A DNA stretch of 64,000 bases from Mobula hypostoma. Taxonomy: Eukaryota. Positions 1 to 64,000 of the stretch are shown in pieces. The notes below the pieces were generated by a model that made no database searches, was not told where the DNA came from, and saw only the letters and a program-made list of their open reading frames with translations. Position numbers and translations under genes: made by a program. The DNA is taken from positions 38,566,001 to 38,630,000 of the forward strand of contig NC_086097.1 of the NCBI RefSeq assembly GCF_963921235.1, read 5' to 3'. The stretch's first letter is position 1. Each line of letters starts with the position of its first letter.

Positions 1-1955
1 TCAATAGCATATGTAACGTAAGTTGTAAGGAAATGCAAACCTCAGAAAATAAAGGATGAGATTCAACAGAAAATCTTAGGAGGTGCCTGACCAACTGGGC
101 ATTTCCAGCACTTAGTTTTATTTAACATTTCTGGTAACTACAGCATTTTGATTTCAATTACACATGGTTTTCCATTACACACACCACCACTCCAATCATT
201 CCTTTCTCAAAGAAATTGTTTATGTTCAAGATTACATCTGTACAAATAAATAATGAATGAAAAAAAAAGCCTGCCTGCTTTGTTTTTGCAGATTTTTTGT
301 TTAAAAACTGTATCCTTTCAGAGATTTAGTGACTAGAACCTTCTGGTGTGAAGATGTAGCCTTACCTATCAAAAACCAATTGAGATTCAGAAAGCATGTA
401 TTTCTCAGAAGAAATACTCCATATGAAACATGCCCATAAGCTCCTGCGTGATATTGAAGTTAAAAATGAATCTCTGCCATCATTAACAAAACAGTGAGAT
501 TCCACGTCTAACTTCAATATTTAACTTCTGATAACTAAATATTAATATGAATGCAGCCCCTAAGAATTTCAAATTGACATCGTTTACAAAACTTATAGGA
601 CATTAGTGAACCATAACAAGGTCACTGTGTCTGATATGAACAGATTAATAAATCCATAAAAATATCATCTTAAATGTCAACACACAAATTTGTACTTTTT
701 CAGAATTATAAAGAAAACTTACTTTGGGTAAGTGCTAAAAATTATATTCAATACATCTTCAAAAATGATCACTCAAATTCCACTACGGAGCATAGCTCTA
801 TGCTCCACAACAAAAACCTGAGTTTAGGATTTGACAAGAGTTTCGGCTTTCAAATATAAACATTGAAAGCAAAGTAGCAGCAATGCATGCAAAGCATGAT
901 AAATAACCTTAAATTCATATAACTATAAACTGTCCAATTAGATAAATGGATACTGCAGAAAATTTTGAAGCCAAGAGTCTCACAAGCTCACAAGACAGAG
1001 CAAGAAACAGTTCCAACCAATGCAAAGCAAAATCAAAGGTTAAAGATGTACTAAAGCAGAACAAGTCAGAAGAAATTCCTTCTTACTGAAGGATTCGAAG
1101 AATCTATTTGGCAAACATTTCAAGAAGTCATTTGATCCATCCTCCCATCTTGAAAGAGCCATATAATTCAGTCATATACCCTCCATTACTCTGGAAAGTA
1201 GTTTCCAAATACATCTTTTTGATTATCATTGAGTCTACCTTTCATTTTCTTTCTAGATAATGTTTTCCAAAGGTTAAAACCCCTGAAATAATATGTTGCA
1301 CGAGTTTCCTCAAACTCCTCAACTAACCTCATTCTTTCAGCAAGTATTTTAAATCATCCCAAATAACAATGGTCATTCTTCCAAAAGTAACATTTCAGAT
1401 ATACCTTAAACATTCATATTGTTTCAAATTAGCAAAAGATGAAGGTAGGACTTTAAGCTTTTTTTTGTGTCCAACAAAATATGATAGAGATATGCAAAAG
1501 GCTTTCCCAGAAAGTAATAGAGGCAAAATATTTTTAAAAACAAGGATCTTGAAAAATAAAATGGATTGAGTTTTAGGATCTTTCAGGATGAATTAACCTA
1601 AATTAACCATGTAATCTTTTATTCTCAACCTCTTTTGTTATTTCCTTGTTTTAAAAAAATAAATGTTGTTGTATAATCTTTCATAAATTTGTGATTAACC
1701 TGGATCAAACTAATCACAGCAGATATGATCTAGCTGCAAACTTGTGTGCTGGAAATTCTGACATGTGCACAGTGTTCCAATAAAACTTTAAGCTATCAAA
1801 AGTAATTTCAACAATTTGAAATTCAAAATACCTCACAGGCATAGACATTAGTTTGCACTGCAGCTCAACTATATTTGTGCAACTTTTGCCAGAACATTTA
1901 TAAAATAACGATTTGTTTAAAAAAAAACGTCCAAAAAGTTCCAGTGAAATGGGCA

Positions 1956-2084
1956 AACAACAGGAATTCTGCAGATGCTGGAAATTCAAGCAACACACAT
2001 CAAAGTTGCTGGTGATGCCAGGCAGCATCTGTAGGAAGAGGTGCAGTCGACGTTTCAGGCCGAGACCCTTCGTCAGGACTAACT
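1956..2084 (-). mobile_element. 129-bp Penelope-like terminal-repeat insert (hammerhead + tail) with 13-bp TSD
   Basis: AGTGAAATGGGCA is duplicated at 1943-1955 and 2085-2097. The interior matches the ends of the GIY-YIG elements at 23781 and 35394. Confidence 0.85.
2045..2080 (-). ncRNA. Minimal type I hammerhead ribozyme motif
   Basis: Minus strand reads AGTC-CTGACGA-AGGGTCTCGGCCT-GAAAC-GTC-GACT: CUGANGA and GAAA core, helix I AGUC/GACU, short helix II, GUC cleavage triplet. Confidence 0.8.
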
Positions 2085-2619
2085 AGTGAAATGGGCATTA
2101 TCTTGGGCATGAATAATTATGGATTCTTGTTAAAACACAACAATCTGGTGATTTGTTTTAGTACATATTTAATCTCTTTCTGTGCATATAAACAGGACAA
2201 CTAGTAATTTCATGTAATTTTTCCTCAACTTGGGGAAAAAAAACAAACCTAAGACGTACATGAATTTCACATGGTGGCAATTTTTGAACAACACAGCAGT
2301 GCAGATTCTAACGAAGTAATGAGACGAACTATTTAAAAAAGCAGTTTAAACGAAAGCAGAATATAGTTAACTTTGCTGGGAAAAGCGGCAACGCAATCCA
2401 AAACTATTTGTTTCTATACAACTTGGAAAGGGGGTGGGGCGGGGGAAGAGGGGTTAAATTCGGGCGTGGAGAATGCAGTAACAGGTGCGACCTTTAAAGA
2501 GTGTTTACTGAGAGTGCATAAGTAACATCGCCAAGCACGCAAACAATGTGATGGCTAAACAACAGGGCTCATATCGGTCAGGAAGTGTTGTGCACAGTAT
2601 CTGGCAACTCACTCCGAGT

Positions 2620-3060
2620 GTCATATGAAGTCCAAACACCCGACTCCGGACAATACAGCAAAAAGGCAACTGTTACCACACAACGAAGCTCCGTGCCCTC
2701 GGCCTGGGGTCACCTCCGACCGAACGCAATCCCTACCTACGGTAAAAGGCCACAGTAGCGGGGTAATGCACGGGCGAAGACTACTGTCAGCACAACTCCG
2801 GGGCGAAGACGAGAGCAGCAGCAGCGGCCCTTTACCTTCCTCGCGTATTGCCGAAGAACCGCTGTCCTGGCCGGGTCCTCCTCGCCCCGCTCACCCGGCA
2901 ACCGGGCTCCTCACCGTCGCGGGCTTATTGTCCCTCCGCACCGACCGCACCGGTGCAGCGCGCGCCCTTCCGCCGCACTACTTTCAGTCCCCGCGTTATT
3001 AGCGGCCGCTCGCGCTGGTCACCCCGAGGGAGTGAGAAAGCGAAGTGGGCTGTCAGTGGG
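2620..3060 (-). promoter_or_regulatory. CpG island / probable promoter and non-coding first exon of an unidentified gene transcribed leftward
   Basis: Only strongly GC- and CpG-rich non-repeat stretch in an AT-rich window. Minus-strand donor consensus sites near 2835 (AAG|GTAAAG), 2895 (CGG|GTGAGC) and 2914 (ACG|GTGAGG). Direction is inferred from these donors. Confidence 0.6.
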
Positions 3061-3959
3061 CTGCCCCTCAAAATGTATTGCTTTATTATAAAATGAAAAA
3101 TAAAGCATCTCTCTCACTTTTTTTTATATAAAAAACTACCGGTGTTAATCCCAGCCTTCTTAGGTGTGAAGTGATACTGAGGTGCCTGTGATGTGAAAGG
3201 TCCATTACATCAGGCACCTGGAATGTTATGTACAGAGAGAATGCATGGCATGGGACAGCTGGCCGCAGCGCTGTGCTTGAAATCGAGCTGCTGTCGCAAA
3301 CATATTTAGCTCGTTTTATTTAATTGCTGTTCTGCTCGTTCCACCTACTTCATTGCCGGCGCATATCAGTTTAACTTTAGGTTGGAAGATGTAAGCGGTT
3401 CATTGTCCCCAAGGGATTCTTCGCTGCAGATTACTTCGGAATTCATTCTTCAACTGCTTTGTACTTTATAACTCCAGTGCATGCGGTGGCAAAGCAGTTT
3501 GTGTGTAAACCGAGCATCCAAGAATGCATGAAATAAAAGAAAGTTAGAATTTATATTCCAAGGCTTTAATAAAATTGTAGGAAAGAGATTTAATAAGGTA
3601 ATTAATGCATTGGAGGGATTTGATTGAATGGAGGGATTAGTGCAGTGACGGAAGGAGGTTCCAGTATGCCGAGCTGTAAGTTTATATCAAATTCCGAATC
3701 TTTGCTTTTCGCTTTGAAAACCGCAGATGTATTACGGTCCAATCTTGCAAATTTTATCTTGGAATTTACTGTTACAGCGCTGAGTCAGTTTCATGGCAAT
3801 AACAGTATACGTACATTCCCAATATCAGATAATTCTGGATAAGCAAACATGAGAAATAGGATGTAGTTGTTACACAGTCATTCAAGAAAACTTCAATTTA
3901 CATACAGACTGGACAAACCAAATGAATTCATCTTCTGACTAATTGCAGCAGATGTCTGA

Positions 3960-4190
3960 TTAATAATATTTTTTGCTTATTAATTTTTCATTACTGTTTC
4001 ATATTTTTTGTATTTGCACAGTTTGTTTTCTTCTGCACTTTGGTTGAACTCCCATTCTGGGTGATCGTTCATTGATTCTGTTCTGGTTATTATTTTATAG
4101 ATTTAGTGGGTATGCCCACAAGAAAATGAATCCCAGGGTTGTATGTGTTGACACGTATGTCCTCTGATAATAAATTTACCTTGAACTTTG
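3960..4190 (+). mobile_element. Rex1-like LINE 3' end fragment
   Basis: T-rich 3' UTR ending AATAAATTTACCTTGAACTTTGA, similar to 10262-10653, which follows Rex1 C-terminal coding sequence. Confidence 0.5.
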
Positions 4191-5078
4191 ATGATTTGAG
4201 ACACTTTTCCAGATCAAAATGTTGAGGAACTAACTAAGGGAAAGTCCAGCTTTGATCTACTTTGATGTAATGAGACAAGGCAGATCAATAATCTTGGGTT
4301 GGAAAGTTTTAAATCAGTGTTGAAAGAGATGCAATGCAAAGTAAACTAAAGTATTCAATCTAAACAAAAAGAACGATAGAAATATGAGAGGAGAGTTGGC
4401 TTGCAACTCCTCAGATAATCAACAATTCACATTCTTTTGAAGCAATTCCTGGACAACACTCATTGCCACTTGCAACAAGAGATGGTAACCTTGATATTTA
4501 ATAGAATTGCTATCTCGCCTTACTCCCAAACCCTTTGACATCCTGAGAGTCCCTCAGTGAACAAAACCTGAAATTGGACCAAATATGTGAATACTTTCAC
4601 AAACAAGAGAAAATCTGCAGATGCTAGAAATCCGAGCAACACACACAAAATGCTGGAGGAATTCAGCAGGTTGACATGGTCTGGTCCCTGAAGTCCGTAT
4701 TCCGGTTCACAGTCCGGTCCATCAACCCTTGCTCCAGGTTTTCCTGTCTACCCTGTTTCTGTTCTTGTTGAGCTCTTATTGAGGCAGCTGATGCTCGTTG
4801 GGGCTGGCTGGATAAATACCTCCAGAGACCAGGTCGTGGCTGCTGGATTGTTCTTGTCCTTACTCCTTGTATCCCCTCCTCTGCCTTCTGTTTCCTCGCC
4901 TGAAGCCCTGCTTTGTCTTGCCGGTAACTCTTGCCTCACCTGAAGTTCTCGTCTCGCCTTGCCTTGCATTGCCTGAAGCCTTGCCTTGTTTTGTTGGTAA
5001 CTCTCGCCTCGTCTCGCCTGCAGTCTTGTCCTGGAGCCACCCTGTACCTAGCTCCTTCCTGTCCCTTGCATCCGCCCA

Positions 5079-5330
5079 GGTAAGCCAGGCCGTCTTGCTG
5101 TTACCTGCGGTTGGTTCTGTCCCTTCCTGTCCCTTGCTTCCATCGGGTAAGCCAGGCCGTCTTGCTGTTACCTGCGGTTGGTTCTGTCCCTGGCCTCCGT
5201 CGGGTAAGCCGGGCCGTCTTGCTGTTACCTGCGGTTGGTTCTGTCCCTTGCCTCCGTCGGGTAAGCCAGGCCGTCTTGCCGTTACCTGCGGTTGGTTCTG
5301 TCCCTTCCTGTCCCATGCCTCCGTCGGGTG
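5079..5330. repeat. Tandem repeat, 57-67-bp unit x4
   Basis: GGTAAGCCAGGCCGTCTTGCTGTTACCTGCGGTTGGTTCTGTCCC starts at 5079, 5146, 5203 and 5260. Confidence 0.9.
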
Positions 5331-5341
5331 GTGATCTGCGC

Positions 5342-5665
5342 CCTGCCTAGCCTCAAGCCTGAAGACTCCATCCTCCTGCCTAGCCTCAAGCCTGAAGACT
5401 CCAGCCTCCTGCCTAGCCTCAATCCTGAAGACCCCAGCCTCCTGCCTCCTACCAAGCCTCGCCTCAAGTCTCTAGCCTCAAACCTGAAGACCCCAGCCTC
5501 CTGCCAAGCCTCAAGCCTGAATACTCCAGCCTCCTGCCAAGCCTTGCCTCAAGTCTCTAGCCTCTAGCCTCAAGCCTGAAGACTCCAACCTCCTGCCTCC
5601 TGCCAAGCCTCGCCTCTAGCCTCAAGCCTGAAGACTCCAGCCTCATCCAGCCTGCCAAGCCTCGC
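5342..5665. repeat. Degenerate tandem repeat, about 33-bp unit
   Basis: Repeated CCTGCCTAGCCTCAAGCCTGAAGACTCCAGCCT variants. Confidence 0.85.
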
Positions 5666-7140
5666 CCTTGCCTAGTTCTGGGGTCCAAGACAGAGGCAAG
5701 ACCCAGGTACTGAGGCCTTGTCCAGTCTCTGGCTCAGAGTCCAAGCCTGGGCTCCTAGCTCTCTTGTTCAGTCCTGTTCCAGGTTCCCGGTTTTCGTGTC
5801 TATGTCCTTGCCCTCAGCCTGTATCCTAGTCCTGTCCTTAGTACTTCAGTGTCTGTGTCTTGCACTTGGGTACGTACCCAGCCACTGCCTTATGACACAG
5901 GCCAGGCAGCATCTATGGAAAAAAGTATATCTGAATACTTTGACTACAGGAGCAGATCAAAGGCGAGATGTTCAGTGAAAAATATCCTACCTCTTGTGTC
6001 TCTGACGTTTTTTTTACCATCTACAAGTTACAAAAGGGATATGACATATTTTTCTCAATCTTCTCAATTTTCCAGTATGTGTGCAGCTCAAATAACACTC
6101 AACCTTTGACACCCTGAAGGACATTGCAACCTGCTTGGCAGGAACACATTCACCACCATTATAAATCAAATTATTGACACTGGAGCGTTATGGTTACATG
6201 GTGTGTACTATCTACAAAATATACTTCAACACTTAGCAAACATTTTTCTACAGTGTCTCTCAAAAGATGTGACTGACCTCTGCTATTAGAAGGACAAAGG
6301 CAGCAAATGCATGGGAATTCCTCCACCATAAAACTCTTCCCCATCTGGAGATTGACATACATTTTTTGTCCTTTATCACTGATCAGAAACATGGGGCTCT
6401 TTGCTTAAGAGCAAAATTAAAATATTCTTTCAGTACCATTTTAGAAGGTACCACCTTCTAAAGGTAAATAATGCATGGGCATTAAATTCTCGTTTTGTCA
6501 GACCCTGGAAGAAGTTTTTAAATTTTCTCAGGTAATTAGCTGGGCATAAAATGCACATCCAAATTCCTCTTCTTCTTTGTCATTTTCCTCCTAATCCTCA
6601 GTTACTCATCACCTTGCTGATAGCAAAGGCTGTTTCCGATTCTGGCAATATCATGCAGCATGGAACAGACCATGATTCAATTTAGCAATCATTCTGCTGG
6701 AGAGTTTCTCTGGGGCATGGGAGTTTTATTTCAGCATACCAATATTCATTCTATTTTAGTTTGCAGCGTGGTTTTCAACATTTGTATCCTGTGTACATTT
6801 AGAAGGGGATTCGTCTGGCGTAATCAATCATGTTATTAAAGAGTAGTACTTACAATCTCCCCCAAGCCACAGTTTTAGTAATGCACCAACTAATTAATCC
6901 GCAGGCTTTGGTGCTCATGGTTATAGACCTGCAAGGTTTGAGAAAGGAGAATCCCATCTGGCTGTGGTTTATGACAGTTGTAATGCAGTGGCTGAAAAAT
7001 GTATGCAAATGTTTGCAACACACGCTGGAGAAAGCTGCATTCACAACAAGATTGCATGTTCCACTGCTGGTAGTCCCGGGAAAAGAGAATGACTCCTTTT
7101 AAACACAGAACTTCCATGACTTTCTTCAGCAAAGTTCCAA

Positions 7141-7775
7141 GATTAAATATCTTAAAGTTTAGCTTTATTTGTACATCGAAACATGCATAGTTTGCATCAA
7201 TGACCAACACAGTCCAAGTATGTGCTGGGTGCAGCCAGCAAGTGTTCTGATGCTCCCACGCCAGCATAGCATGTCCAAACTTACTAACCCTAATGTGAAA
7301 GTCTTTGGAATGTGGAAGGAAACTGAAGCACCAGAGGAAACACATGTGGCCACAGGGAGAACTTGCAAACTCCTTACAGGCATCCGTTAGTCTTGCGAGA
7401 CCATGGATCTGCGCCTGGCAAGTCTTCACCCTCCAAGGCGCAGGCCTGGGCAAGGTTGTATGGAAGACCAGCAGTTGCCATTGCTGCAAGTCTCCCCTCT
7501 CCACGTCACCAATGTTGTCCAAGGGAAAGGCATTAGGACCCATACAGCTTGGCACCAGTGTCGTCACAGAGCAATGTGTGATTAAGTGCCTTGCTCAAGG
7601 ACACAACACGTTCCCTCGGCTGGGGCTCGAACTCACAACCTTCAGGTAGCTAGTCCAATGCCTTAACCACTTGGCCACATGCCCACACTTACAGGACAGC
7701 GACAGGAATTGAACCCCGTTCTTCTGGTCTCTGGCACTGTAAAGCATTATGCGAACCGCTGTGCTGCTGTGCCTC
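7141..7775 (-). mobile_element. Older SINE (V-SINE/HE1-like) interrupted by a younger SINE
   Basis: Minus-strand tRNA-like head near 7700-7775 (GGGGTTCAATTCC B-box), a TTTCCTCTGGTGCTTCAGTTTCCTTCCACATTCCAAAGAC central domain, and a LINE-like tail near 7145-7200. Confidence 0.55.
7381..7687 (-). mobile_element. tRNA-derived SINE
   Basis: Minus-strand head TGGCCAAGTGGTTAAGGC (A box) ... GTTCGAGCC (B box). CTTACAGG is duplicated at 7373-7380 and 7688-7695. Head shared with 33618-33842. Confidence 0.8.
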
Positions 7776-9595
7776 CCTCAAGTTATGCGGTATGTTGAGA
7801 GATGTTACGAAAACCTCTCGTCTCATATAACCTCATTGTCAAGGTCTCCATGTCAGCCACTGTCACAAGGTCATTGGTCCATCAAAGACTGCAGTTGTAG
7901 CTGCAAGAGTTGACGTATTTCAGCGGCACCATCACAGGGAAGTGAAGATTCCTTGACAATTTCAGATGAAGAACCACTGCCTAAACACCGTGGGCAGGTA
8001 GAAACTGTAAGTGTCCTCTCCATTTCCAGAAGCCTGGCCTGCTCTGTGAAACCTCTGTTAATTCCCCTATGCTGAAGTCCAAGATGAAAGCCGACTAATC
8101 TACCCTTGCCGGGGGAGGGGGGGCTGATTTGATTAGAAATCTTAATACATGAATGTATGCACATATACACAAACGTACTTTCTGGTATCTAGGATGGTGA
8201 GGTGAAGGTGCTTGAGATCAAATACATATATAACCTTTCCTGGTATGTGCTCAAAAAATTAGCAATTTTGATCAGTTCTAGGAAGACCAGAATCTTGTAA
8301 TGCTTTTAAAAAATTAGAAACTTTTAACTGCATTAAACCTTGTTACAGTCATTACAAGAATTTTAAGAAATTAATCAACAAGAAGCCTCTGGATAACCCT
8401 TTTAGCAGCATCATTGGAAAATGTTTCCGTTGCCGAATGCATGTTCAGCTGAGGTTAAAAGGGGATCTTAGCTGCACAGCTGATATTGAGCTTGCAGGCT
8501 AATTGTTGGCATGATCTGCCCATTTTGCAAATTTCTGGTGTGTTTTCATTGTTTAAATGTAAGCCCCTCTGCAAGATGAGATTTGGCATGATTTTTCTCA
8601 CTAATGTGTGCATAAATTACCACAGCCATTCTGGTATATTATATTAACTATTCCCAGAAATTACAGCTTCTGGCCCATGTTTTGTGCCAGAGGTGTCTGG
8701 AAATATTCAGCCTATTTCCTTGAAAATTGAAAAAGAACCACAGATGCTTGAAGCACATCCGTGGAAAGAAAAAGTGTTAATATTTTTAAAAGACTTATGT
8801 AATAGATTTCCAAACCAGGATAGCATTAGACATGGAAGGAAAGTGTTGGTATGCACTATAAAACCACTGTATGTCATTACTGATGGAATGCATGTTTAGA
8901 ATGGTATATGGATTACTAATGTGGTTCACTTTGTCTTGGATGGTGCTGAGCAGACCATTAGAGTTGCACAACAGGGATATGGAGGGGTAAAAGGTGAAAA
9001 GGCTTTGTTTTTTTAGTTGAGTCACTGCCTGCAGGATACTTTGTCTTGAACTTTGTCTTGTTGCCACTATACTTATGTGGTGGAACCAGTTGAGTTTCTT
9101 GGCAATGGTGATCCCAGATGTTGATGGTGTGGGATTCAGTGCTGGTAATGCCATTGCCTGTTAAGGGTAGGTGATTAGATTCTCTGTTGTTGGAGATGGA
9201 CATTGCTTGGTACTTTTTTGGAGGGGATGCTACCTATTATCTATCAGCTCATCACTGAGTGTTCTCTCACCTTGTTGCGAGCAAACATAAACTGCTTTAT
9301 TTGTGAGAAATTGTGAAGGAATTGAATGTTGTTTTATCAATGATAAACATCCTCACTTTTGATCAAATGAGGAAAGGTCATTAATGAAACTGTTGAAGAT
9401 AACTGGGCTGGGCACAGCCCTTACAGTGGATGCTCTGGCAGTGAAGTCCTGAAGCTAGGATAATAGACCTCCAAAAATCATAATGATTTTATGATGTGCA
9501 AGATAGGATTTGAACCATTGGAGTATTGTCTCCTTGATGACCATTGACATCGGTTTTACCAGAGCTCTTTCATGACCCAATTGGTCAAATGCTGC

Positions 9596-10653
9596 CTTGG
9601 GCTTTGCTTCCAGATTATCTCAATGCCTTCTGTGCTCACTTTGACTGTCAGAACATGGATAAACCATCGTGAACCCCCACATCCCCCAATGATCCCATGA
9701 CCTCACTCTCTGAAGCTGACGTGCGGGCTGCCTTCAGGAGGGTGAATCCACGGAAAGCATCTTGGCCGGACGTGTTACCTGGCTATGTACTAAAGACCTG
9801 TGCTGACTAATTGCCTGGTGTGGTCACTGAGATCTTCAACCTCTCGCATCAGCAGTGTCTGCTACCCACCCGCTTCAAGCAGACTTCAATTACACCAGTG
9901 CCCAAGCAGAGCAGAGTGACCTGCCTCAATAACCACCGCCCAGTTGCACTTACAGTACATCCACAGGAAAATGCTATGTGGTAAGTTGTTGTAACCAATT
10001 TTATTTTGTCTTCCATGATGCTGATTACAGTACTAGCATTTCCATCACTTAGGCTGTAAGGTTAAATACACTTGCACAACAGAAAATGAACACAGTACAA
10101 ATTAAAGCCTTCAGACCAAAAAGCATACATTTCTATTTTGCTCAAAAATACTAAGGGGTAACTTGACGTAAATGTTTTAATTTTATGCATCCTATGATGT
10201 AGGATGTTTGGAACCAGTATTATGTGTGTGATCCCTAAATTATAGAAGATCCTTACCAACCATGTCATGCTCTCTTCTCACTGTTGCCATCAGGAGGAAG
10301 GTACAAAAGCCTTGGGACTGGCACCACAAGTTTCAAGATCAGTTACTGCTCCTCAACCATCAAACTCTTGAATAGAAGGGGATAACTGCACTCACTTGCC
10401 CCATCGTTGAAATATTCCTATAACCAATGATCTCACTTTAAGGACTCACATTATCACATGCTCTCATTATTTATTGCTACTTACTTATATCTGCACTTGC
10501 AGAGTTTGTTGTCTTCTGTACTCTGGTTGACCTTTCATTGATCCTTTTATAGTTACTATTCTTTAGATTTGCTGAGTATGCCCACAGAAAAATGAATCTT
10601 ACAGTTGTATTTAGTGACATATACTTTGATAATAACATTTACTTTGAACTTTG
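9596..10653 (+). mobile_element. Rex1-like LINE fragments (9596-9966 and 10262-10653)
   Basis: Decayed ORF2 sequence (RVNPRKASWPD...LKTCA...FNLS...RPVALT), then an LLPSGGRY-type C-terminus and a 3' UTR with TTGAACT tail. Confidence 0.6.
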
Positions 10654-11843
10654 ATCTCCAGGGCATTCATTTCACTTCTAGAATTCAGCTCTTTGGACCA
10701 AGGCTATTAGGAGGTCAGGAGCGGAATGGTAATAGTGAAATCAAATGGGCATTGATGAACAGGTTATTGGTAAGCACCATTTGATGGTTCTTTTCATGAT
10801 ACCTTGCATCACTTTGTTGATGTTTGACTGTTTGGATGGTAACTGGCCAGAATGAAGTTCCCTTGTTTTATAGTGAGCATGTCATATCCGGGCAAATTTC
10901 CAAGTGATTAGGTAGATGTCAGTTTGTCTAGAGTGCAAGCCTTCAGCACTATAACCGGGATATTGTCTGACCCATTGTCCTTGTTGTATCCAGCGCTCTC
11001 AACTGTTTCTATATGTCATATGTAGTTGACGTATGGAACTGGTTGGAGACTGGCTTCAATGATGGTGGAGATCTCGGAGAAAGTCAAGATGGACCTTCTA
11101 TTTGATATTTCTAACCAAATCTAGTTTACACAGACTTCAGCCCTACCTGTAGCATTCACTGATAGATCTCTCATTGAAGATTTTTAGAATTTCATCCTCC
11201 TCAATTATAGATGTGGTAGGATCAGAGATTTAATCTAATCTGTTGGTTGTAAATTTGCTTCACTCTATTGCATGCTGCTTTTGCTATTTAGCACACATCT
11301 TGTATTACAGGTTCATTAAGCTGGCATCTTACCATTTTTAGGTGTGTATGATATTGCTGCTGCATGTACTTCTGAAAACCCCATGAATCAATAATGATAA
11401 CCTGGCTTGATGGTAATATCAGAGTGAGGGATACAGATTATGGTGGTATACATTTTCAGCATTCTTAATGTTTCACCTAATGGATGTCCAGTTTTGTGTT
11501 GGCACATCAGTTTTGAGTCTGTCCTATTTAGGACAACTGTAGTTCCACTACTACTACTATGTCGACTCTAGGGGGCCGGCATCGGGCAATACAATGTAAG
11601 TTGTTCTAGATAGACTGTGTCATGATCACTTCATAAGCAACACTGACAAATGCATCTGCACTTTCTCTGTAACACCATATCCTGCATTGTTTTTGCTTTT
11701 CCCTTCTACTACCTTGATGTAATGATATGATGAAATGATCTGAATAGATTGCACGCAATATTTCTTGGTACCTACATGTGACAATAATAAACCCATTTAA
11801 ATTGGTAAGGACATGATTTCAGGTGGGCCTTGCGTGTTGGGTC

Positions 11844-13055
11844 ACTGACTATCTGCTTTAAATATATCCACGGACTTGGCCTCCACCGCAGTTTGTGGCA
11901 GAGCATTCCACAGATTCACTACTCTCCGGCTAAAAAAAATCTTGCCTTCCTCTGTTATAAAAGCTTGCCCTTCAATTCTGAGCATGTACCCTCTAGTTCT
12001 GGATACCCACACCAAAGGAAACATCCTCTCCACATCCACCATATCTAGTCCTTTTAACATTCGATAAGTTTCAACGAGATCCCCCACCCCCTGCTTTCTT
12101 CTAATTTCCAATGAGTACATGCCCAAAGCTGCCAAATGCTTCTCATTTGTTAACCCCTTCATTCCTAGAATCATAGACATGAATCTCCTTTGGACTCTCT
12201 TCAATAACAACACGTCCTTTCTGAGATATGGGGCCCAAAACTGTTGCCAAGTACGGCCTGACCAATGTCTTATAAAGCCTCAACGTTATTTCCTTGCTTT
12301 TATATTCTATTCCCCTTGAAATAAATGGCAACATTGCATTCACCTTCTTTACCACAGACTCAACCTGTAAATTAATCTTCTGGGAGTCTTGCACAAGAAC
12401 TCCTACGTCCCTTTGCACCTCTGATGTTTGTATTTTCTCCCCACTTAGATAATAGTCTGCACTATTATTCCTTTTACCAAAATGTATTATCATATATTTC
12501 CCAACACTGTATTCCATCTGCCACTTTTTTGCCCGTTCTTCCAATTTGTCCAAGTCCTGCTGTAATTGCATTGTCATGAGAACTTGTGTGATTACGATAT
12601 TTTTTTCAGAATAAAGAGTAAAAGAGAGGGAAGTATGGATATCGGACCGCTGGAAAACGACACTGGAGAGGTAGTAAGGGAAACAAAGAAATGGCAGATG
12701 AACTGCAAAGGTAGTTTGCATCAGTCTTCACTGTTGAAGACACCAGCAAACTGCCAGAAATTCTACCGTCAGGACAGAAGTGACTGTAATTACTATTGCT
12801 ATGGAGAAAATGCTTGGAAAGCTGAAAGGTCTGAAGATGGATAAGTCACTTGGACCAGATGGACTCCACCCCAGTGTTCTGAAAGAGGTAGATGAAATGA
12901 CTCTGACATTGGTAGTGATCTTTCAAGGATCACTAGATTCTCAAATGGTTCCAGGGGATTGAAAAATCACGAAAGTCCACTCTTTAAGAAGGGAGGGAGG
13001 CAAAAGGCAGGAAATTGATCTAACTTTCACCGTCAGACAGTTAGCCTGACTCGGT
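11844..13055 (-). mobile_element. CR1 LINE 3' fragment with inverted upstream segment
   Basis: Minus 11844-12565 encodes LQQDLDKLEERAKKWQMEY...KRVQRRF. Plus 12590-13055 encodes upstream ORF2 (KSLGPDGLHPSVLKE). Confidence 0.8.
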
Positions 13056-13354
13056 CTAAGAAACCACCTGGTCTATAAGTCACAACAATTTCAAGGCCAA
13101 ACAACTTCATGCTGACGTAAAAGAAGATCAACCTAGGCCTGTAAGCCTCACAGCCCTGTGCATTAACCTCCTTACCCTAAATAATGTGCGTATTTAGAAT
13201 CATGTTCTTCAGTCATCTGAAGATCTACTGACCCTAACAAAAGTCGATTCTTTGATTCTGTGGTACTGCTGCTATTTACCTATTACCAATCTGTGAGCCT
13301 CTCTAATTAGCTGAAATCATTCAAGTTGTCCAGCCATTCTGTCCTTAATTCTTG

Positions 13355-13903
13355 ATGATTTTCAGCATTGTATGATTTTTGTCACTGATAGTTGGCAAGA
13401 AATAAGCAGGAAGACAATTCAGAGCTGTTTTACTCACTGTGGTTTCAAGCACTCAGGTTTGCAGATGCCAGATATGGCTGGGAGTGAAAATGAAATGATT
13501 TTACCACTTCAACAAGTTAGGAACTATGTAGAATTTGAGGCTCTCAACAATCATCTTGAATGTTACAATAAAAATGAAGATTTGGAGGATGCAATCGTTG
13601 ACGCATTGCAAGAAGGCAATCCATTAGGTCCCTGCACTGATTTTGTTCATTTACAGACAAAAGAACACAACATGGTGAATTCCTCCATTGATAATTAATA
13701 CAAAGTTTTAATACAAAGTTTTTTGTACTGTGGTAGAATTGGTAGGATTCTAATTTATTCTGTATTTCATTTAAATACATAATTTGTTACTGTTTGTCCT
13801 TTTTTATACCTTTTTAACTGTTTCTATGAAACTTCAGCTAACAACGCTTTATTGAGCTAACACGTACTGGTCGCGATGTTTCCCTATTAACTAGAATCCA
13901 CTG
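13355..13903 (+). mobile_element. Tigger/pogo DNA transposon 3' remnant
   Basis: ORF 13372-13698 SWQEISRKTIQSCFTHCGF resembles the Tigger DDE C-terminus. Ends ...GAATCCACTG followed by TA. Confidence 0.65.
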
Positions 13904-16827
13904 TATTTGCAATTTTCCATCTACAAGTTGCTTTAAACAATAAAGTAACACTTAAATAATAACTCAACACATAGAACTTGAGGACAGGTGATCGAATTTA
14001 TTTTAACTGGATTCTACTTACTCTGGTTCTTTTGCAATAGATTATTTTAAATAGGAGTATAGGAATAGTTCAGTTATATAAGTGAAATAAAAAAATCATA
14101 ACTATAGAAATTCCGAAACAATACTCTTCAACTAACAGTTTAAATCAGATTAATACTATGCAGGATGTGTTCCCAGGTATAAGAGTGCTAATGGAATTAG
14201 GGCAAGAAAGGGTCATTGTAGCATTATATGTGTTGCTGACTGTGCTGCACTGTAGGAAGAATGCTGAAAACTCTTCACATTTTTGTTTTTGATCTGCTGC
14301 TGTGCTGGGACCTGACACAAATCCAGCAATGAACCACCCTCCGATTTTGGGCGGAGAAGCTGCTTGTGCAGTGAGTGGTGGTGGGATCACTCAGTATGAC
14401 AAATGGGCCTCAGGGCTGGACTCACATGATGATAGACTGCCGGGATTCTAGTCTCCCTCATCACCTCCTTATTAAATGTGATGGAAGTTGCTGTCTCCTC
14501 CTCTTTGTTTGGCAGCACAGTTATTCCCATTCTGGATGTTTCTTTTGGGTAACAAACTTGTCATTGGTTGATATTCATTGAGCTTGTTACCATAACCTCC
14601 AGGCCTGGGTGAACTGTGCAGCTAAAAAAGGAGTGGAGAGGCAGCAGCTATCATTAAGTTTAACAGTAAGTGAGATGAAAGACGATAGAATCTAGATAGA
14701 CTGTCAACACATGGAGCAGGCGCCACCAGTCTCCAGCCATGGACTGCTTTTATTAGGCCTTCCAGGTAATACCCCTGCAGAGTAGCCACAATGCTCAGCC
14801 CAACCCACCAAACGTCAGCCCTCATTGGCATTCTCTTTACACTGGGCCATGGGACATTTCATTCCTGGGGGAGCACGAGTGGTGAGCAGGGATTTCAGTA
14901 GTTTCATAGAAATCCTGACGCAGCAGTGTAAGCAAGATAGTAGGGATTTACCAAATATCCAGTACTACGGCACATGACTTTATTAAAGAACAAAGGGGTA
15001 CATTCCTGTTGAGTGTTCCGATTGTAACTTTTTTTATGAACCAGAGTTCTGTGGACTAGCACTAAATAGGGTACCAATGTATTATTCTAATTTGGTATAA
15101 ATATTTAAATATAACTAAGACGTCTCATTCTTAAATGTGCCAATCAAGGATAACAGTTATTAAATAGGAACCAAAAATATGCCCTTATTCTCAGTTCTGG
15201 AATCAGATATTAAAGACATCAGCATTTCCAATCCATATCACTGGCTTTCAGCCATTGGAACGTTAATGAAACTTCCTTGCATGCTCTGCCTAAAACAAGG
15301 CTGGGTAAACCATGAGTCTAATGCAGTCCCACATCTGACCAGGTGTATGGTGGGACAACCCAGTGATTCTCAAGGGAAGGTGTGTAAATATTTTTGAAGT
15401 ATTTTACTTTAGTTTCATGTCTTAATTATTTCCAAGTGTCTTATATTTCAAATAATTACATGTAGTTTGGACTTTGAAAGCTTATATCAAAGGCCATCAG
15501 ACATTCCAAGGTCAAGGCTGTGTTAACTTAGACCAGTTCACTGCTAAAGACCTCATATTGACTCAAGGTTTCATAGACCCAGAAAGATGGATTCTTTCAT
15601 ATCGAAAGCAGGTATATTCACATGATCCTGTCTATTAGCAAGTCAAGTATAGCAGTTAGGTGTAGGGTAAAAATCTCTCTGATCTGTCTTTTGTAGCAAA
15701 CCAGTGTAACATCTTTCCATTTCTCGCACAGTTCTCAATTGATATTATAAATTTACTTGGAATAAGGAGCACTTGCCTCCACAGAGCTCATCCCTCTGTA
15801 AGAACGAGAGTGGACTGCTCGAGTATATTTTTCAACCAGTGAATTTATATATCAAAAATTATTTTATAGACTTTATTTTATGTTAAAGTTCATAAATAGT
15901 CTATTCAACTTTAGAACAATATTAAATCTCTTCAGCACTATATTAAATCTCTTCAATAACTTTACATGATTTTTTTCATTTTTGCTTAACGTAGCTTGCA
16001 TCAATATGTTCATGTTACAATGGTAAAGCTTTATAAATAACCAATAGGTTTTAGTATACTATATAAAATATAACTTTTACTCATATATATATCATATGTA
16101 CACTATTTAGAATAATCTACATGGAGAACAAGACTGTATTGAAAGGGAACTATGTATATTCAACTGAATTGCCACATAAACCCAAAAACATGGTACACCC
16201 ACAAATTTTATCTTCATCTTTTAATCACACGTCTCATATTTTAATTCACAAATGCAGTTGAGCCCACTGCAAATGCTCACCGCAGAAATTTCTCGACTAC
16301 AATTATCACAAACTTCTAATATCTGACATCATGAACACAGGTTTCAATCTAGGGGTCTTATTACTTCATAGGACACTTATAGAATCATAGAGTGGCAAGG
16401 TTATGCAAGGGGAGGGGTGTGTGGTCTATAGAGTCCAATTATTTTAATCTATATATATTTGTCCAGTCTTTTTGAAGGCAACCTTTAAATCTGTCTCATC
16501 ATAACATGGGATATTTCAAATCTCAATGATTTGTAATGTAGAAAAGATTCATGATCCCCTAGTCAGGAATCTGTGTCACCTTGTTACTACCCTTCAATTA
16601 TTTAAAATTCCAAGTCTTTCATTATTTTAAATCCCATTTTTAAAACCATCTTCTCTTCTCCACAAAGAATAAATCCATCTCTACATTCAATTGTGACATC
16701 TCACCTCTGGATCTATTGAAGTAAATTTATTCTGTATATCTGCTTCAACCATCACATGCTTCCTGAAGTGTTCTGGTTGCCAAGCAAGAAGTTACATTAA
16801 GTGTAAGGAGATTTCAGTCATAATCAT

Positions 16828-16963
16828 AAACACAAGTGATTCTATAGATGCTGGGAATCCTGAGCAACACACACAAAATGCTAGAGGAACTCAGCAGGCC
16901 AGGGAGCATCCACTGAGGGGAATACATAGTCAACGTTCCGGACTAAGACCTTTCATCAAGACT
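16828..16963 (-). mobile_element. Degenerate Penelope-like terminal repeat with decayed hammerhead
   Basis: AAACACAAG..ATTCT.AGATGCTGG...CAACACACACAAAATGCT...GTCAACGTTCCGGACTAAGACCTTTCATCAAGACT. Confidence 0.65.
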
Positions 16964-17686
16964 CTTATATCACTCTCAAGCTGTCATAAACCAGCAGTTG
17001 TGAAGTAAAAACAGAGCATAAGGAAGATTAAATGATGCTAATCGTGTGAATATCTATATTCTATGAATTCAGGATCATAAGACACTTCAGTTGAACATAG
17101 TCACTGTATCTTTTAGGAATTAATGCATTCTGTATCATTACTCTAAGTACTTGTTTAACTTACATGAACAATAAAGTATTTGAAATTAAATTTAATTGGC
17201 ATACCAATGTACTGCATGACAGAGTAGGGCATGGCAAAAGTGCACCCAGACTCTAAATGCAAGCACTTCATTTTAGGGAAGCTGTAGGAAGCAGATTGGA
17301 GATACAGAATGATTTCATGACTCCTCTTAGAAGTTAATTGTAATAAAATAGTACTAATTTCCTAAAAAAAAAAGATTCACCTTCTTTCTCCCACAGTGAC
17401 AGAGCTGTGGAAGAGTCAAGATGATACAGGAGGTAGTTTATGTGCTGCAGCCGTTGCCTAGAATACCAAAAGCAAAAAAAAACCTGGATGTTCACTTATT
17501 TTCACGACAAAAAATATGTATACTGCCTTTGTAACTGTAAAATATATTAGATCATGAAAATGTTGCAGAAAATATTGCAGAGTTCAAGAAAAATACCCTC
17601 TCAACTTGTTAAATATGTTAATATGAACACAGAAAGATATAGAATTTTGTTATGATCCATGGCTATCAAGTGTGAATTATAATGAA

Positions 17687-18253
17687 TTACAAGCATAACA
17701 AGTTAATGCCATCATCAAAAGCAGTTTCTGACTCATTACTTAACCCAGACTGAACTTGAGCATCTTCAGATTCATAGTGTTCCTTAACGTTAACAGAATG
17801 AAAAGACACTGCAAGATTATCAATCTCCGTCAGATCTGCTACATTGTCTAAATCAGCAACACAGTCTGTGAAATAGCCTGAATGATCCACACAATTTGAA
17901 ATCAGATAATGATCTTGCTCTGAGTCTTGAACTTGCTTAATGTGTTCTCCACAAATGTCAGAATATTTGTTCTCAGTAGTATTCTGACTGTAACCAACAT
18001 CAGTGCTTAAAATTCCATTGAATCTATGATCCATTGTGTTACCAGATTCCCTGCCAAATGAAATGTCAGCAATTATGCCAGTATCTTCTTTCCACTTAGC
18101 AGCAATCTTTGCATTTTCCAAAGAATTATAGTTATTAAACTTTGCAAATTTCGATTCTTCAAACAGAGTTTTACAACCGCTGGTCCTTGGAATTTTCTCT
18201 GATTTACAGTCCAAATCTTCTTTTAGCTCGTCCAGCATAAAGCGTAATTTCTG
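17687..18253 (-). CDS. SPATA7: SPATA7 terminal coding exon (QKLRFMLDELKEDLDCK...LLCL*)
   Basis: Polypyrimidine acceptor TTGCTTTAATTTTATAG. Phase 0 matches the 36976 exon. 188 open codons to TAA at 17689-17687. The start resembles the recalled vertebrate SPATA7 EKMRHLLHVLKVDLGC motif, followed by an acidic tail. Confidence 0.85.
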   Translation of the reverse strand, partial: QKLRFMLDELKEDLDCKSEKIPRTSGCKTLFEESKFAKFNNYNSLENAKIAAKWKEDTGIIADISFGRESGNTMDHRFNGILSTDVGYSQNTTENKYSDICGEHIKQVQDSEQDHYLISNCVDHSGYFTDCVADLDNVADLTEIDNLAVSFHSVNVKEHYESEDAQVQSGLSNESETAFDDGINLLCL

Positions 18254-20675
18254 CTATAAAATTAAAGCAAGGAAGTAGACTGTCAGTTTGGATTTCATTA
18301 TTTTAGCAGAAGTATCAGGTATGTTAAATAACTAATGTAAAGCCTACTTTTTAAGATGAGATAAAGAAATGTCAATAAATATTAGGCATTTAAATGTACA
18401 ACAGTAATTGTCCATTTTGTGTTATGACAGCATGATCAACTGCGGTGCAGGCTCGAAGGGCCGAATGGTCTACTTCTGCACCTATTGTCTAAGAGTGCTT
18501 TGGATCAAAATAACATTGTAATACCATGTTACATTTAATTTTCACATTTAATTTGTACACGGCAATATAATATCCTTCAAATAAGTACTTTGCTTGCATC
18601 TTTTAAGGAAATCCAAACATGGAAATTTCATTTTAAATGCAAATCATTCTGATGCCATTAAGATTCGTTCATCAAGACAGAAAATACAATGCAGGCATCA
18701 GTGTGGAGAATTTAAAGCATAAAGGTCACAACAAAACATCAGAAAATCAATTTTGAGTCCTGTTGTAATGGAACGCTTACACGTTACTTATAATTTATTC
18801 CGCATTAAAACTCAATGGTCTTGGCTATAGCCACTAGTTTTGGACAAAACCAGCAGTATTCAGCTATTCCAATTGAAGTGGCGCCCAAACTTAAATGCAC
18901 ATGATGCTATACATGGAAGTGTTAGGCTTACTGACTGATTTAGACCTTTTAGTTTGATTCCCATGGAATCCAAAGGTAGGGTCAATCTTGTTGGAATTCC
19001 CCAGCCAGCATATTTATCTCCAAAACCCTATGTCACGTCAGACAAGGGACAGAATCAGAGAAACCAATGATTTCAATGAATCCTGAAGAACAAAGATATG
19101 AAAGGCAATTTGGATGTTCAAGGAAACCACCACAAATGGAGAAGACACAGATCTTGAGGACTTTGCCTCGTCATACATTGGCTACCTCAGTAAGTGTATA
19201 AACGATGTTGGTACCTCCAGAATGGTCATCTCACAGCACAATCTCTAGTAGAGGTGCAGTCCCTACTAAAAGACCGGGATACTGCCTTCAAGTCTGATGA
19301 CAGAATAGCCATCCGGGCAGTCAGGAGAAAGGTCATCTCAGGCATCAAGATGGCAAAGTCTCCCTGCACACAAAAAAATCAGCAACACCAGATCCTCAGC
19401 ATATGTGACTGGGCATCAAGGGGACTATTGACTAAACAAGAAAAAACAGCATTGACTGTACCAGTGACTTCTCCCTCACTGATGTTCTAAATAATTTTTA
19501 TGTAAGTTTAGAAGCATGCAATTTCATGCCAGTCATGAATGAGCAGCCACTCTCAGCAGCACATATGCAAAGAACTCCGCAGAGAGTCAAGCCCTATAAG
19601 GTGGCCGGGCCAGACAACATCCCAGGCCGAGCACTCAGGGAGTGCTCACTGACATTTTCATGGACATCTTCAACACTTCACTCATCCAGGCTGCTGTCCC
19701 CACATGCTTCAAATCAACTATCATCATTCCTGTACCAAAGAGCTCTACAGCTTCAGAACTAAATGACTACTGCCCAGAGGCACTAATGCCAATCATCATT
19801 AAGTGCTCTGAATGCCTGATAATGGCGCATATCAAATACTCCATTCCTGCCATACTGGACACTCACCACTATGCTTACCGACAGAACTACTCTACGACAG
19901 ATACCACAGCATCTGTCATGCACCTGACCCTGACACACCTCGGACAATTATGTCAGAAGGCTATTTCTGGATTTCAGTTCGGCATTCAACACAACCTTGG
20001 TGAACAAATTCCTACTCCTCGTTCTAAATACATCACTGTGCAACTGGGTATTGGAGATCCTAACGAACAACCTCAGATAGTTAGGATGGACTACCACTTC
20101 TCCTTCCCCATCATCCTCAACACAGGTGTGCTCCCACCCCCATCCCCCCGGGCTGTATGTTGAGCCCAGTGTTGAACACTCTGCTCGCACATGATGGCAC
20201 GTCTAAACAGGCAACAATCACATCATCATGTTTGCCGATGACACAACAGTAGTGGAACTCGTCACCAACAATGATGAGATGGGTTAGAGAGGAGGGGGAA
20301 GGGCTCGATGCATGGTGCCGGGCAAATAACCTCGCCCTTAATGTCAACAAGACAAAGGAGATGGTTATCAATTTCAGGAGAACACATACCACGAACAATC
20401 CATCTTTAATTGGCGGCACAACAGTGGAAACTGCAGGCAGTTTCAAACTCCTTGAAGTGCACGTCACACACAACATCTCATGGTCCCAAAACACATTCTA
20501 CACAGTCAAGAAAGCTCACCAATACCTCTGCTTTCTGAGGAAGCTGAAGAGAGCTCGACTTTGCACATTCATAATCACATAATTTTGCAGGTGCGTAGTA
20601 GAGAGCATCTCGACAATCTACATCACTGCTTAGTAAGGAAACTGCACTGCAGCAGACAGGAAGGCTCTACAAAAG

Positions 20676-21400
20676 GTTCATTTATTATCAAAGTATAAAA
20701 CTCTGAAATTCTTCTCCAGATAACCAAGAAAGAAATGAACAACAGCACACTCAACCACCCCCAAGTCCCTCCTCCCCACACAAAAAATGAACAAAAACGG
20801 AACAGGCACATCAACCCCCAAATCCCCCACCCTCACACACAAAAAAACAAGAAAGATCGTTTGAAAACACAGTGCATAAAAAAACCATCAGACTGGAAAA
20901 AAAAAGTCTACAGTCCATGTCCATATCCAAACCCCAGAAAATCTGGGTAACATTCTCCAAGCACAGCAGCAGGCCTTTCCCTCTCTGGTAGCAGAGCGAT
21001 CCCACCAGCAATCAAAAGGCAATCTCCCCTCCCTGGTAGTGATCAAAAGGTAGGCAGCTGTGGCTCACCTTCCGCATTCACGTCGATGTTCCAATCTCCC
21101 TCATGCTTTAATCAGTGCTCAATGGAAGCTTTAATTGGCGAGTGAAGTCAAACATTGGTTCGCGCCCCATCCCACAGCTTTCTCGCTACAAGGTTTGCGC
21201 AAGCAGCCTCAGTCTCCCGGAATCCTCTCAGAGGCTGCAGAGCACTGGAGAATCACATGCTCCAGCAGTTCCAGAATCACATTCAAAACAAAAGCTAATG
21301 TCAAAGGCATAAAAGAAATGAAATATATGGTTTCATGGTCTATCCAGAAGAGGTCGACTGAAGGAGTGAAGTACACAGGCGCCATCTTGACCAGAAGTCA
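20676..21400 (-). mobile_element. Non-autonomous retroposon with Rex1-like ends
   Basis: Minus strand starts near CAAGATGGCGCC (21378-21389) and ends TTGATAATAAATGAA. Related copies lie near 40365, 42006 and 58535-60290. Confidence 0.5.
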
Positions 21401-21467
21401 AAATCAATGGATACTCAAAACTCACCAGCCATTCACTGGCACCACCCTATCTGGTATCAAGGCAATA

Positions 21468-23384
21468 TACTTGCAAGAAAAAGTTTCTGAACCCTTTGCA
21501 ATTAACTGGTTTTCTGCATTAATTACTCATAAAATGTGGTCCAATCTTTACCTAAGTCACAAACACAATCTGCCTAAACTACAAACCCCATTTCCAGAAA
21601 AGTTGGGATATTTTCCAAAATGCAATAAAAACAAAAATCTGTGATATGTTAATTCATGTGAACCTTTATTTAACTGACAAAAGTACAAAGAAAAGATTTT
21701 CAATAATTTTACTGACCAACTTAATTGTATTTTGTAAACATACACAAATTTAGAATTTGATCAACAAATTCTAAATTTGTGTATATTTACAAAATACAAT
21801 TAAGTTGGTCAGTAAAACTATTGAAAATCTTTTCTTTGTACTTTTGTCAGTTAAATAAAGGTTCACGTGAATTAACATATCACAGATTTTTGTTTTTATT
21901 GCATTTTGGAAAATATCCCAACTTTTCTGGAAATGGGGTTTGTAATAACACACAAACAATTGTACTTCTTCTTGTCAACATTGAGTATATTATTAAACAA
22001 TCATAGTTTAGGTTCAAAAAAGTATGTGAATCTCTGGGGTAATGCCTTATACTAAAGCTATTTGGAGTCAGGTGTTCCAATCAATAAGATGAGATTGGAG
22101 GTGTGGGTTGTAGAGGTGTCCTGCCCTGTAAAAAAGACAGAAAAAGTCAGTTTATTGATAGAGTCTGCTCTTCTCAAGAAAGGTCTCTTTATGTGCACCA
22201 TGGTCGATCAAAACAAATTTCCAAGGACCTTAGAAGAATTGTAGGATGCATGACGCTGGCGAAGGCTACAAAAGCATTTCTAAAGACCTAAGTGTTCATC
22301 AGTCCACAGTAAGATAAACTGTCTACAAATGGAAGAAATTCTGTGGCTACTCTCCTGCAAAGATCACACCAAGAACACAATGTGAAATGCCAAAGGAGGT
22401 GAAAGAGAGACCCAAGGGTAACAGCAAAAGACCTGCAGAAATCTCTAGAACTTGCTAAAGTCTCTGTTCATGTATCCACTACAAGAAAAACACTTAACAA
22501 GAATGATGTTCATGGAAGGACACCACGGAGGACACAACTGCTCTCCAAAAAAACTCTGCTGCACGTCCAAAGTTTGCAAAAGACCACCTGGATCCGGATG
22601 GTCCACAACGCTCGTGGGACAATGTTCTGCGTACAGACAAAAGTGTAATTTTTTGGCAGAAATATACACCACTATGTTTGGAAGAAAAAGGGGCACTGCA
22701 CACCAACACCAAAAACTCATCTCAACTGTGAAGCATAGTGGAAAGAGCATCATGGTTTGGGGCTGCTTTGTTGCCTCAGGGTCCAGACAGCATGCAATCA
22801 TTGAGTGAATAATGAATTCAAAATTGTGTGAAGAAATCTTACAAGAGTATGTCAGGGCAGTGGTCTGTCACCTGAAGCTCAATAGAAGTTTGATGATGCA
22901 ACAAGACAATGATCTGAAAGACAAGAGTAAATCAACAACAGAATGGTTTTCAAAGAAGAAAATTTGTGTTTTTGAATGGTCAAGTTAGAGTCCAGAACTT
23001 AGCCCAATTGAGATGCTGTGGCATGACCTTAAGAGAGCTGTTCATGCAAGGTATCCCAGAAATATTGATGAACTGAAACAGTTTTGTATGGAGGAATGGT
23101 CTAAAATTCCTCCTCGCAGTTGTGCAAATCTGGTCAGCAGCTACAGGAAATGTTTGGTGGTTATTGCTGCTAAAGGAGGTTCTTAAATACAAGGGTTCCC
23201 TTACTTTTCCCAGACTGAATTGTGAATGATTAAACAATGTGTTTAATAATGAAATGAAAAGTACTATTGTTCGTATGCTATTAGTTTAGACAGATTGTGT
23301 TTGTCTATTATTGTGACTTAGATGAAGTAATTAATACAGAAAACAGGTAATTGCAAAGGGTTCACAAACTTTTTCTTGCAACTG
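21468..23384 (+). mobile_element. Tc1-family DNA transposon, decayed transposase
   Basis: TIRs TTGCAAGAAAAAGTTTCTGAACCCTTTGCAATT / AATTGCAAAGGGTTCACAAACTTTTTCTTGCAACTG with TA at both ends. Motifs TVKHSGKSIMVWGCF, QQDND and SPELSPIEMLW. Confidence 0.9.
21582..21942. mobile_element. Tc1-derived fold-back MITE (178-bp arms, 5-nt spacer)
   Basis: CAAACCCCATTTCCAGAAAAGTTGGGA...TCCCAACTTTTCTGGAAATGGGGTTTG, TA duplication at 21580-81 and 21943-44, near-perfect palindrome centred on 21762. Confidence 0.9.
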
Positions 23385-24120
23385 TAAATACAGAAGAGTG
23401 CCAGAAAAAGGCCAGTAACATCATAAAGTATCCCACCCACCCTGCACATGGACTGTTAGTTCCACTCCCATCAGGTAGGAGGCAATGTAGCATCCACGCC
23501 AGGACCATCAAACTCAAAAAGTTACTTTCCCCAAGCAGTAACACTGATCAACACCTCCACTCACTAGCTCAATCACTATTTTATTATTTCCTGTCAGTCA
23601 CCTTATGTCCAGCCTAGTCTCACTTTATGGACAAACAATCAATGTATATAAGCTATCTTATGTACTTATATTTATTGTTTTTTATTATTATTGTGTCCTT
23701 TGTCTTTTGTGATTCAAAGTAACAATTATTTTGTTTTCCTTTACACTTGTGTACAGAAAATGACAATAAACAATTTTGAAAACGCAAACAACAGGAATTC
23801 TGCAGATGCTGGAAATTCAAGCAACACACATCAAAGTTGCTGGTGAACGCAGCAGGCCAGGCAGCATCTCTAGGAAGAGGTACAGTCCACGTTTCAGGCC
23901 GAGACACTTCGTCAGGACTAACTGAAGGAAGAGTTAGTAAGAGATTTGGGGGACTTCCGGTAGAGCTCATGGAGTGAAGTCGTGTTCTTGACTCGCTCCA
24001 TCACCTCTGAGTTTTTTTTCCTATGATCAGCTATATTAAACTAACCATTAAGGCATCGACTTTTACAATAATCTGAAATAAATTGGGCTTTTTGATATTT
24101 GGATGCTTTTAAGGTCTGCT

Positions 24121-24967
24121 ATGTCTAAGAACGGAAAAAATGGGAAAGATGGCAAACCTCCGGTTAGACCGAAAGGTACCGATCTCCCCCCGACTGAACC
24201 ACCTTTGACTCTGAAAGCTATATCGGATCTAATTCAAAGGGAAATATCAACCTCTATAAAGGAGCTGATTCATGCGGAAATTTCAATTAATTTCCAGAAA
24301 ATTGCCGATTCAATCGATAAAATGCAAACATCTATCACGGAACATCAGTCGGCTATATTTAATCTTCAAAAATCCACGCAACAAAATGAACTCAAGGTGG
24401 AGAAAATTGAAGAAACAATTACTATAATGAAGAAAAAACTTGACTTTCTGACTTTTAAAAACTCTGACTTAGAATCCAGAATGCAACAGCAGAATATTCG
24501 AATTATTGGTGTTCGTGAAGCTGCTGAATCTAACAACCCTATAAAGTTTTTTTCTTAACTTTTAAAAGATGCATTTCCTACCGTATTTCCTGACCAACCA
24601 CCGTTATTGGATCGGGCTCACAGAGTTCCATCATATTCGTCTAAGTCAGATAAACCTCGGCATGTCATTTTACGTTTTCATTACTTTCAAGACAAGGAGA
24701 AACTGCTTCGATTTGTTCGATCTAAAGGTTACATTGATTTTTTTGGATCTTCAGTTCCGATTCGTGGAGGACTTCAGCAAACAGATTCGGGATCAACGGG
24801 TTCGTTACAGATCTGTGATGTCGGAACTCTACAAGATGGATTTAAAACCTGCGCTGCTTTACCCAGCACGTTTAAGGATCTGCACGCCTGACGGAGCTTT
24901 CCGTTTTTTTGAATCTCCATCAGATGCCCAGAGTTATCTGGGTCAATTTTCACCTTCAACATCTTAA
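24121..24967 (+). pseudogene. L1 ORF1p (coiled coil + RRM + CTD), frameshifted
   Basis: DLESRMQQQNIRIIGVRE, LDRAHR, KPRHVILRFHYFQDKEKLL, RFVEDFS and LLYPARLRI, spread over three ORF fragments. Confidence 0.88.
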
Positions 24968-25678
24968 TCGTAATTTTTAACTATCTCTGTTTGATCGGAG
25001 GTTGTGAATCTGTCGGGTTTAATTTTTGTTTGCTTTATATGGGCAGGAAAGTTTATTTTTGATTAATTAATATGGTTGCCAAAATTTCTTTCTAACTGTG
25101 TCATTCCTTTCTTTTTCCTTGGGGATAATGGGTGGTTATTCCCTTAGTATCATTTTGCGTATTTCCTTTGAGGCCTTAAATTTCGTAGTCTTTAAATGTA
25201 CTTTTTTTTGTAGGTTTTCCTAACTAGTTTATATTAATAATTTTGTTTCTTTTTTTTTGGTTAATCATTGGATCTGTGATCTGTTACGGTTTTCTTTATA
25301 TTTTCTGGCTTTTTCTCTGTTTTAAATTGTGCTTGTCTTAATTGATCTACCTTTTTTTGTTCTTCTACTGTTTTATAACTAGCTGATCTTTTTTATATTT
25401 ACACTTTTTTTAGTGAGCGTCTATCAGAAGTCATAGGGGGTAGTTTTAGTGCTTGCTTCTTTCTGGCGGGTCTGCTTTAGATTTAGCCTTGGGGTCATGG
25501 GCTGCGGGGTGGTGGGAGGGGCTTCACGTTTTAGTTTTTTTCTTCTTGGGCTACTTACATTACTGAAGTATTGGTTGCGTTCTCCTTCCCGTTATCTCTG
25601 GTTTGTTCTGCTCCCTTTCCGGGTTCGTGGGTCGAACCTATCGTCAATCCTTTTTTTTGCGGGTTGACTTTAGGGTTT

Positions 25679-28600
25679 ATGGAGTCTATTATTAATTTTG
25701 TCTCCTGGAATACTAATGGTCTTAATCATCCTATTAAAAGGAAAAAAGTTTTTAAAGTATTCCGGAGACTTAAAGCACATGTTCTATTTTTACAAGAGAC
25801 CCATGTGCGGAGGGGGGACAGACTACGTTTTTTTAAATTCTGGAAGAAACAACAGTTTCATTCGAACTCTAACGCTAAGATTCGAGGCGTCTCTATTTTT
25901 ATAGACTCCTCAGTTACTTTTGTACAACATGATATTATCTCTGATCCGAATGGTAGATTTCTACTGGTTAGTGGTCTACTATTTAATAAAAAGGTAGTTT
26001 TGGTCAATGTTTATGCACCCAATATGGACTGAACGGAATTTTATAAATCATTATTTAATCGGTTCCCAAATTTGAATGAGTTTTCTTTGATCTGGGGTGG
26101 AGATCTTAATACTTGCTTATCCCCAGTTTTGGACCGTTGGGCTCCTTTACGGACTTTACCCAATAAATCTGCAACTTTGATTAACTCATTCCTCTCTGAT
26201 TCTGGGTCGACGGACATCTGGCGTTTTTTGCATCCTCAGGAAAAAGATTTTTCTTTTTTTTCACATGTTCACCATTCCTATTCAAGAATTGATTATTTCT
26301 TTATTGATTCTCGGCTTATCTCTTCAGTGATTAAATGTGATTATGACTCTATTACCATTTCGGATCATGCTCCACTTAAGCTTTCTATTAAAATTAAGGT
26401 CAATGCACAAAATAATAGACAATGGCATTTTAATTCGTTGCTGCTTCAGGACTCGGATTGTGTTAACTTTATGAATGAACAGATTGATCTTTTTTTTTAC
26501 AATCAACTACACAGAGGATATTTCTGTGAACATTCTTTGGGATACTTTTAAAGCTTATATTCGTGGTCAGATTATCTCATATTCTGCTGCCTTGAGAAAG
26601 AAGCTGAAGCAGGAGGAGCTGGTCATTGTGCACAAGATTAAGGAAATTGATAAGAAATATGTTACAGCTCCCTCTGTGGAGTTGTATAAACAAAGAACTG
26701 AATTTCAAATGGAACATAGTTTATTACTTTTGTCTTCGATTGTAAACCAATTAAAGAAAACAAGAAGTGAATTTTATGTACACAGTGACAAAGTTGGCAA
26801 ATTGTTGGCTAATCAATTGAAGTCTAATTATACTAAATCTCAAATTAATCAGATTTATAATCAAAATGATCGATTGATATTTGATCATGCGGAGATTAAT
26901 CAAACCTTTTTTGATTTTTATTCTTCCTTATATCAATCTGAGTCTTTACGAGACTCTAAATATATGAATGACTTTTTAGATAACCTAGATTTCCCTGAGA
27001 TTTCACAGGATATGTCTTCTATGCTAGATACTCCCATTGCCACTGATGAGATTAAGAATGTTATTTCCTCTATGAACCTGGGGAAAGCTCCTGGCCCTGA
27101 TGGGTTTACTGTGGAATTTTATAGGTTTTTTGCACCTTTATTAATCCCTTGGTTCGGTAGGGTTTTGGAGGCTTCATTAAAACTTGGTAAACTTCCCGAA
27201 TCCTTTTACAGAGCGTCAATCTCTCTAATATTAAAGAAGGGTAAAGATCCTGCTCAATGTGCATCTTATAGACCAATATCTTTATTAAATGTTGACTCTA
27301 AAATCTTTTCTAAATTATTAGCAAACGGATTAGAAAAAGTTCTCCCTTTTATTATTTTGGAAGACCAAACGGTTTTATTAAATGTCGGTTCTCTTTCTAT
27401 AACATTCACACACTGTCAAATATTGTTTATACCCCCTCACAAAATGTTCCTGAGTGTGTTATCTCTTTAGATGCTGAAAAAGCTTTTGATAGAGTAGAAT
27501 GGCCTTACTTATTTAAGGTGCTTGAAATGTTTCATTTTAGCTCAAAATTTATATCTTGGATTAAACTGTTATATCATTCTCCTATGGCCTCGGTCCGTAC
27601 TAACTCTTTAAGCTCACCTTTTTTCCCTCTTTTTCGAGGTACTCGACAAGGCTGTCCTCTTAGTCCTTTATTATTTGATATTGCATTAGAACCTCTTGCA
27701 ATTGCCATTCGAGAATCTCCAAATATTACTGGGATAACTCGGGGCTTAAAGTCCCATAAAATATCACTCTATGCTGATGACTTACTTTTATATATTTCTA
27801 ATCCTCAAAAATCTATCCCTGCTGCTTTAGATTTATTAGCACAATTTAGTCTTTTTTCAGGTTATAAATTAAATCTTAGTAAGAGTGAACTTTTTCCGAT
27901 TAATAAACAACTTCCCTTGTATCATAACTTTCCGTTTAAATTGATTAATAATTATTTCTCATATCTTGGGATTAAAATTACTTATAAACACAAAGATTTA
28001 TTTAAGACTAATTTTTTACCCTTAATTGATTATATTACTCAACTTTCATCTAAATGGTTTCCATTATATTTAACTTTGATTGGTCGTATTAATGCAGTTA
28101 AGATGTTTATTCTGCCAAAATTTTTATATATATTTCAGGCATTACCGATTTTTGTTCCAAAATGTTTTTTTGATAAAGTTGACTCTAAAATTTCTTCATT
28201 TATTTGGCAAAATAAAAACCCGAGACTGGGTAAAATACATTTACAGAAAGCTAAGAGAGATGGAGGTTTAGCATTACCTAACTTTAGATTCTATTACTGG
28301 GCAATTAATATTCGACATATGAAATTTTGGTTACTTGACCAAGATACACTATCCATCCTTAAATGGGTAGTTTTGGAATTACAATCTGCTCAGGGCTATG
28401 CAGTTGGCTCTATTTTAGGTTCCTCTCTTCCTTTTGATTTGAAACGCCTCAAACGGGTTTCTAACCCGTTTGAGGCGTTAAATATACCTTACGTATTTGG
28501 TTTCAATTCAGAAAATTTTTCGATCTTAACCAATTTGGGCTAGCGATCCCTATTTTAGGTAACATATTTTTTCTTCCCTTTTTCACGGATCGTGTGTTTC

Positions 28601-29460
28601 AAATTTGGAAGACTAAGGGTATTTCACGGTTTTTGGATTTATTTTTAGATGGTTCCCTTATGTCTTTTGAACAATTATCTAATAAATATAATTTACCAAG
28701 AATACATTTTTTTAGATATCTTCAAGTTAGAAATTTCCTAAGTACTATACTTTCTTCCTTTCCAATGCTTCCTCCTACATATATTTTAGATAATATAATT
28801 AACCTTAATCCATGTCAGAAAGGTGCAACGACTATTATTTATAATATTATTATGAAACTTAGGAAAGCTCCATTTGATAAGATTAGGTCAGATTGGGAAC
28901 AAGAATTGGGTTCTATTATTTCCGTGGATGACTGGGGGCAGATTTTACAATTAGTCAATACTTCCTCTATCTGTGCTAAACATTCCCTAATTCAATTTAA
29001 AGTTGTTCATAGAGCACATATGTCCAAAGATAAATTAGCTTGTTTTTATTCTCATATTAATCCTTTTTGTGATAGATGTCCGGGGCAGATAGCTTCCTTA
29101 ACTCCTATGTTTTGGTCTTGTCCTACTCTGGAAACTTTTTGGAGAGACATTTTTAATATTATCTCAAAGGTATTGAATATAGATATCTCTCCTCATCCTA
29201 TTACTGCTATCTTTGGATTACCTAAAATTTCCAGTAATCTTTCCCCTTCAGCCCGTAGAATGATTGCATTTCTTACTTTAATGGCGAAAAGATGTATCTT
29301 ACAACATTGGAAAGAGCCTAATGCTCCAACTACTTTTTTTTGGTTCTCCCAGACGATATTATGCTTAAAGTTGGAGAAAATTAGAAGTAATCTTTATGAT
29401 TCCTCATTTAAATTTGAACAGACCTGGAGATCTTTTATTCAATATTTTCATTTAATGTAA
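25679..29460 (+). pseudogene. L1 ORF2p (APE endonuclease + RT + C-terminal Cys domain), disrupted
   Basis: SWNTNGL, LQETH, GGDLN, SRIDYF, SDHAP, KAPGPDGF, YRPISLLN, GTRQGCPLSP, LYADD and CDRC...FWSC motifs, with stops and frameshifts. Confidence 0.92.
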
Positions 29461-30342
29461 TTTTTTTTTTCTCTTTTGTTGCATATTTATATTCCCTTCT
29501 TGCTTTTTTTAACTGTTTTTAATGGAGGTCGGGTTTGAGGACGTGATTTTAAGTTTTTTAACTCCACCTGTTTCCAAGTTAGCCCATTGCTTTGCTTTGC
29601 TTTTAGTTTAGTTGCACAGTGGGTTTTTTTTGGGTTTTTTTTTTCCTTTTCTCTATTGATATATATATATATATATATAAAATTAGTATACTATTAATTT
29701 ATCTTATTATTTTATGTTTAAACTGCACTGTTTGTATCAATTTTTTTCTGTATTAATATCTCCTGTAATTTCTAACAGTGTATTAGTGCTTATATGGTTT
29801 ACCTTTTGTATACTTATTTAATAAAAAGATTTAAAAAGAAAGAAAAGAGATTTGGAAGTGGGAGGGGGAGGGGGAGATCCAAAATGATAGGAGAAGACAG
29901 GAGGGGGAGGGATGGAGCCAAGAGCTGGACAGGTGATTGGCAAAGGGGATATGAGAGGATCATGGGACAGGAGGCCTAGGGAGAAAGACAAAGGGGGGGG
30001 GACCCAGAGGATGGGCATGAACATCGACTTCTCTAACTTCCGCTAATGCCCCACCTCCCCCTCGTACACCATCTGTTATTTATTTTTATACATACATTCT
30101 TTCTCTCACTCTCCTTTTTCTCCCTCTGTCCCTCTGACTATACCCCTTGCTCATCCTCTGGGGCCCCCCCCCCCTTTGTCTTTCTCCCTGGGCCTCCTGT
30201 CCCATGATCCTCTCGTATCCTCTTTTGCCTATCACCTGTCCAGCTCTTGGCTCCATCCCTCCCCCTCCTGTCTTCTCCTATCATTTCGGATCTCCCCCTC
30301 CCCCTTCAACTTTCAAATCCCTTACTCACTCTTCCTTCAGTT

Positions 30343-30378
30343 AGTCCTGATGAAGGGTCTCAGCCTGAAATGTTGACT
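30343..30378 (+). ncRNA. Minimal hammerhead ribozyme motif (variant)
   Basis: AGTC-CTGATGA-AGGGTCTCAGCCT-GAAAT-GTT-GACT. Core intact, with CpG-decay substitutions in helix III and the triplet. Confidence 0.6.
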
Positions 30379-30467
30379 GTACCTCTTCCTAGAGATGCTG
30401 CCTGGCCTGCTGCATTCACCAGCAACGTTGATGTGTGTTGCATAAACAATTTTGAATCTTGAAGTAC

Positions 30468-31225
30468 TAAATACAAGAGAATCAGCAGATACTATACATG
30501 TCGAGCAACACCCACAAAATGCTGCAGGAATTCAGCAAGTCAGGCAGCTTTTATGGAGAGGTATAAACAGTTGACATATTGGGCCAAGACCTTTCATCAG
30601 GACTGGAAAGGAAGAGAACAGAAGCCAGCATCGGGAGGGGTTAGGTGGGGAAGGATGGAGTACAAGTTGGCAGGTGATAGTTGAGATCAGGGGAAGGTTG
30701 GTGGGTAGGAGAAGGGGATGAAGTAAGAAGCTGGGAAGTGATAGGTGGAAGAGGTAAAGGGCTGAAGAAGTTATATGATATGAGAGGATAGTGGACCATG
30801 GAAAAAAGGGTAGAAGGAGGGGTACCAGGGGGAGGTGATCGGCAGGAGAGGGAGGAGGGGTGAAAGGGTATCTGGGGCTTTTTCTCCTGCATCTCTTCCT
30901 CTGACTCTGCCTCCTTTTCTCTCCAGGTTCCTTCCTGTAGAACATATTGACACTTATGTTTTGCTAGTGTTGCACACAATATTTGCTAGGAGGGCAGGTG
31001 AGGAGAAGGGTGATAGGGAAACAAGGAAGGGGAATGGCAAAAGAGAGGCGGGGGAGAAATTACAAAAAGTTAGAGATATCAATGTTCATGTCATCAGGCT
31101 GGAGGCTACCCAGACAGAAATGAGGTGTTGCTCCTCCAACCTGAGTGTGGCCTCATCAGACCAACATGTCGAAATGTGAATGGAATGTTGAATGGGAATA
31201 GATGCCATCGGGCAATTCTGCCTTT
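30468..31225 (-). mobile_element. Older Penelope-like fragments with an internal inverted piece
   Basis: Terminal repeat with decayed hammerhead (30570-30604), purine-rich UTR, and GIY-YIG C-terminal remnant at about 31060-31160. Segment 30870-30980 appears to be in the opposite orientation. Confidence 0.65.
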
Positions 31226-32778
31226 TGTGGTGGAAATGGGGAAGTAAGTTACTTTCTTAAAATTATATTGCTTTCGTTTAATGTTTTTAAAGTTGTTTTT
31301 GTTTTATTTGTCATTCACTTTATTTTCCCAAATGTAATAGAATATCCCACTTTACTGAGTTTTTAAATTCTGCATGAAATAAATATTTTTAAAATTGTTG
31401 GCCAATGACAGTTTTGAAGACTGAAGCTCCAGTCTGAGCTTTGCTTGAATCAGGGAATTTCAGCTACTCCATGTTCAGGGCCTGCACGCTTAACCACCTG
31501 AAGCTCAGCTATCTCCAGGCCTCATCACTGAATTCTGGACTACTGAGGATAGTGAATGAGGCCCTCCATATCCAGGACAGGAAACTTGGGCGTATGGGAA
31601 TCAGGGACAATATTTGTTTATTTAGATGTATAGCACGGAATTGGCCCTTCCAGTCCTTTGAGCTGCGCCACCCCAACAACCTCGATTTAACACTCTTAAT
31701 CACAGGACAATTTACAAAGACCAGTTAAACTACCCGGTATGTCTTTGGACTGCGGAAGGAAATCGGAGCACCTGGGGAAAACCGACATATCCCATGAGGA
31801 GGACATACCTCCTTACAGATGGCAATGGGTCCATGCCAGTTTAACTTACGCAATAAATTGACAAACCCTGTATAGGTTTCAATTTTGTGTTTCGGTAAGG
31901 CTACATTTTTTGTAAAAATTTAATGGAATCAGCATGAAACATTGAGGCTATTTAAGTAAAGCCTAAAATTTGCATGAATTTCTCAAATGCTATTCTTCAG
32001 GTGCAAATATTTAGGAAATTACAAGCAAAGAAAATCCTATAAAGTTTCCAATAGCCGTCATTAATTTTCTTTTTTGCTTTATTTCTATTGCCAAGATTCA
32101 TCAATATAGATACTCAGTTAAGTACCAGTTAGGGATATTTCAACAACAGAAGAGAAAAACAATCCCTCAAATGCATTATTGCAATTAGCATGTGCAATTT
32201 TTCATGCTTCAGACACATCGATTTACTCATTAGCACAGATGCAAAATTTAAATATGAACAACAAATCAAACCAGCTTACACCTACTGACACTTCAGCTCT
32301 TAAAAGAGAAGTAACGATTGATCTGGAAGTTATTGTGCACCCTGGGGAGCACTGACATCAACAGAGGTAGTACAGAGACAGAGACACTGCTTTGAAATTA
32401 CTGACCACAAAATCCTAGTGGAAGAAATGAACAGGAGGTCTTGCTCACATGGGTGGTCAGCAGGCCAATAAGGACAAAAAAAAAATCATTTTATTATAAA
32501 GTGGTCAAACAATTTGATGTTCACAGTGATTCACCAAAAGACTGGTTTCAGTGTTGGGGAAAAAATTAACCATCTCACATCTCTGGTCAAGAATAGTGGA
32601 AAGACTACTATATTCCATCTGCCAACTGCAGCAGCTGTTTTGAGAAGCTCATGTCATGCCTACAAGCTGTCAGCAGAGGAGAGAGTGCTGGTAATTATGG
32701 CGACAGCTGTTACAGAATCAATTATTGAACGATGAGAAAAAAAAAGTGCAGTACTGTCAGAGATGCAGTACATTTATA

Positions 32779-34560
32779 CAGTGCCTATAAAAATATTCAG
32801 TCCCTTGGAAGTTTTCATGTTTTATTGTTTTACTACCTTAAATCCCAGTGGATTTAATTTGCCTTTTTTGACAAATTAAATGTCAAAATGATCAACAGAA
32901 AAAGGCTTCCATGTCAAAGTGAAAGCAGATCTCTACAAAGTGATCTCAATTAATTAAAAATATAAAACACACAATAATTGATTGCATAAGTATTCACCCC
33001 CTTTAATATGACACATCAAGTCGTCGCGGGTGCAGCCAATTGATTGTTGTTAAAATACACCTGTATCTGAAAGGTCCAACTGCTAGTGAGTCAGTATCCT
33101 GGCAAAAACTACACCATGAAGACAAAAGAACACTCCAATCAACTTCGTGAAAAGGTTATTGAAAAGCACAAGTCAGGAGATGGATACAAGAAAATTTCCA
33201 AGTCACTGAATATCCCTTGGAGTACAGTTAAGTCAATCATTGAGAAATGGAAAGAATATGGCACGGCTGTAAATCTGCTTAGAGCAGGCCACCTTCAAAA
33301 ACTGAGTGACCTGTAAGAAGGGGACTAGTGAGGGAGGCCACCAAGAGACCTATGACAACTCCAGAGGAGATACAAGCTCAGTGGCTGAGATGGGAAAGGC
33401 TGCACATAAAGCAACTGTTGCCCGGCTGCTTCACTAATCTCAGCTTTATGGGAGAGTGGCAAAGAGGAAACCACTGTTGAAAAAAACACACATGAAATCT
33501 CAGCTAGAGTTTGCCAGAAGGCATGTGGGAGTCTCTGAAGTCAGCTGGAAGAAGGTTCTATGCTCTGATGAAACCAAAATATAGCTTTTTGGCCATCAGA
33601 CTAAACACTATCTTAGGGGAAGGGGAACGTCGACTCAGACCACGAGAGGCCTGCGTCCGGCATTTTCATGCCTTACAAGGCGCAGATTGGAAGTCTATGT
33701 GGGGCGCCACTCCTCGCACAGACTAAAGCAATGTGTGATTAAGTGCCTTGCTCAAGGGCACAAACACACTGCCACAGCTGAGGCTCAAACTAGCGACCTT
33801 GAGATAACTAGACGAATGCCTTAACCACTTGGCCACGTGCCCAACACTATCTTAGGTGTAAGCCAAATACTGCACATCATTACAAACACACCATCCCTAC
33901 CATGAAGCATGGTGGTGGCTACACCATGGTGTGGGCATGTTTCATTGCAACAGGCCCTGGAAGATTTGTGAAAGCAGAGGGTAAAATGAATGCAGCAAAA
34001 TACAGGGAAATCCTGAAAGAAAACCTGACGCAGTCTGCAAGATAATGGCGACTTGGGAGGTTTGCTTTCCAGCAAGACAATGACCCCAAGCGTAAAGCAA
34101 AAGCTACACAGGAATGGTTTAAACCCAACAAGGTTAATATCTTGGAGTGGCCAAGTCAGAGTCTAGACCTCAATCCAATTGAGAATTTGTAGCTGGAGTA
34201 GAAAAGGGCTGTTCACTCACGATTCCTATGCAATCTAACAGAGCTTGAGCAGTTTTTTTAAAGAAGAATGGGGGAATATTTCAGTGTCCAGATGTGCAAA
34301 GTTGATAGAAACCTATCCACATAGACTCAAGGCTGTAACTGCTGCCAAAAGTGTATCTACTAAATACTGACACGGTAAATATGCGATTAGTTATTTTGTA
34401 TTTAATAATGGGAATATATTTAGACCAATTTGTAGAAATTTGGTTTCACTTTGACACGAAAGAGTCTTTTCTGTTGATCAGTGTCAAAAAAGCCAAATTA
34501 AATCCATTGTGATTCAATGTTGTAAAATGCTAACACATGAAAATCTCTGGGGGGTGGGGT
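32779..34560 (+). mobile_element. Tc1-family DNA transposon, decayed; right TIR damaged
   Basis: TA|CAGTGCCTATAAAA left end. MKTKEHSNQLREKVIEKHKSGDGYKKISKSLNIPWSTVKSII paired HTH, plus FQQDNDPK and [14 protein letters not shown] motifs. Confidence 0.88.
33618..33842 (-). mobile_element. tRNA-derived SINE inside Tc1
   Basis: 14-bp TSD AACACTATCTTAGG (33604-33617, 33843-33856) and A box TGGCCAAGTGG. Confidence 0.85.
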
Positions 34561-35491
34561 GGGTGTATATATATACACACACACGTATAAATCTGTGCCT
34601 AACACTTTTGCACAGTACCGCCTTCTTTTTCATTACATTCTGCTTAACCCTCTTCTCCCACAAACTTTACTTCCCTGTCTTACCTGGTTCTGCATGTCAC
34701 CTAAGTGAAGATCCTGATTATGTATCCTTATATTATACCATAATGGAAAAAAAAATAGGAGCAGGAGCTGACCACCCACTCCCTTGTACTTACTCCAACA
34801 TCTAATATATTTCTTTATTTTTTAAAGAATATCTAGCTTTTCTTTAAATACATCCAATGATTGAGCCTCCAGGGGACAATAGGCTTCAGAATCCCTATCA
34901 ACTTTTAGGATATAAGGGAATCACAATGTGGGGCTTAAAGTTTAAGAAAGGCAAACTTTGAAGGACTGATAAATAAATTGGGATGTAATATTAAGCAAAA
35001 AGACCTACATTGCAATAATTCAAAATAAAAGTTACCTTGTACAATCAAAAGCAAGAGGAATGGTCCAAAAGACACTTTTAGGAATAGGTCACTTGTGACA
35101 TTCAGCAAACATTGTTAATAAATGGCACAGGTAAAAGTATCATGTTTTACAAAAATCTTGCACAAATACAGGGTAATTGGAGTAGGACAGCTACCGAAAA
35201 TGTTTAAAAAAGTAAAAGTTCCAATATAAAAATAAAACACTCAATGTTCCAAGCAAATAACTGTCTCGATTTCTATTTGAGGGTTACCATTACAATTTGC
35301 ATTAACAATCACCAATTATCTGTGCCACTTACATTTCCTGGAAAGAAGTCCTATTGTCATCTTCCCTCCAAAAATGATTTAGGTTCTGAACTTAAACAAC
35401 AGGAATTCTGCAGATGCTGGAAATTCAAGCAACATACATCAAAGTTGCTGGTGAACGCAGCAGGCCAAGCAGCATCTATAGGAAGAGGCGC

Positions 35492-35527
35492 AGTCGACGT
35501 TTCAGGCCGAGACCCTTCGTCAGGACT
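35492..35527 (-). ncRNA. Minimal type I hammerhead ribozyme motif
   Basis: Reverse complement reads AGTCCTGACGAAGGGTCTCGGCCTGAAACGTCGACT. Confidence 0.8.
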
Positions 35528-36568
35528 AACTGAAGGAAGAGTGAGTAAGGGATTTGAAAGCTGGAGGGGGAGGGGGAGATGCAAAATGATAGGAGAAGAC
35601 AGGAGGGGGAGGGATAGAGCCGAGAGCTGGACAGGTGATAGGCAAAAGGGGATACGAGAGGATCATGGGACAGGAGGCCTAGGGAAAAAGACGGGGGGGG
35701 GTGACCCAGAGGATGGGCAAGAGGTATATTTAGAGGGACAGAGGGAGAAAAAGGAGAGTGAGAGAAAGAATGTGTGCATAAAAATGAGTAACAGCTGGGG
35801 TACGAGGGGGAGGTGAGGCCTAGCGGAAGTTAGAGAAGTCAATGTTCATGCCATCAGGTTGGAGGCTACCCAGACGGAATATAAGGTGTTGTTCCTCCAA
35901 CCTGAGTGTGGCTTCATCTTTACAGTAGAGGAGGCCGTGGATAGACATGTCAGAATGGGAATGGGATGTGGAATTAAAATGTGTGGCCACAGGGAGATCC
36001 TGCTTTCTCTGGCGGACAGAGCGTAGATGTTCAGCAAAGCGGTCTCAGCAAAGCGCTTTGCTGAACATCTACGCTCTGTCCGCCAGAGAAAGCAGGATCT
36101 CCCAGTGGCCACACATTTTAATTCCACATCCCATTCCCATTCTGACATGTCTATCCACGGCCTCCTCTACTGTAAAGATGAAGCCACACTCAGGTTGGAG
36201 GAACAACACCTTATATTCCGTCTGGGTAGCCTCCAACCTGATGGCATGAACATTGACTTCTCTAACTTCCGCTAGGCCCCACCTCCCCCTCGTACCCCAG
36301 CTGTTACTCATTTTTATGCACACATTCTTTCTCTCACTCTGCTTTTTCTCCCTCTGTCCCTCTAAATATACCTCTTGCCCATCCTCTGGGTCACCCCCCC
36401 CCCGTCTTTCTCCCTAGGCCTCCTGTCCCATGATCCTCTCGTATCCCCTTTTGCCTATCACCTGTCCAGCTCTCGGCTCTATCCCTCCCCCTCCTGTCTT
36501 CTCCTATCATTTTGCATCTCCCCCTCCCCCTCCAGCTTTCAAATCCCTTACTCACTCTTCCTTCAGTT

Positions 36569-36604
36569 AGTCCTGACGAAGGGTCTCGGCCTGAAACGTC
36601 GACT
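36569..36604 (+). ncRNA. Minimal type I hammerhead ribozyme motif
   Basis: AGTC-CTGACGA-AGGGTCTCGGCCT-GAAAC-GTC^GACT. Predicted cleavage after 36600. Confidence 0.8.
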
Positions 36605-36975
36605 GCGCCTCTTCCTATAGATGCTGCTTGGCCTGCTGCGTTCACCAGCAACTTTGATGTATGTTGCTAGGTTCTGAACTTTCCTGTTCTATTTCTTGGA
36701 CCTGTCTGAATCCTAACAAAGCACTGAAGATTTATGGAATTCATTAATTTAGAATAACATTGATTATAATGTTAATTGATTGCTCACTTGTGGTAAATTG
36801 ACTGTTCCGTTGACATGCTAGGGGTCAGAGAGAACAACATGTTAGGAAGGACTAATTTTTAAGGGGTATATAAAAACAGGAGGAGTAAATCTAATTTTAA
36901 AGCTGCATATTCTTTTTACATTGGATAAAATAACTGAATATTTTGAAAATACTGAACACAGAATTCTATACTCAC

Positions 36976-37033
36976 TTCATCTAATCGATGCTTGTTTTCT
37001 TCTATTCGACGTTCAAATATATTTTCTAAAACC
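36976..37033 (-). CDS. SPATA7: SPATA7 internal exon (VLENIFERRIEENKHRLDE)
   Basis: TTTATTTAG acceptor, GTGAGT donor, 58 bp, phase 2 to 0. Resembles the recalled SPATA7 FLERLFERHIKQNKHLEE. Confidence 0.92.
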
Positions 37034-37125
37034 CTAAATAAAGATGAAGTTTTTTTTAACCCATTAGTAATATGTTCTCATTACAAAGAGTCACTTTGGT
37101 AAGTCAATGTGATAATTCTTTACAA

Positions 37126-37315
37126 CACAGACAAGAGAAAATCTGCAGATGCTGGAGATCCAAGCAAAACACACAAAGTGCTGGAGGAACTCGGCAGACC
37201 GGGCAGCATCTATTGAAAAGAATAAACAGTTGACATATCGGGCCGACACTCTCATTAGGACTGGAGAAAAAGGATGAGAAGTTAGAGTAAAAAAGGTGGG
37301 AGGAGGAGGACAAAG
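37126..37315 (-). mobile_element. Degenerate Penelope-like terminal repeat
   Basis: ACAAGAGAAAATCTGCAGATGCTGG...GCTGGAGGAACTC...GTTGACATATCGGGCCGACACTCTCATTAGGACT (decayed hammerhead). Confidence 0.65.
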
Positions 37316-38229
37316 GTAAAGCCCTTACTGAGGACAGAACGTTCTGCCTCAGAGAAGGGAAGGTCAGAAGGGATAGTGAAATTGAGGAAGGGGGAGGAAC
37401 ACCACCTGTATATGTATCCGTATAGAGGTCAACCAATCCATTCAATCACAAATGTAGTGTGCTTAAACACTGTATTAATGATGCACTCATCATAAATACT
37501 CAAAATTTCCCCTAGTCCAACATCATTTATATCTTTATATCTTACAATGTATGTTGGAGAAAAGAACTATACATAGTTAATTAAGGTCACAAATTTATCC
37601 GGCTGTATCTTAGGTACCCTTGTTTACCAATGTAGTATGCACCATCAACCTAATGTATTACTTAAATAAAAACAGAAAATGCTGGGAACACCTCACAGCT
37701 CAGTTAGCATGTGTGGAGAAACAGAATTAACATTACAGGTTCAAGTCACAACTAAGATGGAGAGAAAATAAGTCAGTATTAAGCATGATAGAAGGATGGA
37801 TAGAACAATGGGAACATCTCTCAGAGGGTAAGACGCAGACATAATCTGTAAATGAGGTCATCTAGCTGGGGGTTAACAGAGCAGTTAAGGAAAGAGAATA
37901 TGTTCCTTTACTACCAAGAGCTATGAAACAAGGACATTAGAGAACAGAAAAAGCAATGCAAAAATAGAAAATGCTATATTGTTTCTGCTTTAAGAAAAAA
38001 GTCATATACTCCCATACCAACTCCCCCTTCTAAGCGACTCATCACATATGAAGTGCTTTCTAGCTTTTCTAAGATTAAATTAACTGCTTCCATAAATACA
38101 TTTTTTTAAGCAGGAAACCTCCAAACTGGTGACATCAACAAAACAAACTTAATTTATACCTAAAATTATTTAAATTAGAGGCATAGAGTGAAATTAGAAA
38201 GCTGTGCAATGTGGAAAATAAATTAATAC

Positions 38230-38307
38230 CTGTTTGAAAATAATCCTCGAGTTAATATCTCGCTGGTGACATCAGAGATGAATTCCAGATACTTTAATTC
38301 CTCTTCC
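38230..38307 (-). CDS. SPATA7: SPATA7 internal exon (EEELKYLEFISDVTSEILTRGLFSNR)
   Basis: TTTTTCTCCAG acceptor, AG|GTATT donor, 78 bp, phase 2 to 2. Closely matches the recalled SPATA7/HSD3 motif EEELLYLSFIEDVTDEILKLGLFSNR. Confidence 0.94.
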
Positions 38308-38621
38308 CTGGAGAAAAATGAACATCGGCAATGAATAATCTGTAAATACATTTGCTTGTAGCAGTAGAGAGCTGAAGAAAATAACAGCCAATTTAAATCA
38401 TATTAACCATTTACAGAGTCTCAAGTGTATGGGTTTGAAACATACAATGTGATATATACTAATAAAACAATTAAAATAATCAGAACTGCAGAAACTGAAA
38501 TATGAAGCAAAGATAGAAACACTGGAAGAATTCAGTCAGACAAGCATCATTTGTGGAAAGAGAAACTAACCAACACTTTTGATCAGAATTCCTTCCTCAG
38601 ATCTGGTGAGATGTGAATGGG

Positions 38622-39032
38622 TAAACACGAGGAATTCTGCAGATGCTGGAAATTCAAGCAACACACATCAAAGTTGAAGAAGCATGAATGTGCCATTTTC
38701 CAGCAAAGCTAAAATTTGTAATGTAATAGGAAATGTTTACTAAAACAGAATATATCAAACAAAAACAGAAATATTGGAAGAATTCAGAAAGTCAAGAAGC
38801 ATCTGAAGAAAAAGAAGTCAGTCAACATTTTTGATCCTATCAGGAGATAAAGAGCATGTATATCGAGAATGAGTCTCAGTACCCATGCTGCTGATCACCT
38901 GATGAAAATGAGTCTCAAACTTCATCCTTTGATCAGAAGAGACATAAGAGACTGCAGATGCCAGAATCTGGAGAAAAAATAAACTGCTGGAGTAACACAG
39001 CATATGTGGAGGCAAAGTGTTCACAGCAACTT
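38622..39032. mobile_element. Penelope-like insertion containing an inverted copy of nearby genomic DNA
   Basis: TSD TGAGATGTGAATGGG (38607-38621, 39033-39047). Element tail at 38622-38676. 38674-39021 is the reverse complement of 39377-39725. Confidence 0.85.
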
Positions 39033-39158
39033 TGAGATGTGAATGGGGGATGGATAGTGGAGGATTTACAGTTTTCAAAGTAGAGTTGGGGGAGCAGAGA
39101 CGTGTAAGACAAAAAGCCAGATGGGTTAAGACCTATCAGATGAAAAAAAAACTGCTGG

Positions 39159-39247
39159 AGGGTCTCGGCCTGAAACGTCGACTGCGCTTCTTCCTATAGA
39201 TGCTGCCTGGCCTGCTGCGTTCACCAGCAACTTTGATGTATGTTGCT
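39159..39247 (+). mobile_element. Short Penelope-like terminal-repeat fragment (3' half of hammerhead)
   Basis: AGGGTCTCGGCCTGAAACGTCGACT...GATGTATGTTGC, bracketed by TGCTGGAGG direct repeats inside an older related palindrome. Confidence 0.75.
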
Positions 39248-39939
39248 GGAGGAACTCACTGGGTTAGCCAGAATCTGTGGAGGCAAAGGGATAGTTGATG
39301 TTTTGGGTCGAGGCCCTGCATCTGGAATAATCGAGACATTAGTTTTGATGCAAGTTCTTGATCTAAAATGTCGACCAACACTTTGCCTCCACAGATGCTG
39401 TGTTACTCCAGCAGTTTATTTTTTGCTCCAGATTCTGGCATCTGCAGTCTCTTACGTCTCTTCTGATCAAAGGATGAAGTTTGAGACTCATTTTCATCAG
39501 GTGATCAGCAGCATGGGTACTGAGACTCATTCTCGATACACATGCTCTTTATCTCCTGATAGGATCAAAAATGTTGATTGACTTCTTTTTCTTCAGAAGC
39601 TTCTTGACTTTCTGAATTCTTCCAATATTTCTGTTTTTGTTTGATATATTCTGTTTTAGTAAACATTTCCTATTACATTACAAATTTTAGCTTTGCTGGA
39701 AAATGGCACATTTATGCTTCTTCAAGTCTTTGCAAGACGCTAACAATATTATTATGCCCAAGGAAAATACTGACATCATTGCAAAATTGCTGGCATTAGA
39801 AAAAACAATTAACATATTAAAAATATATCTCATCAAAGGAGAGCAGAAAATCAAACCACCTCAAGAATTCTGTGTTAATATTTTGAAAGGTTTTGCTGGA
39901 AATTACAACCATAATTAAATCAAATGTTTTAATACTTAC

Positions 39940-39993
39940 TCAGCCTCAATTTTTCTCATAATTGGTGACTTGATTCTATTGTTTGACGATGAC
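39940..39993 (-). CDS. SPATA7: SPATA7 internal exon (SSSNNRIKSPIMRKIEAE)
   Basis: TTTTCTCTTTAATCCATTAG acceptor, GTAAGT donor, 54 bp, phase 2 to 2, in frame with the 38230 exon. Confidence 0.88.
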
Positions 39994-40764
39994 CTAATGG
40001 ATTAAAGAGAAAATAAGTGATTAGACGAAGCAAGTAACTTGAAAAATTAACATAGTTTAAGCTATAGTAACCTGCAATATTTCTTTATTGCATCAGCTTC
40101 TACTCTTTTAATTCACTGTTATTGTTTAAAGTACTCAACATAACAAGAGTTTGATTTCTACAATTTTATTTCACTGAAATTCCAGTAACATTTTTTGCAC
40201 TGATGTACACTTAAATAAAATATGTAGGCTGTATGTGAATTAAAATAACTATTAAATAGAAATATTTCAAATTCCATTGGACATTAGTTTTTACTAAAGA
40301 CTCATTTGTCAATAACATAGTTGTTTACTGAAGTAAAGTTTCAAAATATTTTAAATGTTTTGAAGTTCAAAGTACATTTATTATCAAAGAACCTTTATTA
40401 TACAACCTTGAGATATATCTTCTTAGAGGCAGCCACAAAACAAAGAAACCCAATAGAACCCATTAAAAAAGACTGTTAAACACCCAATGTGCAAAGATAA
40501 AAGAACAAATCTTGCAAATTGGGTTATTCATTGGTAGAAGCTTCTTGGTAGTTAATGAGCAGGCCTCATTTATTTTAACTTGGTTTGGTTTGGGAATTAA
40601 GATTTAGATTTATCAATTTAGATCTTAGTCTTTGGGTACTAAATCCAAATAGTGATTTTTCCTTACTCCCAGTGAGACAAAGCTTTGGAAATGCACTGAT
40701 TATGAAAAACCCGCTGAACTGTTTTGAGTTTTTTTTTAAAAAACCTAGAATAGTACATTTCTTA

Positions 40765-42005
40765 CACTGGACAGCAATTTTTTTCAAAAGTTTCTTCAGA
40801 AAAGTTTTTGTGGTTATAATAGACTTGTATCATGTAGAAATTTGGAGAGACGAAATTAACTTTTATTGACTATAATGTGTTTAATTGCATAATGGTGCTG
40901 ATGCTTTGCAATAGTTCAACTAAGTTAAAAGTATTTTGTTAATGGTTTTCATTTGTACTCAGTGTTTGAGGCTTCTCACTTAAGTATCCAACAATAATCA
41001 GCCAGCATTGATGCCAGCTACCCTGATTCGGTTCTCCATGACCACAATGTCCTGGTGAAACCTTTCACCATTCTTGTCCTTGACAGCACCAAGATTTGCA
41101 GGGAAAAAGTCTAAATGGGAATTCAGAAAATGAATCTTTAGTGATATGGTGTACTTCATATGCTTGAAGCATGTTGTCTACCAGCTGTATGTAGTTTGGT
41201 GCTATGTAGTTGACAAGAAATTTTTCAACAACATCCTCAAACGCCTTCCCTGCGATTTTCTCCCATCCCACTAGAGGTTCTTTGAATTGCCTGCCATTGA
41301 GGACCTGTTTGATTTAAGGACCAACAAAAATGCCTTCCTTAATTCTGGCATCAATTATTCTGGGAAACATCTGTCTTAAATATCAAAATCCTTCATGGAA
41401 ATTTTTGTGCCTGATGACAGCAGAATCCATCCTTATAGTCCTGACCCCAGTAATTCTACCTTTGCTTTTGACAAACCCAGTTCTCTGACCAGGTTATTTA
41501 ACTCAGGCTGAGTTGTCAGATGAGACAGATGAGATTTTAAGCATATACTCGCCACTCGTGGCTGTTGCAAATTTGACGAGACACTTTGCTATCACTGCTA
41601 CTCCTGAAAATACAATACCTTATTTTAATGAGTGCACACAATATGCTATGCATACCGTTTACATGTATATTGGTGATTGCAAACCAATACACATGTAAAT
41701 GCAATGCATAGAACAATGTGTGCATGATGCTTTTATAGCCTTTCTAAAACCTGTTCTGCCATGCAGCATCTGCCCTGCCGAAGCATGCCCAGGCACGCTT
41801 GGACAAGATAGTAAACTTTTCAACTTACATTGTGGGCAACATTTCAATTGACTTGAATTATGAATTGAAATAACAAATATAGGCAATTTTTTTTAAAAAA
41901 GGGTACGCGATAGGGAAATTTCATGGTGATTTTCATGATCAGCAACCTAAAATCCATAAGGTACACCCAAGAGTATTCAAGAAGCAAATTCTTTGCCTTC
42001 CAGTG
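40765..42005 (-). mobile_element. Chapaev3-like (CMC) DNA transposon deletion derivative
   Basis: CACTGGA...TCCAGTG termini with a TTA duplication (40762-64, 42006-08). Minus-strand transposase remnant EKIAGKAFEDVVEKFLVNYIAPNYIQLVDNMLQAY, followed by a LKIHFL..HLDFFPANLGAV..GERFHQDI-type sequence. Confidence 0.75.
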
Positions 42006-42956
42006 TTACCAAAGTACATATACAGTATACAATCCTGAGATTTGTCCTCCTGCAGGCAGCCACAAAACAGGGAAATACCATGGAAACCAGTTAAAAGAAA
42101 ACATTAAACTTCAACGTACTAAAAAAAAGAACAAATCACACAAACACCAAAAAGCAGGCAAATAACACAAGGAATATTAAACATCAAACTGCAGAGACCC
42201 CGAAATGGTCCATAAGTAAAATCCACCAAGTCAGTTCAGTTTAGCATTGTCAATGACTGCAGGCCTGAATGGCAGAGCCAGTAACACATTGAAATGACGC
42301 CATCAAATCACGAAAGTACGAAAAGAGTAACCAGAATCACATGGAACAGAAACTGCAGAGTCGTGCAAAACAAGTTGGAGCACATTCAGCGCGGAGGACA
42401 TTAAAGATAAAACCACGAAGTCCTCCGAAAAGGACTCCCACAGCCATGAGGCACGCCGCTGAACTTTTTGAACCTGCACCCTCCTTCAGCAGGAGTGAGA
42501 GGGACATCGGTCAAACACAGGAGCTGATGATGAGTTTGCATTCCACCATTAAGAAACAATGGCCGCACACTCTTCTCCCAACCTCGCCAAGTGACCGAGG
42601 AGATAGCAAAGCACCAGATGGAGGTGGTGGTGGTAGTGGTGGGAGGAGGAGCTGCTGCTGCCTGCAGAACGTCACCATTGGTCACATCAGAAAATACAAT
42701 ACACAGAAATGATAGGCTCCCTAATAGCACTGAGGAATAAAGGGTCTGAGTCCTGAGCAACACACAAATTGTTGGAGGGACTTAGCAAATCGGGCAAAAT
42801 CTATGGAGGGGAATAATCTGTCAATATTTTGGACTAAGACACTTCATCAGAACTGGAAATGAAGGGATAAAAGCCAGAATAAGAATGTAGGAGGAAGGAA
42901 TGGAGTACAAGATAGCAGGTGATAGAAGAGCTGGGGGGTGGAAGGTGGGTGGGTGC

Positions 42957-43778
42957 ATAGATAGATAGATAGATAGATATACCTTATTAATCCCAGGGGA
43001 AATTTGGTTTCGTTACAGCCGCACCAACCAAGAATAGAGCGTAAATATAGCAACACAAAAAACCCCAACAATCAAACACCAAAATGCAAGCTATGCCGGA
43101 TGGAAAATAAGTCCAGGACCAGTCTATTGGCTCAGGGTGTCCGACCCTCCACGGGAGGAGCTGCACGTTCGATGGCCACAGGCAGGAACGACCTCCCGTG
43201 CCGCCAAGTGTTGTATCGCGGTGGAATGTGGCCGAAGTCCAACAGTAAAAAGTTCAATATCTGGTCTACAAACACGTTCCTCGATCGTAATATACCCCAG
43301 ATTGCACCATCCGTTGTTAGCCAGAACAGTAAGCACCGAACTCCTTTACGCTTACTGCTCTCAGTGCACTTCCGGTCAGTCGGAATGGTATTACCCACCG
43401 AACTCCTCTTCTCCAAAGGTCTCTGTTGTCTTGACCTGGTCCTCTTTCCTCGGCTTTGTGATACCCCTCTGTGTGTTTTCCTCCGGATTTCAGCAGGGGT
43501 GTCCACCGCTCTGTTCGCTAAGCCGGCCGGGTTTTGCTGGTCCGTGAAGTACACAATGCGACCTTGCTTCTGTCCCGCGTATCGGGATGTAACCAGTTCC
43601 AGCGAAAACCCAAATAAAACTCTCTCTACCAGCACGTTAGAGAGGGTGCAGCTTCGACGTGTTACCGAGAGAAAAAAAATACAAAAAATAACGTAAATTA
43701 AAAAGTAAGAAGAAGAAAGTAAGAATAGATCGGAACGGCTGTACCAGGCTGCATGCACGACTGGTGCATGCGCACTTT
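42957..43778 (-). mobile_element. Internally deleted Rex1-like non-autonomous element
   Basis: Minus strand: 5' UTR, ORF N-terminus (PAEIRRKTHRG...RQQRPLEKR), APE fragments (VLANNGWCN...VCRPDIELFTVGLRP), then a short 3' end with (TATC)n tail. Confidence 0.6.
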
Positions 43779-43885
43779 AGTGGATGAAGTAAGTAAGAAG
43801 CTGAAAAAGGATAGATGGAAGAAATAAAGGGCTGAAGAAGGAGTAATCTAACATGACAGGACAGTGGACCATGAAAGAACAGTAA

Positions 43886-44153
43886 TGATGATGATGATGA
43901 TGAGGTCAACTCAGACCTGAGAGGCCAGCGTCGGGCACTTTCATGCCTGACAAGGCGCAGTTCGAAAGGCTGTGTGGGGCGCCACTCCTCACACAGACAT
44001 TTCACAGTATTATTTTACGAGGCCGAGTTGCGAGCTCGACATCAACCCGGCGCAGATGCAGAGTACGCACGGGAGCGGTCTGTCACTGGATCGAACTCAG
44101 GAACCTCCGTTCTCAAGTCCAGCGCTGATCTCACTGCACCACCAGCTGACAAC
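43886..44153 (-). mobile_element. tRNA-derived SINE with (TCA)n tail
   Basis: 12-bp TSD AAAGAACAGTAA (43874-43885, 44154-44165), A box TGGTGCAGTG and B box GTTCGATCC. The 3' part is shared with the 33618 SINE. Confidence 0.85.
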
Positions 44154-44378
44154 AAAGAACAGTAAGGAGACGGTGAACTAGAGGGAAATGATGGGCAATT
44201 TAGGAGAAGGGGTGAGAGGGTAACCAGAATGGGGAATGGAAATAGAGAGAAGGAGAGAAATTATTGGAAGTTAGAGAAATCAATGTTCATGCCATCAGGT
44301 TGGAGGTTACACAGATATATGTAGTGTTGCTCCAACTTTACTGTGGCCTCATCGTGGCAGTAAGGGAGACCATGGACA

Positions 44379-44883
44379 TGTAACACCCTGGGAAAAGTTT
44401 CACTGTTAATGTAATAGTTTCTCTGTAGCAGCAGTGTTTGGGTTTTGACTAGAGATAACGGGGGCTTTGGAATGTGCAGTGTCCCATGAGGGGAGTGTTT
44501 TCTTTCTTGATGCCAGAACGGAGAGGTCATAGACTGCAGGACGGAGTGACTTGGAATGGGGTTGGGAGTTGACGACGTCCGGGGAAAATCGATGGAGAAC
44601 GAATGGACAGGAAAATCGTGAGCTTCAATTTGCACATTAGACTGTTTCATTAAAATGGGCCCTTTTACTTTTTGTTTTCTTTGCTAACCCTACAGTCAAA
44701 TTAAGAGTTATAAAGCTCAATCATTTATTTGCATATGGGGTGTACTGTTAGTTATTTTGTGGTACTGATTTGTAACAGGGGAAAACATCACATAGCATCC
44801 ACACAAACAAGATTTCACAAGTTTGGCGGGGCCAGAGACTGTCTTCCCCTAGACATATCCACTAGCCGAACCTGAGGGTTACA
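44379..44883. mobile_element. Solo LTR (505 bp)
   Basis: TGTAACACCCT...AGGGTTACA inverted ends and 4-bp TSD GACA (44375-78, 44884-87). It splits the Penelope ORF cleanly. Confidence 0.85.
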
Positions 44884-46949
44884 GACAGATCTGTCAGAAT
44901 GGGAATGGGAAGTCAAATTAGAATACATAGCCACTAGGAGATCCTGCCATTTGCAATGGATGGAGTGAAGGTGCTTGGCAAAGCGATCTCGCAATCAGTG
45001 TTGGATCGCATTAAGGTACAGGAGGCCACATTGGGAGCACTAGATACAATACATGACCCCGAACAATTCGCAGGTGAAGTGTCACCTCAGCTGGAAGGAC
45101 TGTTTGGGGTTTTAAATGGTGTAGGGGTAGGTATAGCACTTAACACACTTGTAGAGATAAGTGCCAGAATGATCAGTGGGGAGGGATGAGTGAGTAAGGG
45201 AGTCATGAACTCAGTAATCCCTACGGAAGGTGGAGAGTGGGGGAAGGAAAAGATTGCCTAGTGGTAGGAATCCCTTTGGAGGTGGCTGAAATTACAGAGA
45301 ATGAAGTGCTGTGTACAGAAGCTCGTGGGGTGGCAGTTAAGGACAGGGGGAACGTTATCCTTGTTATGATGGTGGGAGTAGGGGTGAGGGCAGATCATTT
45401 GGAAGTGGAGGAGATGAGGATGAGAGCAGCATCAATGGTGGTGGAAGGAAACCCTGTTCTTTGAAATAAGATTTCTCATATGTTCTAAAATGGAAAGCCT
45501 CATCCTGAGAACACTTAAGTACAACTTTCCCTCCTCCCCCCACCCCTTCACTGAACTGAGGGGAGACTGATAAAAGATTTTTAAATTATGAGAGACATAA
45601 ATAAAGTAGTCAGAATATTTTCACCAAGATAGAGACGTCAAACACAAGAGGATATGCTTTTAAGGTTAAAGGGATGAAATTTTAAAAAATACAAGAGGGG
45701 CAAGTTCTCTTTTGCTCAAAGAGTGTTAGGTCCCTGGAATGGGTTACCAGGGTGGTACTGGAAACAGGTAAATTGGTGGAATTTAAGAGGCTTTTATTTC
45801 AACACACGAAGAGAATGGAGGGATATGGGAGATATTCAGGAGGAGGTCATTTAGTATAAATTGGCAACAGGATCAGTCCAGTGCTGTACTATTCTATATT
45901 TTATGTTCAGGAATGACTGCACAGGCTTGTGCTCTTCTCTCTGAATAAATGACTAAGAGGAGAGAACACAAGGGTTTTCAATGAAAGTATTTAATAGAGC
46001 TTAGAAAATAAATTCCACACTTGGCTGCGTTCAGAACAAGTGAACACAAATATTGATTGACGCTAACACTTAAAGATTGATGCTAACAGAATAAACTAAC
46101 AATTTAGGAGACACTTCTCAGTTCAAAAAGTGGTAAGTGCATGAAAAACTCTGCTGTATAAAGTGTAAGTTAAATTGATTTGACAAATTTAAAAACTGGC
46201 TTGATGTACCCGAGAGGGAAGGAAAAGCAAGTGATACAGGCAGGGTGGGAACAGGTGATTAAAGTGGAAAGAAGCCTGTGTGGAATAAAAATACTGGCAA
46301 GACCAGAGTCAAATGACATATTTCTACATTACAGATTCTTTTGTAGAAGGAATGGAATGTTAACCAGTGAAAAGTGTCACAAAAGTATTAATAGAATTAA
46401 TGTGTAATTTGTTAATTTAAGTGAAATTTAAACAGGCTAAGGAATCTTCAGACAATTTTAACAATAGATTTCCCCCACTTTTGAAAATGTAACCATCGAG
46501 ACACATTAAGAATTTCTGTCATCACATAGGGAAGTCAACTGGAGTCTTATCTGCTTCAAAAACATTCACATTAGATTGCTTGATATACTAATTGCAAAAG
46601 AGACCTTGATCAGAAAGAATAGGTGGCAATTTTTAATTGTTTCCTAGAAACATCTGGATGTAGTTAAGATTTAAGGAATAACTTTACTCACTGTATACAT
46701 ATACATGTAATGGGAATTTGCTGTTGTGTGCTGGTGCAACATGCAACAATTATAAATAATAAAAAAATTATAAAAATATATAAAAAAAGCTACTACTGAT
46801 ACATTTTGTTATAAATAAGATTGATCGCTTGCATAAAAATTTATGAATTAAATGCAAGAGTAGGCTACTTGATCCCTTGAGCTGTTCTGCTGTTTACTCA
46901 GATCATGGGTGATCTGCTTGAGACCTCAATTCTGCATTCTTGCCAACTA

Positions 46950-48750
46950 TAAAGTGAAAAAGGGTAGCTAAAGTGAATATGTGTCCCTTGGAGGACAAGA
47001 AGGGGGAATTGATATTGGGTAATAAGGAAATGGACAAGACTTTAAATGGCTATTTTGTGTCAGGCTTCACGGTGCAGGACACATCTAACATACCAAAGAG
47101 AGATGTTATGGATTTGATGGGAGGTCAGAACCTCAATATAATAGCTATCACTAAAGAGATAGTGCTGAGCAAACTTGTGGGCCTGAAGATACATAAGTCT
47201 CCTGGTCCTGATGGAATGCATCCCAGGATACTGAAAGAAATGGCAGAAGTTATAGTAGAGGCTTTGGTGATGATTTACCAAAATTCTCTGGACTCTGGGC
47301 AAGTCCCGGTGGATTGGAAGATGGTGAATATCACACCACTGTTCAAAAAAAAGATGTAGGCAAAAGGCAGGTTAGTTTAACATCTGTAGTTGGGAAAATG
47401 CTTGAAACTATCATTAAAGAAGAAATAGCGAGGCATTTGGAAAGAAATGGATCCATCAGGCAGTCACAGCATGGATTCAGCAAAGGCAGGTCCCGTTAGA
47501 CAAACTTATTGAAGTTCTTTGAGTATATAATGAGCACAGTGGATAGAGGGGAATAGATGGATGTTATTTACTTGGATTTCCAGAAGGCTTTCGACAAGGT
47601 GCCACATAAAAGATTTATCCATAAGATAAGGATGCATAGAGTTGAGGGTAATGTATTATCATGGATAGAGGATTGGTTAACTAATAGAAAGCAGAGAGTT
47701 GGGATACATGATGTTACTCTGGTTGGCAATCAGTGGTGAGCGGTGTGTCGCAGGGGTCGGTTCTGGGCCAGCAACTATTCACGATATACATTAATGATCT
47801 GGAAGAGGGCGCCAAGTATCTAAGCTTGCTGATGATACTAAATTGAGTGGAAATGCAAATTATGCAGAAGATACGGAGATTCTGCAGAGAGATATAGATA
47901 GGTTAAGCGAGTAGGAAAAGGTCTGGCAGACAGAGTACAATGTTGGCAAATGCCAGATCATCTACTTTGGAAGGAAGAATGAAAGAGCAGATTATTATTT
48001 AAATGGCAAAAAAATTGCAGCATGCTGCAGTACAGAGCGACTTGGGAGTGCTTGTGCATGAATCACAAAAGGTTAGTTTGCAGGTACAGCAGGCTATCAA
48101 GAAGGCAAATATAATATTGGCCTTCATTGCTAGAGGGATTGAACTTAAGAGCAGAGAGGTTAGACTGCAACTGTACAGGGTACTGGTGAGGCCATACCTG
48201 GAGTACTATGTGCAGTTCTGGTGTCCTTACTTGAAGAAGGTTATACTGACTTTGGAGGCGGTGCAGAGGGGGCTTACCAGGTTGAATCCAGAGATGAGGG
48301 GGTTAGACTATATGGAGCGATTGAGTTGCCTGGGACTGTACTTGCCGGGATTCAGAAGAATTAAAGGAGATCTTATGGAAACATATAAAATTGTGAAGGG
48401 GGTAGATGAGATAGAGGCAGGAAAGTTGTTTACACTAGTAGGTGAGACTAGAACTAAGCCTCAAGATTCAGGGAGTAGATTTAGGATGGAGATGAGAAGG
48501 AACTACTTTTCCCAAAGAATGGTGAATCTGTGGGATTCTCTGCCCAATGAAGCAGTGGAGACTGCCTCAGTAAATATATTTAAGACAAGGTTGGATAGAT
48601 TTTTGCATAGTAGCGCAACTAAGGGTTATGAGGAAAAGGCAGGCAGGTGGAGATGAGTCCATGGCCAGATCAGCCATTATCTTATTGAATGATGGAGCAG
48701 GCCTGACAGGCCAGATGGCCTACTCCTGCACTTATTTCTTACGTCCTTAT
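46950..48750 (+). mobile_element. 5'-truncated CR1 LINE, decayed
   Basis: KSPGPDGMHPRILKE, SQHGF, YLDFQKAFDKVPH and LVRPYLEY motifs, with a 3' tail near 48740. Confidence 0.88.
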
Positions 48751-51441
48751 GGTCTAACTCCCAGGAAATTTTCACCCTTACCTATCAAGAATGTTATCTG
48801 TCTCTACCATAAAAATAATGAAAGATTCTTCTTTCACTATCCTTTGAAGGAGAGAGTTCCAAAGACTCATAATCCTCTGAGAGAACAAAAAAATATGCTT
48901 AAACTACATCTCAGATCACTTTTTATTCCAACTGTTATCCTCCAGTTCTGGATTCTCTCACAAAAAAAACCCCAAGGATTTTATTTGTTTCAATCAAATT
49001 CCCACTCATTATATAATATCTGGCACGTAAAGGCCCAGACAGTCCAATCACCTCTCATTAGTTAACCCAGCCATTCCAAGTATTAGTCTGGTAAACCTTC
49101 TCTAAACTGCTCTGCATACATTAAGACATCGATACCAATAATACACACAGTATTTCAAATATGATCCTATCAATAATAGCTTCAAGCTATCCTGTTCAGT
49201 TGACATTGAAAGTTTTTAAATTTCAGCAAAATGGCACTGCGACTGGTCACAGCGACTTCTACGGAGTCAACAAAAGGTGCTACCGTTCCACTTAAATATA
49301 CGTTTAATGATCACAAGATTCTGCTATATGTTAAGAACTCAAAGGACTGGAGGTCTACACCATTACAGCGAGCTGCTCACTGACGGAGATAATGAAGGAG
49401 CTGCGCAATGTGCTGCTGCCCAAGTCGTTGGAGGCTCACAGTCAAATAGTGAGTGGCTGTCATGGTCTCTTTTTCTGTGATCGTAAAACTCCTTTGGATA
49501 TTGTTAATTTGGTATGCAGCAAGCTAAATTCACTGATTTAATGGATGCAAGCAGAGGTGGATTGAGGTGGCCTAACTCTCAGTTGTAGCATGGACTAGGC
49601 CTGAGGCCATGGTGTCGTCTGTTTGCAGCCACCTGGAGTGAGAGGATGAAGCCACTGTGCTTCACCGGGGCAGTGTGGCACGGTTTCCAGAACAGAGTCG
49701 GACCTGCCCTCCCAGGGGTTCGCTCGGCAAAAAACAAGCTTTGTCGTGGCCGACTGCAGATTTTTTAGCAGCACTCAATGGACTTGGGCTTCAAGCTACA
49801 GGGTCACTTGCTTTTTAGCCGCAGGAGGAGAGGCGTAGGAGCCATGGTACTCTATTAGGGGCGGCATAGCACAGTTGTAGTGACTGAAGATTTAAAATGG
49901 ACTGATGGGTCTGGACTATATACATATATATTTGTCTGGTTGGGTTTTTACTAACATTCTATATGTGCTTGTATGTACGAGAACTGGGCCTCAAAGTCAC
50001 AGATTCACCTAGTGGGAGTCGGAGCGATGACTGGCCCTCAAAGCCATGGTACCGCCTGGTGGGCATCGGGGACCAGTCGACAGATATCAGTGGGCTATGG
50101 GATCAACATCATTCTATTTTTACTCATATTCTACATGTGTTGTTGATTTGTATGCATCAAGCCACGAACTTTCATGACATTGATTGTGATCATGTGTGCT
50201 TAACGTGTGTGACTGTTAGTACTGTGCCTTGCACCTTGACCTAGTAAAAAAGTTGTCTCATTTGGCTGTATTCAAGAGTATTCATATATACTTGAATTGA
50301 ATTGAATGCTGAAATTCTTACTGTAACTCTTCTAAGATTCCTTTTTAGTCTCAAATAACACAAAATATCAACTATCTGCTTAATACTTGTCTACATTTTA
50401 CACTTTATCCAAGAACTTTAGAAATTCTTTTTACAGTCAAAGCTTATCGGAAGTAAGATATCTTCAAAAGATAGGCATAAATGTGATTACTTGTATATAA
50501 GCATAAGAAACTTCCTTTTAAAACTGAAGCCCCTAATGTTCAGAATGGGCTGGCAAGATGATGGTTCCAAATTTTCACTGAATTTAATTATTTACCTTAT
50601 ATTTGCCTTATATTTTTATGCATCTGAAAATGTTATTATTTTAGTGTTGTCATTCCTAATGATTCTACATTTGCTGTGGTATGTACTTTTCTCATACTTT
50701 AAAAAAAAATTCTTACATTTTATGGCTTCTTTAATGCATGCAGCAATAACACGAATTCTTTCCAGTTTATATTAAGCTCATTGATACATTCCATTTAAAA
50801 ATGCTGTTTTCCAAGAAACCCTTACTACCCTTTCAAAGGGCATTATTTTCTTATGTTCATCAACCAGAATGCGGCATACCACTAGAATTAGGATTCTTGG
50901 CAGCAGAGCTATCTAACCACAGTAATTCATTCTGAAGATATCAGACAAAGGTGTCAACATTTCTGGTTTTGTGCAAAATGTTTATCTGCTATAATTGTGT
51001 CTCCTTCCATGCCGAAAGTTGTGCGATTATGTTACTGAAATATGATTGCATCCTTCTCTATTTTTTTTATGTGCCTAAATTCTTTTTTAAGTTTTGTTTT
51101 GTCAGTTCTTCAAACAATTGTGTTTTGGATAAGTTGCTGTTTCAATTTCTACAGTTAAAAATAGCTGAAGTTTGTTTATTCTTTAATAATGTGATTGTAC
51201 AATTTTATCATAATATGAATTCACTCAGTTAACTGCAGCTTCACTTAACTGACCACAGGGGGCAGCTGCAATTCCAGTTCCTAGCAGCATCACTTAGTTT
51301 GGGAAAAGTGAAATAAAACAATATTTTATCAAAATAAAATAAATTACACCTTTTTATATAAAAACAGCATTCGAAATGCTCCTTTGTAAGTATTGAATGG
51401 ATTTCGAAAAGCTTCAGGTGAATTGAACCTCAGACAATTGA

Positions 51442-54050
51442 ATAGATAATAGAAACATAGAAAACCTACAGCACAATACTGGCCCTTCAGCCCACAATGC
51501 TGTGCCGAACACGTACTTACTTTAGAAATTACCTAAGGTTACCCATAGTTCTCTATTTTTCTAAGCTCCATGTACCTATCCAGGAGCCTCTTAAAAGATC
51601 CTATCGTACCTGCCTCCACCACCGTTGCCGGCAGCCCATTACTCTCTGCGTAAAAACTTGCCCCTGACATTCCCTCTGTACTTACTTCCAAGCATCTTAA
51701 AACTGTGCCCTCTCCTGTTAGCTTTTTCAGCCCTGGGAAAAAGCCTCTGACTAGCCACACAATCAATGTCTCTCACCACCTTATACACCTCTATCAGGTC
51801 ACCTCTCATCCTCCGCCGCTCCAAGGAGTAAAGGCCGAGTTCACCCAACCTATTCTCATAAGGTATGCTCTCCAATTCAGGCAACATCCTTGTAAATCTT
51901 CTCTGCACCCTTTCTATATTTTTCACATCCTTCCTGTAGTGAGGTGACGAGAATTGGGCACAGTACTCCAAGTGGGGTCTGACCAGGCTCCTATATAGCT
52001 GTAACATTACCTCTCGGCTCTTATCAACTCAATCCCATGGTTGATAAAGGCCGATGCACCATATGCCTTCTGAACCACACAGTCAACCTGTGCGGTTGCT
52101 TTGAATGTCCTATGGACTCAGACCCCAAGATCCCTCTGATCCTCCACACTGCCAGTGCCTTACCATTAATACTATATTCTGCCATCATATTTGACCTACC
52201 AAAATGAACCACCTGAGACTTATCTGGGTTGAACTCCATCTGCCACTTGTCAGCCCAGTTTTCCATCCAATCGAAGTCCCGCTATAATCTCTGACAGCCC
52301 TCCACACTATCCACAACACCCCCAACCTTTAGTGTCAACAGCAAATTCACTAACCTATCCCTCCACTTCCTCATCCAGGTCATTTATAAAAATCATGAAG
52401 AGAAGGGGTCCCAGAACAGACCCCTGAGGCATATCACTGGTCACCGACCTCCATGCAGAATATGACCCGTCTACAACCACTCTTTGTCTTCTGTGAGCAA
52501 GCCAGTTCTGGATCCACAAAGCAAGGTCCCCATAGATCCCATGCTTCCTTACTTTCTCAATAAGCCTTGCATGGGTACCTTATCAAATGCCTTGCTGAAA
52601 TCCATATACACTACATCTACTGCTCTTCCTTCATCAACGTGTTTAGTCACGTCCTCAGAAAATTCAATCAGGCTCATAAGACATGACCTGCCTTTGACAA
52701 AGCCATGCTGACTATTCCTAATTATATTATGCCTCTCCAAATATTCATAAATCCTGCCTCTCAGGATCTTTTACATCAACTTACCAACCACTGAAGTAAG
52801 ACTCACTGGTCTATAATTTCCTGGGCTATCTCTACTCCCTTTCTTGAATAAGGGAACAACATCTGCAATCCTCCAATCCTCCAGAACTTCTCCCATTCCC
52901 ATTGATGATGCAAAGATCATTGCTAGAGGTTCAGCAATCTCCTCCCTTGCTTCCCACAGTAGCCTGGGGTACATTTCATCTGGTTCCGGAGACTTATCCA
53001 ATTTGAGACTTTCCAAAAACTGCAGCACATCCTCTTTCTTAATGTCTATATGCTAAAGCCTTTCAGTCTGCTGTAAGTCATCCCTACAATCGCCAAGATC
53101 CTTTTCCGTAGTGAATACTGAAGCAAAGTATTCATTAAGTATCTTGCTATCTCCTCCAGTTCCATACACAGTTGTCCACTGTCACACTTGATTGGTCCTA
53201 TTCTCTTATGTCTTATCCTCTTGCTCTTCACATATCTGTAGAATGCTTTGGGGTTTTCTTTAATCCTGTTTGCCAAGGCCTTCTCATGGCCCCTTCCAGC
53301 TCTCTTAATTTCATTCTTAAGCGCTTTCCTGCTAGCCTTATAACCTTCTAGATTTCTATCATTACCTAGTTTTTTGAACCTTTCCTAAGCTTTTCTTTTC
53401 CTCGTGACTAGATTTTCAACAGCCTTTGTACATCATGGTTCCTGTCCCCTACCATTCTTTCCCTGTCTCATTGGAACGTACCTATGCAGAACGTCTCGCA
53501 AATATCCCCTAAACATTTGCCACATTTCTGCCATACATTTCCCTGACAATATCTGTTCCCAATTTATGCTTCCAAGTTCCTGCCTGATTGCTTCATATTT
53601 CCCCTTACTCCAATTAAACACTTCCCCAACTTGTCTGATCCTATCCCTCTCCAATGCTATGGTAATGAATTGTGATCACTTTCTCCAAAATGCTCTCCCA
53701 CTGACAGACTCGATACCTGACCAGGTTCATTTCCTAATACCAGATCAAGTACAGCCTCTCCTCTTGCAGGCCTATCTATATATTGTGTCAGGAAACCTTC
53801 CTGAACACACCTAACTTACTCCACCCTATCTAAACCCTTTGCTCTAGGGAGATGCCAATCAATATTTGGGAAATTACAATCTCCCACCATGACAACCCTG
53901 TTATTATTACAGCTTTCCAAAATCTGTCTCCCTATTTTCTCCTCCATGTCCCTGTTACTATTGGGTGGTCTATAAAAAACATCCAGAAGAATTATTGACC
54001 CCTTCCTGTTTCTAACTTCCATCCCACAGAGGCTCAGTAAACAATCCCTC
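51442..54050 (-). mobile_element. 5'-truncated CR1 LINE, decayed
   Basis: Minus ORF fragments FYRPPNS...[42 protein letters not shown] and RPHLEYC, with a (TTTCTATG)-type tail. Confidence 0.9.
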
Positions 54051-55393
54051 CACACAATTTACTCAGTAAAAAATAATGGAACTTGGAGGCTGGAGGTCAT
54101 AGAAATAATTTGAACCATAGGGAAAAGGAAAGGGGGAAAAAGGGAAAATTGCTGTGAGGTCCAATACTTCAATGATGGATAGATCTATATGTATTATAAT
54201 TATTGTAATTACCTTGGAACACAGTTGTGACAAGGACATTCAAAACATTCTTGTAGCTTTTCACAATCCAAATTATGAGGGTGATCATCCCTGTCCTCTT
54301 CATATTCAGAGCATATCTGCTTATTATATTCAGCCTATTAGAACAAATTGACACATCTTACAGTTCTACATGATACTATAAAATATCATCATACTATTTT
54401 ATCAGTCAATACTTGTAAAATTAATTCATGACAATGTAAATCACACTTTAAACCTCATTCTGCAGATAGAGGTATAGTTAGTAAGGACACAATTTGTGAC
54501 CAATAATGGTTTGATCTTGAAAAAGTGGTAGTGGATCTTTGCAGCCTACATTGTGAAGATAATCTCATATTTGCTGCAAATTGCTGTTCAAACCTATTTG
54601 TTTTCACAGTGTATTCTGTAGAATTAACAGATTAGTAGCACAGTGTGACAGTGGTGTAGAGAATAAATGTTTTAAGATAGTGGTCTAGTTATTGATAAAT
54701 GAGACTGCTTCATCTGCCTCCTACCCAGCTTCTGGAGATTGCTTAGATTTAAAAATATAGGAAATAAAAATAAAAGTAGGCTCTGCCTTTCAATAAGACA
54801 GTGACTGAACTTTACTACCATACCACTGTCCTGCACTTAGTCTACTCCCATTAATTCCCAATCTCTAAAAACCTACATAACTTTTTCTTGAACTTAATCA
54901 CTAATTATTACGCTATTCAATGGGACCGACCCATCCTTATTCATCTATCTAATAGCACTTGGCTAATAGCTTGTGAGCCTAGATAATTCAAATGCTCGTG
55001 CAGCCAATTCTGAAATGCTATCAGTGACTCTGGTACAACCACTCTGTCCAGCAGTGTATTCCAGGTACTCACCACCTTCTGGGTGAAAAAGCCCCTCTTC
55101 AGATGCCTTCTAAATATTTTACAGTAATCTATATCATTTAGTTTTACATCCAACTGATAAGAGAAAATAAATTTTCCTGTAGCTTGTCCTATCAATAGTC
55201 CTCATAATTTTAAATATCTCAACTATGTGCCCCCTACACCTCTTCCAATCCAGGAATAACAGATTAAGACTTTCCAATCTCTCCTCATAATTGAAATCTC
55301 TAGCCTAGGCAAAATCCTGGTAAACCTCTTTTACGTTCTTTCCAGCAGTGTCACATCTTCCCAATAGTCCGGATCCCAGAACTACATCCCAGA

Positions 55394-58358
55394 ACTAATT
55401 TGCAAGGGGGATGGGACCCGGAGCAATAGAGCTGTGAAAGAAGTGCACGGAGTAAAGCCAGATCTAACATATAGAGAGGCTTTGAGGAAAGAGAAGCAGA
55501 ATAAACGGTGTAAAGGTAGTAAGGTAGAAGGGCTGAAGTGTGTGTACCTCAATGCAAGAAGCATCAGAAACAAAGGTGATGAACTGAGAGCTTGGATACA
55601 TACATGGAATTATGATGTAGTGGCCATTACAGAGACTTGGCTGGCACCAGGGCAGGAATGGATTCTCAATATTCCTGGATTTCAGTGCTTTAAAAGGGAT
55701 AGAGAGGGGGGAAAAAGGGGAGGAGGGCTGGCATTACTGGTCAGGGATACTATTACAGCTACAGAAAGGGTGGGTAATGTAGCAGGATCCTCTTTTGAGT
55801 CAATATGGGTGGAAGTCAGGAACAGGGGGTATTCTATAGGCCCCCTGGTAACAGCAGAGATACAGAGGAGCAGATTGGGAGGCAGATTTTGGAAAGGTGC
55901 AAAAATAACAGGGTTGTTATCATGGGTGACTTTAACTTCCCTAATATTGATTGGCACCTGATTAGTTCCAAAAGTTTAGATGGGGCAGAGTTTGTTAAGT
56001 GTGTCCAGGACGGATTCCTGTCACAGTATATGGACAGGCCGACTAGGGGGAATGCCATACTAGATCTAGTACTAGGTAATGAACCAGGTCAGGTCACAGA
56101 TCTCTCAGTGGGTGAGCATCTGGGGGACAGTGACCACTGCTCCCTGGCCTTTAGCATTATCATGGAAAAGGATAGAATCAGAGAGGACAGGAAAATTTTT
56201 AATTGGAGAAGGGCAAATTATGAGGCTATAAGGCTAGAACTTGTGGGTGTGAATTGGGATGATGCTTTTGCAGGGAAATGTACTATGGACATGTGGTTGA
56301 TATGTAGAGATCTCTTGCAGGATGTTAGGGATAAATTTGTCCCGATGAGGAAGATAAAGAATGGTAGGGTGAAGGAACCATGGGTGACAAGTAAGGTGGA
56401 AAATCTAGTCAGGTGGAAGAAGGCAGCATACATGAGATTTAGGAAGCAAGGATCAGATGAGTCTATTGAGGAATATAGGGAAGCAAGAAAGGAGCTTAAG
56501 AAGGGGCTGAGAAGAGCAAGAAGGGGGCATGAGAAGGCCTTGGCGAGTAGGGTAAAGGAAAACCCCAAGGCATTCTTCAATTATGTGAAGAACAAAAGGA
56601 TGACAGGAGTGAAGGTAGGACCAATTAGAGATAAAGGTGGGAAGATGTGCCTGGAGGCTGTGGAAGTGAGTGAGGTCCTCAATGAATACTTCTCTTCAGT
56701 ATTTACCAATGAGAGGGAACTTGATGATGGTGAGGACAATATGAGTGAGGTTGATGTTCTGGAGCATGTTGATATTAAGGGAGAGGAGGTGTTGGAGTTG
56801 TTAAAATACATTAGGACAGATAAGTCCCCGGGGCCTGACGGAATATTCCCCAGGCTGCTCAACGAGGCGAGGGAAGAGATTGCTGAGCCTCTGGCTAGGA
56901 TCTTTATGTCCTCGTTGTCCACGGGAATGGTACCGGAGGATTGGAGGGAGGCGAATGTTGTCCCCTTGTTCAAAAAAGGTAGTAGGGATAGTGCGGGTAA
57001 TTATAGACCAGTGAGCCTTACGTCTGTGGTGGGAAAGCTGTTGGAAAAGGTTCTCAGAGATAGGATCTCTGGGCATTTAGAGAGTCATGGCCTGATCAGG
57101 GACAGTCAGCATGGCTTTGTGAAGGGCAGATCGTGTCTAACAAGCCTGATAGAGTTCTTTGAGGAGGTGACCAGGCATATAGATGAGGGTAGTGCAGTGG
57201 ATGTGATCTATATGGATTTTAGTAAGGCATTTGACAAGGTTCCACACGGTAGGCTTATTCAGAAAGTCAGAAGGCATGGGATCCAGGGAATTTTGGCCAG
57301 GTGGATTCAGAATTGGCTTGCCTGCAGAAGGCAGAGGGTGGTGGTGGAGGGAGTACATTCAGATTGGAGGGTTGTGACCAGTGGTGTCCCACAAGGATCT
57401 GTTCTGGGACCTCTACTTTTCGTGATTTTTATTAACGACCTGGATGTGGAGGTAGAAGGGTGGGTTGGCAAGTTTGCAGATGACACAAAGGTTGGTGGTG
57501 TTGTAGATAGTGTAGAGGATTGTCAAAGATTGCAGAGAGATAGGATGCAAAAGTGGACTGAGAAGTGGCAGATGGAGTTCAACCCGGAGAAGTGTGAGGT
57601 GGTACACTTTGGAAGGACAAACTCCAAGGCAGAGTACAAGTAAATGGCAGGATACTTGGTAGTGTGGAGGAGCAGAGGGATCTGGGGGTACACGTCCACA
57701 GATCCCTGAGAGTTGCCTCACAGGTGGATAGGGTAGTTAAGAAAGCTTATGGGGGGTTAGCTTTCATAAGTCGGGGGATAGAGTTTAAGAGTCGCAATGT
57801 AATGATGCAGCTCTATAAAACTCTGGTTAGGCCACACTTGGAGTACTGTGTCCAGTTCTGGTCACCTCACTATAGGAAGGATGTGGAAGCATTGAAAAGG
57901 GTACAGAGGAGATTTACCAGGATTCTGCCTGGTTTAGAGAGTATGCATTATGATCAGAGATTAAGGGAGCTGGGGCTTTACTCTTTGAAGAGAAGGAGGA
58001 TGAGAAGAGAAATGATAGAGGAGTACAAGATAATAAGAGGAATAGATAGAGTGGATAGCCAGCGCCAATTCCCCAGGGCACCACTGCTCAATACAAGAGG
58101 ACATGACTTTAAGGTAAGGGGTGGGAAGTTCAAGGGGGATATTAGAGGAAGGTTTTTTACTCAGAGAGTGGTTGGTGCGTGGAATGCACTGCCTGAGTCA
58201 GTGGTGGAGGCAGATACACTAGTGAAGTTTAAGAGACTACCAGACAGGTATATGGAGGAATTTAAGGTGGGGAGTTATATGGGAGGCAGAGTTTGAGGGT
58301 CGGCACAACATTGTGGGCCAAAAGGCCTGTACTGTGCTGTACTATTCTATGTTCTATG
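55394..58358 (+). mobile_element. Young CR1 LINE with nearly complete ORF2 (APE + RT)
   Basis: YLNARSI...[25 protein letters not shown] and FADD motifs. A 612-aa open stretch with about two frame breaks. TTCTATG x2 tail and TACAT duplication (55383-87, 58359-63). Confidence 0.93.
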
Positions 58359-58570
58359 TACATGGCATACTCCAGCTGAGCTCTTTCCAATGTTTTATAA
58401 AATTGGACTGTAACCTCCCTGCTCTTACGCCTGTATCCCATTTGTTTTCACAACCATGTTTATCTATGTGCACCACTACTTTTAAGGATTTTTGAACTTG
58501 AACACTATTCCTCAAATCCTTAGAACCCTACCAAAGTTCAGAGTACATTTATTATCAATGTACACATACC

Positions 58571-59850
58571 ATAGATAGAAACAGAGAAACACAGAAAACC
58601 TACAGCACAATACAGGCTCTTCGGCTCACAAAGCTGTGCCAAACATGTCCTTACCTTAGGAATTACCTAGGGTTACCCATAGCCCTCTAGTTTTCTAAAC
58701 TCCATGTACCTATCCAGGAATCTCTTAAAAGACCCTATCGTGCCCTCCTCCACCACCGTCGCCGGCAGCCCATTCCATGCACTCACCACTCTCTGCGTAA
58801 AAATCTTACCCCTGACATGTCCTCTGTACCTACTTCCAGGCACCTTAAAACCATGCCCTCTTGTGCTAGCCATTTCAGCCCTGGGAAAAAGCCTCTGACT
58901 ATCCATACGATCAATGCCTCTCACCATCTTATACACCTCTATCAGGTCACCTCTCATCCTCCATCGCTCCAAGGAGAAAAGGCCAAGTTCACTCAACCTG
59001 TTCTCATAAGGTATGTTCCCTAATCCAGGCAACATCCTAGTAAATCTCCTCTGCACCCTTTCTACGTTTTCCACATCCTACCTGTAGTAAAGCGACCAGT
59101 ATTGAGCACAGTACTCCAAGTGGGGTCTGACCAGGGCCCTATATAGCTGCAACATTACCTCTCGGCTCCTAAACTCAATCCTACAATTGATGAAGGCCAA
59201 TGCACCGTATGCTTTCTTAACCACAGAGTCAACCTGCGTATCAGTTTTGAGTGTCCTATAGACTCGGACCCCAAGATCCCTCTGATTCTCCACATTGCCA
59301 AGAGTCTTGAGTCTTACCATTAATACTATATTCTGCCATCATATTTGACCTACCAAAATGAACCACCACCTCAGTATTATCTGGGTTGAACTCCATCTGC
59401 CACTTCTCAGCCCAGTTTTGCATCTTTATCAATGTCCCACTGTAACCTCTGACAGCCCTCCACACTATCCACATCACCCCCAACCTTTGTGCCATCAGCA
59501 AATGTACTAACCCACCTCTCCACTTCCTCATCCAGGTCATTTATAAAAATCACAAAGAGGAGGGGTCCCAGAACAGATCCCCGAGGCACACCACTGGTCA
59601 CCGACCGCCATGCAGAATATGACCTGTCTACAATCACTCTTTGCCCCCTGTTGGCAAGCCACAAAGTAATGGTCCCCTTGGATCCCATGCCTCTTTACTT
59701 GCTCAATAATCCTTGCATGGGGTACCTTATCAAATGCCTTGCTGCAATCCATATACACTACATCTACTGCTCTACCTACATCAATGTGTTTAGTCACATC
59801 CTCAAAAAATTCAATCAGGCTCGTAAGGCATGGCCTGCCTTTGACAAAAC
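58571..59850 (-). mobile_element. 5'-truncated CR1 LINE (same family as 51442-54050)
   Basis: RT C-terminal fragments and a tail nearly identical to 51442-51600. ACCATA is repeated at both ends. Confidence 0.88.
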
Positions 59851-60784
59851 CATATACAATCTTGAGGTTCATCTTCTTGTAGGCAACCAGAAAACAAAGA
59901 AATACAAAAATACAAAAACTCCAAACAAAAAAGACTGGCAAACATCCAATGTGCAAAAAAAAAGAACAAGTTGTGCAAACAATAAAAAAGTAAACAAATA
60001 ATACATAGAACATGAACTGCAGAGTTCCCAAAAGTAGGCCTAGAAACAGAGCCAGCTCAGTGCTGAGGCGAGTGCAGCCAGTCCAGGAGCACGATGGCTG
60101 CTAGCTGCAGAGCCAGTTCAGTATTGAGGTGAGGGAAACCTTCCAGAAGCCCAAGGGCTACAGACCACAGCTGATGTCTGTTCAGCGCTGAGGCAAATGA
60201 AGCTGGCCCAGGAGCCCAACGGCTGCAGAGCAACAATTACTTCTGAACTTGGCTCCTGCTCTATCTGCGTAATGGTAGCAGTGAGAAGGGCTTAGATGGG
60301 AGATAGGAGATCTCGGCTGACACAGAGAAATGAACGGTTCAACCTCCATTCAAGGTATATGTCCTAGTGCCATTACTACACCCAAAATGCAACACCTTAC
60401 ACTTACATACCCATCTACAATTTTTCAGCCCATTTCACCAACACTTCACTAATCACCCTGTAGTCTAAGACTCCCTACATACAGCCAACTACTCCTATCA
60501 TGCTTACTGATCATGCCTCCTACATCCATATCCAAATCATTCAATTCCAGCCCAAATCCCTGCAGAGCACCACTCGTCACAGGCATCACAAAATCAACCC
60601 TCTACCAACACTTTTTGCCTCCTATTGCTAATCCAAGTTTGGATTGAATTTACTAACTTGACCTGGATCCTATGGTGTCTAACCTTCTAGACTAATCTCC
60701 ATGTGCGACCTTGTCTGAGACCTTACTTAAGTACTGAACTCTCATCATTAGAGTGTATTTTGTTACCTCTTTAAAAATTCTTCA

Positions 60785-62290
60785 AAAATCTAAAAAGTCT
60801 GGAGGTTTAACGCCTTACCTAGTTTTAGGTTTTATTACTGGGCAGTTAATATATGATATCTTAGGTTTTGGCTATATTATATTAATCATGTAGACTGCCT
60901 GGTATGGGTTTCTTTAGAAGCTAACTCTGTTAATAAATTTTCTATTATTTCTCTTCTTGGATCCTCACTTCCTTTATTTGTAAGTAACTTAACTGATAAT
61001 TTAATAGTTAAACATACTCTGAGGATCTGGATACAATTTAGAAAACATTTTGGTTTATTGAGATTTTCCCTTTCTAGTCCCATTTATTCTAATTTTTTTT
61101 AAACGTTCCATGATTGATTTAGTTTTTAAAGAATGGGGCGGGTTGGGTATTAAATGTTTTCGGTATCTGTTTGTTGGAGGGATTCTTTTCTCATCTGAGC
61201 AACTGTCAACTAAATATAGCTTACCCAAAACTCACTTTTTTTTAGGTATCTACAGATCAGAGACTTCCAAAGATCTCAATTCTGCACATTTCCTGTAAGC
61301 TCAGACAAGAACTTACTAGACGTTAATTTTTAATTTGACACCTTTTCATAATGCTGCAATATCTAATAGTTATGGTATGTTACTGGAGACCAGGAATGTT
61401 CCTTGAGACAAAATTAAGAATGTCTGGAAACAAGATTTACAGACATCAATATCTAAGGAAACTTGGAATGAAATTTTTAAACTGGTTAATACTTCATCGC
61501 TATGTGCTTGCCATTCCCTCATACAATTTAAGGTGGTACATAGAGTCCATATGACTAAAGATAAGCTATCTCGTTTTTATTCGGATATATCTCCCTACTG
61601 TGACAGATGTAATAATGGAGAAGCTTCATTAATTCATATGCTTTGGACTTGTCCGTGTCTTGAAAACTATTGGAAGGAAGTTTTTCAAACTCTTTCTTTA
61701 CGTTTCAAAGTCAATTTTAAGCCTAATCCTCTGATGGCCCTATTTGGTATTGTTGCAGGACAAGATATCAAGCAGAAGACATCTGATTTACATATTTTGG
61801 CCTTTAGCTCTCTTATAGCAAGGAGGGTGCTTTTGTTTGAATGGAAAGACGTTCTTCCTCCAACTCATGCTCAATGGTTATGCGACATTACGTCATGCTT
61901 AGATTTAGAGAAGATTCGTTATTCAATTTCTGAATCTCATCAAGAATTTCAAACATTGTGGGGACCCTTTCTGAATTATTTTCAAAACCCTCAATTCATT
62001 GTTTAAATTCAGATGTTGGCTATTATTAATTTTACGAGAAGGTATTTTACCTTTTTTCTCCTTAACAAACAGCTTCGGTCTTGGTAGGGGTTAGACTTTT
62101 TTTTTGTAATAAACTGGTATATTTCAATATAACTATTGACGAACACATGAATATGGGGTAATGAGCTTATTATTATGAATAGATATAATGTTATTGGTAG
62201 TTTTTAAAATCTTTTTTGACCTTTTACATACACTTTCTTGTACTCTATGTCTTCTTCTATGTGGAAACTAATAAAAATATTGAAAAGAAA
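60785..62290 (+). mobile_element. 5'-truncated L1 fragment (different subfamily from the 23950 L1)
   Basis: FRFYYWAVNI...VHRVHMTKDKL...CDRCNNGEASLIHMLWTCP...LEKIRY, AATAAA near 62269, approximate TSD AAAAATTC(C)TTCA. Confidence 0.85.
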
Positions 62291-62719
62291 AATTCCTTCA
62301 GATTGGTCAAACAACATCTGTCTTTGGCAACGCTATACAGGTTATTTCTAATTAGTATCATCTTTCTAATTGATCATTAAAGGATCAGCACATTTGATGA
62401 GAGATTCAGTAATGAATCTTACAGACATGAAAATCGGTAATGCTCTGTCTTTACAGATGGTTGTTTGTTTGATACAAATTGAATTGAATTGATTGGCTTT
62501 ATTTCTTACATCTTTCACATACGAGGAGTAAAACATACGTCTCCATCTAAAAGTGCCATGTGCAATCATAGTAATTTATAATAAATAGAACAGTCAATGT
62601 AAAATAGAGTACACTCATGAGTTCATCAGTCTAATGGCCTGGTGGAAGAAGCTGTCCTGGCTTTTATGCTGTGGGTACTGCTTGAACTTCTAAAGTTCAA
62701 TACCTTACACCTGTCTGTA

Positions 62720-63718
62720 TTAAACTCCATCCTGAACACCGGCGTGCCTCAAGGCTGTGTGCTGAGCCCTCTTCTGTACTCCCTTTTCAACTATGACTGC
62801 GTTCCTGTACATGATTCTAACTCCATAATCAAGTTCGCAGACGACACCACGGTGGTTGGTCTGATCAGAGGGGAAGACGAGACGGCCTACAGGGACAAGG
62901 TCCAGCACCTGGCTGCGTGGTGTGCTGACAACAATCTGGCCCTTAACACCCAGAAGACCAAGGAGATCATTGTGGACTTCAGGCATGCCAGGAGTCACAT
63001 TTACGTCCCCATCTACATCAACGGAACTGTAGTGGAGTGTGTATCAAGCTTCAAATTCCTTGGTGTCTGCATTTCTGAGGATCTCACCTGGTTCCTGAAC
63101 TCCTCCATCCTAATCAAACAGGCACAACAGCACCATTATTTCCTGCGGAGCATGAAGAAAGCTCATCTCTGTCCCAGGATACTGACGGACTTTTACCGGT
63201 GTACCATTGAGAGCATACTCACCAACTGCATTTCAGTGTGGTATGGCAATTGTCCCATATCGGACTGCAAAGCACTCCAGCGTGTGGTGAAAACTGCCCA
63301 GTGGATTACCGGCACCCAATTGTCCACCATTGAGAACATCTACCATAAACGCTGCCTGGGCAGGGCGAAAAGCATTATCAGGAATGCATCTCACCCTAAC
63401 CATGGACTTTTTACTCTCCTCCCATCTGGTAGGCGCTACAGGAGCCTCCGCTCCCACACCAGCAGGCACAGGAACAGCTTCTTCCCTGAGGCTGTGACAC
63501 TGCTGAACCTCTCATCACAGCACTAAGCAGTATTGCATCCGTATTGTACTGTCTCAGTACTTTTATATTTGTGTGCTGTAGCACTTTTTTTTATTCACAG
63601 TTATTTTGTAAATAACACTATTCTTTGCATTTCTGGTCAGATGCTAAATGCATTTCATTGGCTTTGTATCTGTACTCGGCACAATGACAATAAATTTGAA
63701 CCTAATCTAATCTAATCT
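62720..63718 (+). mobile_element. 5'-truncated Rex1-like LINE, intact RT C-terminal half
   Basis: ORF to 63526: NTGVPQGCVLSPLLYSL, KFADD, KTKEIIVDFR, FYRCTIESIL and LLPSGRRYRS, with an (AATCT)n tail. Confidence 0.9.
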
Positions 63719-64000
63719 ACCATTTTTCAGCCCATTTTTTCAGCTGGTCCAAATCCCTCTGCAAGCTTTGAAAACGTTCCTCACTGTCCACTACACCTCC
63801 AATCTTTGTATCATCAGCAAATTTGCTGATCCAATTTACCACATTATCATCCAGATTATTAATATAGATGACAAATAACAATGGACCCAGCACTGATCCC
63901 TGTGGCACACCACTAGTCACAGGCTTCCACTCAGAGAAGCAATCCTCCACTACCACTCTCTGGCTTCTTCCATTGAGCCAATGTCTAATCCAATTTACTA
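63719..64000 (-). mobile_element. CR1 LINE RT fragment (runs off window)
   Basis: [22 protein letters not shown]...KFADDTKIGG. Confidence 0.88.

What the first reader, a model, noticed from the sequence alone, without database searches (positions are those of the whole stretch)
2045..42853. Family of minimal hammerhead ribozymes carried by Penelope-like terminal repeats
Seen: the 36-nt motif AGTC-CTGA(C/T)GA-AGGGTCTCGGCCT-GAAAC-GTC-GACT is intact at 2045-2080(-), 35492-35527(-) and 36569-36604(+). It is mutated at 23884-23919(-) (triplet GUG) and 30343-30378(+), partial at 39159-39183, and decayed near 16930, 30570, 37230 and 42820. Established: Penelope-like elements carry minimal type I hammerheads whose tiny self-complementary helix III (here AC/GU) favours cleavage as dimers. 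Inference: minus-strand copies lie sense within SPATA7 pre-mRNA and could dimerise or cleave. About ten copies in 64 kb implies a very large ribozyme load in this genome.
Basis: partly seen in the sequence, partly recalled or inferred. Interest (0 to 1): 0.7.

Follow-up and report, generated by a model that had tools for sequence, protein, structure and literature searches.

The report
Ray Penelope retroelements carry minimal hammerheads
These are real copies of a small self-cutting RNA motif that Penelope-like jumping genes are already known to carry, here in a ray genome, and most copies in and around the SPATA7 gene are decayed or folded shut, so the finding is correct but mostly ordinary.

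Summary
Observation confirmed. The 36-mer is exact at 2045, 35492 and 36569; a minimal-hammerhead descriptor gives 4 hits against 0.055 expected. Carriers are 5'-truncated Neptune-type Penelope-like elements (GIY-YIG end, inverted arms, one-sided tail, 9-15 bp target duplications) in a Mobula-like ray. This arrangement was published in 2014, and this scan noted it before, twice in this genome. Corrections: the six young copies are four insertions; helix II is best read as bulged A plus GGGU/GCCU; 2045 lies 15.6 kb beyond the SPATA7 stop; the only intact sense intronic copy (35492) is predicted fully paired in a ~615-bp hairpin with its inverted arm. Inserts end 68-102 nt past the cut site, so templates were uncut there. 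The motif is conserved between subfamilies but decays fast at CpGs after insertion; no covariation found. Cleavage of SPATA7 pre-mRNA is unlikely. Residual interest: perhaps ~10^5 intact motifs per genome (one-window extrapolation), well above published vertebrate counts, and an A-to-G excess on the element's sense strand in two probable RNA runs. New member of a known kind; interest 0.3.

The parts
1955..2084 (-). 130-bp micro-insertion of the young subfamily (A): starts 4 nt upstream of helix I, ends in the tail; outside SPATA7
   Evidence: target duplication 1943-1955 / 2085-2097; alignment
2045..2080 (-). intact minimal hammerhead motif
4592..4670 (-). older-subfamily fragment holding only the part downstream of the hammerhead and the tail
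16820..16963 (-). decayed older-subfamily (B) copy beginning at helix I; 730 nt past the SPATA7 stop
17687..18253 (-). SPATA7 last coding exon and stop
   Evidence: 96% to Mobula birostris SPATA7-like; tblastn; acceptor
23786..30441 (.). one inverted subfamily-A insertion: minus arm 23786-23948 + 29845-30020 (tail, hammerhead 23884-23919 with GUG), plus arm 30014-30441 (hammerhead 30343-30378, no tail), split by a later L1
   Evidence: 15-bp target duplication 23766-23780 / 30442-30456; L1 duplication 23939-23949 / 29845-29855; blastn
23950..29844 (+). L1-type LINE inserted into the Penelope arm (APE, RT, zf-RVT domains; frameshifted)
30462..31227 (-). decayed subfamily-B copy with hammerhead remnant 30569-30604 and GIY-YIG remnant 31066-31227
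35394..36668 (.). very young head-to-head inverted insertion: minus arm 35394-36041 with 34-nt tail 35394-35427, plus arm 36050-36668 without tail; arms 99.2% alike over 615 nt
   Evidence: 14-bp target duplication 35380-35393 / 36668-36681
35492..35527 (-). intact hammerhead motif, sense to SPATA7, predicted sequestered by the inverted arm; cut site between 35496 and 35495
36054..36275 (+). C-terminal 73 codons and stop of the Penelope-like RT/GIY-YIG ORF (mirror at 35820-36041 minus)
   Evidence: 95% to a Mobula hypostoma protein with YIDD, CX4CX2C linker and GIY-YIG
36569..36604 (+). intact hammerhead motif, antisense to SPATA7: helix I 36569-72/36601-04, CUGACGA 36573-79, bulged A 36580, helix II 36581-84/36589-92, GAA 36593-95, ACGU palindrome 36596-99, C17 36600
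36976..37035 (-). SPATA7 coding exon
37115..37300 (-). decayed subfamily-B copy, hammerhead remnant 37227-37262
38229..38312 (-). SPATA7 coding exon
38621..38677 (-). subfamily-A tail fragment joined to an inverted copy (38669-39021) of nearby host DNA (39377-39732)
39162..39243 (+). subfamily-A micro-insertion beginning inside helix II, inserted into an older copy
   Evidence: 9-bp target duplication 39153-39161 / 39244-39252
39244..39452 (.). head-to-head pair of a third, older subfamily (C): hammerhead remnants 39293-39328(-) and 39341-39376(+), each starting about 6 nt upstream of helix I
39939..39995 (-). SPATA7 coding exon
42745..45513 (-). longest subfamily-B remnant: hammerhead remnant 42819-42854, broken RT-thumb/linker/GIY-YIG pieces 44264-44383 and 44884-45513
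54212..54334 (-). SPATA7 coding exon (gene continues beyond the window)

Best explanation
The motifs are minimal type I hammerheads that sit in the pseudo-LTR of an abundant Neptune-type Penelope-like element family of myliobatiform rays. They are selected only in the master elements, where tandem copies (probably helped by the element's own protein) let two motifs pair their ACGU palindromes into a dimer and cut after GUC, late or occasionally in the cycle. New copies are made by reverse transcription that starts 68 or about 102 nt downstream of the cut site on uncut RNA and stops early, often folding back to give an inverted second arm. Once inserted, the copies are passengers: inverted arms lock the motif in long duplex RNA (a likely ADAR substrate), single copies lack a partner, and CpG deamination removes core bases. 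Shown: sequence, anatomy, family link, decay pattern. Inferred: dimer cleavage, protein help, editing, and inactivity in SPATA7.
For: Element anatomy: ORF end 95% to a protein with RT, CX4CX2C linker and GIY-YIG; inverted arms with a tail on one side only and 9-15 bp target duplications at 4 of 4 young hammerhead-bearing insertions, as drawn for PLEs in PMC8557442. Master-level conservation: in all 4 runs laid, loose ends pile up at both edges of helix I (35491; 35525-35527), so other subfamilies match at 85% only across the motif; A-versus-B identity is 0.67-0.78 in the motif against 0.36-0.60 upstream and 0.52-0.64 just downstream (4 copies). Position 11.1 is C (G-C pair) in 76% of depth in X13 and 21% in X1, keeping the pair in the bulged-A register described in PMC4209133. 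Post-insertion decay: 5 of 9 differences between the two arms of the 23786-30441 event fall in the 36-nt motif; 29 of 63 CpG cells against 24 of 182 other cells differ across 7 copies. Sequestration. Uncut template and protein-assisted cleavage agree with PMC11167929.
Against: No cleavage was measured. No two-sided covariation: 0 of 8 pairs in 8 distinct rows, score below 495 of 500 shuffles. The region 41-80 nt downstream is about as conserved as the motif (0.57-0.81), so conservation is not unique to it. The catalytic-like dimer evaluates at -9.5 kcal/mol against -28.3 for the predicted best duplex and -10.0 for one monomer hairpin (nearest-neighbour energies ignore tertiary contacts). The young subfamily has G-U at the usually conserved 10.1-11.1 pair. 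No full-length or tandem master lies in the window, and clade assignment rests on the linker motif, not a tree.
Confidence: 0.8

Rival explanations
1. One reading: sense copies in SPATA7 introns pair with each other or with abundant element RNA in trans and cut the pre-mRNA, affecting SPATA7 output.
For: One intact sense copy lies in the last intron; element-like RNA seems abundant (4,549 and 9,005 contigs in probable RNA runs X9, X10), so trans partners exist; 23884 keeps an intact core that could act as the enzyme strand.
Against: The antisense arm is transcribed first and pairs with all 36 bases; helix probabilities 0.000 with the arm and 0.001-0.002 even without it; partner 11.6 kb away; 4-bp helix I and 4-bp intermolecular helix III are weak; published minimal motifs cut slowly even as dimers and need element protein; the unique flank had no cover in either RNA run.
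Confidence: 0.07
2. The motif is now a non-catalytic signal (promoter, splice-acceptor, protein-binding or RT-pausing element) whose hammerhead core is a relic in this family.
For: Loss of the G10.1-C11.1 pair in about 79% of depth in the window's species; no covariation; catalytically dead mutants of an anole PLE hammerhead still supported insertion in vitro and no RNA-seq ends were found at its cut site; 3 insertion events start 0-6 nt upstream of helix I and none at the cut site.
Against: Every core base, the GUC triplet and the palindrome are kept in the youngest copies and across subfamilies and two organisms; only 1 of 37 shown variant rows inside the element falls in the motif, and it keeps the pair.
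Confidence: 0.12
3. The short copies are a non-autonomous retrozyme family that amplifies through small circular RNAs cut and closed at the hammerhead.
For: Micro-insertions of 80-145 bp exist (1955-2084, 16820-16963, 39162-39243); one tail-to-cut-site joint (35495 to 35394, depth 52) and short tandem joints around the motif appear in DNA run X1; retrozymes were reported in one chondrichthyan.
Against: No head-to-tail array in the window; copies have variable 5' ends and carry ORF ends; that joint is 1 of 12 shown of 81, at about 1e-5 of local depth, and none like it was among the rows shown for the RNA runs; inserts do not begin or end at the cut site.
Confidence: 0.06

Closest known systems
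Minimal hammerheads (min-HHR) in the pLTRs of metazoan Penelope-like elements (Cervera and De la Pena 2014, PMC4209133; parts 1-2 of 4 read, supplement file 2 searched, file 1 not searchable)
   Same: Type I, 4-5 bp helix I, no loop 3, palindromic 15.2-16.2, extra nucleotide between 9 and 10.1, mostly single truncated copies, pairs on opposite strands 100-700 bp apart, reported in Neptune elements of fishes.
   Different: Helix II only 4 bp with two G-U pairs; G-U rather than G-C at 10.1-11.1 in most copies of this species; host is a ray (no shark or skate terms in supplement file 2); estimated load about ten times the 4,000-9,000 called remarkable there.
Neptune clade of endonuclease-positive PLEs (Craig et al. 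2021, PMC8557442; passages read)
   Same: C-terminal GIY-YIG with CCHH-type residues, CX2-5CxxC linker, 5' truncation, adjacent inverted copy, 30-40 bp tail at one end.
   Different: No microsatellite targeting seen here; targets are AT-rich with clear duplications. No tree was built, so Nematis is not formally excluded.
Poseidon element of Anolis carolinensis (Frangieh et al. 2024, PMC11167929; parts 1-2 of 4 read)
   Same: Two RT start points downstream of the hammerhead that define the tail; uncut RNA is the template.
   Different: Other clade (no linker finger); cleavage there was shown to be protein-assisted, here untested.
Non-LTR retrozymes (Li et al. 2026, bioRxiv 10.64898/2026.07.22.740005; parts 1-2 of 5 and passages read; supplements closed)
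   Same: Type I hammerhead derived from PLE pLTRs; present in one chondrichthyan.
   Different: Those are head-to-tail tandem units; these are dispersed, often inverted, ORF-end-bearing fragments.
A-to-I edited Penelope repeats in lizard and Xenopus tropicalis (PMC5625713, PMC10636886; passages read)
   Same: Penelope-derived RNA as a major ADAR target.
   Different: Here only a count-level hint from contigs, confined to the element's sense strand.

Membership tests
Minimal type I hammerhead (min-HHR) | Core CUGANGA ... GAAA with U16.1 and H17 | tested here: met
   Intact in 3 of 12 clear copies
Minimal type I hammerhead (min-HHR) | Open helix I of 4-5 bp closing the motif | tested here: met
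   AGUC/GACU, 84% of cells paired in 8 distinct rows; subfamily similarity ends at its edges in 4 of 4 runs
Minimal type I hammerhead (min-HHR) | Extra nucleotide between 9 and 10.1, then helix II | tested here: met
   Bulged-A register -6.0 against -4.6 kcal/mol; 81% against 62.5% cells paired
Minimal type I hammerhead (min-HHR) | Conserved G10.1-C11.1 pair | tested here: inconclusive
   G-U in all 6 young window copies; G-C in 21% (X1) and 76% (X13) of depth and in 5 older copies at 11.1
Minimal type I hammerhead (min-HHR) | Palindromic helix III without loop (dimer-competent) | tested here: met
   ACGU at 36596-36599
Minimal type I hammerhead (min-HHR) | Compensatory covariation in helices | tested here: not met
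   0 of 8 pairs with two-sided change; sample is 8 rows, mostly decayed, so weak
Minimal type I hammerhead (min-HHR) | Self-cleavage after H17 as a dimer | not testable with these tools
   No assay; only contigs were available, which cannot show RNA ends (table 6 empty)
Rfam hammerhead families | Score at gathering threshold | tested here: not met
Endonuclease-positive Penelope-like element | Single ORF with RT and C-terminal GIY-YIG | tested here: met
   Window ORF end 67-95% to proteins with YIDD-type motif and weak GIY-YIG Pfam hits below cut-off; window holds only the C-terminal part
Endonuclease-positive Penelope-like element | 5' truncation, adjacent inverted copy, tail at one end, target duplication | tested here: met
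Endonuclease-positive Penelope-like element | Partial tandem forming pLTR-ORF-pLTR | tested here: inconclusive
   No full-length copy in the window; no genome held
Neptune clade | CX2-5CxxC finger in the RT-endonuclease linker | tested here: met
   Present in 6 of 6 homologues checked; eroded in the window remnant at 44884-45300
Neptune clade | RT phylogeny | not tested
   No named reference set was fetched
Non-LTR retrozyme | At least two head-to-tail units each with a full hammerhead, no ORF | tested here: not met
   No such tandem in the window

The most novel reading that the evidence does not exclude
Myliobatiform rays carry on the order of 10^5 intact minimal hammerheads, about ten times any vertebrate count in the papers read, and helix I marks the 5' edge of a discrete RNA unit (a start site or a spliced-exon edge, as in Drosophila virilis Penelope) that is retrotransposed as a 105-135 nt SINE-like piece; the host disarms this load by duplex formation with A-to-I editing of the sense RNA and by CpG decay of the catalytic core. 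That would make rays a natural test bed for what PLE hammerheads do.
Probability: 0.2. Interest if true: 0.55.

Novelty: new member of a known kind. Interest (0 to 1): 0.3.

Why it matters
The role of hammerheads in Penelope-like elements is still open (PMC8557442 calls it unclear). A young, very abundant family with dated subfamilies, natural G-C and G-U variants at 10.1-11.1 and RNA data would allow population-scale tests: where copies start relative to the cut site, whether the core is kept only in masters, and whether editing hits the core. For SPATA7 itself it probably matters little, beyond a 615-bp intronic hairpin about 300 nt from an exon. The ray genome papers searched do not mention Penelope or ribozymes in their main text, so this family may be under-annotated.

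Tried and rejected
Rfam at gathering and E-value thresholds: no hammerhead match; the miRNA-family hits at 35984-36111 are the palindrome centre. No genome is held, so no direct copy count. A degenerate 28-nt motif found 0 loci in metagenome and viral contigs. A homologue P0004 found no solved structure. Summed contig depth (9.0e6 at 35504 against 6.23 on unique flank, X1) is not a copy number; divided by the largest overlap factor of 31 it gives about 46,000, used only as a consistency check. The 2- to 5-fold higher RNA/DNA depth ratio downstream of the motif is a gradient that contigs cannot rank; not used. The single tail-to-cut-site joint in X1 is not taken as evidence of circles. The splice-acceptor reading was tested for specificity: 5 other YAG sites with 80% or more pyrimidines lie in the same 300 nt, so it stays a weak lead. 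Folding of the motif-plus-tail RNA is no more stable than shuffles (z -0.27). A motif search for a neighbouring phosphatase gene gave nothing. Lunse et al. 2016 (PMC5785218) is not held; I saw only its title and a review's summary, and it may hold shark or ray counts. Searches listed no paper on hammerheads in ray PLEs; that is not proof that none exists.


Full report
Observation. The 36-mer is exact at 2045-2080(-), 35492-35527(-) and 36569-36604(+); 23884(-) has two changes including G at position 17; 30343(+) has four, all CpG-type; 39159-39183 lacks the first core strand. Decayed copies at 16928, 30569, 37227 and 42819 form an older subfamily (B), and two more at 39293(-) and 39341(+) a third (C). 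A relaxed type I descriptor gave 4 sites against a mean of 0.055 (maximum 1) in 200 Markov controls. Rfam gave no hammerhead hit.

Host and gene. The ORF at 17690-18253(-) is 96% identical to Mobula birostris SPATA7-like (best of 12 hits). tblastn placed five exons at 54334-54212, 39995-39939, 38312-38229, about 37035-36976 and 18253-17690, all with GT/AG borders. The host is thus a Mobula-like ray. The 2045 copy is 15.6 kb past the stop and beyond eight poly(A)-type hexamers found within 3.2 kb of it; the 16928 copy lies between the first two.

Carrier. The 73 codons at 36054-36272 are 95% identical to the C-terminus of a Mobula hypostoma protein; all 12 hits share this end. Five of 10 proteins scanned gave weak GIY-YIG matches, below Pfam's cut-off. 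Six of 6 checked carry a CX2-5CxxC linker and five a YIDD-type motif, the Neptune signature in PMC8557442 (passages). Broken pieces of the same ORF lie upstream of the 30569 and 42819 remnants. Insertions show the Penelope anatomy: 35394-36668 is a head-to-head pair (99.2% over 615 nt) with a 34-nt tail on one side and a 14-bp target duplication; 23786-30441 is a second such pair with a 15-bp duplication, later split by an L1 with its own 11-bp duplication; 1955-2084 and 39162-39243 are micro-insertions with 13- and 9-bp duplications. So six young motifs are four events.

Fold. Helix I AGUC/GACU, core CUGACGA, a bulged A, helix II GGGU-CUCG-GCCU, GAA, ACGU, C17. The bulged-A register is favoured by energy (-6.0 against -4.6), by pairing across 8 distinct rows (81% against 62.5%) and by the natural variant at 35504, which gives G10.1-C11.1 in 21% of depth in X1 and 76% in X13. 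This matches the published consensus (PMC4209133). The ACGU palindrome allows only an intermolecular helix III; the catalytic-like dimer scores -9.5 kcal/mol against -28.3 for the best duplex, in line with the low activity reported for such motifs.

Conservation. Two levels must be kept apart. Between subfamilies the motif is kept: in 4 of 4 runs loose ends pile up at 35491 and 35525-35527, the edges of helix I (24 rows shown, 1,143 not); 1 of 37 shown variant rows inside the element lies in the motif (51 rows not shown); A-to-B identity is 0.67-0.78 in the motif, 0.36-0.60 upstream, 0.52-0.64 just downstream, but 0.57-0.81 at 41-80 nt downstream. After insertion it decays faster than its flanks: 5 of 9 arm-to-arm differences of the 23786-30441 event lie in 36 of 128 nt; 29 of 63 CpG cells against 24 of 182 others differ in 7 in-register copies (37227 and the partial copy left out; cells not independent); G12 is lost in 4 of those 5 older copies. 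No two-sided covariation was found (0 of 8 pairs).

Mechanism. Inserts end 68 nt (no tail) or 102 nt (tail) downstream of the cut site, so their templates were not cut there. The anole Poseidon study found the same: two internal RT starts define the tail, dead ribozyme mutants still insert, cleavage needs the protein, and no RNA-seq ends map to the cut (PMC11167929). I infer that cleavage, if any, acts on tandem master transcripts. No window copy begins at the cut site; three events (2045, 16928, the 39293/39341 pair) begin 0-6 nt upstream of helix I and one inside helix II. An earlier scan note (e1-7858714) saw the same in another genome; with about a dozen events my test is only partial.

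SPATA7. The only intact sense intronic motif is 35492. In the pre-mRNA its antisense arm comes first, and the folded 1,321-nt stretch pairs all 36 bases with 36569-36604; helix probabilities are 0.000 with the arm and 0.001-0.002 without, against 0.41 for the 2045 copy in its own context. Cleavage of SPATA7 RNA is therefore unlikely.

Load. Three exact copies in 64 kb extrapolate to about 47,000 per Gb (Poisson 95% 9,700-137,000; two of three are one event), or 1-2 x 10^5 for the 2.2-4.0 Gb range given for batoids. Run X1, which may be the window's source, laid 114,808 contigs on 601 nt, 24,985 at 99% or more, and organism C gave 16,352; these are not copy numbers. Published figures read: about 4,000 in coelacanth and 9,000 in Xenopus tropicalis, at most 14,255 active tandem retrozymes in axolotl. 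An unchecked scan note gives over 150,000 for this genome (e1-7807631).

RNA. X9 and X10 (RNA by guess; two samples, one study, not the DNA sample) laid 4,549 and 9,005 contigs on the element and none on the unique flank. T>C places on the plus strand, that is A>G on the element's sense strand, number 20 of 75 and 19 of 71 against 5 of 64 and 5 of 66 in X1 and X13 (Fisher p 0.004 and 0.006 against X1), while A>G stays at 11-12. This suggests A-to-I editing of mainly sense RNA; neighbour preference does not explain the strand bias. The positions were not shown, so I cannot say whether core adenosines are hit. Penelope editing is known in lizard and X. tropicalis.

Verdict. A correct catch of a kind described in 2014 and already noted five times by this scan. 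New member of a known kind. Interest 0.3, held up by the apparent scale and by the testable leads on 5' ends and editing. Supplements that I could not see (file 1 of PMC4209133, the bioRxiv supplements, Lunse 2016) may already list shark or ray motifs. Hammerhead numbering and the rule that G17 is not cleaved are recalled textbook knowledge.

Noticed in passing
window 36547-36570 (+) and matching places at 35492, 23884, 30343, 30569, 37227, 42819: A branch-point-like pentamer, pyrimidine tract and YAG abut helix I in all 7 copies that keep their upstream flank, like the intron end at helix I in D. virilis Penelope; but 5 other YAG sites with similar tracts lie in the same repeat.
   Followed up: partly
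window 38669-39021 and 39377-39732: A 356-bp, 97.5% inverted duplication of host DNA starts directly at a Penelope tail fragment (38621-38677), as if cDNA synthesis switched from element RNA to nearby genomic DNA.
   Followed up: partly
window 21580-21944: A 365-bp palindrome (97.5%) with no Penelope match in the scans run; origin unexplained.
   Followed up: no
window 39293-39328(-), 39341-39376(+): Both arms of the subfamily-C pair read CUGAUGC-A, with C where A9 is expected: a core variant or a change before the duplication.
   Followed up: no
window 23950-29844: A near full-length L1-type element with frameshifts inserted into the pyrimidine tract of a Penelope arm, 30 nt upstream of its hammerhead.
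   Followed up: partly
window 51442-53980(-), 55368-58296(+), 58575-59853(-): Three related CR1-type LINE pieces, 71-85% alike, in opposite orientations in a SPATA7 intron; further long duplex potential.
   Followed up: no
proteins P0004, P0006, P0007, P0011: The Penelope ORF end is annotated inside host-gene isoforms of Hypanus and Hemitrygon, so this repeat contaminates ray gene models or is exonised.
   Followed up: no
run X1, joints 35495-35394, 35527-35491, 35527-35490, 35538-35497: Rare head-to-tail joints around the motif, one joining the tail end exactly to the base after the cut site; very low depth, DNA run only among rows shown.
   Followed up: no
window 5059-5733: Two short tandem-like arrays (57-67 nt and 33-59 nt units) unrelated to the hammerhead family.
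   Followed up: no
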